In this document: one piece after another, positions 1-64,000 of the stretch | How the letters are laid out: the number at the start of each line of letters is the position of its first letter | Position numbering within the stretch: the first letter of the stretch is position 1 | From: an uncultured Arcobacteraceae bacterium | GTDB lineage: Bacteria; Campylobacterota; Campylobacteria; Campylobacterales; Arcobacteraceae | Assembly (NCBI GenBank): GCA_964022095.1 | Contig: CAXHZO010000001.1 | Location: 256,001 to 320,000, forward strand | DNA: 64,000 nt | Reading direction: 5' to 3' | Notes under the pieces: model-generated | Databases searched by the model: none | Told to the model about the DNA's origin: nothing | What the model saw: the letters and a program-made list of their open reading frames with translations, nothing else | Position numbers and translations under genes: made by a program

Positions 1-1760
1 ATTCTATCAGTTAAAACTAAAATCTTTCTTGTTATATTATCTTTTATAGCCTTAATAATTAAATTATTTCTCTTTTCATCTATTGATAATTCATTAATTA
101 TAGTTGAATAGTTATCAGCTTCACTAACAAACTCTGTTCTAATTACTTTTAATTTATTATAGTGAGTTCTTTTCTTTTTATATTCATAGGAAATATTACC
201 TAATTGCTGAAAAAGTATTGGATCTAGGCCATCTTTTCTATTAGGTGTTGCACTTAAACCTAAAATATACTTACCCTTAAAGTTTTTTATTATTTGTTCA
301 AATGTAACAGCTGGAATATGATGGCATTCATCTACAATAACAAATGAGTAATTGTTTATTATTTTTGGGTCATTTTTTAAACTTTGCATTGTTGCAACAT
401 CAATTGTGCTATTTAATTTATTATGCCCTTTTCCTAAATAACCAATCTCTTTTTTTCCATAATCAAAATAATCAACAAACCTTTCAATCCATTGATTTAA
501 AAGCATATTTTTATTTACAACAATAAGAGTAGAACAAGCTCTTTGTTCAAACATTTTTGCACCAATTAAAGTTTTACCAAATCCTGGAGGTGCAACACAA
601 ATTGAAAAATCCTCTTTCATAATTTGATTTATTGCTTCTGTTTGTTCTGGTCTTAAAGTAAACTTTACTTCTTTTGTTTGAGTAGATTGGAATACTCTTT
701 TATCTTCTATTTTGTATTTAACTTCATTTTCATTAAAAAAATCTAAAACTGTCTGTTTTAATCCCCGTGGAAGCATCAAATATTTCTCATCTTCTTCAAA
801 AGACTTAATTACCCGTGGAGTATTATAAAGAGGCTTTCTAAGGCTTAATAGAACTTTTATCTGGGGATTGTCAAAAGAAGCAAATGCTTTTAGTTTATTA
901 ATGAAACTTTTTGATAAATTAAATGTTGGAATATATAAAAAATCAAATAAAGTTATATTGATTTCATTTACTGGTAATTCTATATCATCAAACTCTTTTA
1001 TAACACTTACCATCTGTGAGTTTTCAGAATAATTATAAACTACATCTTTTTGTACTTTTTGTACTGAGTTTAGAATCATCCATTGATCTTCATAAATTTT
1101 GTTTGTATTTGCATCAATAAATACTGTTTTATTTTTATTTCTATTTTCTAAATGTAAAGGTAATTCTAAAGTAGCACCTAAAGTTGCTTTTGTAGCAAAC
1201 TCTCTATCTGGATAAATTTTTCCAGTTATATTTGCTTTTTTTAATATAAATTGAGCAAAATTAAATACTATTTTTGATGAAATTTCTTCTTCTAAAAATA
1301 TCCAAGCTACTAAATTGTTATAAGAGTTTAATTCATAATAAGCTCTAACATTAATTGAATTTAGTGCAATTTGTAATTTGAATTTATCTTCATCTAATAT
1401 TTGCATTGCAATAAATTTTGATTTATTTTGATTGTTTATACAATAAGTTGCAAGAAAAGATTGACCTCTTAAATGTTCTTCAATCTCTTTGTTTGTTAAA
1501 GGCAAATAATCTTCACCTCTAAAAGTTTGTGTTACGGGGAAAAAGTTTTGTTTAGTTCCATCTTTATTTACCCATTTTTTGGCATAAATATCAAATCTTC
1601 CAATAAATAAAGATTTAAACAATTCTATTTTTTCATCTTTAGAAAACTCTTTTTTTAGAGTCGTTTGCTCTTGAATTTGTTGTTCTAAAGATAAAATTTC
1701 TTTCTCTATTTCTTCTTTTTTTAAATATAAAGATTTTAGTTTATTTTTAAGATTTATCAT
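1..1760 (-). CDS. SF2 (DEAD/DEAH-type) helicase with N-terminal degenerate primase-like (TOTE-type AEP) domain; runs off the left edge
   Basis: Not in the ORF track. Hand translation from ATG 1760 gives MINLKNKLKSLY...KIELFKSLFIGRFDIYAKKW, Walker A APPGFGKT (570-593), VDECHH (318-335) and GLSATP, all in one frame. Confidence 0.85.
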   Translation of the reverse strand, partial: MINLKNKLKSLYLKKEEIEKEILSLEQQIQEQTTLKKEFSKDEKIELFKSLFIGRFDIYAKKWVNKDGTKQNFFPVTQTFRGEDYLPLTNKEIEEHLRGQSFLATYCINNQNKSKFIAMQILDEDKFKLQIALNSINVRAYYELNSYNNLVAWIFLEEEISSKIVFNFAQFILKKANITGKIYPDREFATKATLGATLELPLHLENRNKNKTVFIDANTNKIYEDQWMILNSVQKVQKDVVYNYSENSQMVSVIKEFDDIELPVNEINITLFDFLYIPTFNLSKSFINKLKAFASFDNPQIKVLLSLRKPLYNTPRVIKSFEEDEKYLMLPRGLKQTVLDFFNENEVKYKIEDKRVFQSTQTKEVKFTLRPEQTEAINQIMKEDFSICVAPPGFGKTLIGAKMFEQRACSTLIVVNKNMLLNQWIERFVDYFDYGKKEIGYLGKGHNKLNSTIDVATMQSLKNDPKIINNYSFVIVDECHHIPAVTFEQIIKNFKGKYILGLSATPNRKDGLDPILFQQLGNISYEYKKKRTHYNKLKVIRTEFVSEADNYSTIINELSIDEKRNNLIIKAIKDNITRKILVLTDR

Positions 1761-2184
1761 GACCTATTGCATTAGATGGTGAGACTACTAAATTATTGAT
1801 TTTATTTTCAACTTCATTGTATTTACTTTTTAGTTCAGAATTCTTTCTAATACCTCTACCCTCAAACTTCCCATTTGTTTCAATTATTAGTTCATTATAT
1901 CTCATATCACCTATAACTTTTCCTTTTGAAAGTATTTGTACTTCATTACAATCTATTTTCCCATCAAAAAGTCCATTTACAACTAAGTTATTAGCTTTGA
2001 TATCCCCTATAACTTCTCCTGTTGGGCCAATAGAGATTACATCAGCTTCTAATATTACACCTTCAAACTTGCCATCAATATGAACAGTTCCCTTTGTATT
2101 TATTCCACCAATTATACAAGTACCTTCAGCAATTATCGTAGCTGAGTTTGATGACTGTTTATCAAATTTATTAAAGACTCCCAC
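1747..2184 (-). CDS. Bactofilin (CcmA-type polymer-forming cytoskeletal protein)
   Basis: TIIAEGT..G.I...G.VHIDGKFEG beta-helix pattern; directly downstream of an M23 peptidase. Confidence 0.9.
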   Translation of the reverse strand: MGVFNKFDKQSSNSATIIAEGTCIIGGINTKGTVHIDGKFEGVILEADVISIGPTGEVIGDIKANNLVVNGLFDGKIDCNEVQILSKGKVIGDMRYNELIIETNGKFEGRGIRKNSELKSKYNEVENKINNLVVSPSNAIGHDKS

Positions 2185-3041
2185 TCTATTTTCCTTTCTT
2201 TTTTAAATATCTCTTCGAAATTTTTTAAATTCCAATCAATAAATCGTTTTGGACTTAAGACTTTATTTGCATATCTAACTTCATAATGTAAATGAGGAGC
2301 AGTACTTCTACCACTACTTCCCACAAGTCCAAGAATTTGGCCTTTTTTTACAATATCCCCAACATTTACATAGGTTTTATACATATGAGCAAAAACTGTT
2401 TTAAAACCATAATTATGTTGCACCTTTACAACTCTACCATAATCACCAATATTTCTTGATTGTACATGAGTAACAATACCATCAGCTGTTGCCCTAATAG
2501 GTGTTTTTCTAGGTGCTGCAATATCTAAACCTCTATGAAATTGTCTTTTTTTTGTAATTGGATTTATTCTATATCCATACCCTGAAGAGTAACGCATATT
2601 ATCTATTGGTTTTCCATTTGGGATTAAGTTTAGTGCATATTTCTTTTTATTATCATTAATAGTATCTAATGTTTTTTTAGTAATCTCTTCTTTAGTATCA
2701 TCATCTTCTATACCAATGATAGTATGAATTTCATCAAGCTTAGAACTAAGCTCTTCTATATCTTCTACTTTACTTTTAATCTGCATTGAATAGAGTTTAT
2801 TTTGAGATACTAATTTATTCTCTTTTTCTTTTAAAACTTTTAATTGAGACTCTTGTATATCTTTTGATTGTTTTACTTGATCAACTTGAAGTGATAAATA
2901 GCTTATAAATAGGAAACTACCAAGGAGCAAGGCAATTATTGAGATTGAAATTATTATAAAGAATTTTCTAAAAAGTTGATGTATATTATAAGATTTTGTA
3001 CCTTTTACATCTGAAATTGTAATTATTAATCTATTTTTCAT
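2133..3041 (-). CDS. M23 family peptidoglycan metallopeptidase (Csd1-like cell-shape protein)
   Basis: HRGLD and HLHYEV motifs, N-terminal TM helix and coiled coil. Confidence 0.92.
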   Translation of the reverse strand: MKNRLIITISDVKGTKSYNIHQLFRKFFIIISISIIALLLGSFLFISYLSLQVDQVKQSKDIQESQLKVLKEKENKLVSQNKLYSMQIKSKVEDIEELSSKLDEIHTIIGIEDDDTKEEITKKTLDTINDNKKKYALNLIPNGKPIDNMRYSSGYGYRINPITKKRQFHRGLDIAAPRKTPIRATADGIVTHVQSRNIGDYGRVVKVQHNYGFKTVFAHMYKTYVNVGDIVKKGQILGLVGSSGRSTAPHLHYEVRYANKVLSPKRFIDWNLKNFEEIFKKERKIEWESLINLINSHQTQLR

Positions 3042-4200
3042 TGAAGCCTATTAAAGTTAAAAATTTCTCAACTACTAAAAATGAACCAAATACTAAGTAT
3101 TCTTCATTCTTATTTATTTCAAGTGAGTTAGATTGTATTATATTTAATTCTTTTATAATTTCTAATAAATTATTTTTATCTACAATCCTTTTATCTTCAA
3201 TAGGAATAATAATTATTTTATTTATTATTGGCTTTAATATCCTTAATACTTCTTTGTAATCTTTATCTGCATAGGAGTTATAAATAAGTGTAATCTTTCT
3301 ATCTTTGAACTCATTTTGTAAAGCCCTTGCAGCTAAAGGATTATGACCTACATCTATAGTAACATTAGGTGCGATTTTTTGACATCTTCCAAAAAGCTTA
3401 ACATCATCAAAAATGCTTAAATCAATTTCAATATTTAACTCTTCTAAACATCTAAGAACCAAGTGAATATTTCTTTTTAAATATGAAGCAAAGTTGTTAT
3501 TCAAAAGATACTTATTAAAATCTTCTACTTTAATTATATTTATGTCTGTATTTCTTTGCTCTTTTATTTGTTTTTTTACTTCATTTGCACTTGAATATAC
3601 TTCATCATGTATTTGATAACCAATTATCATTTTATTATCAACCGAACGCATTTTTGTTTGAGCTATCTCTTCTACACTATTACCTAGAAAGCTTTGATGG
3701 TCTAAATCAATAGTTGTAATTAAGGATAAATTATTTTCAATTACATTTGTTGCATCAAACTCTCCACCAAGTCCAGCTTCTAATACTACATAATCCATAT
3801 CTTTTGATAAGTATAGTGCTAAAAGTGTTGTGTATTCAAAGTATGTAAGTTTCTTTAGTAGTTCTGTGTCATATATTTCTTGAAGAAAATTATGGGCAGT
3901 ATTTAATACCTCATCACTAACATCACTACCATTTATCCATATTCGTTCATTGAATTTTACTATATGAGGTGAACTGTAGTGTAGGACTTTGAAATCTTTT
4001 TTATTTAAGTAGTGTGCTAGAAATCTTCCAGTACTTCCTTTTCCATTAGTTCCAACAATATGAATTACATAAGGAGTTTTAATTTTAGAGCTTAGTATTT
4101 CCCATGATCTATTTACAATTGAAAAATCTATTTTGTCATAATAAAGAGTTTTATACTCTAAAAACTCTGATAAAGAGCATTTTTTTAAGTCTTGAGTCAT
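3031..4200 (-). CDS. folC: Folylpolyglutamate synthase/dihydrofolate synthase
   Basis: HIVGTNGKGST, EAGLGGEFDATN, DVGHNP motifs. Confidence 0.95.
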   Translation of the reverse strand: MTQDLKKCSLSEFLEYKTLYYDKIDFSIVNRSWEILSSKIKTPYVIHIVGTNGKGSTGRFLAHYLNKKDFKVLHYSSPHIVKFNERIWINGSDVSDEVLNTAHNFLQEIYDTELLKKLTYFEYTTLLALYLSKDMDYVVLEAGLGGEFDATNVIENNLSLITTIDLDHQSFLGNSVEEIAQTKMRSVDNKMIIGYQIHDEVYSSANEVKKQIKEQRNTDINIIKVEDFNKYLLNNNFASYLKRNIHLVLRCLEELNIEIDLSIFDDVKLFGRCQKIAPNVTIDVGHNPLAARALQNEFKDRKITLIYNSYADKDYKEVLRILKPIINKIIIIPIEDKRIVDKNNLLEIIKELNIIQSNSLEINKNEEYLVFGSFLVVEKFLTLIGFNEK

Positions 4201-4739
4201 TTCTTAAAAGAGTAAACAGCAATCTTTGATAAGACTTCATCCATTGCATCTTCACTAGCATTTTTAATGGCATCAAATCTTTTTGTATCTGTGATAGTTG
4301 AGCCATCATCAACTGAGAAGTTGTGCTCACCTGTAACTGTGAATTTTCTTTTTTCATTTGTAGCTTTTTTAGTGTAGTTAACTAAAATATCTACTACTGC
4401 TTTATAAAGTTTGTTATACCCATCAATATCATATTGTAATGTTTTCATATTAACTGAATTGATTCTTAAGTACATAATAGTATCAGCTAAACTCTCATCA
4501 TGAACAAGTTTTGAACCTATTTTTTGTGCTAATATTTGATTCATTGAATCTTTTATTAAAACAACATTTTTAGGATCTTTTAAATCTACAAAAAGTTTAA
4601 CAAATACTTTACCTTTCAATTCTTTTTTAGCATAATGAATTGAAGGTTTATATCCACAACCAGTAAATACTGAACTAAAAACAAAAGATAAGAAAAGTAC
4701 AAATAGTACTTTTTTTGAAAATATATTTATACTTTTCAT
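4197..4739 (-). CDS. lptE: LPS assembly lipoprotein LptE-like
   Basis: Lipobox-like FTGC followed by GYKP; position downstream of leuS. Confidence 0.75.
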   Translation of the reverse strand: MKSINIFSKKVLFVLFLSFVFSSVFTGCGYKPSIHYAKKELKGKVFVKLFVDLKDPKNVVLIKDSMNQILAQKIGSKLVHDESLADTIMYLRINSVNMKTLQYDIDGYNKLYKAVVDILVNYTKKATNEKRKFTVTGEHNFSVDDGSTITDTKRFDAIKNASEDAMDEVLSKIAVYSFKK

Positions 4740-4745
4740 GAACTT

Positions 4746-7211
4746 TTACCCTTTAACCACTAAGTTTACTAGTTTATTTGGAACAACGATTTCTTTTATA
4801 ATCTCTTTATCTTCTAACCATTTAGCCCCAGCTTCTTTAGCAAGTGCTAGAACTTCATCTTTTGAAGCGCTTGGATTTACTTCAATCTCACATCTTTTTT
4901 TACCATTAATTGTAACAGCTAAAGCAATTGAATCTAATGCAAATACTTCTTCTTTAACTTCTAGTTTGTCATCAAAGTTTTCTAAAGAGAATAACTCTTT
5001 TGATAACTCCCAAGAGGCATGAGGAATAACTGGTTCTAAAATGTTTGTTAAAACATAATAACCTTCTGCCCAAACTAATTCATTCTTTTGAGCTTGAAGT
5101 GCATTAAGTGCTTCCATACAAGCAGCAATCAATGTATTAAAAGTATATGTTTTTGTGAAAACTTCATTAGATTTTTCTAATGCTTCATATACTTTTCTTC
5201 TAGCTTCTTTTTCTTCTTTATTTAAAGATGAATGATCAATATTTTTAAAGTTTTCTAATGCTTCTTTAGTAACATTTGCAGATCTTTCAAAGAATTTTTT
5301 GATAAATCTAAATGAACCATCAACAGCACTATCATTCCACTCTAACTCTTTTGTTGGAGGGGCTGCAAAAAGCATAAATAATCTAGCAGTATCTGCTCCA
5401 TATTTTTCAACAATTAAATCTGGATCTACAACGTTTCCTTTTGATTTAGACATTTTTGCACCATCTTTTAAAACCATACCTTGAGTAAGTAATCTTTTAA
5501 ATGGCTCTTTTGAATCTGTATATCCTAAATCATTTAGAACTTTTGTAAAGAATCTTGCATAAAGTAAGTGTAAAATTGCATGTTCAATTCCACCAATATA
5601 CTGATCAACATCCATCCAGTAATCACTATCTTCTTTTGAAATTCCTACATCATTCCATTTTTTATGGTCAGTTGCATATCTTAAGAAATACCATGAAGAT
5701 TGAACAAATGTATCTAATGTATCTGTTTCTCTTGTTGCTTCTTTACCACACTTAGGACATGTAGTATGTTTCCAAGTTGGATGAGTATCTAATGGATTTC
5801 CCTCACCTGTGATTTCTACATCTTCTGGAAGTGCGATTGGTAAATTCTCAGATTTTTCAGGAACTAATCCACAATCATCACAATGTACAAATGGAATTGG
5901 AGCTCCCCAATATCTTTGTCTAGAAACACCCCAATCTCTTAGTTTGAAGTTTACTTTTTTAACTCCGTAAGAGTTTTGTTCAAAGTGATAAATTATTGCT
6001 TTTTTTGCTTTTGTATTTTTAAGTCCAGTAAAGCTTTCAGAGTTGATTAATTCACCCTCTCCTGTAAATGCTTCAGTTGGATTTTCAATAACACCTTCAG
6101 GTCCTGCAATTACTTGTTTGATTGGTAAATCATACTTCTTTGCAAATTCAAAGTCTCTTTGATCATGAGCAGGTACAGCCATAACTGCACCGCCACCATA
6201 AGAGCTTAATACAAAGTTTGCAACCCATACAGGTATTTTTTCACCAGTTATTGGATGAACAACATCAATTTCAAGTGAAATTCCCTCTTTTTCTTGAGTA
6301 GCTCTATCTCTTTCACTAACTTTTTGCATCTCTTTTATTGCATTGATTTTCTTTTCTGGCAATAATTTGTGCTCTACAATATATTTTACAATTGGATGTT
6401 CTGGAGCAAGTGCTGAGTATGAAATACCATAAATTGTATCTGGTCTTGTTGTAAATACTAAATATTTAGTAAACTGTCTATCAAGCTTAATTCTTGAATC
6501 ATAATCAATTTGGAATTTAAATTCTAAACCTTCACTTCTACCAATCCAATTTTCTTGCATTGTTAAAACTTGACTTGGCCAATCATTTTCTAGTAAAGAT
6601 AAATCATCTAATAATTCTTGAGCATACTTAGTAATACCAATATAATATCCAGGCATCTCTTTTTGCTCAACTGGAGTATCACATCTCCAACAACATCCCT
6701 CTTCTACTTGCTCATTTGCAAGTACTGTGTGACATGGTTCACACCAGTTTACTGTTGTTGATTTTCTATATAATAGCTCTTTTTCATACATTTTGATTAT
6801 GAATTCTTGTTCCCACTTTGTGTATAGTTCATCACTAGTTGCAAACTCTTGAGTTTCGCTAAATGATAAACCTAAAGCTTTTAACTCGCTTCTCATATAA
6901 TCAATATTTTCGTATGTCCATTTTTTTGGATGTAATTTATTTTTAATTGCTGCATTTTCAGCAGGCATTCCAAAACTATCCCATCCAATTGGATGTAAAA
7001 CATTGTAATCAGCTTTTCTGAAGTGTCTAGCGAAAGCATCACCTAAACAATAATTTCTAACATGTCCCATGTGGATTCTACCACTTGGGTAAGGAAACAT
7101 ACTTAAAATATATTTCTTTTGTTTTGTTTTATCATCGCTTGGTTCAAAAGATTGATTTTCACTCCAGTAGTTTTGCCATTTTTGCTCAATCTCTTTTGAA
7201 TTATATTCCAT
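4746..7211 (-). CDS. leuS: Leucine--tRNA ligase
   Basis: [11 protein letters not shown] and KMSKS motifs. Confidence 0.98.
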
Positions 7212-7555
7212 TAAAACTCTTCCTTATCTTGACTTTTTGCACTTTCAATTAAAGCTAATGCTATAGAGAAAACGTTTGCTACAACTGCACCAATTGCTAA
7301 TGAAATAGCAAGTGGTAAATCATTTGTAAATGTTAATACCATAAATGCTGGAATCAGGTGTAAATCTGCTACTAATGAACTCGCTAATAACTCTGCTGCT
7401 AGTAAGTTTCTAACACCAAGTTTTAATACTGTTGAAATTACGTTTACTGCTGCTGCTACAAATAATGCAATTGCATTTGGTTCATATAAAAATCCTGCAG
7501 TAGTTGTAAGAGACATTAGTGAAAAGAAAATATAAGTTACTTTACCCCAATCCAT
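7211..7555 (-). CDS. Conserved Campylobacterota membrane protein (DUF6394-like)
   Basis: Hydrophobic 114-aa ORF with [12 protein letters not shown]; usual position between secF and leuS. Confidence 0.7.
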
Positions 7556-7637
7556 AGTTATCCTTTGTTTTGTGCGTTATAAATGGCTGATATTTTAGCC
7601 AAAAAAACCTGAATAATTACTTGTTTAAGGTATTTCA

Positions 7638-8111
7638 TCAAGGCTTTAATTTTCTTTGTTTAAAAGCTATTAGCATTTTGTATATCAAGTATAGTATTAT
7701 TAGTTTTAATAATATTTGTATAATTAAATAAAATCCAAAACCATCAATAAATAGTTCTGCTGGGTTTAAATTATGTAGTAATAAATTAAAAGTTAAATCA
7801 TTTGTGAAAAGAAAATATAAACACACAGAAAGATACATAGTAAATATTAAGAATTTCTCTTTTTCCATAAATACAATAGTATAAATACTATTCCAAATAA
7901 ATAATACTATTAAAAAAGCAATAGATAACTCTTTTGCAATGCCATCACTTATAGGTTCAACAAAAACTTGAGCTTTTTGAACTAGGCTATACTCAATTAT
8001 TGAAGAGATGAACTCAAATAAAAAAATCCAGTTTAATGTTAGTAACCAATTTTTTCCATGGTTTGAAGTGAGTGAATCAAATTTATATTTTATATTGTTA
8101 ATTGTATGCAT
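7638..8111 (-). CDS. Hypothetical membrane protein
   Basis: 157-aa ORF with about four hydrophobic segments; RBS AGGA and TGGTATAAT upstream. Confidence 0.65.
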   Translation of the reverse strand: MHTINNIKYKFDSLTSNHGKNWLLTLNWIFLFEFISSIIEYSLVQKAQVFVEPISDGIAKELSIAFLIVLFIWNSIYTIVFMEKEKFLIFTMYLSVCLYFLFTNDLTFNLLLHNLNPAELFIDGFGFYLIIQILLKLIILYLIYKMLIAFKQRKLKP

Positions 8112-8224
8112 AAAATTTTCCTACAAAAGAAAAATGAGATACTAAAATTATACCAATTTTTATTCAAAAAGAAAGAGTAATTTTTAGTAATACTAAAAAA
8201 TATCCCAAAAGAACAAATAAAATA

Positions 8225-9160
8225 CTAAGCAGATTCATAAACTATTTCCTCTTTTATTTTTAATCCATCATCAATTGATTTGCATGCTTTAAAAATAAAT
8301 TTATTTAAAGTTTCTAATCCATTATTCTTAACTAATTTTACTCTGCCTTCATCTAGAACCTTATTTCTAACTATATGTCTAGCTAGAATTTCTGAAGAGC
8401 TATTTGTTGAATTTAACACTACTATATTTTTAATGTTTGATTCTAATGCTTTTTCAAAATACAATAAACTATTTTTTTCATCTTCTAATATAATTACAAC
8501 TTCATAATTTTTATCTAAAACTTTATTTGTATTATCAATAGAGTTTAAAAGTATTACTTCATCTAAAAGCTTTATCTTTTTTTGTATATTACCTTTTAAA
8601 TCGCAAAGCGTTGTTTGCCAACTTAACTGTTCACAGTTTTTTATAAGCTCAATATAACCCTTTGATGCACCCAATATCAATACTTTTGTAGGAGAATTAA
8701 TCTCATCATAAAAAATGTTGCTACTGTTTTTATATAAATTATTATCTTCATTAAAATAAGGAACAAAACTATGTGCTCCAGAAAACTTAGTAGAACGAAG
8801 AAGTGTCATTTTTTGATTTTTAATTGCGTAGTTTAGTGCCTGACCAATATAGCCATAACTATTTTCAACATAAAAAGGTTCAACCCAACAATATATAGTT
8901 TTAGAATTTACACTTTTTGTAAATGCTAAAAACTTACCTTTTTTATTTTTGATAATTTCAGAAGTGTAAGTAAAAATAAATTTTTTTAATTCTGTTTCAA
9001 ATTCAAAACCTATAGATTCATTATTTGTATTTATTAACATCATTCTAGTACTTTTTTTAAATGATGAATCATTCTTTTCTAAAACATTAATACAAAGAAT
9101 ATCATTAGATTGTTTTTTTGATTTTTGTAAGAACTTAATATATTTTTTATTTTCAAACAT
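8225..9160 (-). CDS. Highly divergent XdhC/CoxI-family (molybdenum cofactor chaperone-like) protein
   Basis: Domain order and residual motifs resemble XdhC: SSFKKSTRMMLI...G and PTKVLILGA...WQTTLCD. Conserved C-terminal motifs are eroded. Confidence 0.55.
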   Translation of the reverse strand: MFENKKYIKFLQKSKKQSNDILCINVLEKNDSSFKKSTRMMLINTNNESIGFEFETELKKFIFTYTSEIIKNKKGKFLAFTKSVNSKTIYCWVEPFYVENSYGYIGQALNYAIKNQKMTLLRSTKFSGAHSFVPYFNEDNNLYKNSSNIFYDEINSPTKVLILGASKGYIELIKNCEQLSWQTTLCDLKGNIQKKIKLLDEVILLNSIDNTNKVLDKNYEVVIILEDEKNSLLYFEKALESNIKNIVVLNSTNSSSEILARHIVRNKVLDEGRVKLVKNNGLETLNKFIFKACKSIDDGLKIKEEIVYESA

Positions 9161-9193
9161 TTTATAATTATCCTAATCTTTTAAATTAGTGTA

Positions 9194-9247
9194 ATTATAA
9201 AATAAGTTTATAGCCCTCGTATAGCCCTAAAATAGCGTATTTATAGC
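9194..9247 (-). promoter_or_regulatory. Four tandem GCTA boxes (11-bp period) plus -10 TATAAT upstream of the XdhC-like gene
   Basis: Plus-strand TAGC at 9211, 9222, 9233 and 9244; ATTATA at 9194-9199. Confidence 0.8.
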
Positions 9248-9285
9248 GAATGTTTTTTATACAAGTGTATAAATAAAACTATGTA

Positions 9286-10254
9286 CTAAACAGTTCCCTG
9301 CTCGTACATAGCTCTGATTTTTTCTTTCTCTTTTTGTCTTTTTAACTTTTCTGCTTCTTTTGATCTAAAATTAGCAATTGAAAATTTTAATTGAACTAAA
9401 AATGATGCTGCGATAAAAATAGATGAATAAGTACCTACAATAATACCTACAAGCATTGTAAAGGCAAATCCATGAATAATCTCTCCACCAAAGAAGAATA
9501 GCGTAATAACAACAAAGAATGTTGTTAATGACGTAAGAGTTGTTCTTGATAATGTTTTACTCACTGATTCATTTACAACTTTTTCTAATACTGATTCTTT
9601 AGAAGTTTGAACTCCCTCTCTAATCCTATCAAATACAATAATTGTATCGTTTAGCGAGTATCCTAAGATTGTAAGAATAGCAGCTAAAATATCTAAATTT
9701 ACTTCAATATTAAATAGAGCAATTGCACCAAGTGCAATAGTAACATCATGTGCTAAAGCCAAAATAGAAGCAACGGCAAATCTCCACTCAAATCTAAATG
9801 ATACATAGATTAAGATTACAAGTAATGATAAACCTAACGCCATAAGACCTTTTTCTCTAAGCTCTCCACCAACTTTTGGTCCAACCATATCAACTCTTCT
9901 GATTTCAAACTTACCAGTTGAGTCTAAGATTTTGTGCATCTCATCACCGATGTCATTAGCTAAGTTACTTGAAGTACCCTTAACTCTAATTACAATCTCT
10001 TCAGGAGACCCAAACTCTGTAATTGAAGAGTTTGTATATTTCGTCTTATCTAGTGTTTCTCTAATTTTATCAATTGGTGCTTTTTGTTCATATTGAACTT
10101 GAACAACCGTACCACCTGCAAAGTCAATACCAAAATTTACACCCTTTGTAAAAAGTAAAACTATTGAAGCAATAACTAAAAGACTTGATAAACCTAAAAA
10201 AGGTAATCTCTTTGACATAAAGTCAAATGTTTTATCTACTTTGAAAAATTCCAT
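9286..10254 (-). CDS. secF: Protein translocase subunit SecF
   Basis: GIDFAGG, VGPKVG, GYSLNDTIIVFDRIRE. Confidence 0.97.
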   Translation of the reverse strand: MEFFKVDKTFDFMSKRLPFLGLSSLLVIASIVLLFTKGVNFGIDFAGGTVVQVQYEQKAPIDKIRETLDKTKYTNSSITEFGSPEEIVIRVKGTSSNLANDIGDEMHKILDSTGKFEIRRVDMVGPKVGGELREKGLMALGLSLLVILIYVSFRFEWRFAVASILALAHDVTIALGAIALFNIEVNLDILAAILTILGYSLNDTIIVFDRIREGVQTSKESVLEKVVNESVSKTLSRTTLTSLTTFFVVITLFFFGGEIIHGFAFTMLVGIIVGTYSSIFIAASFLVQLKFSIANFRSKEAEKLKRQKEKEKIRAMYEQGTV

Positions 10255-11822
10255 TATTTAACTCCAAACCATTTTTTCTTATCTTTACTTTGCATAATTT
10301 TTGGTAATAATGCTTCATAAATACCATGTGTTCCTAAAATAGCAGTTAGCATTGATGCTAAAATACCAATAGAAATTGTTACTGCAAAACCTTTAATAGG
10401 TCCAGTTCCATATGCATATAAAATCACAGCAACTAAAAGAGTAGTAATATTTGCATCTAAAATTGCTCTCATTGCATTTGAATACCCATCTTCAATAGCT
10501 TTTGGAATAGATAAACCTTCTCTTAAAAGCTCTCTAATCCTTTCACTAATAATAACATTTGCATCAACTGCCATACCAACAGTAAGTACAATACCAGCCA
10601 TTCCTGGTAATGTTAAAGTTGCTCCAAACATTGCCATAACTGCAATGATAATAAAGATATTTGTAATAAGGGCAATATTAGCAATAATACCAGCTCGTCT
10701 ATAATAAATAATCATAAAGATAAATACCAAAACAAAACCAGAAATAAGTGCAATTGTAGAAGCTTTGATAGAATCAGCACCTAAGCTTGGCCCTACACTT
10801 CTTTTTTCTAAAAGATTAACAGAAGCTGGTAATGCACCACTTCTTAGTGCAATTGCAACATTTCCTGCTTCTGCTACAGTAAATCCACCAGAAATCTGTC
10901 CACTTCCGCCACCAATTCTTTCTCTAATATTTGGTGCAGAGTATACTTTTCCATCTAAAACAACTGCAAGTCTTTTTCCAACACTTTTAGCTGTAAAATC
11001 TCCAAAAATTCTTGCTCCACTTGAATTAAGTGTAAAATTAATAATTGGTTGATTAGCTTGATCAAAAGCCACTTGTGCATCAATAATTTGACTACCATTT
11101 AAGATTGGAATCTCTCTTACTAGATATTTTGTTGAAGCATCATTTGTATCTTCTAAGATTATATCACCATATTGTGAAGCTTGAGAAGCACTCATAGTAT
11201 AAACTTGATCTGCTCTTTCTTCATCAACAGCCATTAACTCTAAATTTGCAGGCTTAGAAATAAGTTCTCTTGCAGCCTTTTCATCTTCAGCAGTTTTTAT
11301 ACCTGGAAGTTGTACTACAATATCTGTATTTCCTTGTCTTACAACTGTTGGCTCTGATAAACCAAATTGGTCAAGTCTATTTCTGATTGTTTCAACAACT
11401 TGTGCAACTGCAAAATCTTTTGTTTTTGCGATATCATCACTTGTTAAAGTCAACATATAATCTTGGTCAGTTTTAGTAACTTCAAGGCCTGTTATAGATG
11501 TTTTTAACATTTCATCCATTTTAGGCATTTCATCTGGGTCTAAAACTGTAAAAGTAACACTATCATCGTTTATCGATAATCCGTCTAATAAAATCTCTTC
11601 ATCATCTGCAAAATATTTTACTGAAGATGCAATTGATTTAATTTTAGCAGTTACGGCTTCTTCAGTGTTAACACCTAAAAGCATATGTAATCCACCTTGT
11701 AAATCAAGTCCTAGTGAGATTTTTTTTCCTGTATCTGTTTGCATAAGTGAAGGGATAGAAAAGAATATACCAAATACAATACTTAATGCAAATATTATGA
11801 ATCTATAATTAAAGATTTTCAA
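10254..11822 (-). CDS. secD: Protein translocase subunit SecD
   Basis: LGLDLQGG, VGPSLG, GMAVDANVII. Confidence 0.97.
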   Translation of the reverse strand: MKIFNYRFIIFALSIVFGIFFSIPSLMQTDTGKKISLGLDLQGGLHMLLGVNTEEAVTAKIKSIASSVKYFADDEEILLDGLSINDDSVTFTVLDPDEMPKMDEMLKTSITGLEVTKTDQDYMLTLTSDDIAKTKDFAVAQVVETIRNRLDQFGLSEPTVVRQGNTDIVVQLPGIKTAEDEKAARELISKPANLELMAVDEERADQVYTMSASQASQYGDIILEDTNDASTKYLVREIPILNGSQIIDAQVAFDQANQPIINFTLNSSGARIFGDFTAKSVGKRLAVVLDGKVYSAPNIRERIGGGSGQISGGFTVAEAGNVAIALRSGALPASVNLLEKRSVGPSLGADSIKASTIALISGFVLVFIFMIIYYRRAGIIANIALITNIFIIIAVMAMFGATLTLPGMAGIVLTVGMAVDANVIISERIRELLREGLSIPKAIEDGYSNAMRAILDANITTLLVAVILYAYGTGPIKGFAVTISIGILASMLTAILGTHGIYEALLPKIMQSKDKKKWFGVK

Positions 11823-11856
11823 TCTTAATCCTTAGTAGGTAAAATTTGAGGTATGT

Positions 11857-11883
11857 AAAACATGTAAGAAACTTACATGTTTT
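11857..11883. terminator. Stem-loop between yajC and secD
   Basis: AAAACATGTAAG-aaa-CTTACATGTTTT perfect inverted repeat. Confidence 0.6.
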
Positions 11884-11893
11884 AGATAATTGT

Positions 11894-12169
11894 TTAGTCT
11901 TCTAAAAGCTTAGCTACAAACTCTTTCATAAGTTTTAGTTCAGAACCATCATTGTTTTTAACAACAAAATATGTTTCTTCAACTTTTGTAACTTCAACGA
12001 TTAAGCCACCATTTGTTACAATTTTATCACCTTTTTTTAAGTTAGCCACCATTTCTTTATGAGCTTTCGCTTGTTTTTGTTGTGGTCTAATTATTAAAAA
12101 ATAGAATATTGCAAATAATGCAACAAGAGGTAGTAATGAGCTTATTAAATCAGCGCTTGAACCTTCCAT
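11894..12169 (-). CDS. yajC: Preprotein translocase subunit YajC (start moved to ATG 12169)
   Basis: FYFLIIRPQQK, LKKGDKIVTNGG; AAGGA RBS upstream of 12169. Confidence 0.93.
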   Translation of the reverse strand: MEGSSADLISSLLPLVALFAIFYFLIIRPQQKQAKAHKEMVANLKKGDKIVTNGGLIVEVTKVEETYFVVKNNDGSELKLMKEFVAKLLED

Positions 12170-12197
12170 CAAATTTCCTTTTAAAAAGTAGTCTATT

Positions 12198-13430
12198 ATG
12201 TTTTTAGCAAAACGCAAACATTCTAACAAAAACTTTATAATAAAAGGCTTGATTACAGCCATATTATTTAGTGCATTTATATACTTGAGCTATTTTGATA
12301 TTCAAATAAAACTAATTGATACTATTTTTTCTATAGTTGCATTTTATTTACTTCTAGTAATTCCTAGAAAATCTATGTTTATTGCAGGGTTTTTTATTGG
12401 GATTTTGTGGTGCTATTGGATGGCTGTAAGTTTAAAATATTATGAATTAGTTTATTTAACACCTGTTTTATTAATAGCTATTGGATTAGTTTATGGGTTA
12501 ATATTTTATCTATTTACAATTTATGACAAAGTTGCTTTTAGAGTTTTGGCTATATTTGGTTTTAGTTTTTTAATTCCATTTGGTTTTAATTGGATAAAAC
12601 CTGAACTTCTATTTGTAAACTCTTATATTGGAACTACAAAGACTGATTTATTTTTAATTTTATTTGGACTATTTTTAATAATTAAACTAAAAAGAATGAA
12701 AATTATTGGTTTAATACCATTGATTTTTGCAATAACTTTACCAAAAGGTGAATTAATTGATAATCCAAATGTAAAAATATATATGCCTCAAATGAGTATA
12801 AATCAAAGTTTAAAATGGGATAAAGAGTATAAAAATACCCTTTTTGAAAAAAACTATGAGCAAATTATAACAGCTATAGAAAAAGGCAGTGAGCTTATAG
12901 TTTTACCAGAGACTTCATTTGCTACTGCTTTAAACTATGATAAAGAAAATTATCAAAGATTAACAGACTTATCAAATGACATTGACATAATTACAGGAGC
13001 ATTATTATATGAAAATGAACAGATTTATAATGCCACATATCATTTTTCAAAAGGCCAAGTAAAAACTGCAAAAAAAGTAGTTTTAGTTCCATTTGGGGAA
13101 GAAATTCCACTTCCAAAATTTGCAGTTGATTTAATAAATGATATTTTTTACGGTGGAGCTAGTGATTACTCAAAAGCAGACAAGCCAACAGATTTTATAA
13201 TAAATGGTGAAAAGTTTAGAAATGCAATTTGTTATGAAGCAACAACTGATAAAATTTTCGAAGAATTAAATGGTATAAAATACATGATTGCCATTTCAAA
13301 CAACGCTTGGTTTACACCATCAATTGAACCAACTTTACAAAGTTTACTTTTAAAATACTATTCTAAAAAATACGCTGTAACAATTTTTCATGTAGTAAAT
13401 GGAAGTAAAAACAACATATTTAGGCCATAA
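12198..13430 (+). CDS. lnt: Apolipoprotein N-acyltransferase
   Basis: Multiple TM helices; LPET, KVVLVPFGE, ICYE and SNNAWF nitrilase-fold motifs. Confidence 0.95.
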   Translation: MFLAKRKHSNKNFIIKGLITAILFSAFIYLSYFDIQIKLIDTIFSIVAFYLLLVIPRKSMFIAGFFIGILWCYWMAVSLKYYELVYLTPVLLIAIGLVYGLIFYLFTIYDKVAFRVLAIFGFSFLIPFGFNWIKPELLFVNSYIGTTKTDLFLILFGLFLIIKLKRMKIIGLIPLIFAITLPKGELIDNPNVKIYMPQMSINQSLKWDKEYKNTLFEKNYEQIITAIEKGSELIVLPETSFATALNYDKENYQRLTDLSNDIDIITGALLYENEQIYNATYHFSKGQVKTAKKVVLVPFGEEIPLPKFAVDLINDIFYGGASDYSKADKPTDFIINGEKFRNAICYEATTDKIFEELNGIKYMIAISNNAWFTPSIEPTLQSLLLKYYSKKYAVTIFHVVNGSKNNIFRP

Positions 13431-13434
13431 AAGA

Positions 13435-14835
13435 TTAAAGATATTTCTCTTTAATCTTTTCTACAATCTCATCTTTTTGCATATGCTCATCTATTTGTAA
13501 ATCAAAAGCAAAGTCAAGTATTTCTTTAAATTTTTTTGATGGCTTTAATCCTAACTCTATTAAATTTCTACCTTGAACAAATGGTTTGATTGGTTCGTTA
13601 TGTATTTCAAGCTCTTTTGCTTTTTGTAATAACCAAGCTGTAGCTTTGTGACATTTATCTTTATAAGGAATACTTCTACCTAAACAATCAGCTAGGCAAA
13701 CTAAACATAAATCTTCAATATTTACTTTTAGTGATAATCTTTTTACTGCCTTTTCACTTGATTGTGCTAAATACAGCTGAAAAGGTGCAAGATGGTTTTT
13801 GACTAAAGTACAAACTATATCTATAAATTTTTTCTCATTTGTTAGTTTTGATAAAAAAGAAATAGTAGGTTCAAGGCCTAATGCTTCATGTTTATGTGAA
13901 GTAATTTTTCCATTTATCTGTTTTGTACAAAAAGGCTTTCCTAAATCATGACAAAGAATCCCATAAAACAGATATAGTTTTCTGTATTCATCTTCTATAT
14001 TTTCATCTTTTATTATCTTTGCTAATTCATCAATTGTCATTAAAGTATGAATCCAAACATCACCTTCTGGATGATACTCTTCATCTTGAATACATCCAAT
14101 TAAAACTTGTAATTCACTAAAATATTTTAAAAGCCCTAGCTCTTTAAGAGCTTCAAACCCAATTGATGGTTTTGGTGATTTTAAAAATAGTTTTTTAAAC
14201 TCTTCATAGATTCGCTCTTTTGGTAAATACTTACACTCAGCATCACTAACAATTTGTTTACAAAGCTTTTTAGTTTTTTCATCAATTTTTAAATCAAATC
14301 TAGAGACAAACTGAACAGCTCTATAAACTCTTAAACTATCTTCAATAAATGTCTTATCATCAATATGTTTTAAGTTTTTACTTTTAATGTCATCTAAACC
14401 ATTAAAAGGGTCTAGAAACTCTTTTGAGTTATAATCATATCCTATTGCATTTATAGTAAAGTCTCTTCTTATAGCTGCTTGTTTGAAGCTTAAACTAGCA
14501 TCACTTACTATTTCGAAGTCTTGGTGAGAAGTACCTATTTTCTTTTCAGTTCTAGGCAGTGCAAAATCAAAATCATATTCATCAACTTTTAAAGTCAAAA
14601 CCCCAAAAGATTTACCTACAAGTTTAACATTTCCAAATTTTTGTAAAGTTTTATGAATTGTATCTAAGCAGTCTAATCCAAATAATTCTATATCAAAATC
14701 TTTATTTGGAATATTAAAAAAATAGTCTCTAACACAGCCACCTACTAAAACTGGCTTTACACCAATTTTTAGTAGGTCGTTTAATATGTTTTCTAAAACA
14801 ACGGGAATATTAATCGTTGTTGTAGTGGTGAACAT
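13435..14835 (-). CDS. cca: CCA tRNA nucleotidyltransferase with HD domain (likely start ATG 14835)
   Basis: VGGCVRD, DFDIE, RRDFTIN, HPEGDVWIH, CHDLGK. Confidence 0.92.
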   Translation of the reverse strand: MFTTTTTINIPVVLENILNDLLKIGVKPVLVGGCVRDYFFNIPNKDFDIELFGLDCLDTIHKTLQKFGNVKLVGKSFGVLTLKVDEYDFDFALPRTEKKIGTSHQDFEIVSDASLSFKQAAIRRDFTINAIGYDYNSKEFLDPFNGLDDIKSKNLKHIDDKTFIEDSLRVYRAVQFVSRFDLKIDEKTKKLCKQIVSDAECKYLPKERIYEEFKKLFLKSPKPSIGFEALKELGLLKYFSELQVLIGCIQDEEYHPEGDVWIHTLMTIDELAKIIKDENIEDEYRKLYLFYGILCHDLGKPFCTKQINGKITSHKHEALGLEPTISFLSKLTNEKKFIDIVCTLVKNHLAPFQLYLAQSSEKAVKRLSLKVNIEDLCLVCLADCLGRSIPYKDKCHKATAWLLQKAKELEIHNEPIKPFVQGRNLIELGLKPSKKFKEILDFAFDLQIDEHMQKDEIVEKIKEKYL

Positions 14836-15619
14836 CTTGTTGTGGGAATGGAATTGAGATTCCTTCTTTATCAAATGTTAATTTGATATTCTCTGTTAAA
14901 TCAAATTTAACTGCCCAATAATCAGGAGTATTAACCCAAGCTCTAACTACAAAGTTTACAGAAGAATCAGCTAATTCTGCAACTGCAACAGTTACACCTT
15001 CATCAACTAAAACTCTTTCATCTGAAGTAATGATAGTATTTAAAACTTCTTTTGCTTTTTTAATGTCATCATCATAACCAATACCAACTACTAAATCAAC
15101 TCTTCTTGTTGGTTTAGCATTTACATTTGTAATAGTTCCTGATGTAATAGCACCATTTGGTACAATTAAAGTTTGGTTATCTCCAGTTTTTAATAAAGTA
15201 TTAAAAATAGTGATCTCTTCAACCGAACCACTTACACCACCAGCGTTAATGAAATCACCAACTTTAAATGGTCTAAACATTATAATCATAACTCCTGATG
15301 CAAAATTGCTTAATGAGTCTTTTAATGCTAAACCAATAGCTAAACCAGCAGCACCTAAAATAGCTAAGAATGAAGTTGTATCAACTCCAAGTTGCTCTAA
15401 TGCTGTTAATAAAACAACAATCATTAAAATATAGTAAATGATATTACTTAAAAATTTTAGTAATGTTTCATCAACCTTTCCTGTTTTTCTAGTAATCTTT
15501 ACTACTAAATCTGTAAGTTTTCTAGCAACCCACTTACCAACATAAAAAATTGCAATTGCAATTACTAATTTTAATGCATAATCACTAATTAGATCTACCA
15601 TAGAAGCGTCCATATACAA
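14810..15619 (-). CDS. mscS: Small-conductance mechanosensitive channel
   Basis: GAAGLAIGLAL, SNFASG, PFKVGD, IPFPQ. Confidence 0.95.
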   Translation of the reverse strand: MYMDASMVDLISDYALKLVIAIAIFYVGKWVARKLTDLVVKITRKTGKVDETLLKFLSNIIYYILMIVVLLTALEQLGVDTTSFLAILGAAGLAIGLALKDSLSNFASGVMIIMFRPFKVGDFINAGGVSGSVEEITIFNTLLKTGDNQTLIVPNGAITSGTITNVNAKPTRRVDLVVGIGYDDDIKKAKEVLNTIITSDERVLVDEGVTVAVAELADSSVNFVVRAWVNTPDYWAVKFDLTENIKLTFDKEGISIPFPQQDVHHYNND

Positions 15620-15665
15620 TAATCCTTTTTAATTTTTGCGTATTATATCACAGTAACCTAATAAA

Positions 15666-17372
15666 TTATTTTAAAAGTTCTGCTAATTTTTGTGAAACTT
15701 CATCAATTGAAACTTCTTGTTTTTCTAATGTTTTTCTGTCAACAATTTCTACAAGTCCATCTTGTAATTTTTTACCAATAATTACAGCATATGGGAATCC
15801 TAATAATTCAAAATCTCCCATTTTAAATCCAAATCTCTCTTTTTTTCTATCATCAATAATAGTTTCAATACCATTTGATTTTAGTTCTTCATAAATTTTC
15901 ATACCAGCTTCAAGCTCATCATCTTTTTTTGCATTTGAAACAATTACATGTGCCTTAAAAGGTGCAGTCTCTTTTGTCCAAATACAACCTTTTTCATCAT
16001 GATTTTGTTCAATCACGGCAGCAACTAATCTTGAAACTCCAACTCCATAACATCCCATTTCAAATGCTTTTGCTTTTCCGTTTTCATCTAAGAATTTTGC
16101 ATCCATAGCTTCTGAATATTTATTTCCAAGTTGGAAAATATGTCCAGCTTCAATACCTTTTGTATATGATAATGTTCCATTACAATGAGCACAAGAATCA
16201 CCTTCTTGAACTGCAATTAAATCTTTGAAGTTTAAATCTTTCATTGATGTTAAATCAACACCTTTTAAGTGATAATTCTCTTCATTTGCTCCACATACTA
16301 AGTTGTTGTCTTCTTTTAATTCATTATCAACTACAACTTTTACACCTTCAGGAAGTCCAACAATTCCACAATATCCAGCAACTAAACCAGCTGAAATAAT
16401 ATCTTCATCATTTGCATCTTCTAATTCTAAAGCATTAACAGCATTACAAGCTTTTGTTTCTTCTAATTCATCGCAACCTCTTACAAAGAAAACTACAACT
16501 TGAGTCTCTTCTTCATAAATAGCTTTTTTAATAACTGCTTTCATTGAATAATATGAATCAGCATTTAAAAAATTGCTTACATCTTCAATTGTTTTGCAAT
16601 TTGGAGTTTCAACTTTCTCTTGAGCAATAGTTTCTAGTTTTTCTTTTTTGTTTGGTTTTCTAACGGCTGCTTCAATATTTGCTCCATAATCACATGAATC
16701 ACAAACAACAATTGTATCTTCCCCACTATTGGCTAAAACATGAAACTCTTTAGAACCACTTCCACCAATAGCACCACTATCAGCTTCAACTACTCTAAAT
16801 TCTAAACCTAATCTAGTATAGATTTTTTTATAAGTCTCTTCCATTAGATTGAATTCTCTTACTAAATCTTCAGTATTACTGTGGAAAGAGTATCCATCTT
16901 TCATTAAAAATTCTCTACCTCTCATAAGACCAAATCTTGGTCTTGCTTCATCTCTAAATTTTGTATTTATTTGATATAAATGAACTGGTAAATCTCTATA
17001 TGAAGTAATTCTATTTTTAACCATATTTACAACGGCTTCTTCATTTGTTGGAGATAAAACATAATCACCATTTTTTCTATCTTTGAATCTTAACAGTTCA
17101 CTTCCCATTGTTGTAGCACGACCAGACTCTTCCCATAATGATAAGGGTGTCACAAATCCAAATTGAACTTCATTTGCACCTGCATTGTCCATCTCTTCTT
17201 TTACCACAGCTCTAATTTTATCAAGAACAATTTTTCCTAATGGCATAAAATCATAAATTCCAGCACCTGTTTGAGCTATAAATCCACCTCTGATTAAAAA
17301 TTGGTGTGATGGCAGTGTCGCATCATTTGGTGTTTCTTTTGTAGTTGGAATAAACATTTGAGAAAATTTCAT
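15666..17372 (-). CDS. proS: Proline--tRNA ligase
   Basis: [34 protein letters not shown]. Confidence 0.98.
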
Positions 17373-17391
17373 TTATAATCGTCCTATTTTT

Positions 17392-18690
17392 TTAATTTTT
17401 TATTAGATGTTCACATCTATATTTTTCACTTAAGTCTGCATCATTGCTAAGTCCAAACATTTTTTGAATAGATCCTACAACAACATCACACTCCATGTTT
17501 TGTGAAATATCTTTTAACTCTTTTGAAGGAGTATGTAAATACTCAGTTAATACTGTTTGACAAAGTTTTCTAATATTGTCTTCATCTTCAGGATTGATAA
17601 ATCCTTTTTTAATAGCATTTTTTAATTTCTTTTCAATTACTTCATCACCTTTTGTATAAAGGTGTTTTACAACTGGTTCAATTTCAAGTGATTTTAACCA
17701 CTCAAAAAACTCCATTGACATTTTACTAACAATTGAATATGCAGTTTTAGCTTGCTCTGCTCTTAAACTCATATTTTCATTTACAATCTCTTGTAAATCA
17801 TCAACTGAGTAGATTTGTAGATTTGGTAAATCTATATTATCATCAATATCTCTTGGCACGGCTATATCAAACCAATATCTATTAAAACTAGCTTCTGGTG
17901 TATTATCTGGTGTGATAATAGGATAAGGAGCAGAAGTTGCTGTAATCATAACTGATACTTGTCCTAATAGTGACCTTAAGTTTTCATAAGGAGCAATATC
18001 AATATTTCCATCAAATGTTTCAGCTAGACTTTTTGCTTTTTTTATATTTCTACTTGTAATAATTACATCAAATCCTGATGAAATCAAGTGCTTAACTGTA
18101 AGTTCACTCATTTCACCAGCGCCTATTACTAAAGCTTTAATACCAGAAGTATTTCCTATAATCTCTTTTGCTTTTGCAACAGCTGTTGAAGCAACTGATA
18201 CTGAACCAGTTCCTAAACTTGTAGCATTTCTTACATTTGCAGCACATTTAAAAGCAAACTGCATAACCCTTGTAATATTTTGTGAACAGTAACCTTTGCC
18301 TTGTGAGTATCTAAAAGCATCTTTTAATTGTCCTACAATTTGTGTCTCACCAATTACAAGTGAATCAAGTGCAGAGGCCACTGTAAATAAGTGATGAACT
18401 GCACCATCATTGTCATAAATATCAGCTCTTTTATATAGCTTATCAAACTCAACACCTGAAAACTCAGATATTCTTTGAACTATATCTTTTGAACTATTTT
18501 TAATATTTGATGATCTTGTAATGATTTCAACCCTGTTACATGTTGACAATACAACTGCTTCTTTTGTAGTTTCACAGGCTAAAATATTTCTTAAAAATCT
18601 ATCTTTTAATTGTTCATCATTAAAAGCTAGTTTTTCTCTCATTTCAATATCAGTATTTTTATGGGAAAAACTAATTACCAAATAACTCAT
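17392..18690 (-). CDS. hemA: Glutamyl-tRNA reductase
   Basis: STCNRVE, GETQIVGQ, GAGEM, DIAVPRD. Confidence 0.97.
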   Translation of the reverse strand: MSYLVISFSHKNTDIEMREKLAFNDEQLKDRFLRNILACETTKEAVVLSTCNRVEIITRSSNIKNSSKDIVQRISEFSGVEFDKLYKRADIYDNDGAVHHLFTVASALDSLVIGETQIVGQLKDAFRYSQGKGYCSQNITRVMQFAFKCAANVRNATSLGTGSVSVASTAVAKAKEIIGNTSGIKALVIGAGEMSELTVKHLISSGFDVIITSRNIKKAKSLAETFDGNIDIAPYENLRSLLGQVSVMITATSAPYPIITPDNTPEASFNRYWFDIAVPRDIDDNIDLPNLQIYSVDDLQEIVNENMSLRAEQAKTAYSIVSKMSMEFFEWLKSLEIEPVVKHLYTKGDEVIEKKLKNAIKKGFINPEDEDNIRKLCQTVLTEYLHTPSKELKDISQNMECDVVVGSIQKMFGLSNDADLSEKYRCEHLIKN

Positions 18691-18693
18691 TTA

Positions 18694-19593
18694 CTAAAAC
18701 TCTCTTTCAGTCATTGCTTTCATTATCATAATAAGAGTCTCACTATTTTCTTCACCATTTACAACTTCAATTGCTTCATTTCCTAATTTCTTAGCTAATG
18801 AAATTGAATCATTTAAAGCATTTGTTTGGTTTAATTGCTCTTTTATCCAATTTGATTGTTCAGCATTTAACTCTTTTTTATATAAAGACTCTAATGTATT
18901 TTTATCTTCTATTCTTTCATGTAATAATAAATATGGAATTGTTACTTTACCCTCAACAAAATCAAGCATTGCAGGTTTTCCTAAAGTAGCACTATCAGCA
19001 GTAATGTCTAAAATATCATCAATCATTTGAAATGCAAGTCCTAAGTTTTTACCATATAATGCATATTTTTCTTCGTCAAGTCCTGCTAAAATAGCAGCTG
19101 CTTTTGCACTAGCTTCAATTAATGATGCAGTTTTTTTATAAATCATATCAAGATATTTATCATATGAAGTATTAAAACTATTTGTTAAATCTACATCTAA
19201 CATCTCTCCAATACTAAGTAATGTTACAGCATTTGATACAGTATAAGCAATTTTTTTATCCATTTGAGATAATTCAGTAAATGCACGTGAGTATAAAATA
19301 TCTCCAAACATAATTGAAGTTTTATTATCATAAAGTGCATTTACACTAGGTTTACCTCTTCTAGTATCTGCTTCATCAATTACATCATCATGTAAAAGCG
19401 ATGCTGCATGAATCATCTCAACTACTGCACATAGCTTTATTGACTCTTCATTTATTCCTGCAATTTTAAGTATTAGCTTACTTCTTAGCATCTTTCCAGT
19501 TGCTAACTTTTCTAATAACTCTAAACTTTTTTCATCATTGCATTCTTGAACAAATTGCTTAATTTGATTTTTTACTTGTTGTAACTCTTCCAC
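18694..19593 (-). CDS. ispB: Polyprenyl (octaprenyl) diphosphate synthase
   Basis: LLHDDVID and FQMIDDILD aspartate-rich motifs. Confidence 0.9.
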   Translation of the reverse strand: MEELQQVKNQIKQFVQECNDEKSLELLEKLATGKMLRSKLILKIAGINEESIKLCAVVEMIHAASLLHDDVIDEADTRRGKPSVNALYDNKTSIMFGDILYSRAFTELSQMDKKIAYTVSNAVTLLSIGEMLDVDLTNSFNTSYDKYLDMIYKKTASLIEASAKAAAILAGLDEEKYALYGKNLGLAFQMIDDILDITADSATLGKPAMLDFVEGKVTIPYLLLHERIEDKNTLESLYKKELNAEQSNWIKEQLNQTNALNDSISLAKKLGNEAIEVVNGEENSETLIMIMKAMTEREF

Positions 19594-19601
19594 TAAATTT
19601 C

Positions 19602-19904
19602 CTATGAATCTAATCTACAAATAATTTCACCAGTAAATTCAACATAAAGACCTTTTTTCATATTATTAACGTCTTGTTCATTATCAAATTTGTATGTTTC
19701 AATCTCTTTATTTAAATCGAAATCTTCACCCTTATCTTTTGAATACATCATCTCTAATACAGCAAGCTTTTCTATAACTTTATCCCACTCTTCTTCAACG
19801 ATATCTTGAGATGCTTCTCTACTTACATCAAAAAATTTTGATTTAGGACTTCCCATAAACATATCATCTTCATCTTCTGTAAACCAATCTTTAAACGATG
19901 CCAT
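19602..19904 (-). CDS. Conserved acidic protein (DUF2018-like)
   Basis: DDMFMGSPKSKFFD motif; upstream of ispB as in other Campylobacterota. Confidence 0.7.
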   Translation of the reverse strand: MASFKDWFTEDEDDMFMGSPKSKFFDVSREASQDIVEEEWDKVIEKLAVLEMMYSKDKGEDFDLNKEIETYKFDNEQDVNNMKKGLYVEFTGEIICRLDS

Positions 19905-19927
19905 AATAATTTCCTTTTTTCTTTTTC

Positions 19928-21223
19928 TTATTTATCTTCTAATCTAACTCTAACAGATTTTGCGTGTGCTGTTAGACCTTCTGTATCTGCTAGAAGTGCA
20001 CATGCTTCACCTAATTCATCAATTGCATTTTTTGAGAAATTGATAATTGAACTTTTCTTCATAAAGTTTTCAACATTTAATGGTGAATAAAATTTAGCTG
20101 TACTTCCAGTTGGTAGTGTATGATTTGGTCCTGCAATATAATCACCAATTGGTTCAGGAGTATTTTCACCTAAGAAAATTGCACCTGCATGCTTAATATA
20201 TGGTAATAATTCAAAAGAATTCTTAGTCATAACTTCTAAGTGTTCAGGAGCAATTTCATTCATAAGATCAAGTGCTTCTGTCATATCTTTTGTAACTATT
20301 ATTGCACCTCTTTCATCAATTGATTTTCTAGCAATTGTTTCTCTACTTAAAGTTTTTAGGTATTCTTCAACTTCTTTGCTAGTTAAACTTGCAACTTCAT
20401 CACAAGTTGTAATCATAATAGAGCTAGCCATTTCATCATGCTCAGCTTGAGATAATAAATCAATAGCTAAATAATGAGGTTTTGCTGTTTCATCTGCAAG
20501 TATTCCAATTTCAGATGGTCCTGCAATCATATCAATATGTACTTCACCAAAAACTAATTTTTTAGCAGTTGCTACAAAGATATTTCCAGGTCCTGTGATA
20601 ACATCAACTTTAGGAATAGTTTGTGTTCCATAAGCCATTGCTGCAATTGCAGATGCTCCACCTACTTTGTAAACTTTTGAAACTTTACATAAGTGACATG
20701 CTGCTAATAATAACTCATTTACTTCATTATCAGGAGTTGGAGTACATACTACAATCTCTTCAACACCAGCAACAATTGCAGGAATTGCATTCATCAATAA
20801 ACTACTTGGATATGCAGCTTTTCCACCAGGAATATATAACCCAGCTTTATCAACAGCACTTACTTTTTGGCCTAAAATAGTACCATTTGATTCAAAATCA
20901 ATCCATGATTTTGGTAATTGTTTTTCGTGATATGCTTTAATTCTATCATATGCAGTATGTAGTGCATCTCTTAATTTATCATCAATATTTTCATAAGCTT
21001 TTTTCATATCTTCAGAAGAAATTAGTAATTCATCATCACTTTTAACTTCCCATTTATCAAACTTTTCAATATGTCTTTTTAAAGCTTCATTTCCTTCTTC
21101 TATAATTTCATCAATAATTCCTGTAACAATTGATGAAACACCTTTAATATCACTTTTAGCTCTTGCTAAAATTCCATCAAATTCATCTTTAAAATTTTTA
21201 TCATTAGTATTTATAATTTTCAT
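19928..21223 (-). CDS. hisD: Histidinol dehydrogenase
   Basis: YIPGGKAAYPSS, DMIAGPSE, QAEHD, APEHLE, GPNHTLPT. Confidence 0.98.
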   Translation of the reverse strand: MKIINTNDKNFKDEFDGILARAKSDIKGVSSIVTGIIDEIIEEGNEALKRHIEKFDKWEVKSDDELLISSEDMKKAYENIDDKLRDALHTAYDRIKAYHEKQLPKSWIDFESNGTILGQKVSAVDKAGLYIPGGKAAYPSSLLMNAIPAIVAGVEEIVVCTPTPDNEVNELLLAACHLCKVSKVYKVGGASAIAAMAYGTQTIPKVDVITGPGNIFVATAKKLVFGEVHIDMIAGPSEIGILADETAKPHYLAIDLLSQAEHDEMASSIMITTCDEVASLTSKEVEEYLKTLSRETIARKSIDERGAIIVTKDMTEALDLMNEIAPEHLEVMTKNSFELLPYIKHAGAIFLGENTPEPIGDYIAGPNHTLPTGSTAKFYSPLNVENFMKKSSIINFSKNAIDELGEACALLADTEGLTAHAKSVRVRLEDK

Positions 21224-21738
21224 TAGATTTGTCCTAAAATTTCTTCAACAATTAAATTAATATCTTTTTTTTCAACATCAACAATAATATCAGCAACCTC
21301 TTCATATTGAGGTGATCTTTCATTAAATAGTTTATTAGCTACTTGTATATCTTGTAAAAGTGGTCTTTTTTTAAGTTTATTAGCAGCATTTGGTGCGCTA
21401 TTAATTCTATCAAGTATTCCTTGGAAAGATGATTTTAAATAAACTACTTTTCCAATTTTGTTAAGTTTTTCTTGCTTATAAAAGCCTCCACCTGTTGAGA
21501 TGATTGTTCCTTTTACATTTTTAGCAAGCCATTTAGCAGTTTTCTTTTCTAAATTTCTAAAATATGGTTCACCTTCAACATCAAAAATTTTTTTGATTTT
21601 TCTGTTTTCCATACTCTCAATAATATCATCAGTATCAATCGCCATCATATCAGAAGCTTTCACTAAAGCACGTGCAACTGTACCTTTACCAACACCCATA
21701 AAACCTATTAATATTATATTGTTCTTTTTCATAGTCAT
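21223..21738 (-). CDS. aroK: Shikimate kinase
   Basis: GFMGVGKG P-loop, GEPYFR, STGGG, RPLL. Confidence 0.95.
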   Translation of the reverse strand: MTMKKNNIILIGFMGVGKGTVARALVKASDMMAIDTDDIIESMENRKIKKIFDVEGEPYFRNLEKKTAKWLAKNVKGTIISTGGGFYKQEKLNKIGKVVYLKSSFQGILDRINSAPNAANKLKKRPLLQDIQVANKLFNERSPQYEEVADIIVDVEKKDINLIVEEILGQI

Positions 21739-21765
21739 GGATTATATCGAAATTATTGTAAATTT

Positions 21766-22632
21766 TTAGTTTAGTGGTATTTTATACTTATATTTATATC
21801 TTTGAAGCATACTTATATTGCCTAAAATACCACCTTGATGAATATACATATATTTGTAATTTTTATCATAGTTTTCTTTTAAGTAGTTTTGAAAAACTAT
21901 CCACCCTAAACTGTCATAAAGCAAATCAAACTCAATATTTGTTTGATTTAATAACTCATGATGAACTTCATAGAACTCTTTATATAATTTTCCAAAGTGA
22001 TACTTTTTTTCTCTTTTTAAAATTGTAGGGAAGTTGTCTTTTTCTAAAAGTTCAAACTGCTTTTGTAAGTATGTTTCATCTCCAACGCAAGCACAAGTTA
22101 AAACCTCAAATGGTAAATATTTTTGTAAGAAAAGTGCTGTTGTTCCTGTACCACTTGGTAAAAATACTTTTAAATTTTTTATATCGTTTTTTTCTGCCCA
22201 AGATTTAATTTCATTTGCTAGTTTTTCTATACCAACTTTTGCCTCATTTACAGCACCACCTTCACTTATAAAAAGTGTTTCATCATCAAATTTACTTGGA
22301 ACTTTTTGTTCAATTATTTTAGCTTCATTATTCAAAGCTTCTTTATAATTTCCTGCTGGGTTTTCTTTTAAATATGTAGGAACATGATCAACATAGTATT
22401 CAAAACTCCATGATTTTAATTTACTTAAAACTGATAAAGAGTACATTGCATTTGATTGTGCAGAACCATATGATACTATTTTTTTAATATTTGGAAAATC
22501 ATTTATTAAATAGTAGTAGAATTTTCTAGCTTTATTACCTGAAAAATCTTTATTGAGTAAATCATCTCTTTTTATAAAATATTCATAATCATTAAATTGT
22601 ATTTTTTCTACTGGTGAGTTTTGTAAGTTCAT
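21766..22632 (-). CDS. PLP enzyme of the ACC deaminase/D-cysteine desulfhydrase family
   Basis: IKRDDL...SGNKARK, QSN, SGTGTT, HQGG. Confidence 0.88.
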   Translation of the reverse strand: MNLQNSPVEKIQFNDYEYFIKRDDLLNKDFSGNKARKFYYYLINDFPNIKKIVSYGSAQSNAMYSLSVLSKLKSWSFEYYVDHVPTYLKENPAGNYKEALNNEAKIIEQKVPSKFDDETLFISEGGAVNEAKVGIEKLANEIKSWAEKNDIKNLKVFLPSGTGTTALFLQKYLPFEVLTCACVGDETYLQKQFELLEKDNFPTILKREKKYHFGKLYKEFYEVHHELLNQTNIEFDLLYDSLGWIVFQNYLKENYDKNYKYMYIHQGGILGNISMLQRYKYKYKIPLN

Positions 22633-22674
22633 AGTGTAAGTATACCAATTTGTTTGTGTAATTTAAAAAAGTTT

Positions 22675-22707
22675 AATAAATAAGTAAATTAAATTTACTT
22701 ATTTATT
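22675..22707 (-). terminator. Stem-loop downstream of the carbonic anhydrase gene
   Basis: AATAAATAAGTAAATT-a-AATTTACTTATTTATT inverted repeat. Confidence 0.55.
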
Positions 22708-22727
22708 ATTTAAAATGAGAAGAAAAA

Positions 22728-23585
22728 TTATTTGATTTCAGAAAGTAACTTAGGGTTTAAAACAAGATTTCTTACACCATGTGCATGATCTTCTTTAAAA
22801 ACATTACCTTTACACCATTGTCCTACTGTAGCAATATTAACTTTTGCAACTTTTGGTCTTACACTCCATGTAACTTGAAAAGGTGATCCTTTTTCATTAT
22901 ATCCTGGACCTGTTGTTGAACCTTGATACTCTATTGGTTTACCAGTATTTGATGGAATGTTTAATGCTTGATTAAATCCATCCTTAAGTCCATGTTTTGC
23001 TAACTTATTAAAATCAAGTGCATTTTTATCATTTACCAATACAAACACTTGAGTTTCAACTCTTAATTGAGGATTTTTAATAGAATCACTTAAACAAGCT
23101 CCTAATGTTGGACCTGGCTTAACATTTGCTGTAGAATGAACATAATGTACTTCTATTGTGTCTCCAGGCAATAATCCACCATGCTTACTTGGACAAATTT
23201 CATTTTCTGTTTTTAATAATTCCTGAACTTTTAAAGTACCATTGTATTTATATCCACTTTGATATCCATGTCCATCACCATTTCCAGCATAAGTAGTAAA
23301 TTCACCACCCTTGTGTTCTGCATTTTTATGAAAATGAATATTACAAAGATTCATTTGAGTATATTCAGGTGCTGAATTAAATACTATTTTATTTTTACCA
23401 TTATTTGAATTTATATCTCTTGGAGATTGTGGTCCAAAACCTTTTTCTTTTGTATTTTCACTTAGTAAAGCTCTTTGTTTTTCAATAACCTTATCACTAA
23501 CTAAGTTATTATTTTCATGATTAGTTTTTGCATTAGATGCTGTTATTAGCAGTGCTGCTAAAGGCATCAACATTTTTAATTTCAT
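22728..23585 (-). CDS. Secreted delta-class carbonic anhydrase-like protein
   Basis: Signal peptide; NLCNIHFHKNAEH, GDTIEVHYVHS, GPTLGACL, LRVETQVF and YQGSTTG motifs of the delta-CA family. Confidence 0.75.
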   Translation of the reverse strand: MKLKMLMPLAALLITASNAKTNHENNNLVSDKVIEKQRALLSENTKEKGFGPQSPRDINSNNGKNKIVFNSAPEYTQMNLCNIHFHKNAEHKGGEFTTYAGNGDGHGYQSGYKYNGTLKVQELLKTENEICPSKHGGLLPGDTIEVHYVHSTANVKPGPTLGACLSDSIKNPQLRVETQVFVLVNDKNALDFNKLAKHGLKDGFNQALNIPSNTGKPIEYQGSTTGPGYNEKGSPFQVTWSVRPKVAKVNIATVGQWCKGNVFKEDHAHGVRNLVLNPKLLSEIK

Positions 23586-23713
23586 TAAAAACTCCTTTTA
23601 AATTTGGAAAATATTACTTTAAATATCTTAAAGATTTTCTTAATAATAATATGCTGTGAACTATTTATTAACAAAACTTTTGTACAATAATAAAAAAACT
23701 TATGGGAAAATAA

Positions 23714-24184
23714 ATGGATTTAATGACTTATATAGACAAAGGTGGAATTATTGTTTATATTCTAATTGCACTTAATACAATTGGATTTACTATTATTTTA
23801 TGGAAGTTTTTTACACTTCCAAGAAAAAATAGTCTAATTGAAAAAATAAAAAAAAGAATAAATCCAGAAAGTTCAGTTTATGCACAAATCGAGTATGAAG
23901 TAAAAAAACTAGAATCAGGATTAACTTATATAAAAAATATTGCAACTATTGCTCCACTTTTAGGATTACTTGGAACTGTAATTGGTGTATATCAGTCATT
24001 TGAAGCAATTACAGCAAATGGATTAGGCGATCCAACTGTATTTTCAAATGGTATTGCAATAGCACTTATTACAACAATTGCAGGTCTTATCGTAGCTATT
24101 CCTCATCATATTGCATATAATCACTTTATTTCAATGATTGATTCAATTGAACTAAAAGCTAAAAAGGTTATTGGTAAGTTTTAA
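23714..24184 (+). CDS. exbB: MotA/TolQ/ExbB proton channel protein
   Basis: APLLGLLGTV.G and GIAIALITTIAGL. Confidence 0.88.
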   Translation: MDLMTYIDKGGIIVYILIALNTIGFTIILWKFFTLPRKNSLIEKIKKRINPESSVYAQIEYEVKKLESGLTYIKNIATIAPLLGLLGTVIGVYQSFEAITANGLGDPTVFSNGIAIALITTIAGLIVAIPHHIAYNHFISMIDSIELKAKKVIGKF

Positions 24185-24573
24185 TGAAAAGAAGAGAACC
24201 TTTAGGTATTGATTTAACACCTATTATTGATGTTGTATTTATTCTTTTAATATTTTTTATTGTTAGTTCTGTATTTAAAAAAGATGAACTTGCTTTAATT
24301 TTAGACTTGCCAACTTCTAGTGCAGATGAAATAAAAGTTGATAAAGAACAAGTATTTATTGAACTTAGTAAAAATAAACTTGCTATAAAAGGTATAGAAG
24401 TATCTTTTGAATCACTTGAAGATAATTTAAAGGCAATTGAAAATAAACAAAAAGCTGTAATAGTTAGAATTGATAAAAAAGTTGAATATGAAAGAGTTGT
24501 AAAATTATTAGATTTACTTCAAAAATATGATTTAACGAACTTAGCATTAGTAACAAACGAAGAAAAGAATTGA
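24184..24573 (+). CDS. exbD: ExbD/TolR biopolymer transport protein
   Basis: LTPIIDVVFILLIFF. Confidence 0.9.
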   Translation: MKRREPLGIDLTPIIDVVFILLIFFIVSSVFKKDELALILDLPTSSADEIKVDKEQVFIELSKNKLAIKGIEVSFESLEDNLKAIENKQKAVIVRIDKKVEYERVVKLLDLLQKYDLTNLALVTNEEKN

Positions 24574-24574
24574 A

Positions 24575-24961
24575 TTAATTCTTTTTCTCGTCTTCTTCTT
24601 TAAACTGAAGATACTCTTCATCAGTCATAATTCTTGATTTTGTTACAAATTGATATCCTAAATCTATCTCTACTGAGAAAGAATTTCCAAATGCAGCGTT
24701 CTCTTTTTTAACCTCAATAGTTAAAAGTGAATGTTTAAAATATTCATATTTTTCTGGAGAAATGTAGAATTCACATCCACAAATTTCACCTAATTTTATA
24801 TGTCTGCTTGGTACATAAAAGTCAGTTGTAGCATAACACATAGGTGCAGTTCCATCACAGCAACCACCACTTTGAGAAAATACTAAATCACCATGTTCTT
24901 TTTTTAAAATTTCAATTACTTCGCAAGTTTCTTTTGTAGCTTGTACTCTTTTTAATGTCAT
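24575..24961 (-). CDS. DUF779 protein (usual partner of ExaC/AldB aldehyde dehydrogenases)
   Basis: QSGGCCDGTAPMCY motif; downstream of the aldehyde dehydrogenase. Confidence 0.9.
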   Translation of the reverse strand: MTLKRVQATKETCEVIEILKKEHGDLVFSQSGGCCDGTAPMCYATTDFYVPSRHIKLGEICGCEFYISPEKYEYFKHSLLTIEVKKENAAFGNSFSVEIDLGYQFVTKSRIMTDEEYLQFKEEDEKKN

Positions 24962-24978
24962 AATAAATCCTTTTTTTA

Positions 24979-25018
24979 GAAAAAAAATATAGAAGGAAAG
25001 GTAAACCTTCTATATTTT
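24979..25018 (-). terminator. Intrinsic terminator after the aldehyde dehydrogenase
   Basis: AAAATATAGAAGG...CCTTCTATATTTT stem; A-run on the plus strand is a U-tract on the minus strand. Confidence 0.7.
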
Positions 25019-25049
25019 ATATAAGATAGTGTTAAATCAAACTTATCTA

Positions 25050-26546
25050 TTAAAAGAATCCTAAAGCATTTTTGCTGTAAGAAGTTAAAATATTTTTTGT
25101 GTGTCTGTAAGAGTTTAACATCATCATGTGAGTTTCTCTACCGATACCTGATTTTTTGTATCCACCAAATGATGCATGTGATGGGTATAAGTGGTAACAG
25201 TTAACCCATACTCTACCTGCTTCAATTCCTCTTGACATTCTATGTAATTGGTGAGCGTCTCTTGACCATACACCAGAACCTAATCCGTACTCAGTATCAT
25301 TAGCAATTTCTAATGCTTCAGCTTCATCTTTGAAAGTTGTAAGAGCAAGTACTGGTCCAAAAATTTCTTCTTGGAAGATTCTCATTTTGTTGTGACCTTT
25401 GAAGATCGTTGGTTCAATATAGAATCCATTTGGATTAGTTTCAGATTCATAAACATTTCCACCAATTAGACACTCAGCACCTTCTTCTTTACCAATTTTG
25501 ATATATTCAGCAATTTTCTCTTTTTGGTTAAGAGAACATTGTGCACCCATCATATTTTCAGTATCTAGAGGGTTACCTAATTTAATAGCTTTAACTCTTT
25601 CTAATACTCTTGCTATGAATGGCTCATAAATTGACTCTTGGATTAATGCTCTTGATGGACAAGTACAAACTTCACCAGAGTTAAATGCGAATAATACTAA
25701 ACCTTCAATTGCTTTATCAAAGAACTCATCATCAGCGTCCATGATTGATTCGAAGAATACGTTTGGAGATTTACCACCTAATTCTAATGTAGAAGGGATA
25801 ATGTTCTCAGTAGCATATTGCATAATTAATTGACCAGTAGTTGTTTCACCTGTGAAACCTACTTTTTTAATGTCTGGGTGAGTTGATAAGAATTTACCAA
25901 TTTTTCCACCTGAACCATTAATAATGTTAACAGCACCTTTTGGTAATACATCTTGAATTGTTTCCATTAATAATAAAATTGACATTGGAGTAGCTGATGC
26001 TGGCTTCATAACAATTGTGTTACCTGCTGCTAATGCAGGAGCTAATTTCCATGCTGCCATTAATAATGGGAAGTTCCAAGGAATAATTTGAGCAACAACA
26101 CCATATGGCTCATAAACTTCTTGAGAAATTGTGTTCTCATCTAAATCTGCAACTGAACCAGACTCTCCTCTAATAACTGAAGCAAAGTATCTAAAGTGAT
26201 CTACAACTAAAGGAACGTCTGCATTTAAAGTTTCTCTAACAGTTTTACCGTTATCTAAAGTTTCAGCGATTGCTAAAGCTTCTAAGTTAGCTTCAATTGC
26301 GTCTGCAACTTTATTTAACATTGTACTTCTCTCAACAACTGAAGTATGTTTGTATGATTCGAAACAAGTCTTAGCAGCAGCAATTGCTAACTCTACATCT
26401 TCTTCATTTGATCTTGGAATTTGTGTTAAACCTTTCCCATCAACTGGAGAAATATTTTCAAAGTACTCACCACTCTTTGGAGCAACCCATTCACCACCGA
26501 TGAAGTTCTCATATTGAGCTTTGTATTCTGGTCTACTATAGATCAT
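25050..26546 (-). CDS. aldB: NAD-dependent aldehyde dehydrogenase (ExaC/AldB/PedI type)
   Basis: IIPWNFP, FTGET, LELGGKSP, GEVCTCPSR, EEIFGPV; begins YENFIGGEWVAP like ExaC. Confidence 0.93.
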   Translation of the reverse strand: MIYSRPEYKAQYENFIGGEWVAPKSGEYFENISPVDGKGLTQIPRSNEEDVELAIAAAKTCFESYKHTSVVERSTMLNKVADAIEANLEALAIAETLDNGKTVRETLNADVPLVVDHFRYFASVIRGESGSVADLDENTISQEVYEPYGVVAQIIPWNFPLLMAAWKLAPALAAGNTIVMKPASATPMSILLLMETIQDVLPKGAVNIINGSGGKIGKFLSTHPDIKKVGFTGETTTGQLIMQYATENIIPSTLELGGKSPNVFFESIMDADDEFFDKAIEGLVLFAFNSGEVCTCPSRALIQESIYEPFIARVLERVKAIKLGNPLDTENMMGAQCSLNQKEKIAEYIKIGKEEGAECLIGGNVYESETNPNGFYIEPTIFKGHNKMRIFQEEIFGPVLALTTFKDEAEALEIANDTEYGLGSGVWSRDAHQLHRMSRGIEAGRVWVNCYHLYPSHASFGGYKKSGIGRETHMMMLNSYRHTKNILTSYSKNALGFF

Positions 26547-26629
26547 TTTAAAATCCTTTTATTTTATATTTTTTTATTTAGGAGAAAAATCATTAACTAA
26601 CTGTTCTACTAATTTTTCCGCATGTTGAA

Positions 26630-26683
26630 ATTCTACAAGACAAATATAGCAAGAATTTAGCTTAAGTATAGCATAAATATAGC
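26630..26683 (-). promoter_or_regulatory. Four tandem GCTA boxes plus -10 TAGAAT for aldB
   Basis: Plus-strand TAGC at 26647, 26658, 26669 and 26680; ATTCTA at 26630-26635. Confidence 0.85.
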
Positions 26684-26775
26684 GAAGCTATTTTTTTTCT
26701 ATAAATACCTTAAAAACGATATTCTTAAGCTTCTTTTACTTTGTTTTTTTTGTTTTTTTTGCTACAATTTTTTTT

Positions 26776-28692
26776 ATGAAGACATATAATTATACAATTA
26801 AGAACCAACCTTTAGATTTATTAATTGATTTTAATACATTTAAAGACGAAGAAAACATATTAATTCAAATTTTTTGTGGACAAACAAAAGATAAATTAAA
26901 AAAAATTGTTAGAGATTTTAAACAAAAACTTCCACAAGCATTTTTAATTGGTTCATCAACTGATGGAGAGATAAACAATAGTAACATCACTACATTAAAA
27001 ACTGTTATTTCTATCTCAGTTTTTCAAAGTACAACTATTAAATCTGCATATGCAACAGAAGAGGACTCATTTAAAAATGGAGTTAAATTAGCAAAAAAAA
27101 TATGTGAAGACAATTCAAAAGTATTGATAGCTTTTTGTAATCCTTATACTACCAATGGTGAAGAGTTTTTAAATGGTATTAGTTCAGTAGATAACGAAGT
27201 TATTGTTTGTGGAGGAATGGCTGGAGATAATGCAACATTTAAACAAACATTTATATGCTCTGATGAAACAGTATTAACTGATGGTGCTGTAGGTATTACA
27301 TTAAATTCAGATGAACTAAATGCCTGTAGTTCATATAACTTCAACTGGTCCCCTATTGGAATTAACCATGTTATTGAGAAAGTTAAAGGAAATAGAGTTT
27401 ATCAAATCTCAGGATTAAAGCCAATTGATTTTTATAAAAAATATCTAGGAGATTATGTTGCATTATCACTTCCTGCTACAGGTATTGAGTTTCCATTAAT
27501 TGTAAAGAAAAATGGTATACCTTTAGCAAGAGCAGTTATTAATAAACATGATGATGGTAGTTTAAGTTTTGCTGGTAATTTAAATGAAGGGGATATCGTA
27601 AAACTTGGATTTGGTAATGTAGAAATGATTATGAGTAATCCAATTCAGTCATTATTTAATAAATGTTCCATTGTAGATACAGAGTCATTCTTTATTTATT
27701 CATGTATGGCAAGAAGAAGATATATGCCAAGCTTAATTGATATAGAAATAAAACCTTTCTCAAAAGTTGCTACGACATCAGGTTTTTTTACTTATGGCGA
27801 GTTTTATCACAATAAAGAAAAAGTAAGCAATGAACTACTAAACCAAACTTTAACAGTACTTGCATTAAGTGAAAGAGAATCAGAACCTCATAAAGAAAAA
27901 AAAGTTCAAAAAAACGATACAAACTTAAGTGAATATGCAAGAAGTTTACAAGCCTTAACTCACTTGATTCAACAATCATCACAAGATTATAATGATCAAT
28001 CAAAAAAGTTGGAGCAAGGTCATAAATATGCTCAAAATTTAATAGAATCTCAAAAACAATTTTTAAAATATGCAATTCATGAAACGAATACTCCACTTTC
28101 AATTATTATGGGAAATATTGATATGTATGAAATTGAATATGGAAAAAATAAATACTTATCTAATATTGAAGTTGCAATGAAAAATCTATTTAGTATATAT
28201 GACGACTTAAGTTACTTGATTAAGAAAGACCAAGTAAATCAAGCAGTTCATGAAATAAACCTAGTAGACTTTTTACGAAGTAGAATAGATTTTTATACAC
28301 AAAATGCAATAAAATCAAAATCAACACTAAAATTTACTCATAATAAAGACGAAGTCAATTTAAAATTTAATGAAATTAAACTTCAAAGAATTGTTGATAA
28401 TAATTTAACAAATGCAATTAAGTATACATTACCAAATCAAGGCATTAAAGTAAAATTAAAATTACATCCAAATGGCGAGTGTGATTTGTCTTTTGAAAGT
28501 AAATCAGTTCAAATACTTGACCCTCAACAAATATTTGAGGAATACTATAGAGAAGAAGAAACTCAAGATGGATTTGGATTAGGATTAAATTTAGTAAAAA
28601 GAATATGTAGTGAAGAGAATGTTGGAATTAAACTAGAATCTGGTGAAAACTGGGCTTCATTTACTTATACATTTAAAGGAATAAAAATATGA
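26776..28692 (+). CDS. Cytoplasmic FIST (NosP-like) domain sensor histidine kinase
   Basis: FIST motifs GSSTDGEI, GGMAGD, YSCMARR and GFFTYGE; H-box HETNTPL, N-box NAIKY, G-box GFGLGL; no TM helix. Confidence 0.9.
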   Translation: MKTYNYTIKNQPLDLLIDFNTFKDEENILIQIFCGQTKDKLKKIVRDFKQKLPQAFLIGSSTDGEINNSNITTLKTVISISVFQSTTIKSAYATEEDSFKNGVKLAKKICEDNSKVLIAFCNPYTTNGEEFLNGISSVDNEVIVCGGMAGDNATFKQTFICSDETVLTDGAVGITLNSDELNACSSYNFNWSPIGINHVIEKVKGNRVYQISGLKPIDFYKKYLGDYVALSLPATGIEFPLIVKKNGIPLARAVINKHDDGSLSFAGNLNEGDIVKLGFGNVEMIMSNPIQSLFNKCSIVDTESFFIYSCMARRRYMPSLIDIEIKPFSKVATTSGFFTYGEFYHNKEKVSNELLNQTLTVLALSERESEPHKEKKVQKNDTNLSEYARSLQALTHLIQQSSQDYNDQSKKLEQGHKYAQNLIESQKQFLKYAIHETNTPLSIIMGNIDMYEIEYGKNKYLSNIEVAMKNLFSIYDDLSYLIKKDQVNQAVHEINLVDFLRSRIDFYTQNAIKSKSTLKFTHNKDEVNLKFNEIKLQRIVDNNLTNAIKYTLPNQGIKVKLKLHPNGECDLSFESKSVQILDPQQIFEEYYREEETQDGFGLGLNLVKRICSEENVGIKLESGENWASFTYTFKGIKI

Positions 28693-29348
28693 AAATTTTG
28701 CTTTTAGAAGATGACTCTATGTTAAATGAAATGATTGCAGAGTATTTAACTTCAACAGGTCACATTGTAACTACTGCAACTACAGGTAAACAGTGCCTAG
28801 AAATACTTGAGGATGGTAAGTTTGATTTGTTGATTTTAGATATTAACCTCCCTGATATTGATGGTTTTACAATACTAGAGAATCTACATGAACAAAAAAG
28901 AATGATTCCTACTATTTATATATCTGCATTAATTGATATTGAAGAAATTACAAGAGCTTTTGATATTGGATGCCATGATTATTTAAAAAAACCTTTTCAT
29001 TTAAGAGAATTAACTCTTAGAATAAATAAAATTCTAAAAACAAATATTGCTCCTCAAAAGCATAAAAGACTATCAAAATCATATAGTTTTGATGCAGAAT
29101 CAATGACATTATATTTTAATAATGAACCTCACATTTTACCAAAAAGACAACTTCAAATTATTGAACTACTTGCACATAATAGGAGTTTGGTAGTTAATTA
29201 TGATATGTTTAGAACATATGTATGGAATGATGACTATATAGATAATGCAACAATTAGAGCTGAAGTAAATAGGGTTAAAAAAGTACTAAAAGAAGATTTT
29301 ATAAAAAATATTAGAGGAAGTGGATATATGGTTGAAAGACCCAATTAA
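28689..29348 (+). CDS. OmpR/PhoB-family response regulator
   Basis: LLEDD, LDINLP and KPF receiver motifs; C-terminal winged helix ending NIRGSGY. Confidence 0.93.
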   Translation: MKILLLEDDSMLNEMIAEYLTSTGHIVTTATTGKQCLEILEDGKFDLLILDINLPDIDGFTILENLHEQKRMIPTIYISALIDIEEITRAFDIGCHDYLKKPFHLRELTLRINKILKTNIAPQKHKRLSKSYSFDAESMTLYFNNEPHILPKRQLQIIELLAHNRSLVVNYDMFRTYVWNDDYIDNATIRAEVNRVKKVLKEDFIKNIRGSGYMVERPN

Positions 29349-29382
29349 AAAAAGCGATAAGTTAAAACTTATCGCTTTTTTT
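29347..29382. terminator. Bidirectional intrinsic terminator
   Basis: A7-GCGATAAGTT-aa-AACTTATCGC-T7 between convergent genes. Confidence 0.85.
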
Positions 29383-29398
29383 ATTTTGAATTTTCAAA

Positions 29399-29473
29399 TT
29401 ATACGTGACATATATACATAGTAACTTCAAATCCAAATCTGTTATCTACGAATTCCGGAGTTTCCCATTTCAT
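29399..29473 (-). CDS. pqqA: PQQ precursor peptide, copy 1 (MKWETPEFVDNRFGFEVTMYICHV)
   Basis: Hand-translated 24-aa ORF with W..P and GFEVTMY (ExxxY); GGAGG RBS; own TGATATAAT at 29497-29505. Confidence 0.95.
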   Translation of the reverse strand: MKWETPEFVDNRFGFEVTMYICHV

Positions 29474-29525
29474 TGCGCCTCACCTCCTTTTTTTTAATTA
29501 TATCATTTTTTCTAATATATTAATA

Positions 29526-30401
29526 CTAAAATTTAATTGATACATAAAAACTTAAGTCAAACTCATTATCTTCACTTAAAAAATTATTCTTTCTGTAAAT
29601 TACATATGAGGGTTTGGTAGTAGTTTCAAACTCACTTTTAGGAAGCCACTCATGATAAACCCAGTGAATAAACTTTAGAATATCACCTTGTTTTCCTTCA
29701 ACATCAAATTTTGCATAAACACCATCTGATATTTTGAAATTAGGGAGCCTATCACTTTTTATATTGTTTTTTTCATCTGTAACAATACATGCAATATATT
29801 GACACTCTTCTAATGGAGTAATAGTAGGATTATCATGAAATAATGCAATTTGTTTATAGTTATGAATATCATTTGATAAAATCCAAGTTTGAAGTTTTTG
29901 CCAAGCTTGTTTTATATTTACATTATATCCTGGATTTCTAATATAAAAACTCTCAAAAGTTGGCATTTTAACAATTTCAGGAATTTTATCACTGAAATCT
30001 GCAGTTGAACGCATAGCAACATCTGATTGTTGTAAAATTTTATGGGAATAATCTTTATAACCACCATTTCTCCACTGTTTTGGTGTCATTTCAAATCTAT
30101 TTTTAAAAGTTTTTATAAATGAAGATTGAGAAGAGTATCCACAATCATTTGCAATTTCTGATATTGTGGAATATTTATTTGTTAAAAGTAAATTAGATGC
30201 TTTTTGCAATCTGATTGATTTTATACTTTCATAAATATTTTTTCCAAATGCTTCTTTAAAAATTCTATGCATATGAAATTTACTTACACCAAAATCAATA
30301 CTTAACTCTTCAATATCAATATTTGTATCAATATGAGTATAGATATAAAACATAATATCATTTGCTATTTTTGTTCTTTTTTGTAATGTTACTTTCTTCA
30401 T
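29526..30401 (-). CDS. AraC-family regulator with C-terminal GyrI-like ligand-binding domain
   Basis: SKFHMHRIFK and IANDCGYSSQSSFIKTFK double HTH; HDNPTITP...YIAC GyrI-like domain. Confidence 0.9.
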   Translation of the reverse strand: MKKVTLQKRTKIANDIMFYIYTHIDTNIDIEELSIDFGVSKFHMHRIFKEAFGKNIYESIKSIRLQKASNLLLTNKYSTISEIANDCGYSSQSSFIKTFKNRFEMTPKQWRNGGYKDYSHKILQQSDVAMRSTADFSDKIPEIVKMPTFESFYIRNPGYNVNIKQAWQKLQTWILSNDIHNYKQIALFHDNPTITPLEECQYIACIVTDEKNNIKSDRLPNFKISDGVYAKFDVEGKQGDILKFIHWVYHEWLPKSEFETTTKPSYVIYRKNNFLSEDNEFDLSFYVSIKF

Positions 30402-30528
30402 GACAATAATTATAACACAAATAAACTATATTATTAGCACTAATGAAATATTTTTCTAGCACTTGAAAAGAAGAATTAATTCATTTTTTTTTCTACAATA
30501 ACACTCAATCAAAATATAGGTAAGGGTT

Positions 30529-31191
30529 TTGGAAAAACAAAAAGACTTAAATCAACAATTGGATCTATTGTTAAAACAGTGTGAAACTTTAAACTTGAGA
30601 AAATTAAAGTTAGATACTTTACTTATCGTAGTAAATCATCTTTTAAGTGATTACAGTAAAATGCAATTACCAAAAGGTGAAGAAGATACTAAAGTAATCT
30701 TAAGCCATATTAGAAGTCTAAAAGAGTACCTGGACAATAATATAATTACCCCCGATACACTGTTTTACATTTTCCAAAATGAAAATAAGTCTTTATTACT
30801 TAAAAAGATTTCAACAAATATTCAACCAATGAGAGCTTATTATAAGTTTATAACGTCTATCTTTTCTTCCAAGCTAGAAAAAGGCTCTTATTGGATTCCT
30901 GAACTTCTTGCCTTTAGTTTGATTTATAATTATAAAAAAGAGTTTGGTAAATCTTTTGGATCATACACTTTTTTAGATAATTTTCCTGTTGAGAAAATAT
31001 TAGACATATATAATAAAAACAATATAGCAGTAAAAAAAGAACTAGCACTTAAAGATAATAAATCAACATGGGAAATAAAAACAAGTTTAGATCAAATGTA
31101 CGATATATCTGAATCAATGATTTATAAGTATCTAAACTATAATTTTAAAATAAATAAAAGAGTTTCTAAATCAAGAAAAAAAAGAAGATAG
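30529..31191 (+). CDS. Hypothetical protein with basic C-terminus
   Basis: 220-aa ORF with TTG start, AAGGG RBS and TACAAT upstream; no family recognised. Confidence 0.65.
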   Translation: MEKQKDLNQQLDLLLKQCETLNLRKLKLDTLLIVVNHLLSDYSKMQLPKGEEDTKVILSHIRSLKEYLDNNIITPDTLFYIFQNENKSLLLKKISTNIQPMRAYYKFITSIFSSKLEKGSYWIPELLAFSLIYNYKKEFGKSFGSYTFLDNFPVEKILDIYNKNNIAVKKELALKDNKSTWEIKTSLDQMYDISESMIYKYLNYNFKINKRVSKSRKKRR

Positions 31192-31212
31192 ATTAATAAT
31201 CTATCTTCTTTT
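31180..31212. terminator. Bidirectional terminator between the hypothetical gene and pqqE
   Basis: AAAAGAAGATAGATTA..TAATCTATCTTCTTTT inverted repeat. Confidence 0.75.
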
Positions 31213-32338
31213 ATATTTTGTTATTAATAAAAGCTAATGAATTCTTTTTATTTCTGTAAACTAATTCTTGATCAGAGAATTTAACACTCTCCTCAATTTT
31301 TCTATCAATAACACCATGATCAGGTGATTTTGAACAAACAGGATCAGTTGCATGCATATCACCAGTTAAAGCATATGCCTGACATCTACAACCACCAAAG
31401 TCTTTATCTCTTTCATCACATGTTCTACATGGTTCATTCATCCAAGAATCACCTCTGAAGTGATTAAATGATTCAGAGTCATACCAAATATCTTTGATTG
31501 AATAATCTTTTACATTTGGCCATTCAATTGGCATTGTATTAGCTGTATTACAAGGTAGCGCCATACCGTCTGGGTTAATTGTTAAGAACGTTGTACCTAA
31601 TCCATTCATACAAGCTTTTGGTCTATCAGCAAAATAATCGGGAACAACAAAGAAAGCTTTCATATCCTTCTTCTTTGATCTATATTTATCAGTAACTTCT
31701 TTAGCAATTGCTAATTGTTCTTTATTTGGTAAAAGAGCATTAATATTTTCTAATGCCCAACCATAATATTGAATATTTGCTATTTCTAAGTAATCTGCAT
31801 CTAAAACTTCATCTGCAAACTCAATAATTTCACCAACTTGATGAATATTTTGTCTAGTTATGCAAGTATTTACTATTAATTGCATGCCAGAATCTTTAAT
31901 TTCTTTTGCAATTTTTAACTTTTGTTTATATGCACTTTTATTATTAGTCACTAAAACCATTGTATTTTCATCGTGAGATTGAATACCAAGTTGTACTGTT
32001 TTTAATCCTGCATCTTTTAATTTTGTAATAATTCCTTCAGGAGCACCAACTCCTGAAGTAATTAAATTTGTATAAAAACCAAGTTCACTTGCACGTGCTA
32101 CAATTTCAACTATATCTTTATTTAATAAAGGCTCACCACCAGAGATTCCTAGCTGAACAGCACCAAGTTCTCTAACTTGTTCCATTACTCTAAACCAATC
32201 TTCTTTTGTCATGCCATCTTTTGTTTCAGCAAAATCTAGTTGATTATAACAGTAAGTACACTCTAAAGGACATTTATGTGTTAATTCAAGTAATACCCAT
32301 AATGGTGGTTTAATCTCTATTTTTTCATTAGTCGACAT
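31211..32338 (-). CDS. pqqE: PqqA peptide cyclase (radical SAM/SPASM)
   Basis: ELTHKCPLECTYCYN, SGGEPL, QYYGWA, DFGGCRCQA. Confidence 0.97.
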   Translation of the reverse strand: MSTNEKIEIKPPLWVLLELTHKCPLECTYCYNQLDFAETKDGMTKEDWFRVMEQVRELGAVQLGISGGEPLLNKDIVEIVARASELGFYTNLITSGVGAPEGIITKLKDAGLKTVQLGIQSHDENTMVLVTNNKSAYKQKLKIAKEIKDSGMQLIVNTCITRQNIHQVGEIIEFADEVLDADYLEIANIQYYGWALENINALLPNKEQLAIAKEVTDKYRSKKKDMKAFFVVPDYFADRPKACMNGLGTTFLTINPDGMALPCNTANTMPIEWPNVKDYSIKDIWYDSESFNHFRGDSWMNEPCRTCDERDKDFGGCRCQAYALTGDMHATDPVCSKSPDHGVIDRKIEESVKFSDQELVYRNKKNSLAFINNKI

Positions 32339-32597
32339 AATTTACCCACTTTCTTTCAAATGCTTCAGCAAAAAAAGATTCTACGTCTTTTTCTAATCCA
32401 GACATATCAAATTTTTTTTCTAATGTTTCTACAATTTGATTAAAATTTTTTGTTCCATCACATTGATTCATAATTTCACCAGCACTTTGGTTTAATTGAA
32501 CCATACCTTCAGGATATAACAACACAAAACAATCTTGCGCTTTTTCAAATTGCAGTTGAAAGTGATTATTCACTACAATTAATTTTTCTTTGTGCAT
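32328..32597 (-). CDS. pqqD: PqqA-binding chaperone (likely start ATG 32597)
   Basis: [21 protein letters not shown]. Confidence 0.95.
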
Positions 32598-33312
32598 TTT
32601 CTGCCCCTTCAATATTGAAGTATGGAGGTTGTTTTAACTCGTATGCTAAATACAACGCATCACACATTGTCCAAAGTATATCAAGTTTAAACTGTAAAAT
32701 CTCACAAGCTTTCTCTTGAAGTTCAACTGTATTAAACTCTTCTAAAGTAATTGATAATCCATGTTGAACATCTCTTCTTGCTTCACTTAATCTTTTTTGG
32801 AAGTATCTTAAACCTTCTGGTTTTATCCATGGATAATTATCAGGCCAAGTACTTAATCTTTGTTGATGAATTTGAGGTGCAAACATCTCAGTTAAAGATG
32901 ACATTGCAGCTTCTTTCCACGGTCTTTGTTTTGCAAAGTTTATATAAGCATCAACTGCGAATTTAACTGCTGGTAAAACATATTTATGAGAAACCAAGTC
33001 CTCTTTATTTAAACCTACTGCTTCACCTAATTCAAGCCATGCTTCAATTCCTCCACCCTCACTATCATGATCAATAATTCTATCTAACCATTTTCTTCTA
33101 TCTTCTAATGGGGGGTTATTTGACATAATAGCTGCATCTTTAATAGGAATTGCAGTTTGATAATAAAATCTATTTGCAACCCATCCTTGAATTTCCTCTT
33201 TTGTACATTCTCCTTTGTACATTCTAACGTGAAAAGGATGATGGATGTGATACATTGCACCCATACCTCTTAATTTTGCTTCGAACTCTTCTTTGTTTAA
33301 TAATTCGCTCAT
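32566..33312 (-). CDS. pqqC: PQQ synthase
   Basis: [41 protein letters not shown]. Confidence 0.97.
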
Positions 33313-33326
33313 TACTTCTCCTACTA

Positions 33327-34244
33327 CTAAATTTCGATACTCATACCGTCATAAGATACTTCTATTCCGTGAGATATCAATTCTTTATATTCATCATTAC
33401 TTTCATCTAAAATTGGATTAGTATTATTTATATGTATTAAGATTTTTCTAGGTTTTTCTAATGTATCTAATATTTTAATCAAGCCCTCATCACCGCTTAA
33501 TGGAATATGTCCCATATCAGTTCCAAGTTTATTTGAAAACTTCCCTTTAATCATTTCATCATTTGTCCAAAGAGTACCTTCAATTAATAATACATCTGCA
33601 TTTCTCATTTCTTCAAATACGTGATCTTCCATAACTCCAAGACCTGGTAGATAAAATAGTCTTTTTCCAGTTTTTTTATTTACTACTGTTATTCCTATAT
33701 TATCACCTTTTCTTGGCTTATCTCTATGGGCTGAATATGGTGGTGCATTTGAAATTAACGCATGTGCATAAAATTCATAACTAGGCATTACTGGAATTTC
33801 AAACTTTGTAGTTGAATCTGGAAGTATTTCATGCCAATTAGTTCCTCCACCATCCCAATGTTTTAACATTTTCATAGTAGGGAATGATGTATTTAATTCT
33901 TCATTTACTTCTTTTGTACAGTAAATTTCATGTGGGCAACCTTCTCTTAACATTAAAAGTCCAGTTGTATGATCAATTTGAGCATCATTAAAAACGATAG
34001 CTTTTATTTTAGTTTCTCTTTTTTTTGTTGGATGTAAAAAAGGTGAGTTATGAATTTGTTCTAAAATATCTGGTGATGTGTTAAATAAAACCCAGTTTTC
34101 ACCATCTTCACTAATTGTAATAGAACTTTGAGTTCTTCTTTTTATTGTAGATTTACCTTCTCTGTAACCTCTACAGTTATCACAGTTACAGTTAAATTGG
34201 GGAAGACCTCCACCAGCTCCTGAACCTAAAACTTGAATTTTCAT
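33327..34244 (-). CDS. pqqB: PQQ biosynthesis protein B
   Basis: [38 protein letters not shown]. Confidence 0.97.
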
Positions 34245-34300
34245 ACAAACCTTTCATCTATTTTTCATAATTGAACTCATATTAACATAAACTCAATTAT

Positions 34301-34339
34301 AAAAAAGAGGCAAGTTAGAAAAATTTCTAACTTACCTCT
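34301..34339 (-). terminator. Intrinsic terminator/attenuator between pqqA (copy 2) and pqqB
   Basis: 15-bp stem 34306-34320/34325-34339. The single C/A mismatch is a G-U pair on the minus-strand RNA; a U-run follows. Confidence 0.8.
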
Positions 34340-34356
34340 AACCAAAAATACTTCTC

Positions 34357-34431
34357 TTAGTTATGACAAATGTACATTGTCACTTCAAAACCAAATCTGT
34401 TATCTACGAACATAGGTGTTTCCCATTTCAT
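34357..34431 (-). CDS. pqqA: PQQ precursor peptide, copy 2 (MKWETPMFVDNRFGFEVTMYICHN)
   Basis: Hand-translated 24-aa ORF with ExxxY; AAGGAGG RBS; directly upstream of pqqB. Confidence 0.97.
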   Translation of the reverse strand: MKWETPMFVDNRFGFEVTMYICHN

Positions 34432-34467
34432 GATCAGTACCTCCTTTGTAAGATTTTAGTATTTAAA

Positions 34468-36231
34468 TTACTTATGTAATTTAAATACGTGAACTGTCCC
34501 ACCTTGGTTGATGTTTTTAACAAGTTTTGCAACTTCACCACCCCATAATGGAACAGCACCACCCCAACCAGAAACGATTGCGATATATTGCTCACCATTT
34601 TGAGTCCATGTTACAGGAGATGAAACAATTCCTGAACCAACATTAAAGCTATATAATGTTTCACCAGACTCGTCATCTAATGCTAAGAATTTACCTTCAG
34701 GAGTACCGAAGAATACTAAACCACCAGCAGTAGTTAAAACTCCACCCCATAATGGTGCAGGGTTTTTATAATTCCATTTAATATCACCAGTTAATGGATC
34801 AATTGCTTTTAATGAACCAATATGGTCATCAAAAATTGGTTTAATTGTAAATCCAGCACCTAAGTAAGCAGCACCTTTTTTATAAGAAATTGGTTGATTC
34901 CAAATATCCATACCCCACTCATTTGATGGAACATAGAAGTTACCAGTTTTTTGAGAGTATGCCATTGGCATCCAGTTTTTACCACCTAAGAACGAAGGAA
35001 CAGACCATACTGATTTACCTTTAGACTCAGAACCAGGATTACCAGGTCTTCCATCTTTAGTATATAAAGGTCTTCCATCTTTTCCAATTCCAGTTGCCCA
35101 AGTAATATTTGAAACAAATGGATTAGCAGTAATGAAGTCACCATTAGTTCTATCTAATACATAGAAGAAACCATTTCTATCTGCAGTTGCAGCATATTTT
35201 TTACCATCTTTGTTGAAAGAAATTAACTCATTAACACCATCAAAATCCCATCCATCATGTGGAGTTGTTTGGAAATGCCATACAATTTTACCAGTATCAG
35301 GATCAATAGCTAATCTTGAAGAAGAGTATAAGTTATCACCTGGTCTTGTGTGTGAATTCCAAGGTGCAGGGTTACCAGTACCAAAGAATAAAAGGTCTGT
35401 TTCTGGATCATAAGTACCACCTAACCATGTAGCAGCACCACCAGTTTTCCACATATCACCTGGCCATGTTTTACCAGCTTCACCACCAGTAATTCCATTT
35501 TCTTTACCATTTAAGTAACCCATGTGACCTTCAACAGTTGGTCTATTCCAAACTACTTCACCAGTTTTAGCATTTCTTGCTTCAACTTTACCAACGATAC
35601 CAAATTCACCACCAGCAACACCAGTGATTACCATATCTTTTACGATAATTGGAGCAGCAGTAATTGAGTAACCGTCTTTATATTTTGCAATTCTTTTTTT
35701 CCATACAACTTTACCAGTTTTTCTATCTAAAGCAACTAGTTTAGCATCTAATGTACCGAAAATAAATAAGTTTTCGTATAATGCTCCACCTCTGTTGATA
35801 ACATCACAACAAGGTAAAATTGCGCTTGGTAATTTTGCATCATATTGCCATAATTCTTCACCAGTAGCAATATCAATTGCATACGCTCTTGAATAAGAAC
35901 CAGTTACATACATAACTCCATCTTTAATTAATGGTTGTGACTCTTGTCCTCTTTGTTTTTCCCCACCAAATGAGAAGTTCCATACAGGTACTAAATTTTT
36001 AACAGTCTCTTTATTAACTTGTGTTAATTGTGAGTATCTTTGTCCTTGTAATCCCATACCGTTAGATAATACATCCTCAGTAGATTTTACATCATTTAAT
36101 ACATCGTTACTTGTTACAGTTGCAAAACCTGGCTTAGTAACTTTTTGTACATTAGTATCAGCAACACATCCTGTGATTAACGCAGCTAATGAAACAGCGA
36201 TAGCACTCTTTAATAGTACTTTTTTACTCAT
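34468..36231 (-). CDS. pedH: Lanthanide-type PQQ alcohol dehydrogenase (PedH/ExaF class), predicted lipoprotein
   Basis: [13 protein letters not shown], vicinal [20 protein letters not shown] with the extra Asp (35236-35250); lipobox ITGC. Confidence 0.92.
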
Positions 36232-36281
36232 AGTCTCTCCTTAATTTATGTTATAACAAATTGGGAATTTGTCTTATCAAA

Positions 36282-36313
36282 AGTATACATGAGAAACATA
36301 GCATAAGTTTAGC
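36282..36313 (-). promoter_or_regulatory. GCTA-N7-GCTA box plus -10 TATACT for pedH
   Basis: TAGC at 36299 and 36310; AGTATA at 36282-36287. The distal box overlaps the pedC last codon and stop. Confidence 0.8.
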
Positions 36314-37091
36314 TATTGTTAACTTTTTTAGATTTAAACCCTAAAAAGGCCATAACTAAAGTTATTACTAATGAAATAAATAAGACAAAAAGTGCCTGAT
36401 TATCGACTTTTAAATACAATGCAAACCTAATTGACTCTACTATATATGTAAAAGGATTATATGAAGAAATTTCATATAAAAGTATTGAAGAGTCTTTAAT
36501 TTTCCATAATGGGTACAGTGCTGAGCTTAAAAAGAACATTGGAAAAATAACGAAATTCATTACTGTAGCAAAGTTCTCAAGTTGTTTAATAACTGATGAA
36601 ATAAATAATGCAAAGGCATTTAATATAATTGAAGAGACTATAATTACAGGTATTGTTACTAATATAGCAATAAAACTAATATCAACTCCATAAGCTTTTG
36701 CTATTAATAAAAATGTTACTGCTTGAATAGTTGATACTATTGAAGTAGCAAACATCTTACAAAATAGTAAATAATTTCTATTTATATATGATGATAAAAG
36801 AATCTTCATACTTCCCATCTCTCTATCAAATATCATTGTAAGTGAACTTTGCATACCATTAAATAGTAACACCATCCCTACTAAACCTGGAACTATATAT
36901 GTCTCATATGTAATATATGTTTCATATGGAGGAGTAATTGCTAGTCCAAGTGCAGTTTTAAAACCAACAGAGAAAATAAACAACCATAACAGAGGTCTAA
37001 CAAGTGCTGAAAAAAATCTACTTTTTTGTTTTACAAATCGAATTAACTCTTTATAGATAATTCCCTTCATACAATTAATATATATATTCAT
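36309..37091 (-). CDS. pedC: ABC transporter permease, PedC type
   Basis: SALVRPLLWLFIF, PPYETYITYETYIVPGL, DREMGSM, SSALYPLW. Confidence 0.9.
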   Translation of the reverse strand: MNIYINCMKGIIYKELIRFVKQKSRFFSALVRPLLWLFIFSVGFKTALGLAITPPYETYITYETYIVPGLVGMVLLFNGMQSSLTMIFDREMGSMKILLSSYINRNYLLFCKMFATSIVSTIQAVTFLLIAKAYGVDISFIAILVTIPVIIVSSIILNAFALFISSVIKQLENFATVMNFVIFPMFFLSSALYPLWKIKDSSILLYEISSYNPFTYIVESIRFALYLKVDNQALFVLFISLVITLVMAFLGFKSKKVNNS

Positions 37092-37094
37092 GCT

Positions 37095-37826
37095 TTACCT
37101 TACTAAATGGTTGAATGTATCAACTAAATTTTCTTTTTCATATTTGTTAACAATATCTTTTACAATTCCTGACTCTACAATATCACCTGCTTTTATAAAT
37201 GATATATTATCAACTTCTTTTACCTCATCAAATAGATGCGTAATCCAAAGTACACTTACATTTTCTCTTTTAACTAAATCTCTAACATAATCTAATATAT
37301 CAAATCTACTTTTTAAATCTAATCCTACAGTAGGTTCGTCCAACAATAAAAGTTTTGGTTTGTTAATAAGAGCTCTTAAGATTTCAACTCTTCTTCTATG
37401 GCCACCATTTAGTTTTCTTGCTGTTTTATCTAAAACATCTTCAAGCTCTAATCTTTTTATTTCATCTTTTATCGATTCAATAGTTTCTTTAAACCCTAAG
37501 CCTTTAATAGCACCATAGTAGTATAGATTTTGTCTAACTGTTAAATCTAAATCTAATGTTGGTTCTTGAAATACAATCCCAATATCTTTTAATGATTTTG
37601 AATAATTCTCTATTGAGTGTTGATTTATATTAATCTCACCTACTTCTAATTTTAGTAGCCTAGTGATTAATGAGAAAATTGTTGATTTTCCTGCACCATT
37701 TAATCCAAGTAATACAGAAAAGCTTCCCTCATTTATATGAAAGGATATTTTATTTAATACTTTTTTACTACCATATGAAAATTCTACGTCTTTTAGTTCT
37801 AATATTTTTTTACACATTTTTACCAC
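37095..37826 (-). CDS. pedB: ABC transporter ATP-binding protein, PedB type
   Basis: GLNGAGKST, FQEPTLDLDL, LNGGHRRRVEI, LLDEPTVGLD. Confidence 0.9.
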   Translation of the reverse strand: MVKMCKKILELKDVEFSYGSKKVLNKISFHINEGSFSVLLGLNGAGKSTIFSLITRLLKLEVGEININQHSIENYSKSLKDIGIVFQEPTLDLDLTVRQNLYYYGAIKGLGFKETIESIKDEIKRLELEDVLDKTARKLNGGHRRRVEILRALINKPKLLLLDEPTVGLDLKSRFDILDYVRDLVKRENVSVLWITHLFDEVKEVDNISFIKAGDIVESGIVKDIVNKYEKENLVDTFNHLVR

Positions 37827-37850
37827 AATCTATTTTAAATTTTAATATTG

Positions 37851-37882
37851 ATTATATGACATCTTTATAGCATACATTTAGC
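37851..37882 (-). promoter_or_regulatory. GCTA-N7-GCTA box plus -10 TATAAT for pedBC
   Basis: TAGC at 37868 and 37879; ATTATA at 37851-37856. Confidence 0.85.
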
Positions 37883-37959
37883 AAAAATCTATTAAAAAAA
37901 TACATAACTTGAAAAGTTTCAAGCTATGTATCATAAAACCAAAGAAGGTCAGTTATTTA

Positions 37960-38034
37960 TTATTCATTACAAATATACATTGTAACTTCAAAACCAAATC
38001 TATTATCAACGAACATCGGTGTTTCCCATTTCAT
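37960..38034 (-). CDS. pqqA: PQQ precursor peptide, copy 3 (MKWETPMFVDNRFGFEVTMYICNE)
   Basis: Hand-translated 24-aa ORF with ExxxY; AAGGAGG RBS; downstream of pedE-pedD. Confidence 0.96.
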   Translation of the reverse strand: MKWETPMFVDNRFGFEVTMYICNE

Positions 38035-38057
38035 TTCAATTACCTCCTTTTTAAAGT

Positions 38058-38759
38058 TTACCAATCAGTTGGACAATCTTTACAACCATCCATATATACT
38101 CCACTTAAGTTTGCATAATGGATTCTTGTTCCTGTAAAAATTGCCTTATGTAAAGACGCACTAGATAATTTAGTTTCTTGTAAATTCGCATTAGTAAAAT
38201 TTGAATTTTCAAAATTTATTCTTGTCATCCATGCCGCTTCTAAATTTACTGCTTGTAAATTACAATTTTTCATACTAGAGCCACTCATTCTTGCAAACTC
38301 AAGATTAGCACCATGAAAAGATGAATTATCAAATGTACTACCTTGTGCAAATAAAGCCCATGCATTTACTCCATCAAAATTACTATTTGATGCTTTTGCA
38401 ACCTTAATATTTGCATGTCTTAAATCTGCTCTTGCTAAATTTGCTCCTTCAAAATTTGAATTACTCATATCTGAATTCTTTAAAATTGCATGTCTTAACT
38501 TTGCATTTTTAAAATTTGACTTTCTCAATATTGATTTTGTCAAATTTACTCCATCAAGAATTGCTCCTTCAAAGTTAGCCCCTTCGAAATTAGACTCTTT
38601 TAAATCTAACCCCGAAAGATTTTGCTTACTTAAATCTACATTTTGACAACTTGTTTTTGGTACTAGCTTACATCCATTAATTATTCTTATTTCGTCATCT
38701 TCATATGCATGAATTAAACTCATAAAAATAATTAAAATAACTATAACTTTTTTCATCAT
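38058..38759 (-). CDS. pedD: Periplasmic pentapeptide-repeat protein (PedD-like)
   Basis: Signal peptide, (A/S)(N/D)(L/F)xx repeats, terminal Cys pairs INGC..TSC and GCKDCP; adjacent to pedE. Confidence 0.85.
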   Translation of the reverse strand: MMKKVIVILIIFMSLIHAYEDDEIRIINGCKLVPKTSCQNVDLSKQNLSGLDLKESNFEGANFEGAILDGVNLTKSILRKSNFKNAKLRHAILKNSDMSNSNFEGANLARADLRHANIKVAKASNSNFDGVNAWALFAQGSTFDNSSFHGANLEFARMSGSSMKNCNLQAVNLEAAWMTRINFENSNFTNANLQETKLSSASLHKAIFTGTRIHYANLSGVYMDGCKDCPTDW

Positions 38760-38823
38760 GTGCCTTTTGAGTATTATTTAACTTCTAATTTTATATACTT
38801 TAAATTCCCAATTTGCGTATAAA

Positions 38824-40710
38824 TTATCTTTTAAGTTTAAATACCCAGAAAGAACCACCTTGAGATACAGGTTTAGTTAATTCAGCCATGTCTCCACCCC
38901 ATAAAGGTACAGCTCCACCGTAACCACTTGCAAGTCCTATATATTGTTCACCATCTTCTTCCCAAGTAATTGGACAAGAAATAATTCCAGAACCAGTTTG
39001 GAACTTCCATAACTCTTTACCAGTTTTTGCATCAAATGCTTTAACATAACCATCACCAGTACCTGTAAATACAAGGCCACCTTTAGTAGTTAATACTCCA
39101 GCCCATAATGGTAATTTTTCTTTATGTGACCATACAATTTCGCCTTTTACTGGATCAACTGCTCTTAAAATACCTACATGATCATCATAAGTTCTCTTAA
39201 TTCTAAATCCTTGACCTAAATACGCTGCACCTTTTTTGTACTCAATAGGTTGAGTCCAATAATCTTCTTCCCAATGGTTTGCACCAAGATAGAATAATTT
39301 TGTATCTTCATTATATGCCATTGGGTTCCAGTTCTTACCACCTAAGAATGGTGGAGCAACCTTGATAGCTTTTCCTCTTGTTTTCCCCTCTTCAGGTAAT
39401 GGTGGGTATTGTTTTGGATCAACAACTGGTCTACCTGTTTTTGGGTCAATATGACTTGCCCATGTAATCTTATCAACAAATGGGAAAGCTTTAATAAATC
39501 TTCTTGCTTGATCTTCTCTTTGCTTATCAGCTTTTTTCATAGTTTCTCTATTAATTACATAGAAGAATCCATTTCTATCTGCATGTCCAGTAGCTTTAAT
39601 TGTTTTACCATTTTCTACATAATCAAATAGTACTAATTCATTATTACCTGAGAAATCCCATGCATCATTTGGTGTATGTTGGTAGAACCATTTAATATCA
39701 CCAGTAGTTGGGTCAACTGAAATTTGTCCTGATGTATATAAACTATCCCAATCTCTTGGATCTCCACCATCAGCAGTTCTTTCCCAAGTATTCCATGGTG
39801 CTGGATTTCCAGTACCTATAATAATTGAGTTTGTTTCATAATCATAACTAGCACTTTGCCATGGTGCACCACCACCGTGACTCCAAGCTGTTTTTTTACC
39901 AGTAGGATTATTTTTATCATCTGGCCAAGTTGGAGCTTTAGGATCTCCTGTTGGAGTTGATTTTTTACCATTTAATCTACCATAGTGACCTTCAACCATA
40001 GGTCTCATCCAGATCTCTTTACCTGTATCTGGATCTAATGCAAATAATTTACCTATAACACCGAATTCATCACCTGATGAACCATGGATTAACATTACTT
40101 TTCCAGTTTTTTTATCTTTTACAATAGTTGGAGCACCAGTCATAGTATAACCGTCTTGATACCCTTTATTTGGTCTATCTGCATATCCAAATCTTTTTTT
40201 CCAGATCACTTTTCCTGTATCTTTATTTAATGCAACAATACCAGCATCTAAAGTACCAAAGAATACTTTATCTCCAAATATAGCTGCACCTCTGTTAATT
40301 ACATCACAACAAGGTTTAATATCTGAAGGTAATCTATGCTCATATTCCCATATTTTTTTACCACTTTTTGAATCAAGTGCAAATAATCTTGAATATGATC
40401 CAGTTACATATATTTTTCCATCATGAACTAAAGCTTGAGACTCTTGTCCTCTTTGTTTCTCTCCTCCAAATGAAAACGTCCAAGCTGGTACTAAATCTTT
40501 AATAGTTTTAGTATTTATCTCATCAAGTTTTGAGTATCTTTTTGCTTCTGGTCCCATACCATACATTAATACATCTTCAGTTGTATTTTTATCATTTAAG
40601 ATATCGTCCCATGATACTTTTTTTGTTTCAGTACTTGCAACACTAGATTGAAGTCCTAATAAACCAACAAAAGTCATAACAGCTGCTTTTTGTAACAAAT
40701 GATTTCTCAT
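38824..40710 (-). CDS. pedE: Calcium-type PQQ ethanol/alcohol dehydrogenase (PedE/ExaA class)
   Basis: [29 protein letters not shown] (Ser in place of the lanthanide Asp, 39646-39660). Confidence 0.94.
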   Translation of the reverse strand: MRNHLLQKAAVMTFVGLLGLQSSVASTETKKVSWDDILNDKNTTEDVLMYGMGPEAKRYSKLDEINTKTIKDLVPAWTFSFGGEKQRGQESQALVHDGKIYVTGSYSRLFALDSKSGKKIWEYEHRLPSDIKPCCDVINRGAAIFGDKVFFGTLDAGIVALNKDTGKVIWKKRFGYADRPNKGYQDGYTMTGAPTIVKDKKTGKVMLIHGSSGDEFGVIGKLFALDPDTGKEIWMRPMVEGHYGRLNGKKSTPTGDPKAPTWPDDKNNPTGKKTAWSHGGGAPWQSASYDYETNSIIIGTGNPAPWNTWERTADGGDPRDWDSLYTSGQISVDPTTGDIKWFYQHTPNDAWDFSGNNELVLFDYVENGKTIKATGHADRNGFFYVINRETMKKADKQREDQARRFIKAFPFVDKITWASHIDPKTGRPVVDPKQYPPLPEEGKTRGKAIKVAPPFLGGKNWNPMAYNEDTKLFYLGANHWEEDYWTQPIEYKKGAAYLGQGFRIKRTYDDHVGILRAVDPVKGEIVWSHKEKLPLWAGVLTTKGGLVFTGTGDGYVKAFDAKTGKELWKFQTGSGIISCPITWEEDGEQYIGLASGYGGAVPLWGGDMAELTKPVSQGGSFWVFKLKR

Positions 40711-40780
40711 TTTCTCTCCTTAATAAAATTTATTTCAAATAAATACAATTAATATGTAACTATTTTAAAACAATTGTTAA

Positions 40781-40812
40781 ATTATACATTTTAATTATAG
40801 CCTTAGTTTAGC
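40781..40812 (-). promoter_or_regulatory. GCTA-N7-GCTA box plus -10 TATAAT for pedE
   Basis: TAGC at 40798 and 40809; ATTATA at 40781-40786. Confidence 0.85.
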
Positions 40813-40951
40813 ATTAATCGTAAATAATAAAATTTATATGTAATTAATTAGTTATTAATAATAGTGTTTATGATTTAATTAATATATTTCATAAATATTG
40901 AAATAAAGTTTAGTTGTAAATGAGTTATTTAGGTTTTTATAAAATTAAAAG

Positions 40952-40987
40952 AAAAATAGCTTAGGATATGAATATTCCTAAGCTATT
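40952..40987 (-). terminator. Intrinsic terminator after pedA2
   Basis: AATAGCTTAGGA...TCCTAAGCTATT stem; A-run on the left. Confidence 0.75.
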
Positions 40988-41004
40988 GTGTTAGTAGATT
41001 GAAG

Positions 41005-41973
41005 CTAATTTTTTTTCTCACTTGGAATTACAGCTAATCCCCAAGGATATCTTCCTACTTTTATACTTTTTTCTACTTTTAAAGATTCTACATCTATTAT
41101 AGATACATCTCCACTAACACCGTTTGTTGTATATAGTTTTTTTTCATTATCTGCTAAAGCTAATTGCCAAACTCTACTTCCAACTAATAGGTATTTAATT
41201 ACTTTATAAGTTTTTGCATCAACAACAGCTACATGATTTGCAGGCCCTAAGGCTACAAATGCATATTTACCATCACTTGTTAACTGTATACCAACTGGTT
41301 GAATTAAGTCTTTAAAGATTCCAGGAATTTTAAAACCAAATTTTGCAATTTCTTCTTTTGTTTTTGCATCAACAACCATTACTGTTCCACCAATCTCAGA
41401 AGAAGCCCAAACTTTATCACCTGATTCAGTAAACTCAATATGTCTTGGTCTTTCATCAACTAATGTATTGTGAACAATTTTTTTACTTTTTGTATCAATC
41501 CAATGTAAAAAATTAGATGTTTCTGATGTATTAATTGCAACGCTTCCATCTGGACTAACAGCCATACCTTCTGGCTCTAAACCTACTTCAATTTGTGATA
41601 CAACAGTTTTATTAGGAATATCAACAACTGTTACAATACCATCATCTTCATTGGATATGTAAAGCTCTTTCCCATCTGGATGTAAAGCGAACTGTTCAGG
41701 ATCTTCACCTGAAGGAAGATCATATAAAATTTTTCCAGTTTTTGTATCCATGGCTTGTACTGTATCATCATCACTAGCACAAATATATAATTTTGTGTAA
41801 TCATTATTTAATAAGATACCTCTTGGCCTTTGACCAACTTCATAAGTTTGCACAACTTTTTGAGTATTTGAGTCAATTACTGAAATAGTATTATCTTTTT
41901 CATTTGAAACAAAAATTGTATCTGAAAGTAGTGCTGAACTTAAAATAGAAATTAATCCTAATTTCTTTAACAT
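41005..41973 (-). CDS. pedA2: PQQ-catabolism-associated YVTN beta-propeller protein (PedA2 type)
   Basis: FVSNEKDNTISVID, GQRPRGI, LPSGEDPE, ALGPANHVAVVD, YTTNGVS. Confidence 0.88.
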   Translation of the reverse strand: MLKKLGLISILSSALLSDTIFVSNEKDNTISVIDSNTQKVVQTYEVGQRPRGILLNNDYTKLYICASDDDTVQAMDTKTGKILYDLPSGEDPEQFALHPDGKELYISNEDDGIVTVVDIPNKTVVSQIEVGLEPEGMAVSPDGSVAINTSETSNFLHWIDTKSKKIVHNTLVDERPRHIEFTESGDKVWASSEIGGTVMVVDAKTKEEIAKFGFKIPGIFKDLIQPVGIQLTSDGKYAFVALGPANHVAVVDAKTYKVIKYLLVGSRVWQLALADNEKKLYTTNGVSGDVSIIDVESLKVEKSIKVGRYPWGLAVIPSEKKN

Positions 41974-41992
41974 TTTATCTCCTTAAAAAATT

Positions 41993-42019
41993 AACACAAA
42001 GTAAAAATTACTTTGTGTT
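41993..42019. terminator. Stem-loop between the cupredoxin-like gene and pedA2
   Basis: AACACAAAGTAA-aaa-TTACTTTGTGTT. Confidence 0.55.
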
Positions 42020-42024
42020 TAGTA

Positions 42025-42453
42025 TTATTTAACTATAAAAGTAGCTCTTTCTCTATCACTTTTAGCTGAAGGAAGACCTAATGTATACGTTCCTGGCTTA
42101 ATAGGTATAAAAGTTAATTCAATCTCACCCTCATCATCAAATTCAAAACTATCAATTCCTAATGGTCTTACTTCAATATCATTAATAGATACTTGATTTA
42201 CCCAAATATTTCTAAAAAATTCTGGACCTACAATAGGAATTTCTCTTGAACCATCACTTTTTAACTCGATTTTATAGTATTTACCAGCTACTAAATTATA
42301 AGGTTTTTCTGCTAATGCTTTACCAGCACCAATAGTTATAGGCTCTAGTGTTGTTCTAGAGTGTAATAAACCTTTAATATTTGCTGCAAAAGCAAATTCA
42401 CTTGTTAAAAGCACCATAAATAAACATAACGCAATCTTCTTAATCATTTTCAA
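42025..42453 (-). CDS. Secreted cupredoxin-like protein without type-1 copper ligands
   Basis: Signal peptide; L.AGKYY.I, PEFFRNIW and F.PIKPGTY strands; no Cys/His/Met in the C-terminal loop. Confidence 0.6.
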   Translation of the reverse strand: MKMIKKIALCLFMVLLTSEFAFAANIKGLLHSRTTLEPITIGAGKALAEKPYNLVAGKYYKIELKSDGSREIPIVGPEFFRNIWVNQVSINDIEVRPLGIDSFEFDDEGEIELTFIPIKPGTYTLGLPSAKSDRERATFIVK

Positions 42454-42487
42454 TCCTTTTCCTTAATTATTCTAAAATTGTATCAAA

Positions 42488-42519
42488 ATTGTATTAAAGT
42501 TTTATAGCTTCAGTTTAGC
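42488..42519 (-). promoter_or_regulatory. GCTA-N7-GCTA box plus -10 TACAAT for cupredoxin-like/pedA2
   Basis: TAGC at 42505 and 42516; ATTGTA at 42488-42493. Confidence 0.85.
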
Positions 42520-42543
42520 ATTTAATGTTTTTCTTATTATTTT

Positions 42544-42575
42544 GCTAAACTATAGCTATATATTTTCTATACAAT
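42544..42575 (+). promoter_or_regulatory. GCTA-N7-GCTA box plus -10 TACAAT for pedA1
   Basis: GCTA at 42544 and 42555; TACAAT at 42570-42575. Confidence 0.85.
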
Positions 42576-42601
42576 ATAGAAATAAAAAACAAAGGATTAA
42601 A

Positions 42602-43750
42602 ATGAAAATTATAATTTCGATACTTTTTTTAATAAGTTTAATAAAAGCAGAAATACTAGAAGTTAATATCTTATATTTAGAACAAAAAATACAAAAGCCA
42701 CCTATTCTTTCAAATGTTATTGAAGAGCCTGAGGACTTAGGACTAAAAGGTGCACAAATTGCTATTAAAGATAGTAATAAAACGGCAAAGTTTTTAAATC
42801 AACACTATAATTTGATAGAAAAAATATCTTACGATAAAAAAGAGCTAAAAAAAGATTTTGAAGAATTTATAAATAGTGGAAATTCATATATACTTTTAAA
42901 TGTTGAAGATGATTTTTTTAAAGAGTTACTAAATAACCCACTTTCAAAAAAAGCATTATTAATAAACTCAAGTAGTAAAACAACTGACTTAAGAAAACAA
43001 TATTGTCAAGAGAATTTACTTCATACAATTTCAAGCAATGCAATGCTTTATGATGGATTAGTACAATTTCTAATAAAAAGAAACTTCAAAGATATATTTT
43101 TAATTAGTGGAGAAAATCCAAAAGATAACCTAATTGTAAAAGATATAAAAAGAGCAATTAAAAAATTTAATGCAAATATAATTAAAGAAAAAGTTTGGGA
43201 TAATAATAGTGATATTAGAAGAAAAGCAAATGCAGAGTTTCCAGTATTTACTCAAGCAAAAGATTATGATTTAGTTATGTTAGCTGATCACTATGGGGAT
43301 TTTGGCGAGTTTATGTATTTTAATACTTGGCTTCCAAGACCAGTTGCAGGAACACAAGGATTAACTCCTGTTACTTGGCATAAAGTTATTGAAGCTTGGG
43401 GTGCAGCACAAATGCAAAGTAGATTTGAAGATTTTGCTTCTAGATGGATGCAATCAAAAGACTATTCAAACTGGGTAGCAATTAGAACAATTATTACATC
43501 GATTTCAAAAACAAAAACTTCTGATTTAAAAACAAATTTAGAGCTTATTAGATCAAAAAGTTTTGATATAGCTGCATATAAAGGAAGAAAACTATCTTTT
43601 AGAGACTATAATGGGCAATTAAGAATGCCTGTTTCTTTAGTACAACCAAGAGCACTTATTTCAACTTCACCGCAGGTTGGTTTTTTACATCCTGAAACTG
43701 ATTTAGATACATTAGGTATTGCACCATTTGAAATGGAGTGTAAAAAATGA
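42602..43750 (+). CDS. pedA1: ABC substrate-binding protein of PQQ alcohol dehydrogenase systems (PedA1 type); start moved to ATG 42602
   Basis: PRPVAGTQGL, WGAAQMQSRF, SFRDYNGQLR, SPQVGFLH..TDLDTLG; AAGGA RBS before 42602. Confidence 0.87.
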   Translation: MKIIISILFLISLIKAEILEVNILYLEQKIQKPPILSNVIEEPEDLGLKGAQIAIKDSNKTAKFLNQHYNLIEKISYDKKELKKDFEEFINSGNSYILLNVEDDFFKELLNNPLSKKALLINSSSKTTDLRKQYCQENLLHTISSNAMLYDGLVQFLIKRNFKDIFLISGENPKDNLIVKDIKRAIKKFNANIIKEKVWDNNSDIRRKANAEFPVFTQAKDYDLVMLADHYGDFGEFMYFNTWLPRPVAGTQGLTPVTWHKVIEAWGAAQMQSRFEDFASRWMQSKDYSNWVAIRTIITSISKTKTSDLKTNLELIRSKSFDIAAYKGRKLSFRDYNGQLRMPVSLVQPRALISTSPQVGFLHPETDLDTLGIAPFEMECKK

Positions 43751-44205
43751 TAAAAGTTCTCTCTTTATTTTTACTTTTTATTAGTTACGTAAGTGCTTCA
43801 TATGAAGTAATTGATGAGGAGAATATTTTTACAATTAAAACAAAAGACATTAGTTTTGATGAGTTACATATAAACTTAGAAGATGAGATTACTTTTCAGA
43901 GTTTTGTAATTGTTCATAAATTAGATTTAGCAAAATCAACAGCTAAAGTTGCTGAGGCTTTAGAAAAAAAAGCTGTTTTAAAAAAAGGTATAAATATACT
44001 TATTTGTAAAAGTAGTTTTACACTTGCTATGCATGAAGAGAATATTAAAAATATTACATATTGTCCTTTAAATATTTCAGTATATGCAGATGAACAGTAT
44101 AATTATATATCTTATAAAAAATATGATAATTTTGGTAAAGATGATAAAATAGCTAATGAGATAAATGAAAAGTTAAAAAATATTGTTTTAAAGAGTTTGG
44201 ATTAA
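43747..44205 (+). CDS. Secreted DUF302-like protein
   Basis: Signal peptide; ILICK...YCPLNISVY pattern; overlaps the pedA1 stop. Confidence 0.6.
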   Translation: MIKVLSLFLLFISYVSASYEVIDEENIFTIKTKDISFDELHINLEDEITFQSFVIVHKLDLAKSTAKVAEALEKKAVLKKGINILICKSSFTLAMHEENIKNITYCPLNISVYADEQYNYISYKKYDNFGKDDKIANEINEKLKNIVLKSLD

Positions 44206-44220
44206 AATCCAAAACTCTTT
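44190..44220. terminator. Stem-loop between convergent genes
   Basis: AAAGAGTTTGGATT..AATCCAAAACTCTTT imperfect inverted repeat. Confidence 0.6.
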
Positions 44221-44226
44221 AACTTT

Positions 44227-45201
44227 TTACATCTTAACTAAATATCTTCCAACTGCTTTACCAGCTAATAATTGTTCATAAGCTTCTTTTACTTCATCTA
44301 AAGAAATTTCATTTGTTAAATCGTTTAATGTATCAACTTTAAACTCATCTGCAACTTTTTCCCATGCAGCGATTTTCTTTTCAATTTTACATTCAACAGA
44401 ATCAATACCAACTAATCTAACACCTCTTAAAATAAATGGAAATACATTTGTATTTAATGCAAAAGAAGAAGTTAATCCACAACAAGTAGCAACACCATCA
44501 TATTTTATAACTTTTAAAGCTTCTGCTAAAATATTTCCACCAACAGTATCAATCACACCATCGTATTTTTCACTACCCATTGGTCTTTTATTCTCTACAT
44601 CAAAATCTTTTCTTAAAATTACTTCAGTTGCACCAATGCTTTTTAAGAACTCAATTTTTTCTTCTTTTCCTGAAATTGCAGTTACTTCAAATCCTAATTT
44701 ACTTAAAATTGAAACAGCAATACTCCCAACTCCACCAGTTGCACCTGTTACTAAAACACTTCCTGATGTTACACCGTTGTTTAATAATTCATTTACACTT
44801 AAAGCAGCTGTTAATCCAGCTGTTCCATAAGTCATAATCTCTTTATCTGTAATATTTTCAGGCATTGGAACAACCCATGATGCTGGAACTTTTACATATT
44901 CACTATGTCCACCATTTGTGTTCATACCTAAATCATAACCAGTTACTAAAACTTTTTGACCTACTTTAAAACTATCACTATTTGATTGCTCAATTGTACC
45001 AGCTACATCAATACCTGTAACGTGAGGAAATACTCTTGTTACTCCTGGATTACCAACTGAACTTAATGCATCTTTATAATTTAATGATGAATAAGTAGTT
45101 TTAATTAATACTTCATTCTCTTCAATATTAGGAATATCTATTTCTTGTATTCCTGAACTAAACTTCTTATCTTCAATTTTCTCTACAATATATGCTTTCA
45201 T
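44227..45201 (-). CDS. YhdH/YhfP-family MDR oxidoreductase (acrylyl-CoA reductase AcuI-like)
   Basis: YSSLNYKDAL, GTAGLTAAL, TGATGGVGS, PFILRGV.L.GIDSV. Confidence 0.88.
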   Translation of the reverse strand: MKAYIVEKIEDKKFSSGIQEIDIPNIEENEVLIKTTYSSLNYKDALSSVGNPGVTRVFPHVTGIDVAGTIEQSNSDSFKVGQKVLVTGYDLGMNTNGGHSEYVKVPASWVVPMPENITDKEIMTYGTAGLTAALSVNELLNNGVTSGSVLVTGATGGVGSIAVSILSKLGFEVTAISGKEEKIEFLKSIGATEVILRKDFDVENKRPMGSEKYDGVIDTVGGNILAEALKVIKYDGVATCCGLTSSFALNTNVFPFILRGVRLVGIDSVECKIEKKIAAWEKVADEFKVDTLNDLTNEISLDEVKEAYEQLLAGKAVGRYLVKM

Positions 45202-45326
45202 AAAAAATCCTTTATTTTCTTTACTTCTTAATGAAACTTTAGCTAAAATACAAACTTAAGACAAGTACATACTAAAAAGAAATGTACTATATAAAAAGAT
45301 ACCTATGTGATTTTAAGGGGTTTACA

Positions 45327-45668
45327 ATGAATAAGAAAATGGAAGAAAAAGAATTAATTGAGAAATGTCCAGTTGAAACAGCACTTGATGTACTAGCTGG
45401 AAAATGGAAAATTTTAATATTATGGTATTTAAAAAGTGAAACTAGAAGATTTAGTGAACTACAAAAACTACTGCCAAGAACAACTCAAAAAATGTTAATT
45501 CAAAAATTAAGAGAACTTGAAGAGGATGGAATAATTCATAGAGAAGTATATCCAGTAGTTCCACCAAAAGTAGAATACTCTTTAACTGAGTATGGTGAAA
45601 CACTGAAACCTATATTAAAACAATTATACAAATGGGGTGAAATTCACAAAGAAAAGTATAATAAATAA
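45327..45668 (+). CDS. HxlR-family winged-helix regulator (likely start ATG 45327)
   Basis: CPVE...GKWK, QKML..LRELEEDG, VPPKVEYSLT; divergent from the oxidoreductase. Confidence 0.92.
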   Translation: MNKKMEEKELIEKCPVETALDVLAGKWKILILWYLKSETRRFSELQKLLPRTTQKMLIQKLRELEEDGIIHREVYPVVPPKVEYSLTEYGETLKPILKQLYKWGEIHKEKYNK

Positions 45669-45694
45669 TATAGCTTAATTAATTTTGGCTATTG

Positions 45695-45814
45695 TTATAT
45701 TAAAATCAATAGAACGATAGCTAAAATAAAACCAAACTCATACTTAAACATACTTTTCATATCATCTGATGTAATTGATTCACTATAGTGTGCGTCATAT
45801 GATGTAATATTCAT
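45695..45814 (-). CDS. 39-aa small protein with C-terminal hydrophobic segment
   Basis: MNITSYDAHYSESITSDDMKSMFKYEFGFILAIVLLILI; AAGGAA RBS 6 nt upstream; hairpin at the 3' end. Confidence 0.55.
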   Translation of the reverse strand: MNITSYDAHYSESITSDDMKSMFKYEFGFILAIVLLILI

Positions 45815-45972
45815 AATTAGTTCCTTATAGTTATATTTTATTACTATACACAATAACATATATAACTTATTTTATTCTTAAGAAATCTATAGTAATTTAC
45901 TTATATTTTAATAAAAAACCTCCTAACTGTATATATACTGTACAATTAAGAGAATATTACAACCTTTTTTTA

Positions 45973-48481
45973 CTACTCTCTAAATTTTTTTTCACCAACA
46001 TCTTCTAATATTTGTTTAGCAAGTTTATTTGAATTAGCTGCTATATCATGAGTTTGTGAAGCAATTTCTGCATTTTCTTGAGTTTGCTTATCTAAGCTAT
46101 AAACTGCACTATTAATTTGCTCTATTCCAGATAATTGCTCTTTACTTGATTTATCAACAAAATCAATTAAATGTAAAGTCTCTTCAATATTGTTATTAAG
46201 TTTTTTATATCCTTCAATCATTTCAGAAGCAATACCTTTACCTTCATTTGCTTTGAAGCTTGCATCTTCAACTAATTTTTTTATCTCATCAGCTGCTTGG
46301 GCACTTCTACTTGCTAAGTTTCTAACTTCTTGAGCAACAACAGCAAATCCTTTTCCAGCTTCACCTGCAGTTGCTGCTTCAACGGCTGCATTAAGAGATA
46401 AAATATTTGTTTGAAATGCAATTTGATCAATCACTTCAATTGCTTCACTAATAGCAGTTACTTTTTCGTTTATTTCATCCATAGAAGAGTTTGTTTTATT
46501 AGCTAATACTTCCCCACTTGTAGAAGACTCATTTACTTTTTTAGAATAGTTAGTCATTTTATAAATATTCTCTGAACTATTTCTAATATTTGATGTAATC
46601 TCTTCAATTGATGAAGATGTCTCCTCTAAAGATGCTGCTGCTTGAGTAGAACTAAGCTTTAATTTATTTACATTGTCAAGTAAAGTATCTGATTGTCTAT
46701 CAATAGTTAATCCTCTTTGTTTACTTTTATTTAGCATTGTAGAGATTGAATCACCTAAATAATTTACTCCTTGTGCTAAATTTAATAAATCTTCTTTTAA
46801 TCCATTTGTATCTACTTTTTCTAAATAATCATAATTTGAATATTTATCTAAAATATTTAAAACCTTATTTATATTAGATTCTAAATTCCCTGCCATATTA
46901 TTAAGTACATCTTGTAATTGCATTAAAGAAGGATTAGATACATTTTGATTTAATCTTTTTGACAAATAACCCTTTTCAAAATCACCTAACACTGCTATTG
47001 TTTCATCAATTAGTTTTCTATCTTCATCTATTGATTTTTTAGTAATTTGAACATTCTCATTTAAAATACTTGCCATTTGACCTATTTCATCATCATTAAC
47101 AACTTCTAATAATACAGCATCATCTGATTTATGATTTAAATATGAAAAGAAAGAGTCTAATCCATCTTTTAATTTTTCAATTGGATTTATTATTAGTTTG
47201 CTTATTAAACTAATAGAGATAATCAAAAATATTGTGATACTTACAATTGAAGCAATTAATACAAATCTTCTAAGCTCATATGCTGTTTGAAAAGCTTCAT
47301 CTTCATCAATTTCAGACACTAATACCCATTTTGTTTGATCAAAAATATTTATTACCTCAAAAGCACTTAATACACTAATCCCTCTATAATCATCAATTAT
47401 CCAATTAGCTTCATTTATATTTTTTTCAAAGGCTGCTTTTGTTGTATCTGTTTTTACTTCCCAAATACCAATAGTTGAATTTAACTCTTTTACAATGTCA
47501 TCATTTATGTCATTTAAAAATCTAGAGTTGTTTCTCATTTTATAATCACTACCAATTAAATAAGCCTCACCACTTTTTCCAAAACCTGATTCTTCATAAT
47601 CTCCATTAAAACTCATAATGTCATTGATTTTATCAACTGGCATTTGAAAAATTAAAACACCTTGTTTCTTATCATTTATAAAGATAGGTGTTGCAATAAA
47701 GGAAGCAGCTGAATTATAACTAGGCTCATAGGGAGCAAAATCTTCAAAAGCAATTTCATTTTTATTTAACTGTAATGCTTTTTTATAAACTTTTCCAATA
47801 CCTGTTTTTGAATATACACCATTAATTAAATTTGTACCAAAATCTTTTTCTTTGAAGTCTGTGTAAATTAAGTTACCCTTTAAATCTACCATGAAAATAT
47901 CATATAAACTATAATTAATTAAGAATTCATTGAAAGTGCTATGGTATAACTTATGTGCCTCCATATATTTAGACTTATATTTTTCATTATAAACTAAATT
48001 GTTTTTTTCTCCCAATTTTTCTTTATTATCAGTAATAAAAATATATTGAGCAATTAAAGAGTTATTATTAATTGGAAGATAGGTATCCATATCTTTTCTT
48101 GAATCACTATTTGGGACTTTATAATTTACCAAATCTAAATAGTTTGTCTTAAAATCTTTTGAAATTTCTTCTTCAATAAAATCAATATCTAAATCAATTT
48201 CATTAGATAAATTATGAAAACCTTCTTCAAAATCTACAAAAGCATCTTTTGTAGTTTTACTTTGAGATAAAGATAAAAGAAGTGATTGTAATGTTCCAAA
48301 ATAAGATTGAATTTCATTCTTTTTAGTAGTTTTGATAGCTTGTAGCTTATTCATTTCTGATTTTTCTAAAGATTTCATTGACATATCTATAGATAGATAT
48401 GAGATAATAGAACCTAGAAAAATCAAACTAAATGCGATTAAAGTAATTAACTTAAATCTAATTGATAAGTTTTTTTTTCAT
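45973..48481 (-). pseudogene. Methyl-accepting chemotaxis protein (Cache-type periplasmic domain), frameshifted in an A9 run just after the start codon
   Basis: [17 protein letters not shown] signalling domain. ATG 48481 with AAAGGG RBS is one base out of frame; the main frame has TGA at 48478-48480. Confidence 0.8.
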
Positions 48482-48552
48482 TTATCAGCCCTTTATAAAA
48501 TAATCTATAATTGTACTGTAAATTAATAAATGTATAAATAAATAAGAAAAAA

Positions 48553-48951
48553 CTAGTACTTACCAAACTCTTTATATGTTTTATCTTCAAAAATTATAAA
48601 GACTGTTTTTGGATCATTATCATTCTCATAAGCAGGTAATGCTAAACCAATTGAGTCCTTAATTGGTTTTGCTAAAAAATCTTTTATAGCTTTTGAAGGA
48701 ACATTACCTTCAAATACATAATCATTTAAAAAAGAGGTATTACATGATTGTATTTCAAAAGGAACACCAACATCTTTTTTTATTGCTTTTACGCTTCTTA
48801 AAGTTATGATCTCTACATCTTTTGCAACTAAATTCATCTCTTCATACCAAGAAGGAGGACAAGTACTACTTAGAGGTTTAAAAACTTGCATTTTCCCTTC
48901 ACTTGCAAACAATGCAACTACTAAACTAGCTAAAATAAATATTTTTTTCAT
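48553..48951 (-). CDS. Secreted DUF411/CopG-like protein with eroded metal ligands
   Basis: K..GVP...SCNT...YVFEGNVP..AI...L...IGLALP follows the DUF411 pattern. Confidence 0.7.
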   Translation of the reverse strand: MKKIFILASLVVALFASEGKMQVFKPLSSTCPPSWYEEMNLVAKDVEIITLRSVKAIKKDVGVPFEIQSCNTSFLNDYVFEGNVPSKAIKDFLAKPIKDSIGLALPAYENDNDPKTVFIIFEDKTYKEFGKY

Positions 48952-49646
48952 ATTTCACCTTTTAATATATTTGGATATTCATCAAAAAGATTGTTTTTAA
49001 TCTCATCAATTCTTTTTAAATCAAAACTTTGTTCATTTGGGTTGTTAAACTCTAAAATTACCTTTGCAGGATTTTTTGAAAAGAAGAATATTCTATTTGA
49101 AAATAAAATAGCCTCACTTATATCATGAGTTACAAGAATAACTATTGGATTGAATTTTTTGCAAAGTTCTAAAAAGTCTTTTTTAAGCTCTTGAGAAGTT
49201 GGAAAATCTAAAGAAGTAAAAGGCTCATCAAGTAAAATTAATTTCGGTTGATTTATAAATGCTCTTACAAATGCAACTCTTCTTTTCATGCCCCCTGATA
49301 ATACTTTTGGATATTCATCTAAAAAATCTTCTAAATCGATTAATCTTAGTAATTCTATTATATCTTCAATACTTTTTGATTGAGAAACTAATAAAAGATT
49401 CTCTTTAATTGTTAGCCAAGGAACTAATCTATCATCTTGAAAAACAAAAGAAATCTCATCAAAAGGTATATCAATATGTCCACAATAGTCATTATCTAAG
49501 TTTGATAAAATATTTAAAAAAGTACTTTTACCACACCCTGATGGACCAATTATTGATATAAATTCATTCTCTTTTACATTCATATTTATATCTTTTAATA
49601 TGGTTTTAGTGTTGTATTCTTTTGAGCTTATATTTATATCAATCAT
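48948..49646 (-). CDS. NitT/TauT-type ABC transporter ATP-binding protein (likely start ATG 49646)
   Basis: GPSGCGKST, LSGGMKRR, LLDEPF, VTHD. Confidence 0.92.
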   Translation of the reverse strand: MIDINISSKEYNTKTILKDINMNVKENEFISIIGPSGCGKSTFLNILSNLDNDYCGHIDIPFDEISFVFQDDRLVPWLTIKENLLLVSQSKSIEDIIELLRLIDLEDFLDEYPKVLSGGMKRRVAFVRAFINQPKLILLDEPFTSLDFPTSQELKKDFLELCKKFNPIVILVTHDISEAILFSNRIFFFSKNPAKVILEFNNPNEQSFDLKRIDEIKNNLFDEYPNILKGEI

Positions 49647-49647
49647 A

Positions 49648-50379
49648 CTATTTCCATGCATTTATTTTATTTTCTATTGGCTTTAATATATAGTTCTCAA
49701 TTAATAATATAACAATAATAAAAGCTAAAGAATAAGCTAAAATAGATGTAATATTAAAAAATTGGAAAAACATTGATATTTTAAATCCAATCCCATCACT
49801 TCTACCAAGTAACTCTACAACTAAAACAATCTTCCAAATTAAAGATAAGGATAATCTTGTTGAAGCCATTATATATGGATAGATTTGAGGTAAAAAAACT
49901 TTAAAGAAAGTTTCTTTTTTTGATACTTTATATACTTGTGCTAGTTTTAAATACTTTTGCTCAACTGCTCTAGTGCCTTCTCTAATATTAACTACAACAA
50001 TTGGTACTTTATTTAAAATAACAGCCAATAATGCTGCAAAATCTGTTAATCCAAACCAAATATAGCAAATAACAATCGTAACTAATGCAGGTATATTTAA
50101 ACTAAGAATTAATATAAAATCAAATATATCATCTACTTTTTTTGATAAACCCATTGCTATACCAATAAATATTCCAATAAGCATTGTAATAAAAAATGTT
50201 ACAAATACTCTATAAAGAGTAATTCCTAAGTGATGAAACAGTTCTCCATCCCCCATATGTCTAATTAAATCATAAAAGATATCAACAACACTTGGGAATA
50301 CTGAAGATTCTATAGTAACAGCAATAGCTTGCCAAAGTATTACAAAAATAAATATTGATATTAGTTTAGTTTGATTCAA
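49648..50379 (-). CDS. NitT/TauT-type ABC transporter permease
   Basis: Multiple TM helices; NIPALV, LIWKIVLVVELLGRSDGIG. Confidence 0.9.
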   Translation of the reverse strand: MNQTKLISIFIFVILWQAIAVTIESSVFPSVVDIFYDLIRHMGDGELFHHLGITLYRVFVTFFITMLIGIFIGIAMGLSKKVDDIFDFILILSLNIPALVTIVICYIWFGLTDFAALLAVILNKVPIVVVNIREGTRAVEQKYLKLAQVYKVSKKETFFKVFLPQIYPYIMASTRLSLSLIWKIVLVVELLGRSDGIGFKISMFFQFFNITSILAYSLAFIIVILLIENYILKPIENKINAWK

Positions 50380-50393
50380 AATATAATTCCCAT

Positions 50394-51350
50394 TTATTTT
50401 TCAAAGTCCCAGAAAGTTTTTGTTTGTAAATAATTACTATTTTTAACTAATTTTCTACCACCCTGCTTTAGAAGAATCTCAAATATTTTTGAAGAATCTT
50501 TAATGTTTTTCTTTGTAAAATCTTTAATTACACCTGCTTTATAACCATCTATTAATGCATTAAAAGTTTTTTCATCTTTCACGTTCATTAATGGTTTAAT
50601 TCTCTCCCACTCTTTTTTATTATTTATTAAAATATCTTTTGCTTCATGTGTAGCTTTTATAAAAGAGTTATATAATTTTTTATTTTCTAAAGCAATATCT
50701 CTTCTAAAAGTCCATCCAACAGTTGAAATATCTTCTTTTATTCCAAAAGAAGCAAATACATCTTTAATTCTTATAAATTCTTTCGCCCCTTTTGCTTTAA
50801 CTTTTGCATTAAAATGCCAAAAATTAATTGCTCCATCTAATGAGCCATCTAATACTTTTTTCATTAAAATTGGAGGAGCAGCAAAAACTGGCTTAATTAT
50901 ATTTTTCAAATCTTTACCATATTTTAACTTTGAATAAGCCCTTAAGATTAGCCATGTTTTATCAACAGGACCTCCAGCAATACCTATACTTTGTCCTTCC
51001 AAATCTAAAATAGTTTTTGCATTATTATTTTTGTTTATATACATAGTGCCATTAGCTTTTGAATAAGGATAAAAAGTAAAATCTTTACCACTCGCTCTTT
51101 GAGTATTAACCCAAATCCAATCAGTAACAAAAATATCTACACTTTTAGATTGAAAGGCAACAGAGGTGGCATTTTTTGATGCTAATTTAACAATATCTAA
51201 ATCAAAGCCATATTTTTTATCTAATTTATGATGTTTTATTACATTTAGTTCCCAATTTACAGTACCAAAGGCAAGAACTCCAACTTTTAATTTTTCACTT
51301 GCACTAAGATTCAAAATTAATAAAAAGATTAAAAAATTCACTTTTTTCAT
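50394..51350 (-). CDS. NMT1/TauA-type ABC substrate-binding protein, PqqT-like (putative PQQ binding)
   Basis: FGTVNWEL..IKHH.LD, DWIWV..QR and AGGPVDKTW; a family I recognise from xoxF/PQQ clusters. The PqqT assignment is from recall. Confidence 0.65.
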   Translation of the reverse strand: MKKVNFLIFLLILNLSASEKLKVGVLAFGTVNWELNVIKHHKLDKKYGFDLDIVKLASKNATSVAFQSKSVDIFVTDWIWVNTQRASGKDFTFYPYSKANGTMYINKNNNAKTILDLEGQSIGIAGGPVDKTWLILRAYSKLKYGKDLKNIIKPVFAAPPILMKKVLDGSLDGAINFWHFNAKVKAKGAKEFIRIKDVFASFGIKEDISTVGWTFRRDIALENKKLYNSFIKATHEAKDILINNKKEWERIKPLMNVKDEKTFNALIDGYKAGVIKDFTKKNIKDSSKIFEILLKQGGRKLVKNSNYLQTKTFWDFEK

Positions 51351-51379
51351 ACAATTTATCCTTAAAGTTATTTAATGAA

Positions 51380-51411
51380 ATTGTATATGAGTTTTATAGC
51401 ATAAATTTAGC
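51380..51411 (-). promoter_or_regulatory. GCTA-N7-GCTA box plus -10 TACAAT for the PqqT-like ABC operon
   Basis: TAGC at 51397 and 51408; ATTGTA at 51380-51385. Confidence 0.85.
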
Positions 51412-51433
51412 ATTTGATGATTCTTTTTTAAAT

Positions 51434-51465
51434 GCTATAATGAGGCTATAAAAAGAGTCTATAAT
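51434..51465 (+). promoter_or_regulatory. GCTA-N7-GCTA box plus -10 TATAAT for the pedF operon
   Basis: GCTA at 51434 and 51445; TATAAT at 51460-51465. Confidence 0.85.
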
Positions 51466-51500
51466 TCCATTAACAAAAATTTTTATTTAAGGATGAGTAT

Positions 51501-51932
51501 ATGAAAAATATTCAAAAAATTGGATTAGCTACACTATTTTCTGCAGTAGTAGCATTTGGACATGGAAGTGTTACACCTCAAGCTATTGATTTAGCTGCTG
51601 TTGAAAAAGCTGGTGTAAAATTACTTGGTGAAGAATTATTAGATGAAAATCCATATAAAACAACTGATGATAAAGTAATTGAATTTGGTAAAGTACAATA
51701 TGCTGAAAACTGTGCTAGATGTCATGGATTAGATGCTGTTTCTGGTGGAATTGCTCCTGATTTAAGATACTTAGAAGATGGTATGGATGGTGATGAATGG
51801 TTCACTGATAGATTCATGAATGGTGCAGTTAGAAACGGTAACGTTTATATGCCTCCATTTGAAGGTATCTTACCACAAGAAGCAATGTGGGCAATTAGAA
51901 CTTACGTTCAAGCTTTACCAAAAGAAGACTAA
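51501..51932 (+). CDS. pedF: Cytochrome c550 (PedF/ExaB)
   Basis: HGSVTPQAID, CARCHG, SGGIAPDLR, YMPPF. Confidence 0.93.
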   Translation: MKNIQKIGLATLFSAVVAFGHGSVTPQAIDLAAVEKAGVKLLGEELLDENPYKTTDDKVIEFGKVQYAENCARCHGLDAVSGGIAPDLRYLEDGMDGDEWFTDRFMNGAVRNGNVYMPPFEGILPQEAMWAIRTYVQALPKED

Positions 51933-51942
51933 AAGGTAAACA

Positions 51943-52815
51943 ATGATTAATATTTTTAAATCGTTTTTTTTAGTAATTTTATTTACACTTTTTGCACATG
52001 CAAGAAGTATAGAAGAAATCCAAGAGAGTGGAGAAGTTTATATAGCAGTATATGAAAACTTCCCTCCTTACTCTTTTACTAAAAATGGTAAATTAGTAGG
52101 TGTTGATGTAGATTTAGGTAATGAGATTGCTAAGTCCCTAAATGTTAAACCTATTTTTTATCAGACAGGTACAGATGAGACTTTGTCAGACGATTTAAGA
52201 AATAATCTTTGGAAAGGTAATCTAGTTCATAAGCACAAAGCGGACATCATGTTCAGAGTTCCTTATGACTATGATTACTTAAGATTAAAAGATGACTATA
52301 CTGGTGAATTACAAAATGAAATGGTTACTATTAAAGGACCATATCAAAGTGAAAAATGGGTTATAGCAACTCATAAAAAAATTATCCCAGAATTTAAAAA
52401 TCTTGCTATGTTTGCATATCATACAATTGGTGTAGAGTTAGACACTCTTCCTGATAATCATTTATCTGGTTTCGCAAGAGGTTTAATTAGAGAAAAAGTT
52501 AAGCACTATTTTAGATATGAAGATGCAGTAAAAGATTTTTTAGATGGAAAACTTGATGCCATTGCAGGTTTAAGATCACAACTTGAGTATTATTTAGATT
52601 ATAACAATAATAAAGATAAGTACTACATGAGTGATAGTATTCCTCAAATGAAATCACATTGGGATTTAGCAGTAGCTGTTGAAAGCCTTTATAGACCGTT
52701 AGGTTATCACATCGCTGGCCTAATTTCTAAAAAATATAATAATGGTGAAATTAAGAAAATCTTTGAAAAATATGGAGTAAATTATCTTCCTCCAATTTCT
52801 AGAACGGCTCAATAA
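51943..52815 (+). CDS. Periplasmic solute-binding family 3 protein associated with quinoproteins (PedG/MxaJ-like)
   Basis: AVYENFPPYS, GVDVDLG, DETLSDDLRNNLWKG, ADIMFRVPYD. Confidence 0.8.
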   Translation: MINIFKSFFLVILFTLFAHARSIEEIQESGEVYIAVYENFPPYSFTKNGKLVGVDVDLGNEIAKSLNVKPIFYQTGTDETLSDDLRNNLWKGNLVHKHKADIMFRVPYDYDYLRLKDDYTGELQNEMVTIKGPYQSEKWVIATHKKIIPEFKNLAMFAYHTIGVELDTLPDNHLSGFARGLIREKVKHYFRYEDAVKDFLDGKLDAIAGLRSQLEYYLDYNNNKDKYYMSDSIPQMKSHWDLAVAVESLYRPLGYHIAGLISKKYNNGEIKKIFEKYGVNYLPPISRTAQ

Positions 52816-52831
52816 TAAAAAAGGAATTATC

Positions 52832-53569
52832 ATGAAACATATATTCTTCTTCATTATGGTGTTTTTAGTTAGTACCGCAAACGCTAAAAACCCAATCATA
52901 TCTCCAACATTTGACGACCTAGTAAAATCCATGATCAATGGAGAGGAATATATCTTTGATGATAAAAATATCATAATGAAAGTACCTAAGTTTGCAGATA
53001 ACCCTGTACAAGTACCCATTTATGTAAATGCAACAAAAATCAAAGATGCCCAAAGAATGATTATCTTTGCAGATTTAAACCCAATTGCAGAAATTGTTGA
53101 TATGCCAACTACAAACTTATTGCCTATTTTTTCTTCTAATATAAAAGTAGCTCAAGAAACTCCACTTAGAGCATTAATAAAAGATAGTTCTGGCCTTTGG
53201 CATGTAGGAAGTATTAATATTAATAGTAATGGTGGAGGTTGTGACATCTCTTCTCAGGCTTCACAAGATAGTAAGTTTGCAGAATTTTTAGGCCAAACAA
53301 AAGGTCAAACTTTTGATAAGAAAGATGGTGTAACAAGAATCAAAGCCTCAGTTTTTCATCCAATGGAAACAGGTTTAATTTTTGGTAATTCAAAATTTTA
53401 TGTTCATACAGTAGAAATTAAAGATGGGAATAAATTAATTGACAAAATTAAATTATCTCCTGCAATTAGTGAAAACCCTAGACTTATTTTTGAAACAAAA
53501 AGTAAATTTAAAAACTTAAATATTCTTTTCAGAGATAATGATGCAAATGAATTTGAATTAGAGTTATAA
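52832..53569 (+). CDS. Quinoprotein dehydrogenase-associated fused SoxYZ-like carrier
   Basis: ADLNPI, GGGC, HPMETGL, ISENP motifs. Confidence 0.88.
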   Translation: MKHIFFFIMVFLVSTANAKNPIISPTFDDLVKSMINGEEYIFDDKNIIMKVPKFADNPVQVPIYVNATKIKDAQRMIIFADLNPIAEIVDMPTTNLLPIFSSNIKVAQETPLRALIKDSSGLWHVGSININSNGGGCDISSQASQDSKFAEFLGQTKGQTFDKKDGVTRIKASVFHPMETGLIFGNSKFYVHTVEIKDGNKLIDKIKLSPAISENPRLIFETKSKFKNLNILFRDNDANEFELEL

Positions 53570-54456
53570 TGAAAAAGCTAATTTTACTAGTTTGTAGTCT
53601 TAGTTATTTATTTGCATATGACTTTAATTTAAAGCCTATAAAATTATCAGAAAACAGCTACTATTTTGAAGGTAAAAAAGAGTACTTTTCACCTTCAAAT
53701 GGTGGTGACATTTCAAATAGTTCATTTATAATTGCAAAGAACTCTGTAATCTTAATTGATACAGGAACTACTGTCGCTTATGCTGAAGCACTTAAAAAAG
53801 AAATAAAAAAAATCACTGATAAACCTATTAAATACATTATAAATACACATCATCACCCTGATCACTTTTTAGGTAACTATGCCTTTAAAGATGTTGAAAT
53901 TTATGCAACTGACTTTACAAAAAACGATATAGAATCTCATGGTGAACTATATGTAAGTAATATTGTAAACCTAGTAGGAGAAACTGCTTATACAACAAGA
54001 TCAAAAGCTCCAAATAAAATACTAAAAGAAGGTAAGTTATCACTAGATGGATATGATCTTGAGGTATTCTTTTTTGATGGGCATACAAAAAGTGATACTG
54101 TAATTTTAGATAAAAATACAAAAACACTTTATACTTCTGATTTAATTTTTAATCAAAGAGCCCTAGCAACTCCACATGCTAATATTCCACTATGGATAGA
54201 ATCTCTTAAAAAACTAAAAGAGTTTAATTTTGATACTTTAGTGCCAGGTCATGGGAAGGTTACACACTCAAAGAATGTAATTGATGAAAATATAAGATAT
54301 TTAGAGTTTTTAGATACTACATTAAAAGAAGCAAATTCAAATGGTTTAGATGTATTTGAAGTTCTTTTACAAGATGTTCCTAAAGAGTTTAGTGACTATT
54401 CAATGTTTCAAGAAGAGTATGAAAGAAGTATTATAAATTTATTTAAAAAATACTAA
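53569..54456 (+). CDS. Quinoprotein relay system zinc metallohydrolase (SoxH-like MBL fold)
   Basis: NGGDISN, THHHPDHFLGN, GHT, VPGHG. Confidence 0.88.
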   Translation: MKKLILLVCSLSYLFAYDFNLKPIKLSENSYYFEGKKEYFSPSNGGDISNSSFIIAKNSVILIDTGTTVAYAEALKKEIKKITDKPIKYIINTHHHPDHFLGNYAFKDVEIYATDFTKNDIESHGELYVSNIVNLVGETAYTTRSKAPNKILKEGKLSLDGYDLEVFFFDGHTKSDTVILDKNTKTLYTSDLIFNQRALATPHANIPLWIESLKKLKEFNFDTLVPGHGKVTHSKNVIDENIRYLEFLDTTLKEANSNGLDVFEVLLQDVPKEFSDYSMFQEEYERSIINLFKKY

Positions 54457-54479
54457 TTTATACTTTTAGAAAAGTTAGA

Positions 54480-55913
54480 TTATTTATCTAACTCTTCTAT
54501 AAATTTCGCCATCATTCTTACACCACATCCTGTAGCACCGTAAGGATTATACCCCCAGTTTTCTTTTCTATATGATGGTCCTGCAATATCAAAATGAAGC
54601 CATTTATTTTTGTTTTCTTTTTCAATAAAATTTGCTAAAAATAGACTTGCTGTAATTGCTCCACCATTTTTATTAGAACTAGTATTTGTCATATCTGCAA
54701 TTGCACTTTGTAATTTATTTTCCATGTATTGATTAAATGGTAAAAATCCAACTAATTCACCAGATTTTTTTGATACTTTTGAAATTTTGTTCTTTAGTTT
54801 TTCACTATAACCCATAACTGCAGTTGTATATCCACCAAATGCCCCAATACTAGAACCAGTTAATGTAGCAAAATCAAATAAGTAATCAATATCTTTAATA
54901 TTCTTTTGAGCAAATGTTAAACAATCTGCTAGAACTAATCTTCCTTCTGCATCAGTGTTTGTAACTTCTACAGTTTTTCCATTGTATGTTTTAATTACAT
55001 CATCAGGTTTATAAGCATCACCACCAATCATATTTTCAACTGCACCTAAAATACCATGGACTTCAACATTTACATCATGTTTACTTAAAAAGTCCATTAG
55101 TCCTAAAATTGCAATAGCTCCACCTTTATCAATTTTCATTGATACCATACCATCGCCTCTTTTTAGACTTAGTCCACCTGTGTCATAAGTTAATCCCTTA
55201 CCTACTAATACAATTTTAGCTTTTGGATTTTTTGGAGTATAAGATAAATGAATTAATTGAGATTCATGTCTTGAAGCTCTACCCACACTATACATAGTAT
55301 TCATACCTACTTCTTGTAAATAATCTTCACCATATACATCACATTTAACTTTTGAATTCTTCGCAATTTTTTTCGCATCATCTGCCATAGTTTTTGGATA
55401 ATAATCTTCAGGAGGAGTATTAACTATATCCCTTACTAAATTAACACTATCACAAAGTTTAATTGCAGTATTTAATTCTTCTTCTAATCTTGAATACTTT
55501 TTATCAGATCTTTTTGTACTAATTGTTATCTCAAACTCTTTTTTACTTGGCTTTTTCAAATATTTATCAAAACTATATGAACCTAATAATAAACCTTCAA
55601 CAATATCTTGAATATTTAGCTCTTTTTTTACTTGAAGTAAATCAAGTTTAATTGAACTGATTTTATATGATTTAATACTATTAAATGCTTTTGAAAAAGC
55701 TATTTTAATAGTTTCTTTATCTTTACTAGAGATATAAACATAAACTTTTTTATCATTTAATGATACATGAGTATTAAATGCACTTTTAAAAAAATTGATT
55801 TCTTCTAATATTTTTTTTGTAGATTTATCTAGATTTTTCTTATTTTTAACTAATACAATTTCTAAATCTGATTGTATTTTTTCTATTTTTTCTTTATTTA
55901 AAACTATATTCAT
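54480..55913 (-). CDS. pepA: Leucyl aminopeptidase (M17)
   Basis: VGKGLTYDTGGLSLK, NTDAEGRLVLAD, ATLTG, HFDIAG. Confidence 0.95.
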   Translation of the reverse strand: MNIVLNKEKIEKIQSDLEIVLVKNKKNLDKSTKKILEEINFFKSAFNTHVSLNDKKVYVYISSKDKETIKIAFSKAFNSIKSYKISSIKLDLLQVKKELNIQDIVEGLLLGSYSFDKYLKKPSKKEFEITISTKRSDKKYSRLEEELNTAIKLCDSVNLVRDIVNTPPEDYYPKTMADDAKKIAKNSKVKCDVYGEDYLQEVGMNTMYSVGRASRHESQLIHLSYTPKNPKAKIVLVGKGLTYDTGGLSLKRGDGMVSMKIDKGGAIAILGLMDFLSKHDVNVEVHGILGAVENMIGGDAYKPDDVIKTYNGKTVEVTNTDAEGRLVLADCLTFAQKNIKDIDYLFDFATLTGSSIGAFGGYTTAVMGYSEKLKNKISKVSKKSGELVGFLPFNQYMENKLQSAIADMTNTSSNKNGGAITASLFLANFIEKENKNKWLHFDIAGPSYRKENWGYNPYGATGCGVRMMAKFIEELDK

Positions 55914-55967
55914 ATGCTAAATCCTTTGTGCATATTATATAGTTTTAAATTGAAAGAGGGATTTTAT

Positions 55968-58532
55968 TTATATAGTTTCTCTGAATTTTTTTGCATTTGC
56001 ATTTGATACTACTTTTTGAGCAATCTGCAATGTACTAACAGCAATTTCATGTGTTGCTCCAGCAATTGATGCATTTTGTTGTGTTTGTCTGTCAAGTGAG
56101 TTTATAGCATCATTAATTTGCTCTATTCCTTGAAGTTGTTCTTTTGATGATTCATTTACACTATTAATCAAAGTTATAGTTTTATTTATATTCTTACTTA
56201 AGTCATTATAGCCATGAATCATTTCATCTGCTATTGATTTACCTTCATTGGACTTATTTGTTGCATTTTCAACTAAACTTTTTATTTCGCTTGCAGCTTG
56301 TGCACTTCTACTTGCTAAATTTCTGACTTCAGCAGCAACCACTGCAAAACCTTTTCCAGCTTCACCAGCAGTTGCAGCTTCAACTGCAGCATTAAGTGAA
56401 AGAATATTTGTTTGGAATGCAATTTGATCAATTACTTCAATTGCATCATTTATTGAGCTAACTTGTGAGTTAATCTCTTCCATTGATATAACAGTTTGAT
56501 TTGCTAAATTTTCACCTTGAGAAACTGAACTTGATAGATCATTTGCATATGATGTCATAGATGAAATATTATTAGTACTTTGTTTTATATTACTTGTTAT
56601 TTCTTCAACAGCAGCTGCTGTTTCTTCAATTCTTGAGGCAGCTTCATTTGAAGCATTATTTAATTCATCAACATTAGATAATAAAGTATTTGAACCTTCC
56701 TCTAAAGTCACACCATTTTTTTTATTTTCAATTAGCATTACTGTAATTGCATCGCCTAAAGAGTTAATACCATTTATCATCTTTTTAGAGTCACCTTCAA
56801 CCCCATTAATTTGAATTTTTTGCATATAATCATAATTAGTATATTGATGCAGTGTTTCTAAAATACAATTTATAACTTTTTGCTGATTATCAAGCATTTT
56901 ATTTATTGTTAATGCTAAAGTTTTTACTTGTGGGTTGGAAGGAACAGATCTAACTCTACATGAGTAGTAACCTTTCTCAACTTTATCAAGAGTAATAGCA
57001 GCTTCTCCTACGCATAATAAATCTTTTTCTAAATCTTTATTAATTTTATCAATATTACTATTTATCATATTAGCTAAATCACCTAATTCATCTTCTGACT
57101 CATAGTTTATATATTCTAATTCATTTATATCTTTATTTAAATATCTCATAAATTGATTTGTACCTAAATGTACATTTTCAATTGCATCTTTTAGTATTCT
57201 ATTTACTTTAAACACAACAAATATAATAAATACAATTGCTAAAAGAGTAAATCCTAAAGTAAAATATACTTTTTTCTCAATAGCAGAAATTTCATTATTC
57301 ACATTTTCAATTAATTTAGCAGCTAAAATATTTTCAGAATTTTGTAAAGAATCAATTCTTTTTGTATATTCATCAAACCAATAATTTGCTTCAGTACCTA
57401 AAAAGTTTTCTATTAAATTTGATAACTCTTTTTTTAACTTATTATAATTAACTCTAGCTAGGGAATCTATTTTAGTGAAGTCACTATTATCAGATGCAAA
57501 TTGATTATCAGCTTCAATTATATTTTTTCTTATTTGAATTGGTAAGCTTTCTAATTGATTAAGAATTTTTTCTTCTTTATCTTCATACTCACCTAATTTT
57601 TTATATTTAGTTAAAGTATCTTCAAATTTTTTTATACCAGAAATTGACCTTTTTTTATAGATATTTCTAATTTTTAAAATGTAACTTCTATAATTATTCA
57701 GAACTTCATTATCCATTAAATTTTTTAGTTCACTAAGATAAGCTACTTTTCTTTCAAAGTTAAGCAATTTCTTCCTCATTTTTTCTAATTCGTCAAAATT
57801 AGAATATGATACTTTTGAATCTTTTATTTCTTCTTCTAAAGAGTAGCTATAAAATGTATCTAAAAAGTTATCTTGAGTTACGATACTATCAACAAATTTT
57901 GTGTATAAATCTTCTCTATATCCTTTGTAGTAAAAAGTATCTGTACCAATAATTCTTTCTACGCTAGATTTTTCTTTTATATATATAAAATTATAGTAGG
58001 CAGTAATTTCATTTGCTATTTTTGCATTTGTTGCTAAAGTTGATGTTTTAGAGACAAATTCAATTAAATTATTATTCATATTTGTATAGAAATCTAATTG
58101 ATCTTTAAAAGATATAGTTAAGTTCTCAGTATCATTTCTAAGTTTTTTTAATTTAGCAAGATTTTTTTTAAAATCTTTTATATATCGATCACCTTTAATT
58201 GGCAAGATATCATAGTCAATACTATTAAAAATACTTATCAAATTTTCTATATCTTTGTCGGTATTATCTCTTATTTGTTTCAGTTGTGATTTATACTCTA
58301 AACCATCACTTATTAAATAAAAACCACTCTTATCTCTTTCAATTTGTAAGCTATGAACTACTTGAGAAATTAAAGTATCTAACTTTATATTTTCACTTAA
58401 TACTCTTGCTTCTTTTTTTTGAATAAAGCCATCGTAAGAAATTTTAAAAAACATTATAAATAAAAATAGTATTGGCAAAAAAACTAGTAGGAATAATTTA
58501 TGTTTAATTTTTAGATTTTTTATTATATTCAT
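55968..58532 (-). CDS. Methyl-accepting chemotaxis protein with NIT-like periplasmic domain
   Basis: Two TM helices; VHSLQIER..S and KE...ER motifs; MCP signalling domain. Confidence 0.88.
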
Positions 58533-58537
58533 CTTAT

Positions 58538-58927
58538 TTACCTCATTTTCTTATAAATATTTTCATATTTATTTATCTCATCACTTGAGGCCATTCTTCT
58601 ACAAGATATATATCCCTTTGAACCATCACAAGAAGTGAATGGAAATACTGTTGCAAATACCCAGTAGTATTTTCCTTTTTTAGTTCTATTTTTTACAAAA
58701 CCTTTCCAGGCCTTTCCACTTTTAACAGTTGTCCACAAATCTTCAAATGCTTGTTTTGGCATATCTGAATGTCTCACTATATTATGAGGTTTTCCTATTA
58801 ATTCATCTAATGTATATTCTGCAAATTCACAAAATTCTTGATTAGCATATTTAATAATTCCTTTTTCATCTGTTTCTGAGAGTAAAAATGATTCAGGAGA
58901 CAATTTTAATTCTAAATTGTTATTCAT
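58538..58927 (-). CDS. Stand-alone Aer-type PAS protein (CetB-like)
   Basis: [37 protein letters not shown]. Confidence 0.9.
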
Positions 58928-59024
58928 TCTCTTCCTTAGTTATTTTTTAGGAAGTTTACACAAGAACTGTTACAATTCAATTACTTCAGAATATATTAAA
59001 AAATTATTTTATTTAAAAAAGAGG

Positions 59025-59052
59025 TATAAAACTAGCATTTGCTAGTTTTATA
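59025..59052 (-). terminator. Terminator after fbaA
   Basis: TATAAAACTAGCA-tt-TGCTAGTTTTATA. Confidence 0.65.
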
Positions 59053-59063
59053 TGAAGAAGTGT

Positions 59064-60131
59064 TTAGTTTTTACCTAAACAATTTAAATCAGAAAATGCA
59101 GTTTCAAGTCTAGCTATCATACTTTCTTGACCAGCTCTTAACCATTTTCTTGGATCATAATAAGATTTATTGGGTTTATCTTCACCCTCTGGGTTACCAA
59201 TTTGACCTTGTAAGTAGTCATAGTTTTTAGCTGTGAATTCCCTTACTCCATCCCAAGTTGCCCATTGAGTGTCTGTATCAATATTCATTTTAATTACACC
59301 ATAATCAATAGCTTCTCTAATCTCTTCTAATGCAGACCCAGACCCACCATGGAATACAAAGTCAACTGGTTGAGAACAGCTTGAATGTTTTTCACTAATA
59401 AATTTTTGTGAGTTATCTAAAATTTTTGGAGATAATACAACATTCCCTGGTTTGTAAACACCATGAACATTACCAAATGAAGCTGCAATAGTAAAGTTTT
59501 CACCAACTTTGCTTAACTCTTCATATGCATAACATACCTCTTCTGGTTGTGTATATAAAAGTGAATTATCAACATCTGTATTATCAACACCATCTTCTTC
59601 ACCACCAGTAATTCCTAACTCAATTTCAATCATCATATCAAGTTCATTCATCACTTTAAAATAATCAGCACAAGTACCAATATTCTCTTCTAATGGCTCT
59701 TCTGATAAATCTAACATATGAGAAGTAAATAAAGGTCTTCCAGTTTTCTCAAAACTTTCTTTACTAGCTTCTAATAAACCATCAATCCATGGTAATAGTT
59801 TTCTAGCTGCATGGTCTGTATGTAAAACAACAGGAACTCCATAAGCTTTAGCCATAGTATGAACATGGTTTGCTCCACTAATAGCTCCTAAAACTGCAGC
59901 ATTTGAATCTTTTAATCCTTTACCAGCATAAAATCCAGCTCCTCCATTTGAAAACTGAACGATAATTGGAGAATTAACTTTCGATGCAGCTTCTAATACT
60001 GAATTTATTGAATCTGTTCCTACTACATTAACAGCTGGAATTGCAAATTTATTGCTTTTTGCATAATCAAAAAGTTTTTTTGCTTCACTACCTGTTAATA
60101 CACCTGCTTTTACTACGTCTAATGCACCCAT
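59064..60131 (-). CDS. fbaA: Class II fructose-bisphosphate aldolase
   Basis: HTDH, GGEEDG, FGNVHGVYKPG, VFHGGSG, YYDPRKWLR. Confidence 0.98.
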   Translation of the reverse strand: MGALDVVKAGVLTGSEAKKLFDYAKSNKFAIPAVNVVGTDSINSVLEAASKVNSPIIVQFSNGGAGFYAGKGLKDSNAAVLGAISGANHVHTMAKAYGVPVVLHTDHAARKLLPWIDGLLEASKESFEKTGRPLFTSHMLDLSEEPLEENIGTCADYFKVMNELDMMIEIELGITGGEEDGVDNTDVDNSLLYTQPEEVCYAYEELSKVGENFTIAASFGNVHGVYKPGNVVLSPKILDNSQKFISEKHSSCSQPVDFVFHGGSGSALEEIREAIDYGVIKMNIDTDTQWATWDGVREFTAKNYDYLQGQIGNPEGEDKPNKSYYDPRKWLRAGQESMIARLETAFSDLNCLGKN

Positions 60132-60154
60132 TTTAAATCCCCTTGTGTAATTAA

Positions 60155-60961
60155 TTATTTAATAACAATCTTAGCTTTACTTCTAAGTTTGTCAGCTAAT
60201 TCTTTTGCTTCTTTATTATATTTGTTTCCGATAAGAATTTGTGAAATATTACCCTCTACTTCTTTAAAAGATAATGATTTAGATGCTTTTTTATCTTTTA
60301 AGTAAATTACATGGTAACCAAATTGAGTTTTTACTGGCGATTTAGAATATGATTTAACATTTAAACTTTTTGCAGCTTTTGAAAATTCTGGAACCATTTG
60401 AGCTTCATTAAATTCTCCTAAATCTCCACCATTTTTTTTACTTGGTCCAATTGATTTAGTTTTAGCTAATTGAATAAATTTAGATTCTTTATTAGATGCA
60501 CTATTTAATTGTTTGATAATCTCTTTTGCTTCATTTTCAGTTTTAACTAAAATATGTCTAGCATTTAACATTCCTGGCTTAACAAATTTTTCTTTGTTTT
60601 TGTTATAGAAATCTTTTTTCTCAGCGTCTGAAAATTTAAGTTTTTCAATTTCATTTTTTTGCCAAATTTGAAAAGCTAAATCTTCTTTCATTTTTTTTAT
60701 AGCATTTTTAAATGTACTATCATTTTCAATACCGTTTTTTAAAGCATCTTTTGCAATTAATTTTCTATTGATAATTTGTTCAATAACTTGTTTTTTTGCA
60801 TTTGCAGGTAATTTTTCAAAGTTAATTCTTGGATCTTGAAGTACAACTGCAACATCCTCTTTTGTAATCTTTTCTCCATTTACTGTTGCATAATAATCTG
60901 CTGCACTCGCTGTTGATGCTAATGCAAGTGATACTATAAAACTCGATACTACTTTTCTCAT
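60155..60961 (-). CDS. Periplasmic PpiC-type peptidyl-prolyl isomerase (PEB4/Cbf2-like)
   Basis: Signal peptide; ARHILV, GGDLG.F, MVPEF, KTQFGYHVI. Confidence 0.92.
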   Translation of the reverse strand: MRKVVSSFIVSLALASTASAADYYATVNGEKITKEDVAVVLQDPRINFEKLPANAKKQVIEQIINRKLIAKDALKNGIENDSTFKNAIKKMKEDLAFQIWQKNEIEKLKFSDAEKKDFYNKNKEKFVKPGMLNARHILVKTENEAKEIIKQLNSASNKESKFIQLAKTKSIGPSKKNGGDLGEFNEAQMVPEFSKAAKSLNVKSYSKSPVKTQFGYHVIYLKDKKASKSLSFKEVEGNISQILIGNKYNKEAKELADKLRSKAKIVIK

Positions 60962-61170
60962 ATTATTCCTTATTATTTTTATATTTGATATTTTATCTTT
61001 TATAAATTAATAAAAAGTTAACTTACATTTTCAAAATAATTAAAAAAGTTACTCTTACTTTTATCAAAATCTAAGAAATTTCAAAATTTACCTTAAAAAA
61101 CCTTTAAATTTTTTAATTTTTATGTTACAATTCGCCAAAATTTAAACTTAACTTAAATTTAAGGGACGAG

Positions 61171-61854
61171 ATGAGAATATTAATTATTGAAGACGAAATA
61201 ACATTAAACAGAACTCTACAAGAAGGATTAACTGATTTTGGATATCAAGTTGATACAGCAGAGAACTATAAAGATGCAGAATACTTTATTGACATTAGAA
61301 ATTATGACTTAGTATTAACTGACTGGATGTTACCAGATGGTGATGGTATTGAATTATGTAAAATTGTAAAAAATAGAAGTTCAAGAACAGCAGTTGTAAT
61401 TATTTCTGCAAGAGATGATAAAGAATCAGAGATTGAAGCACTAAAATCTGGTGCAGATGATTTCATCAAAAAACCATTTGATTTTGATATCTTATTAGCT
61501 AGAATTGAAGCTAGATTAAGATTTGGTGGAACAAATGTAATTGAGATTGATGATTTATCAATTAATCCTGATGAAGAAAAAATTGAATACAACGGTGAAG
61601 AGATTGAATTAAAAGGTAAACCTTTTGAAGTATTAACTCACTTAGCTAGACATAGAGATCAAATTGTATCTAAAGAACAATTACTAGATGCTATCTGGGA
61701 AGAACCAGAATTAGTAACTCCAAACGTAATTGAAGTTGCAATCAATCAAATTAGACAAAAAATGGATAAACCATTAAACATCTCTACTATTGAGACAATT
61801 AGAAGAAGAGGTTACAGATTCTGTTACCCTAATACAGTTGATGACGATAAATAA
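61171..61854 (+). CDS. hsrA: HsrA/CosR/HP1043-family response regulator
   Basis: IRNYDLV, LKGKPFEVLTHLARHRDQIVSKEQLLDAIWEEPE, NVIEVAINQIRQKMDK. Confidence 0.93.
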   Translation: MRILIIEDEITLNRTLQEGLTDFGYQVDTAENYKDAEYFIDIRNYDLVLTDWMLPDGDGIELCKIVKNRSSRTAVVIISARDDKESEIEALKSGADDFIKKPFDFDILLARIEARLRFGGTNVIEIDDLSINPDEEKIEYNGEEIELKGKPFEVLTHLARHRDQIVSKEQLLDAIWEEPELVTPNVIEVAINQIRQKMDKPLNISTIETIRRRGYRFCYPNTVDDDK

Positions 61855-61874
61855 ATAGAGAACTTTTTAACTAA

Positions 61875-63158
61875 ATGAAAAGTAGAAGTATATATAAACA
61901 GTTCTATAATAAACTGATTATTGCTACTTCACTTTTTATTATCACTTTATCTTTCATATTTTACGAATATACAAGAAGTACAATCCACGAAGACATACAA
62001 AACGACCTTTTAAAACAAGCTAAACAGATATATAAAGGTACATATACACATCACAATTTCAAGCCATCACAAAGTGATAATATAACAATAGAATTAGTAA
62101 CTAACAATAGTTTAAAAAACTACAAATTCTATAATTATAAAAGAGGTGAAAATCATTATATAAAGCTGTTATACCCTTTTGATATAAAGAATAATCAATT
62201 TTTACAAATTGTAAAAAATATCAATTTTGAAAGGGAGTTACTATACTCATTGATTTTCAAAAATCTTTTTATATTAGCTATTCCAGGCTTTATTATGATG
62301 CTTTTATATGCAGTATTTGTTTCAAGATCACTTTTAAAACCAATTATTCAGATTAATAATAAATTATCAAATATGGATGAAAATAGTTTAACTCAAATTG
62401 ACAAAAAAGATTTGCCTGTAGAGTTTCACTCTCTTTCAAATTCAATTAATTCATTAACAAATAGAATTGAGACCTATGTAAAGTTTAAAAAAGAGCTATT
62501 TATTGGTGCGGCACATGAATTAAAAACACCACTTGCAGTAATGAAATTAAAAAATGAAGTAACTTTAAGAAAACAAAGGGAAATTGAGCAATATGAAGAG
62601 ACTTTAAAACTTACTATAAAATCTATTGATGACATGAATATCATGATATCTTCAATATTAGATATAGGTCGTGCTGAAGGTGCTCAATTTGAACAAACTA
62701 CAGAATTAGATTTAGTTCAATATTTAAAAAAGAAAACAAATGATTATAGAATGTTAAGTGCACAAAAAAATATTATAATTACATTCTTTTCAAATATAAA
62801 CTACTTGCATACAACAATTCAATTAACACTATTTAATCAAATTTTACAAAACTTTGTACAAAATGCCATAAAGTTCACTCCTAATAATAAATCAATTGCC
62901 ATTAGATTAAAAAAGAAAAAAGACAAAATTGTTGTAACAGTAACGGATGAAGGTATTGGAATTGATGAAAATATGGATTTATTTGCACCATTTAAAAGAG
63001 CTGGAAATCAAAGTGGAGTTGGATTAGGACTATTTTTGGCTAAAAATGCAGCTGATGCATTAAGAGGAAAAATATCACTTAAAAATAGAAAAGACGAAAA
63101 ATCTGGGTGTATTGCAAAGCTTGAACTTCCCAACACTCCCAAAAAATTAACTATTTAG
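61875..63158 (+). CDS. Sensor histidine kinase (CosS-like partner of hsrA)
   Basis: Two TM helices, HAMP, AHELKTPL, NAIKF, DEGIGI, GVGLGL. Confidence 0.88.
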   Translation: MKSRSIYKQFYNKLIIATSLFIITLSFIFYEYTRSTIHEDIQNDLLKQAKQIYKGTYTHHNFKPSQSDNITIELVTNNSLKNYKFYNYKRGENHYIKLLYPFDIKNNQFLQIVKNINFERELLYSLIFKNLFILAIPGFIMMLLYAVFVSRSLLKPIIQINNKLSNMDENSLTQIDKKDLPVEFHSLSNSINSLTNRIETYVKFKKELFIGAAHELKTPLAVMKLKNEVTLRKQREIEQYEETLKLTIKSIDDMNIMISSILDIGRAEGAQFEQTTELDLVQYLKKKTNDYRMLSAQKNIIITFFSNINYLHTTIQLTLFNQILQNFVQNAIKFTPNNKSIAIRLKKKKDKIVVTVTDEGIGIDENMDLFAPFKRAGNQSGVGLGLFLAKNAADALRGKISLKNRKDEKSGCIAKLELPNTPKKLTI

Positions 63159-63583
63159 AAATTATTAGCATGCTCTATTTTTGTACATTTATTTTGTACT
63201 ACTTTTAAACCAGCTGCTTTTGCTTTTGCTGCTGCTTTATTATTCACTAAACCTAATTGTGTCCAAACAGTTTTTACATCATCTCTAGCAATTGCTTCAT
63301 CAACAATTGCAGCAATTGCATCAGGCTTTCTAAAAATGTCTACCATATCAATCTCAAAAGGAATTTCAGAAATAGTTCTATAAACTTTTTCTCCTAAAAT
63401 TTCATCCTCTTTTGGATAAACAGGAACTACTTTAAATCCTGCTCTTTGTAAATATCTAGCAACCATATTACTAGCTTTCTCTTCATTTGGAGAAAGTCCA
63501 GCAATTGCAATCACTTTTGTATTATTAAATATTTCAATTATCTCTTCATTATTAGAATTTACACTTGGAAATTCGCACTCCAT
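63155..63583 (-). CDS. CoA-binding protein (YccU-like)
   Basis: IAIAGLSP, VDIFR, VWTQLG, NKCTKIEH. Confidence 0.9.
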   Translation of the reverse strand: MECEFPSVNSNNEEIIEIFNNTKVIAIAGLSPNEEKASNMVARYLQRAGFKVVPVYPKEDEILGEKVYRTISEIPFEIDMVDIFRKPDAIAAIVDEAIARDDVKTVWTQLGLVNNKAAAKAKAAGLKVVQNKCTKIEHANNF

Positions 63584-63723
63584 TTTATATCCTTAATTTT
63601 TATTTCACATATTATAATTAGTTTTCTTTAACTTATCAATATATTAGTTCAGATTATAGGATAACTCTTTATAAATAGTTATTAGAAATTTCTAAACTAA
63701 CAATTAAATCATCATATATTATT

Positions 63724-63804
63724 AATGTAACATTAAGAATAAAACAGTTAGAAAAGAATTTAGGCTTTAAACTATTTAATAGAGTCTCAAAAGATGTAAA
63801 ATTA
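63724..63804 (+). pseudogene. Remnant of a LysR-family helix-turn-helix
   Basis: Reads NVTLRIKQLEKNLGFKLFNRVSKDVKL; no proper N-terminus (TAG at 63676) and no effector domain. Confidence 0.7.
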
Positions 63805-63814
63805 AGGTTAAACT

Positions 63815-64000
63815 ATGAAAAGACTATTTATTTATGGAACACTAGCGCCAGGAAGGCCAAATGAACATAAACTACAAGATATTAAAGGTTATTGGAAAAA
63901 AGGTACTGTTAAAGGTATATTAAAAGAAGAAGGATGGGGTGCTGACTTTGGATATCCAGGAATTATTCTAGATGAAAATGCAAGTGAAGTTGAAGGTTTT
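63815..64000 (+). CDS. Gamma-glutamylcyclotransferase/AIG2-like protein (runs off the right edge)
   Basis: Hand translation MKRLFIYGTLAPGRPNEHKL...GWGADFGYPGI; FxYGTL motif. Confidence 0.85.
   Translation, partial: MKRLFIYGTLAPGRPNEHKLQDIKGYWKKGTVKGILKEEGWGADFGYPGIILDENASEVEGF

Follow-up and report, generated by a model that had tools for sequence, protein, structure and literature searches.

A GCTA direct-repeat box at aldehyde- and alcohol-oxidation promoters of Arcobacteraceae and its candidate OmpR-type regulator

The window analysed here, 64,000 nt of DNA from an uncultured Arcobacteraceae bacterium (contig CAXHZO010000001.1, positions 256,001 to 320,000), contains nine promoters with the repeat GCTA-N7-GCTAT, which raises the question of which protein reads this box and in response to which signal.

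Architecture of the box and the genes behind it

A preliminary description had proposed these nine sites, all facing their genes and including two divergent pairs and two four-repeat arrays. Each site was found again at the same position and on the same strand, as were the divergent pairs (42488-42575 and 51380-51465) and the arrays of aldB (26646-26683) and of an XdhC-like gene (9210-9247). The gene-ward orientation was confirmed by an SD-ATG search, which located eight of the nine gene starts 36-84 nt past the -10, the pedB start being the one without a location. Likewise, the proposed comparison with a shuffled background separated the pattern GCTA-N7-GCTAT-N10-TANNNT clearly: 10 matches in the window, namely the nine sites plus one off-register match in a four-repeat array (9205-9236); 100 dinucleotide shuffles averaged 0.02 matches and never reached 10. 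The pair GCTA-N7-GCTA occurs 13 times in the window, every time within the nine promoters; GCTA pairs were absent at gaps of 5, 6 and 9 and occurred six times at a gap of 8.

The unit of the box is an 11-bp GCTA(A/T)A(C/T)T-n-A-n, present in two copies and in four at aldB. The box ends 11 nt before a σ70 -10 element and spans the -35 region, where no TTGACA-like hexamer was present, as would fit promoters in need of help. Across relatives' loci totalling 1.68 Mb, a gap of 7 was found in 311 repeat pairs and each other gap from 3 to 13 in at most 25, and in 201 of the 274 class-A pairs a -10 TANN(A/C)T followed exactly 11 nt on. The sites are thus direct repeats with the 10-11 bp period of OmpR/PhoB-type sites and, judged by predicted transcription starts, they share with these the fixed position over the -35 of σ70 promoters with a poor -35.

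On the reverse strand, four repeats and a -10 TATAAT (9194..9247, predicted start ~9187) precede the gene of an XdhC-like Mo-cofactor chaperone (8225..9160), a second genome copy that is detached from any Mo enzyme; its homologs sit directly behind a Mo enzyme of the xanthine-oxidase family. The array was found before the four closest homologs (L134-L137) and before 0 of the 15 more distant ones read. The label is backed by an Atlas match (score 0.90, TM 0.80); the protein gave no Pfam match, and its single-sequence fold was unusably low in pLDDT (40.8). The core target is an aldB/exaC-like NAD-dependent aldehyde dehydrogenase gene (25050..26546, reverse strand; ExaC model 828 bits, cut-off 900), behind which a DUF779 gene (24575..24961, reverse strand) travels together with it. 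The four-repeat box of aldB, two tandem dimer sites, with -10 TAGAAT lies at 26630..26683 on the same strand (predicted start ~26623).

The remaining boxes belong to the PQQ-dependent alcohol-oxidation genes and their neighbours. Three are on the reverse strand: that of pedH and the following pqqA-B-C-D-E genes (36282..36313, -10 TATACT), whose first repeat overlaps the pedC stop codon, that of pedB-pedC (37851..37882, -10 TATAAT) and that of pedE, a pentapeptide-repeat gene and a pqqA copy (40781..40812, -10 TATAAT). pedH (34468..36231, reverse strand) encodes a PQQ alcohol dehydrogenase with the motif WDFDGVNE, which by the D-x-D rule we take to be of the lanthanide type; the enzyme encoded by pedE (38824..40710, reverse strand), with WDFSGNNE, is by the same rule presumably of the calcium type. 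In the pedH leader a conserved hairpin is weak (0 to -6.8 kcal/mol) and missing in 2 of 23 sequences, and two RNA contigs, which show neither starts nor levels, end at 36261 and 36250, short of the predicted pedH start at 36275. The first divergent pair serves a 142-aa exported protein and the pedA2 beta-propeller gene (42488..42519, reverse strand, -10 TACAAT) and pedA1 (42544..42575, forward strand, -10 TACAAT); the pedA1 start, previously put at 42542, is probably at 42602. The second pair serves an NMT1-type ABC transporter operon (51380..51411, reverse strand, -10 TACAAT) and pedF for cytochrome c550 (51434..51465, forward strand, -10 TATAAT), followed by genes of a binding protein, a SoxYZ-like carrier and a Zn hydrolase. 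NCBIfam and Pfam agreed with the original gene labels except that 'cupredoxin-like' found no confirmation and 'PqqT-like' only an NMT1 periplasmic-binding match.

A kinase-regulator pair that accompanies the box

The preliminary description had assigned the box to the regulator encoded at 28689..29348 (forward strand), and co-occurrence, synteny and geometry support it as the predicted binder. This OmpR/PhoB-type response regulator consists of a receiver and a winged-helix domain, and its recognition helix (NATIRAEVNRVKK) is nearly invariant among orthologs. It is preceded by the gene of a soluble histidine kinase without membrane helix (26776..28692, forward strand; FIST_N-FIST_C-HisKA-HATPase). 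An extended -10 (TGCTACAAT; 26760..26768, forward strand) lies 7 nt before the kinase ATG with no SD, and a similar element stands 6-7 nt ahead of the ATG in the upstream regions read from relatives; the operon is therefore predicted to have its own leaderless, box-independent promoter and to be always on. In a tree made by a quick method the whole regulator subfamily grouped apart from other OmpR proteins (support 98), with a FIST-coupled group inside it (support 82), rows L214, L246, L257 and L259 matching the kinase core only and not FIST.

The Escherichia coli PHO box stops 10 bp short of the -10, a register that GCTAT-N10 shares, and region 4 of σ70 is contacted by PhoB. Like PhoB, the regulator combines a receiver with a winged helix and its presumed site two 11-nt direct repeats in tandem; PHO repeats are bound head-to-tail, with longer arrays at some promoters, according to the accessible part of PMC4415409. 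It differs in the GCTA core instead of TGTCA, in the recognition helix, in the soluble FIST kinase instead of PhoR and in its aldehyde and alcohol oxidation targets. The Pho regulon proper, with a CTGTCAT-type core, a PhoB ortholog and phosphate targets, was rejected as an identity for the system given the GCTA core and the aldB/ped targets; PhoB was not among the best models for the regulator, and the listed scores lay far below the cut-off.

A matrix built from 191 sites of relatives, with the window's own genome excluded, ranked the nine window sites 1 to 9 in the 2.57-Mb genome (scores 23.0-34.5), whereas three shuffled genomes gave 1, 0 and 0 matches above 17. Among 184 Arcobacteraceae genomes, related by descent and not independent, the strict box was present in 85 of the 99 that have the FIST-domain kinase next to aldB. 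These comprise 56/56 genomes that also have a PQQ dehydrogenase (median 5 sites) and 29/43 that have the kinase only (median 1 site). The box was further present in the single genome with a frameshifted kinase and in 3 of the 84 genomes that lack the kinase and PQQ dehydrogenase alike. Within genus g11 it was found in 20 of 23 genomes with the kinase and in 0 of 21 without. Since the strict pattern was derived from kinase-bearing genomes, the positives are partly circular and the negatives are not. The loci of eight of the 14 kinase genomes without a strict match were read, and four of them show a looser box. Where the cluster is rearranged, the box moves along with its genes. A perfect four-repeat run is present at 37 of 54 aldB promoters, and in eight more the two pairs stand 12 apart while each keeps its internal 11, the pattern that two dimers would give. 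At ten paralogous FIST kinase loci of the family (L113-L122) and at L127/L128, the 10-14 kb read contained no aldB and no class-A box.

On these grounds the box is almost certainly a functional regulator site, it very likely acts in activation, and its binding by regulator 28689-29348, judged from genome comparison, is highly probable. The original wording, 'activator site of the cluster', needs amendment in its second half: co-occurrence, synteny and geometry argue for an activator site, but what stays constant among the targets is aldB or some other aldehyde-oxidising enzyme. The PQQ cluster is an add-on, present in 57 of the 184 genomes. In 43 genomes that retain kinase and regulator no PQQ alcohol dehydrogenase was found; in the loci read, the pair there mostly still adjoins aldB. 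A boxed gene of ~399 aa in relatives, considered as acetate kinase or XdhC, proved to encode a porin-like protein, with one exception (L080) that encodes a type II NADH dehydrogenase-like flavoprotein.

Outside the family, the box points at an adjacent aldehyde-oxidising enzyme in 15 of 19 full-length kinase/regulator loci read from other Campylobacterales families, this being a Mo aldehyde oxidoreductase in nine, AldB in five and a W aldehyde:ferredoxin oxidoreductase in one; the target is off the contig in three and a box is missing in one. The box thus tracks the kinase-regulator pair, with a neighbour from three unrelated enzyme families. Genus g44 has additional boxes, located ahead of the genes for the W enzyme, for two ferredoxins and for tungstate uptake and ahead of a Hyf-like hydrogenase operon, and the assignment of these scattered boxes to the FIST-coupled regulator or to its acetate paralog (see below) is not certain.

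Aldehyde as the probable signal and comparison with known systems

Overall, the box is probably the activator site of regulator 28689-29348, switched on by the FIST kinase upon aldehyde; for aldehyde as the signal itself, directly or through a cofactor, the balance tips only somewhat in favour. An aldehyde such as acetaldehyde would build up in the cell and cause the soluble kinase to switch the regulator on. The phosphorylated regulator would bind the box as a head-to-tail dimer, with two dimers at aldB, so that aldB should respond first, and would recruit σ70 polymerase in place of a -35 element. Aldehyde removal would thereby be turned on together with, where present, the periplasmic PQQ alcohol-oxidation chain, which makes aldehyde from alcohol and would so form a feed-forward loop.

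Published proteomes of Sulfurospirillum touch on this proposal. In pyruvate-fermenting S. multivorans the aldehyde oxidoreductase SMUL_2101 was up 142-fold (PMC6242987, supplementary file 5), an induction left unexplained there and for which a candidate regulator is now offered; aldehyde formation in such cells was called obscure. The W enzyme (8.2-fold), HyfA (9.5-fold) and ferredoxin (6.5-fold) were also up, the regulator SMUL_2103, two loci from SMUL_2101, was unchanged (0.96), and tungstate-uptake proteins were not induced (0.52-0.80; 1.15 in S. cavolei). In S. cavolei the W enzyme was down (0.31, p 0.06) and the Mo enzyme up 6.6-fold (PMC6242987). When g44 genes were matched to SMUL genes by annotation and gene order, four of five counterparts of boxed genes rose jointly in one species; in the second the picture was less clear.

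The same box and regulator might instead serve a kinase that senses NO or heme as in NosP, the cytoplasmic redox state or alcohol itself, which we consider unlikely but a serious competitor. His198 and Cys310 of the kinase are invariant across 72 aligned homologs, NO and heme are the FIST-FIST_C ligands on record in the accessible part of a review, and redox load could account for the induction seen in Sulfurospirillum during fermentation. The sensor part matches the NosP model, although weakly and outside the family range (50 bits, cut-off 450), and no solved structure covering the FIST part was found. Like NosP-NahK, the system has a FIST_N and FIST_C sensor controlling a soluble kinase, but here the sensor is fused to the kinase, and the predicted output is direct transcription of aldehyde-oxidation genes. 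A nosP-nahK homolog pair, a NosP-like protein and a soluble kinase, also lies in the Pseudomonas ped cluster and has been discussed as NO-sensing (PMC12997753). Against such signals stand the alternation of three unrelated aldehyde-oxidising families as the adjacent boxed gene, the 43 genomes that keep the pair with no PQQ alcohol dehydrogenase found and the absence of NO-detoxifying genes among the annotated boxed genes. For FIST domains, about whose binding mechanism little is known according to the part of the review available, aldehydes are proposed as a class of ligands open to test.

The Pseudomonas ped/exa system has the same targets (pedE, pedH, pedF, pedA1A2BC, aldB, pqq, porin, SoxH-like hydrolase) and is governed by YiaY-PP_2683, AgmR/PedR1, PedS2-PedR2 and PP_2663-PedS1, with LuxR-type DNA-binding regulators and a separate system for the lanthanide switch (PMC12997753). 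Here, by contrast, one OmpR-type regulator with a FIST-fused kinase is predicted, and the box stands at both pedE and pedH. No LuxR-type gene was found among the 61 window proteins scanned, which speaks against AgmR/PedR2-type control in the window, and no PedS2/PedR2-like pair is annotated there. The PQQ alcohol pathway of Arcobacteraceae, in most cases a lanthanide-type one, would thus be run by a regulator family other than that of the Pseudomonas cascade.

Closer in phylogeny are two Campylobacterota systems. Sulfurospirillum PceP, an OmpR-type activator, was gel-shifted on CTATW repeats over the -35; in these TANNAT promoters CTATA recurs across that region at 6-nt gaps, an 11-bp period, and the closest outside relative of PceP is described as another Arcobacter system (46%; PMC7755780). 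It differs in the consensus CTATW-N17-CTATW, a seven-helix membrane sensor and the PCE signal (PMC7755780). Membership in the PceP regulon was rejected, given two-repeat sites with no N17 partner, a kinase with no membrane helix and targets other than the dehalogenase. SulRS of Sulfurimonas also places an OmpR-type regulator on direct repeats in catabolic promoters, but with a TTACA-type repeat, a membrane sensor and thiosulfate as signal (PMC12936845). No published description of the present regulon or box was found.

A paralogous acetate regulator and other possible readers

A paralogous regulator (G000:C1:164242-164904), 55% identical to 28689-29348 and with a near-identical recognition helix (NPTIRAEISRLKK), adjoins actP/pta-ackA, and the acetate-cluster promoters carry a sister TGCTA box with the same GCTA core and 11-nt spacing. 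The scan pattern put forward originally finds the nine sites but is not specific to regulator 28689-29348; it is present in 171 of 184 family genomes because the acetate box also matches. That the nine sites are read mainly by the paralog, or by both regulators with alcohol and acetate genes joined in a single regulon, is improbable. Acetate-type pairs do lie ~40-50 bp upstream of aldB boxes in at least five genomes, and the acetate matrix gives several of the window sites scores of 14-20. Certain fixed positions nevertheless tell the two box types apart: an A occupies unit position 6 in 97% and 93% of 199 class-A sites versus 4% and 17% of 24 acetate sites, and a T stands before GCTA in 100% of acetate sites versus 41% and 16% of class-A sites. 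Moreover, all 21 g11 genomes without the FIST kinase hold the acetate regulator and acetate boxes and no class-A box.

We tentatively propose, at a little less than even chance for the whole, an undescribed Campylobacterota system in which a FIST domain, so far known only as a sensor of NO and heme, would detect aldehydes and drive an OmpR-type activator of the lineage's NAD-, Mo- or W-dependent aldehyde-oxidising enzyme. This system would have taken over the lanthanide-dependent PQQ alcohol pathway in Arcobacteraceae, and a duplicate of the regulator would read a two-base box variant for acetate uptake, giving an alcohol/aldehyde-then-acetate relay insulated by a few flanking bases. Two regulons for carbon use, boxes and candidate regulators included, are thereby ready to test in a phylum with few known regulator sites, and the paralogs offer a small natural example of how two DNA-binding helices, though nearly identical, might each hold to their own targets.

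Far less probable is a reading of the repeats as parts of the core promoter, be it as stacked extended -10 boxes, as helical A/T periodicity or as the site of an alternative sigma factor, or else as the target of a repressor. TGCTATAAT does read as an extended -10, the distal repeat as TAnnnT, GCTA occurs inside the kinase's own extended -10, and the site overlaps the -35 region. Stacked -10 elements were rejected, as the proximal repeat has the final -10 T in only 30% of sites, and the four-repeat arrays, the fixed 11+15 register and the dependence on one regulator's presence would be left unexplained. The -35 hexamers are unlike TTGACA, as suits promoters in need of help, and activation from this kind of position has been argued for PceP (PMC7755780).

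Binding by another regulator in or near the cluster is hardly credible: the AraC/GyrI protein (29526-30401) has a match in 44 of 44 g11 genomes, including the 21 without box, and none in G137 and G138 with four strict sites each, which largely refutes it; HxlR (45282-45668), likewise rejected, belongs to the cluster in just two of the loci read, G001 and the window; and for the OmpR-type protein at 61171-61854 the helix (NVIEVAINQIRQ) differs and identity is 26%.

The box and its register in the window and in relatives

Nine promoters in the window (aldB, pedH, pedBC, pedE, pedA1, pedA2, pedF, the PqqT-like (NMT1) gene and the XdhC-like gene) had been described as carrying GCTA-N7-GCTA 11 nt before a -10 element TANNNT, and every one of these sites was found as quoted. 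In this DNA (G000:C1:256001-320000) of 28% G+C the pattern matched 10 times, against 0.02 matches expected from the shuffled background. Assuming a start 7 nt past the -10 (predicted near 9187, 26623, 36275, 37844, 40774, 42481, 42582, 51373 and 51472), the repeats lie at about -38 to -35 and -27 to -24, and the hexamers in the usual -35 place bear no resemblance to TTGACA. NCBIfam and Pfam scans of the 61 window proteins confirmed the ped/pqq cluster and the aldB-like dehydrogenase, together with the FIST_N-FIST_C histidine kinase (26776-28692) and the OmpR-type regulator (28689-29348). The nearest named relatives of the window PQQ dehydrogenase were Arcobacter, Aliarcobacter and Poseidonibacter records, which places the DNA in the Arcobacteraceae.

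A match to the PQQ dehydrogenase was present in 57 of the 184 Arcobacteraceae genomes. The relatives' loci comprised 100 regions around the dehydrogenase or the kinase (1.68 Mb), taking in 32 of these 57 genomes as well as kinase-only and paralog loci. Repeat pairs with a gap of 7 numbered 311 there, compared to at most 25 at each of the other gaps between 3 and 13. Of 274 class-A pairs, the kind seen at the nine window promoters, 201 had the -10 exactly 11 nt past the repeats. Among the matches listed, the box preceded aldB, pedH, pedE, pedF, pedA1, the propeller gene, the NMT1-type transporter and others, and it stayed with its genes where the gene order was altered. When the own genome was ranked with a matrix derived from 191 distinct relatives' sites, the nine window sites took ranks 1-9, followed by C9:56511, C4:28053 and three weaker sites; the box at C4:28053 belongs to a type II NADH dehydrogenase-like gene that is boxed also in G041, G049, G050 and G132. 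Altogether, the box as a regulator site is real and well supported.

In relatives a boxed porin-like gene is added, whose promoter in several cases has four repeats and is similar to that of the window XdhC-like gene, closely so in genus g11. This gene (L037:8752-9951) and its homologs lie in ped clusters of genera g11 and g20, and phmmer found no homolog in the own genome. In G041 it is split by an opposite-strand 533-aa ORF (L035:9817-11418), possibly an insertion element.

Probable regulators of the class-A box and of a sister acetate box

The scan of relatives proposed in the preliminary description showed the pattern to be widespread but not specific: the loose pattern occurred in 171 of 184 genomes, since it also matches a second box. 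The recognition helix of the regulator is common to only one other regulator of the own genome (G000:C1:164242-164904; 36 aligned), which is 55% identical and is partnered with a membrane Cache kinase. The cluster of this acetate regulator (G000:C1:162678-179192) contains solute symporters, actP-like genes and pta-ackA, and its promoters carry TGCTA(C/T)-n-TT(A/T)T-TGC(T/A)A with the same 11-nt spacing as in the class-A box; a further locus lies at G000:C18:21984. A at unit position 6 was found in 97% and 93% of 199 class-A sites versus 4% and 17% of 24 acetate sites, and T preceded GCTA in 100% of the latter. The acetate pattern occurred in 156 of 184 genomes, including 44 of 44 in g11, and the acetate-type box was seen also where the FIST kinase is absent from the genome.

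For the co-occurrence test, kinase-positive genomes were the 99 with a near-full-length best match (E at most about 1e-135). The strict class-A pattern was present in all 56 genomes that have both kinase and dehydrogenase (median 5), in 29 of 43 kinase-only genomes (median 1), which leaves 14 kinase genomes without a strict match, and in the single genome whose kinase is frameshifted; only 3 of 84 genomes with neither gene had it. Within g11 it was found in 20 of 23 genomes with the kinase versus 0 of 21 without. No p-value is given, since the strict pattern was built from kinase-positive genomes and kin are non-independent; the kinase-negative genomes are the informative half of the test. The neighbouring AraC protein as reader of the box fails it, being present in all 44 g11 genomes, and none was found in the box-bearing G137 and G138. 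The evidence that the box belongs to the regulator at 28689-29348 is strong but indirect. Among 54 aldB promoters, 37 had four perfect repeats and eight had two pairs 12 apart, the remainder having at least one degenerate repeat; this arrangement fits two tandem dimers.

Speaking against this assignment are the 14 kinase genomes lacking a strict match and twelve more distant FIST kinase loci (L113-L122, L127, L128), which had neither aldB nor a class-A box. At L113-L122 another FIST kinase is paired with a regulator that shares the recognition helix; the neighbours are mostly a pyruvate-kinase-like gene and an OmpA-like gene, and no boxed target is evident in the vicinity. Another conserved acetate-type box is divergent from a bioF-like gene, with an MFS transporter downstream in some genomes and no long ORF in others (L158, L160, L162). 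At five aldB loci (L051, L060, L072, L073, L076) there is an acetate-type pair of repeats some 40-50 bp farther upstream than the class-A boxes, which suggests cross-regulation of aldB or the kinase operon.

Boxed genes elsewhere in Campylobacterales

The regulator subfamily was matched in 96 of 221 sampled genomes of the order, and 40 regions around matches outside the family were examined. In 19 of them the kinase was full-length and FIST-type (Pfam-confirmed for L203, while the others were assigned from 48-54% identity across some 630 residues). In nine of these loci the neighbouring boxed gene encoded a molybdopterin aldehyde oxidoreductase, in five AldB with DUF779 and in one a tungsten aldehyde:ferredoxin oxidoreductase; in three the box was present with its target beyond the contig end, and one locus had no box. 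Most remaining regions held the regulator and a non-FIST kinase beside actP/acs, with an acetate-type box.

Five genomes of genus g44 had 7-12 loose box matches each. The genes downstream of them include those for the W enzyme, two ferredoxins, tungstate uptake, an Opr porin and an Acr3 transporter, a Hyf-like operon, and the gene for a chemoreceptor (L226:1566-3569) with a NosP-like FIST domain, a possible aldehyde chemoreceptor. Genus g44 is probably Sulfurospirillum, because the aldehyde oxidoreductase is reported, in the excerpts available, as conserved in all Sulfurospirillum and not in other Epsilonproteobacteria (PMC6242987). The g44 boxed genes were matched to SMUL genes via annotation and gene order and compared with the proteomics of pyruvate fermentation versus pyruvate/fumarate (PMC6242987, supplementary file 5, in part). 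In S. multivorans the ratios were 141.6 for the aldehyde oxidoreductase, 8.2 for the W enzyme, 9.5 for HyfA, 6.5 for the ferredoxin before ndk and 0.52 for the tungstate-binding protein, with 0.96 for the regulator SMUL_2103. In S. cavolei they were 6.6 for the Mo enzyme, 0.31 (p 0.06) for the W enzyme, 1.15 for WtpA and 2- to 5-fold for Hyf. Thus four of five boxed-gene counterparts are up together in one species, and the second agrees partly.

Proposed mechanism, known systems and neighbouring genes

The kinase lacks a membrane helix (its maximum 19-residue hydropathy is 1.13, versus 2.90 for the acetate kinase), and across the loci examined its gene starts 6-7 nt past an extended -10 without an SD; sensor and regulator are therefore predicted to be constantly present in the cytoplasm. 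The window segment 26760-26778 predicts a leaderless mRNA of the kinase-regulator operon and is conserved across the family. Aldehyde would switch on the kinase, and the phosphorylated regulator would bind the repeats as a tandem dimer and bring sigma-70 polymerase, substituting for a -35; four-repeat promoters may respond first. In Arcobacteraceae with a ped cluster, the aldehyde would come from periplasmic alcohol oxidation, closing a positive loop; AldB would convert it to acetate, after which the paralog would turn on acetate uptake and pta-ackA. The motif, its register, the kinase-regulator coupling and an aldehyde-oxidising neighbour from three unrelated enzyme families are observed; aldehyde as the signal is the weakest step. 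The kinase sensor part has only distant likeness to NosP, and the FIST ligands on record, in the part of the review available, are NO and heme (PMC8846402). The XdhC-like target is consistent with a regulon linked to Mo aldehyde oxidoreductases; the own genome encodes one such enzyme, together with an XdhC of its own, at C2:161369-164752, and the 220 bases upstream contain no GCTA.

The PHO box lies 10 bp from the -10, and sigma region 4 is contacted. Our box resembles it in its two 11-nt repeats and predicted tandem binding but is not itself a PHO box (PMC4415409, PMC10294691). From the partial texts available, PceP is the nearest experimentally tested case in the phylum (PMC7755780) and SulR another (PMC12936845). 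Pseudomonas has the same target genes, but LuxR-type regulators and a separate lanthanide switch (PMC12997753, whose available sections make no mention of Arcobacter). Among the matches listed for the open literature, with subscription journals and regulon databases outside the scope, no paper dealt with this box, this regulator or aldehyde sensing by FIST. Sites of this type are known already. What appears undescribed so far is the system, together with its spread through Campylobacterales, its link to aldehyde and the sister acetate box.

Among PQQ dehydrogenases, the D-x-D rule marks lanthanide-type enzymes. A calcium-type (pedE-like) enzyme was found in only nine of the 57 genomes with a PQQ alcohol dehydrogenase, the remaining ones having a better match to the lanthanide type; four had both, and WDFDGVNE was present in 17 of 17 pedH-like proteins examined. 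Lanthanide-only alcohol oxidation seems to be the rule in Arcobacteraceae. In the window, the box precedes both pedH (at 36282-36313) and pedE (at 40781-40812), and a lanthanide-switch pair is not among the annotated genes. Of three pqqA copies, all on the minus strand (29399-29473, 34357-34431, 37960-38034), the first is separate from the pqq operon and preceded by its own TGATATAAT, without the box. A delta-class carbonic anhydrase-like gene (PF10563; 22728-23585) adjoins exbB-exbD (23714-24573), and exbBD remains next to DUF779-aldB in many relatives.

Follow-up and report, generated by a model that had tools for sequence, protein, structure and literature searches.

Does a member of the Campylobacterota oxidise alcohols with both a lanthanide-dependent and a calcium-dependent PQQ dehydrogenase, and what decides which of the two is active? 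The question arises from a 64,000-nucleotide stretch of DNA from an uncultured Arcobacteraceae bacterium (the window), in which a first-pass annotation had pointed out two quinoprotein dehydrogenases with vicinal cysteines, one carrying WDFDG and the other WDFSG. Our best explanation is that the region very probably serves the oxidation of ethanol-like alcohols in the periplasm, by PedH with lanthanides and by PedE with calcium otherwise.

The two alcohol dehydrogenases and their active sites

Both motifs were found exactly where they had been reported, WDFDG at 35236-35250 and WDFSG at 39646-39660 on the minus strand, and both reading frames are open and full length. The first lies in pedH (34468..36231, minus strand), a predicted lanthanide-dependent enzyme of 587 amino acids with a lipobox-like N-terminus, and the second in pedE/exaA (38824..40710, minus strand), a predicted calcium-dependent enzyme of 628 amino acids. 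The two proteins are the only TIGR03075 matches in the genome, and both exceed the cut-off of 480 bits (769 bits for PedH and 722 bits for PedE). The vicinal cysteines are C141-C142 in PedH and C134-C135 in PedE. Aligned to the structure 6ZCW, PedH has E209, N287, D329 and R352 and, two residues past the catalytic aspartate, the extra aspartate D331 that is required of the PedH/ExaF type 2b; the active-site identity to 6ZCW extends without gaps over an 18-residue stretch. In PedE the corresponding residues are E215, N302 and D352, with a serine (S354) at the extra-ligand position, and the match to ExaA (1FLG) runs across TPNDAWDFSGNNELV. By identity to these solved structures, the active site of both enzymes can already be regarded as fixed. 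The rule that the aspartate separates lanthanide from calcium enzymes, which the first-pass annotation had taken as established, is indeed published (PMC5487730; bioRxiv 2020.02.25.964783): PedE has Ser and PedH has Asp at this site, PedH is active with La (PMC5487730), and the D319S substitution abolishes the function of ExaF (bioRxiv 2020.02.25.964783).

PedH scored 890 bits against 6ZCW (PedH), compared with 638 bits against ExaA, 344-364 bits against XoxF and about 300 bits against MxaF, and PedE scored 1021 bits against 1FLG (ExaA) compared with 657 bits against PedH. The XoxF and MxaF methanol dehydrogenases have the same fold and follow the same Asp rule, but they match much more weakly (at most 364 bits), neither was found in the genome, and the cluster does not speak for methylotrophy. 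Li et al. 2024 list unnamed “methanol oxidation” genes in Arcobacteraceae (PMC11265409); these may be the PedH-type enzyme, which may explain the label. In the trees, where orthologues from Pseudomonas and Methylorubrum loci stand in for assayed proteins and XoxF is set apart by score, without tree rows, the WDFDG enzyme clusters with gammaproteobacterial PedH, apart from PedE, and the WDFSG enzyme joins the ExaA/PedE clade, which includes P. aeruginosa ExaA (P0101). The phylogeny that had been proposed as a check thus bore out both class assignments. The 49 full-length PedH proteins of the family form one clade (SH-aLRT 100) nested in the PedH group of the Gammaproteobacteria (98), which are the likely source of PedH. 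All nine family PedE proteins also form one clade (SH-aLRT 100), which is sister to all 29 proteobacterial PedE proteins sampled. These comparisons confirm, at the level of sequence, a PedH orthologue and an ExaA/PedE orthologue within a full ped/pqq cluster, and we infer the metal of each enzyme from one residue together with the phylogeny.

A survey of the phylum, which had also been suggested, found a PQQ alcohol dehydrogenase in 58 of 184 Arcobacteraceae genomes and in none of the 377 other Campylobacterota sampled. Forty-nine carriers have the PedH type only, five have PedE only and four have both; a genome with both enzymes is exceptional in the family (4/58), and one with PedH alone is typical. 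The earlier statement that no characterised case was known in the phylum agrees with the literature searched, in which no description of such a system for Campylobacterota was found. The chemistry is known, and the host phylum and the wiring are new. If our reading is true, lanthanide-dependent metabolism extends to the Campylobacterota, with cultured Arcobacteraceae as test organisms, and because 49 of the 58 carriers have no calcium backup, alcohol use could be overlooked in lanthanide-free media.

Gene content of the cluster and the proposed pathway

The neighbouring genes named by the first-pass annotation (pqqABCDE, pedA1/A2/B/C, pedD, pedF, a PedG-like gene and an aldehyde dehydrogenase gene) were all identified, PedB and ExaC by best matches just below the profile cut-offs; the annotation had lacked the PqqT-like transporter and two copies of pqqA. 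PqqABCDE would synthesise PQQ. The genes pqqE (31211..32338; TIGR02109), pqqD (32328..32612; NF002535/TIGR03859), pqqC (32566..33312; TIGR02111) and pqqB (33327..34244; TIGR02108) are all above cut-off, and pqqA is present as a copy encoding a Glu-X3-Tyr peptide (34357..34431), a second copy behind pedD (37960..38034) and a third at 29399..29473, all on the minus strand. PedA1A2BC, on which P. putida depends at nanomolar La, is likely the lanthanide importer. It comprises the ABC binding protein PedA1 (42542..43750, plus strand, with 42602 as the likely true start; TIGR03863, 414 bits, above the cut-off of 413.6), the YVTN beta-propeller PedA2 (41005..41973, minus strand; TIGR03866, above cut-off), the ATPase PedB (37095..37826, minus strand; TIGR03864 as best hit, 280 bits, below the cut-off of 302) and the permease PedC (36309..37091, minus strand; TIGR03861, above cut-off). 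TonB receptors number seven elsewhere in the genome and none in the cluster, and none of the seven was assigned to lanthanide uptake. A simple regular-expression search found no lanmodulin-like EF-hand motif.

A predicted periplasmic PQQ-binding protein (50394..51350, minus strand) matches PqqT (PDB 9B1U, E 6e-54), which is reported to be La-upregulated. The equivalents of L37, T41, G112, D141 and K142 are kept, Y188 is replaced by F, N143 by T and I222 by V, and the PQQ-contact Lys, a feature in common with PqqT of M. extorquens AM1, is kept in all 26 family copies caught by a regular expression (51 genomes have a match). With its partner ATPase and permease (48948..50379, minus strand; family searches and neighbourhood maps), this PqqT-type ABC system likely serves to bind PQQ and to recover it. 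The PedG/XoxJ-like periplasmic protein (51943..52815, plus strand), 32% identical over 266 amino acids to the corresponding ORF in a ped locus from Pseudomonas, likely aids the loading of PedH. Cytochrome c550, PedF (51501..51932, plus strand; TIGR04494, above cut-off), is encoded once in the genome and would carry electrons from PedH or PedE towards a cbb3 oxidase, for which ccoN is present. ExaC, an acetaldehyde dehydrogenase of the ExaC/PedI type (25050..26546, minus strand; NF050026 as best hit, 828 bits, below the cut-off of 900), would convert acetaldehyde to acetate; a DUF779 gene (24575..24961, minus strand; PF05610) adjoins it. The set of genes known from Pseudomonas ped loci is completed by the pentapeptide-repeat protein PedD (38058..38759, minus strand; Pfam search), a SoxYZ-like fusion of the PP_2677 type (52832..53569, plus strand; TIGR04557 as best hit, 136 bits, below the cut-off of 140) and a SoxH-like zinc metallohydrolase of the PP_2678 type (53569..54456, plus strand; TIGR04558, above cut-off). 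The cluster also holds genes for a DUF302-like protein (43747..44205, plus strand; Atlas features 0.89, structure TM 0.79) and a DUF411-like exported protein (48553..48951, minus strand; Pfam search). An insert of an acuI-like oxidoreductase gene, hxlR and an MCP gene (44227..48426) lies outside the core and, as a set, was seen in this genus only among the loci fetched.

The closest known counterpart is P. putida KT2440's ped cluster, which has the same two enzymes, with Ser and Asp as ligands, one common cytochrome c550, the same transporter, PedD, PedG, the SoxYZ/SoxH-like genes and an aldehyde dehydrogenase. The present cluster differs in its phylum, in its gene order, whose rearrangement relative to Pseudomonas had been noticed earlier, and in having a PqqT-type ABC system within the cluster, pqqA in three copies and the lipobox-like N-terminus of PedH. 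ExaF of Methylorubrum extorquens AM1 is likewise an Asp-type ethanol dehydrogenase (69% to Methylorubrum locus L108), but the family PedH groups with Gammaproteobacteria and not with Methylobacteriaceae. P. aeruginosa ExaABC has a PedE-type enzyme, cytochrome c550 and ExaC, and its layout is resembled by the five PedE-only relatives, in which pedE is divergent from its own cytochrome gene. In the window, unlike in P. aeruginosa, pedE is inserted in the lanthanide operon between pedA2 and pedB, and PedE has its PedF in common with PedH.

As to the fate of the carbon, acetate kinase (ackA) is present, no AcsA match exceeded the cut-off in the genome, malate synthase was not found, and the sole match in the isocitrate lyase family is a methylisocitrate lyase. 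Given this combination, alcohol would probably matter more for energy than as the only source of carbon. The same absences lend some weight to a further reading, which we consider possible but doubtful, that the cluster mainly serves aldehyde and alcohol detoxification or an energy supplement and not growth on ethanol as sole carbon source. Against that reading stand acetate kinase and two ActP permeases, with the repeat described below preceding the first actP operon, as well as the codon bias of exaC and pedH, which is that of major catabolic genes. Ranked among 1983 genes against a fixed set of reference genes, some but not all of them identified, exaC is 2nd, pedH 9th and pedE 142nd, and the pattern resembles that of EF-Tu, EF-G and ribosomal genes. 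Ferredoxin-linked carboxylation could stand in for the glyoxylate shunt.

Repeat boxes and predicted regulators

A repeat with an 11-bp period precedes pedH, pedE, pedF, pqqT, exaC and actP. Upstream of exaC it forms four tandem GCTA repeats, a predicted regulator box (26646..26683, minus strand). Single boxes lie upstream of pedH (36298..36313), pedB (37867..37882) and pedE (40797..40812), all on the minus strand, and two divergent boxes lie in each of the intergenic regions between the gene of a small exported protein and pedA1 (42504..42559) and between pqqT and pedF (51396..51449). Nine of the 15 genomic matches fall in the cluster, which makes up 1.2% of the genome, and one more lies before actP; because the pattern was derived from the same upstream regions, this enrichment is partly circular. 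A spacer-6 version gave 15 matches genome-wide and none in the cluster, and a sigma-70 scan was uninformative, giving 86 sites versus 118 in shuffles. Within the family, the repeat was seen upstream of exaC in all 40 regions examined, at the divergent pqqT/pedF boxes in 35/35 and 39/39 upstream regions, and upstream of pedE in 8/8 relatives, dual and PedE-only genomes alike. The strict pattern occurs upstream of pedH in 36 of 50 regions (14 are without it) and upstream of pedB in only 3 of 48. The value of 0/41 for pedA1 is likely an artefact of a too-early start codon, the start having been looked at in this genome only.

The proximity and geometry of the repeat suggest that it is likely read by a pair native to the family, a FIST-domain histidine kinase as the likely sensor (26776..28692, plus strand; Pfam FIST, FIST_C, HisKA and HATPase_c) and an OmpR/PhoB-type response regulator as the putative repeat-binder (28689..29348, plus strand; Response_reg and Trans_reg_C). 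The imported ped genes would thereby have been wired to a resident regulatory pair. The FIST kinase is present in 99 of 184 family genomes, many of them without ped genes, so its signal need not be alcohol. P. putida KT2440 differs in having PedS2/PedR2: a tblastn search with the HisKA_3/HAMP kinase and LuxR regulator of Pseudomonas locus L110, taken as PedS2/PedR2 by position and domains, gave no match at E≤1e-5, and no HisKA_3 kinase (PF07730) was found in the genome, which is 99.99% complete (control positive in 7/14). The first-pass annotation had proposed a rare-earth enzyme with a calcium alternative; both types stand by sequence, but switching as in P. putida cannot be assumed.

Because the repeat precedes both pedH and pedE and PedS2/PedR2 were not found, we lean towards a scheme in which alcohol or acetate induces both genes jointly and the metal supply decides which enzyme is active. 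A true rare-earth switch built of unfamiliar parts, with pedE repressed when lanthanide is present, is conceivable, if not what we expect. Its parts could be, for example, an AraC/GyrI-like regulator, the FIST kinase if it senses imported lanthanide, or a signal given by apo-PedH. In P. putida the two genes are as a rule regulated inversely (PMC12997753), and pedE of the window has its own promoter region. The AraC/GyrI-like gene (29526..30401, minus strand; domain search and neighbourhood maps), found in some genera only, occurs in all four dual genomes and is absent from the cluster interior in maps of PedE-only genomes, but it is also present in many PedH-only genomes. A hypothetical gene without Pfam or NCBIfam family (30529..31191, plus strand) co-occurs with it. 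The lack of a PedS2/PedR2 homologue and of a HisKA_3 kinase also speaks against a switch, as does the identical repeat before pedE whether or not PedH is present. A dual system lacking PedS2/PedR2 tests the need for any switch.

Distribution and probable exchange of the metal module

The cluster has a GC content of 28.7%, its flanks of 28.3% and 26.8%, and the genome as a whole of 27.9%, and the GC3s of its 24 ORFs of at least 150 amino acids ranges from 0.07 to 0.18 around a genome mean of 0.114, in keeping with the earlier remark that the cluster is as AT-rich as its flanks. No transposase or integrase family appeared among the best five matches per protein for the 61 window ORFs scanned. 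The nearest named relatives are Arcobacter, Aliarcobacter and Poseidonibacter, which places the genome in the Arcobacteraceae. A genome of the same genus (G156) has the same cluster layout. Recent transfer into this genome was rejected because the composition is host-like, this layout is the same and the family clade is monophyletic; rather, the ped/pqq genes would have been acquired from Proteobacteria early in the Arcobacteraceae. Alien codon usage of pedH and exaC, whose deviation lies at the 98th and 100th percentile, was also discarded, the deviation pointing to the EF-Tu/ribosomal pattern instead. Long residence, as proposed in the first-pass annotation, fits the family taken as a whole, but the inner metal module has apparently been exchanged between genera at the same site.

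Among the 184 whole genomes, a PqqT-like protein occurs in 51/53 PedH genomes and pedA1 in 49/53, with each in 0/5 PedE-only genomes and 0/126 genomes without the enzyme, and pqqC occurs in 57/58 carriers and 0/126 of the rest. The five PedE-only genomes had no pedA2 and, in a search without positive control, no PedG-like protein. Conversely, pedD is present in 9/9 PedE loci and in 0/49 PedH-only neighbourhoods fetched, and a PedE-PedD fusion protein (P0098) also links the two. PedA1, PedA2, PedG and the PqqT-ABC system go with PedH, and PedD goes with PedE. The genes pedB and pedC are retained in 3/5 PedE-only genomes and are therefore not strictly lanthanide-linked; the SoxYZ/SoxH-like pair is retained in 4/5 such loci, the fifth being a short contig, which argues against a lanthanide-only role. 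Where close sister species are alike except for the metal module, the helper genes for each metal can be read off, and the pairing bears on what PMC12997753 asks about PedD, PedG and the SoxYZ-like genes.

When 52 carriers are placed on an RpoBC tree, the presence of PedE changes seven times or more, and PedE-only genomes are close sisters of PedH-only ones at very short distance. The flanking genes of PedE-only genomes follow the species tree, and the inner soxYZ gene does not. AU tests reject genus-level grouping for soxYZ (p 0.0004, 0.0007 and 0.047), whereas the flank tree keeps those groups; the tests rest on one 246-column gene with long branches, on groups picked after viewing pairwise identities, and on taxon sets that differ between inner and flank trees. 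In the pair G048/G046 the flanks are 94-100% identical and the common inner genes only 47-57%, compared with 89-97% for the inner genes of the control pair G046/G051. Vertical flanks around a non-vertical soxYZ point to exchange in place, and we consider it probable that the inner module has been exchanged between lanthanide and calcium versions across the family. The lanthanide cassette would consist of pedH, pedA1A2, pqqT-ABC, pedG and pedF, the calcium cassette of pedE, pedD and its own pedF, and the swap site would be bounded by pqqB and soxH. As a single cassette may be common to all five PedE-only genomes, they do not count as five independent tests. If true, the swaps amount to a natural experiment naming lanthanide-specific and calcium-specific helper genes.

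Unlikely, in our view, is an ancestral dual state from which PedH-only and PedE-only genomes arose by differential loss alone, with no lateral exchange. Such a history would fit the single old clade of family PedE, 80-94% identical to the query and sister to all proteobacterial PedE sampled, the PedE sub-groups that partly track genera (the g1 and g2 pairs), and the clean total loss of the island, which is common across the family. It accords poorly with the repeated changes of PedE presence and the short distances between sisters, with soxYZ and DUF302-like genes that are non-vertical in exactly the PedE-only genomes while the flanks are vertical, with the entire inner module of G168, which best matches other genera, and with pedE-pedD of G170, which lies at a different site. 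It is very improbable that the WDFDG enzyme also uses calcium or is a relic without real lanthanide use: a survey notes metal heterogeneity within ADH type 2b (PMC11996626), but the extra Asp is conserved in every one of the 51 readable family PedH genes, the dedicated helper genes track PedH in their occurrence, and the whole active site is highly identical to that of assayed PedH.

Taken jointly, exchange in place and common induction would mean that roughly one Arcobacteraceae species in four relies on lanthanides to oxidise alcohols in the periplasm, that metal preference is toggled by cassette swap, and that dual genomes run both enzymes from one native regulon, a combination that we put forward only tentatively.

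In a marine sequencing run recorded as RNA (X2), pedH and pedE are covered by contigs about 99% alike, and exaC, pedA2 and pedF-pedG by further ones; these show that the sequence of a close strain is there, without bearing on transcription or rank, and nothing follows from the parts left uncovered. Salt-marsh runs with a small share contribute little. The small exported protein encoded next to pedA2 (42025..42453, minus strand) has no Pfam, NCBIfam or PDB match; its Atlas neighbours are mostly unnamed, and one cluster, 16% Cupredoxin_1, gives a lead to a possibly cupredoxin-like protein. In Colwellia and Aestuariibacter loci, radical-SAM and 4Fe-4S proteins are encoded behind pedH.

Two quinoprotein dehydrogenases and their gene cluster

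The first-pass annotation had placed a predicted lanthanide-type motif (WDFDG, 35236-35250) and a predicted calcium-type motif (WDFSG, 39646-39660) in two quinoprotein dehydrogenases. Both motifs are present at these positions, inside open genes of 587 aa (PedH-type, 34468-36231, minus strand) and 628 aa (PedE/ExaA-type, 38824-40710, minus strand), which are the only matches to TIGR03075 in the whole genome. Against PDB structures, the PedH-type enzyme scored 890 bits with 6ZCW/6ZCV, 638 with ExaA (1FLG) and at most 364 with XoxF, and the PedE-type enzyme scored 1021 bits with 1FLG and 657 with 6ZCW; 6ZCW is identified as PedH in PMC11996626, and 1FLG as ExaA in PMC5487730. Judged from sequence, the system is real and its chemistry is of a known kind, with the use of each metal predicted; what is new is the host phylum, the regulation and the dynamics of the cassettes. 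A lipobox-like signal occurs on the window PedH and on 27 of 49 family PedH proteins, according to a loose regular expression that also flags 3/52 proteobacterial PedH and 3/9 family PedE.

Profile searches of the cluster (24575-54456) recovered the genes that had been listed around the two enzymes, and the GC and GC3s of the cluster agree with the genome values, as the earlier remark on its AT-richness had implied. The searches added a PqqT-type ABC system (48948-51350), two additional pqqA copies, SoxYZ-like and SoxH-like genes, a FIST kinase (26776-28692, plus strand) with an OmpR-type regulator (28689-29348, plus strand) and a DUF302-like gene, all absent from that list. The pedE-pedD-pqqA genes sit between pedA2 and pedB in the window genome and in one relative (G156). 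In the window organism's genus, the cluster contains an insert (44227-48426) with an acuI-like oxidoreductase, hxlR and a gene for an 817-aa chemoreceptor, for which a putative role in alcohol sensing could be considered. A natural PedE-PedD fusion was also observed (P0098, 788 aa), and a second protein (P0096, 767 aa) likewise has a C-terminal extension, which gave no Pfam match. The gene at 22728-23585 (minus strand) encodes a delta-class carbonic anhydrase (Pfam CA_like, E 4e-85), a class mainly known from algae; it had no match in the relatives' fetched ped neighbourhoods.

In the likely pathway, alcohol would be oxidised by PedH with a lanthanide or by PedE with calcium, the electrons would probably pass through a single PedF to the cbb3 oxidase, and ExaC would be expected to yield acetate. 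PedF is present in one copy in the genome, and the cbb3 oxidase and acetate kinase were found; genome searches did not find AcsA, malate synthase or a true isocitrate lyase. The codon-bias ranks of 2 for ExaC, 9 for PedH and 142 for PedE among 1983 genes suggest a major protein in each of the first two cases and a lesser one in PedE. In an RNA library, both enzyme genes are covered by contigs of a close strain, an indication only that the sequence is present.

Distribution and origin in the Arcobacteraceae

The best named relatives, among the matches listed (at least 80 loci), belong to Arcobacter, Aliarcobacter and Poseidonibacter. A PedH match at E≤1e-30 was obtained in 58 of 184 family genomes (53 of 152 of high quality), and a PedE-type gene in 9/184. 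Both enzymes occur in four genomes (G000, which is the window's own, and G156, G168 and G170), PedE only in five (G017, G043, G048, G091 and G108), and the PedH type only in 49; among the latter, five genes are truncated at a contig end or broken (G023, G142, G143, G171 and, with an internal stop, G167). The breaks in G167 (contig C15) are probably assembly errors, because both pedH and rpoB are broken. Among the neighbourhoods retrieved for 57 relatives, 50 had a readable Asp motif and 8 a readable Ser motif, and in 2 neither motif could be read. The 377 non-family genomes in an even sample of 401 Campylobacterota genomes gave no enzyme match, which describes a sample and is not proof of absence.

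In the literature searched, which covered openly available papers and, for two longer listings, 40 of 77 and 30 of 1,441 matches, no description of PQQ or lanthanide alcohol dehydrogenases in Arcobacteraceae or Campylobacterota appears. It is possible that an Arcobacter sequence is already included in some large published tree; the text supplements of PMC11996626, whose Fig. 2A spans 14 phyla, contain no match to Arcobacter or Campylobacter. 'Methanol oxidation' is assigned to Arcobacteraceae in PMC11265409; a search of its passages and supplement found no mention of PQQ, xox, mxa or lanthanide.

The final enzyme tree (158 rows, quick IQ-TREE, SH-aLRT support only) combined the 120 rows of a first tree with 19 mostly Rhodobacteraceae-type loci and 19 named PedE homologues, and left out nine named Arcobacteraceae loci that are probable duplicates. 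The family's 49 full-length PedH proteins all fall into one clade (SH-aLRT 100) inside a group of 21 gammaproteobacterial PedH (98). The nine family PedE likewise form one clade (100), sister to the 29 proteobacterial PedE sampled as a whole rather than to any one donor group. This topology fits a single early entry into Arcobacteraceae. Two PedH subtypes were seen within the family in the 120-row tree, mostly WDFDGVNE versus WD(Y/F)DG(M/I)(A/S)E.

Helper genes and a proposed exchange of the inner module

Whole-genome searches of the 184 family genomes, in which kin are not independent, found a PqqT-like gene in 51/53 PedH genomes and PedA1 in 49/53, the gaps being incomplete or fragmented assemblies; both were absent from the five PedE-only genomes and from the 126 without either enzyme. 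The pqqC gene was found in 57 of 58 carriers and 0/126 non-carriers. Some genomes of one genus (g2) have a second, divergent pqqC copy (G004:C22:111654, G019:C61:20 and G025:C79:8045), with pqqE-like genes nearby in G025 and G004. Neither PedA2 nor PedG was found in the five PedE-only genomes, in searches run without a known-positive family genome. At the level of neighbourhoods, some of them short, pedD accompanies all nine PedE loci and none of the PedH-only ones. Three of five PedE-only loci keep pedB/pedC and four of five keep SoxYZ/SoxH; it may be that a single cassette is common to the PedE-only genomes.

On an RpoBC tree of 52 carriers and an outgroup (five carriers, including PedE-only G108, had no rpoB match, and G142 was left out), the presence of PedE needs seven changes, and PedE-only genomes stand beside PedH-only ones (G048 by G046, G043 by G034, G017 by G019). 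The rival to the proposed exchange in place is differential loss from an ancestor that had both enzymes. Between G048 and G046 or G051, the flanks are 94–100% identical from exaC to pqqB and 89–96% at soxH and pepA, and the genes common to the inner modules, between pqqB and soxH, are 47–57% identical; the control pair G046/G051 is 89–98% identical throughout. The pair G043/G034 shows the same drop at soxYZ (61%), and its control, G034/G022, is also lowered inside the module (62–91%). The inner genes of G168 find their best matches in other genera. The expected groups fail the AU test on soxYZ (p 0.0004, 0.0007 and 0.047), a result that comes from a single short gene with long branches, unlike taxon sets and groups chosen after the identities were known; a concatenated flank tree retains these groups. 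Placing the PedH subtypes on the RpoBC tree takes six changes, which likewise points to exchange or to hidden paralogy.

A direct repeat upstream of cluster genes

PedS2-PedR2 is the known switch, as described in PMC12997753. A Pseudomonas locus (L110) has, in the place of pedS2/pedR2, a HisKA_3/HAMP kinase and a LuxR regulator; neither had a match in the window genome, and a domain search of that genome found no HisKA_3 domain. The upstream regions have in common a direct repeat, GCTA(A/T)A-N5-GCTA(T/C), with 15 genomic matches, nine of them inside the cluster; other spacer lengths gave no match in the cluster, a spacer of 6 giving 15 matches elsewhere. Among relatives, the repeat lies upstream of exaC (40/40), pedE (8/8), pedF (39/39), pqqT (35/35), pedH (36/50) and pedA2 (28/44), and upstream of none of the kinase (0/41), pqqE (0/51), pepA (0/35) or exbB (0/21) genes. 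OmpR/PhoB regulators bind repeats with a period of about 11 bp, and we infer that the OmpR-type regulator of the cluster is the predicted binder of this repeat.

The block of exaC, the DUF779 gene, kinase and regulator is more widespread than the island, the kinase being present in 99/184 family genomes; in three genomes examined that lack the island, the block and the repeat persist with no ped/pqq genes beside them. In G046 (C1:946075), a stop lies inside the FIST kinase. A further copy of the repeat is upstream of an actP operon, at the head of two small-protein/actP operons in tandem (G000:C1:169890; L293:1451-5686), and another precedes a thioredoxin-reductase-like gene (G000:C9:56511; L294:1059-2054). 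The gene at 8225-9160 (minus strand), whose 311-aa product matches nothing in Pfam or NCBIfam, has two repeat copies upstream (boxes at about 9210-9247) and is a candidate further member of the regulon.
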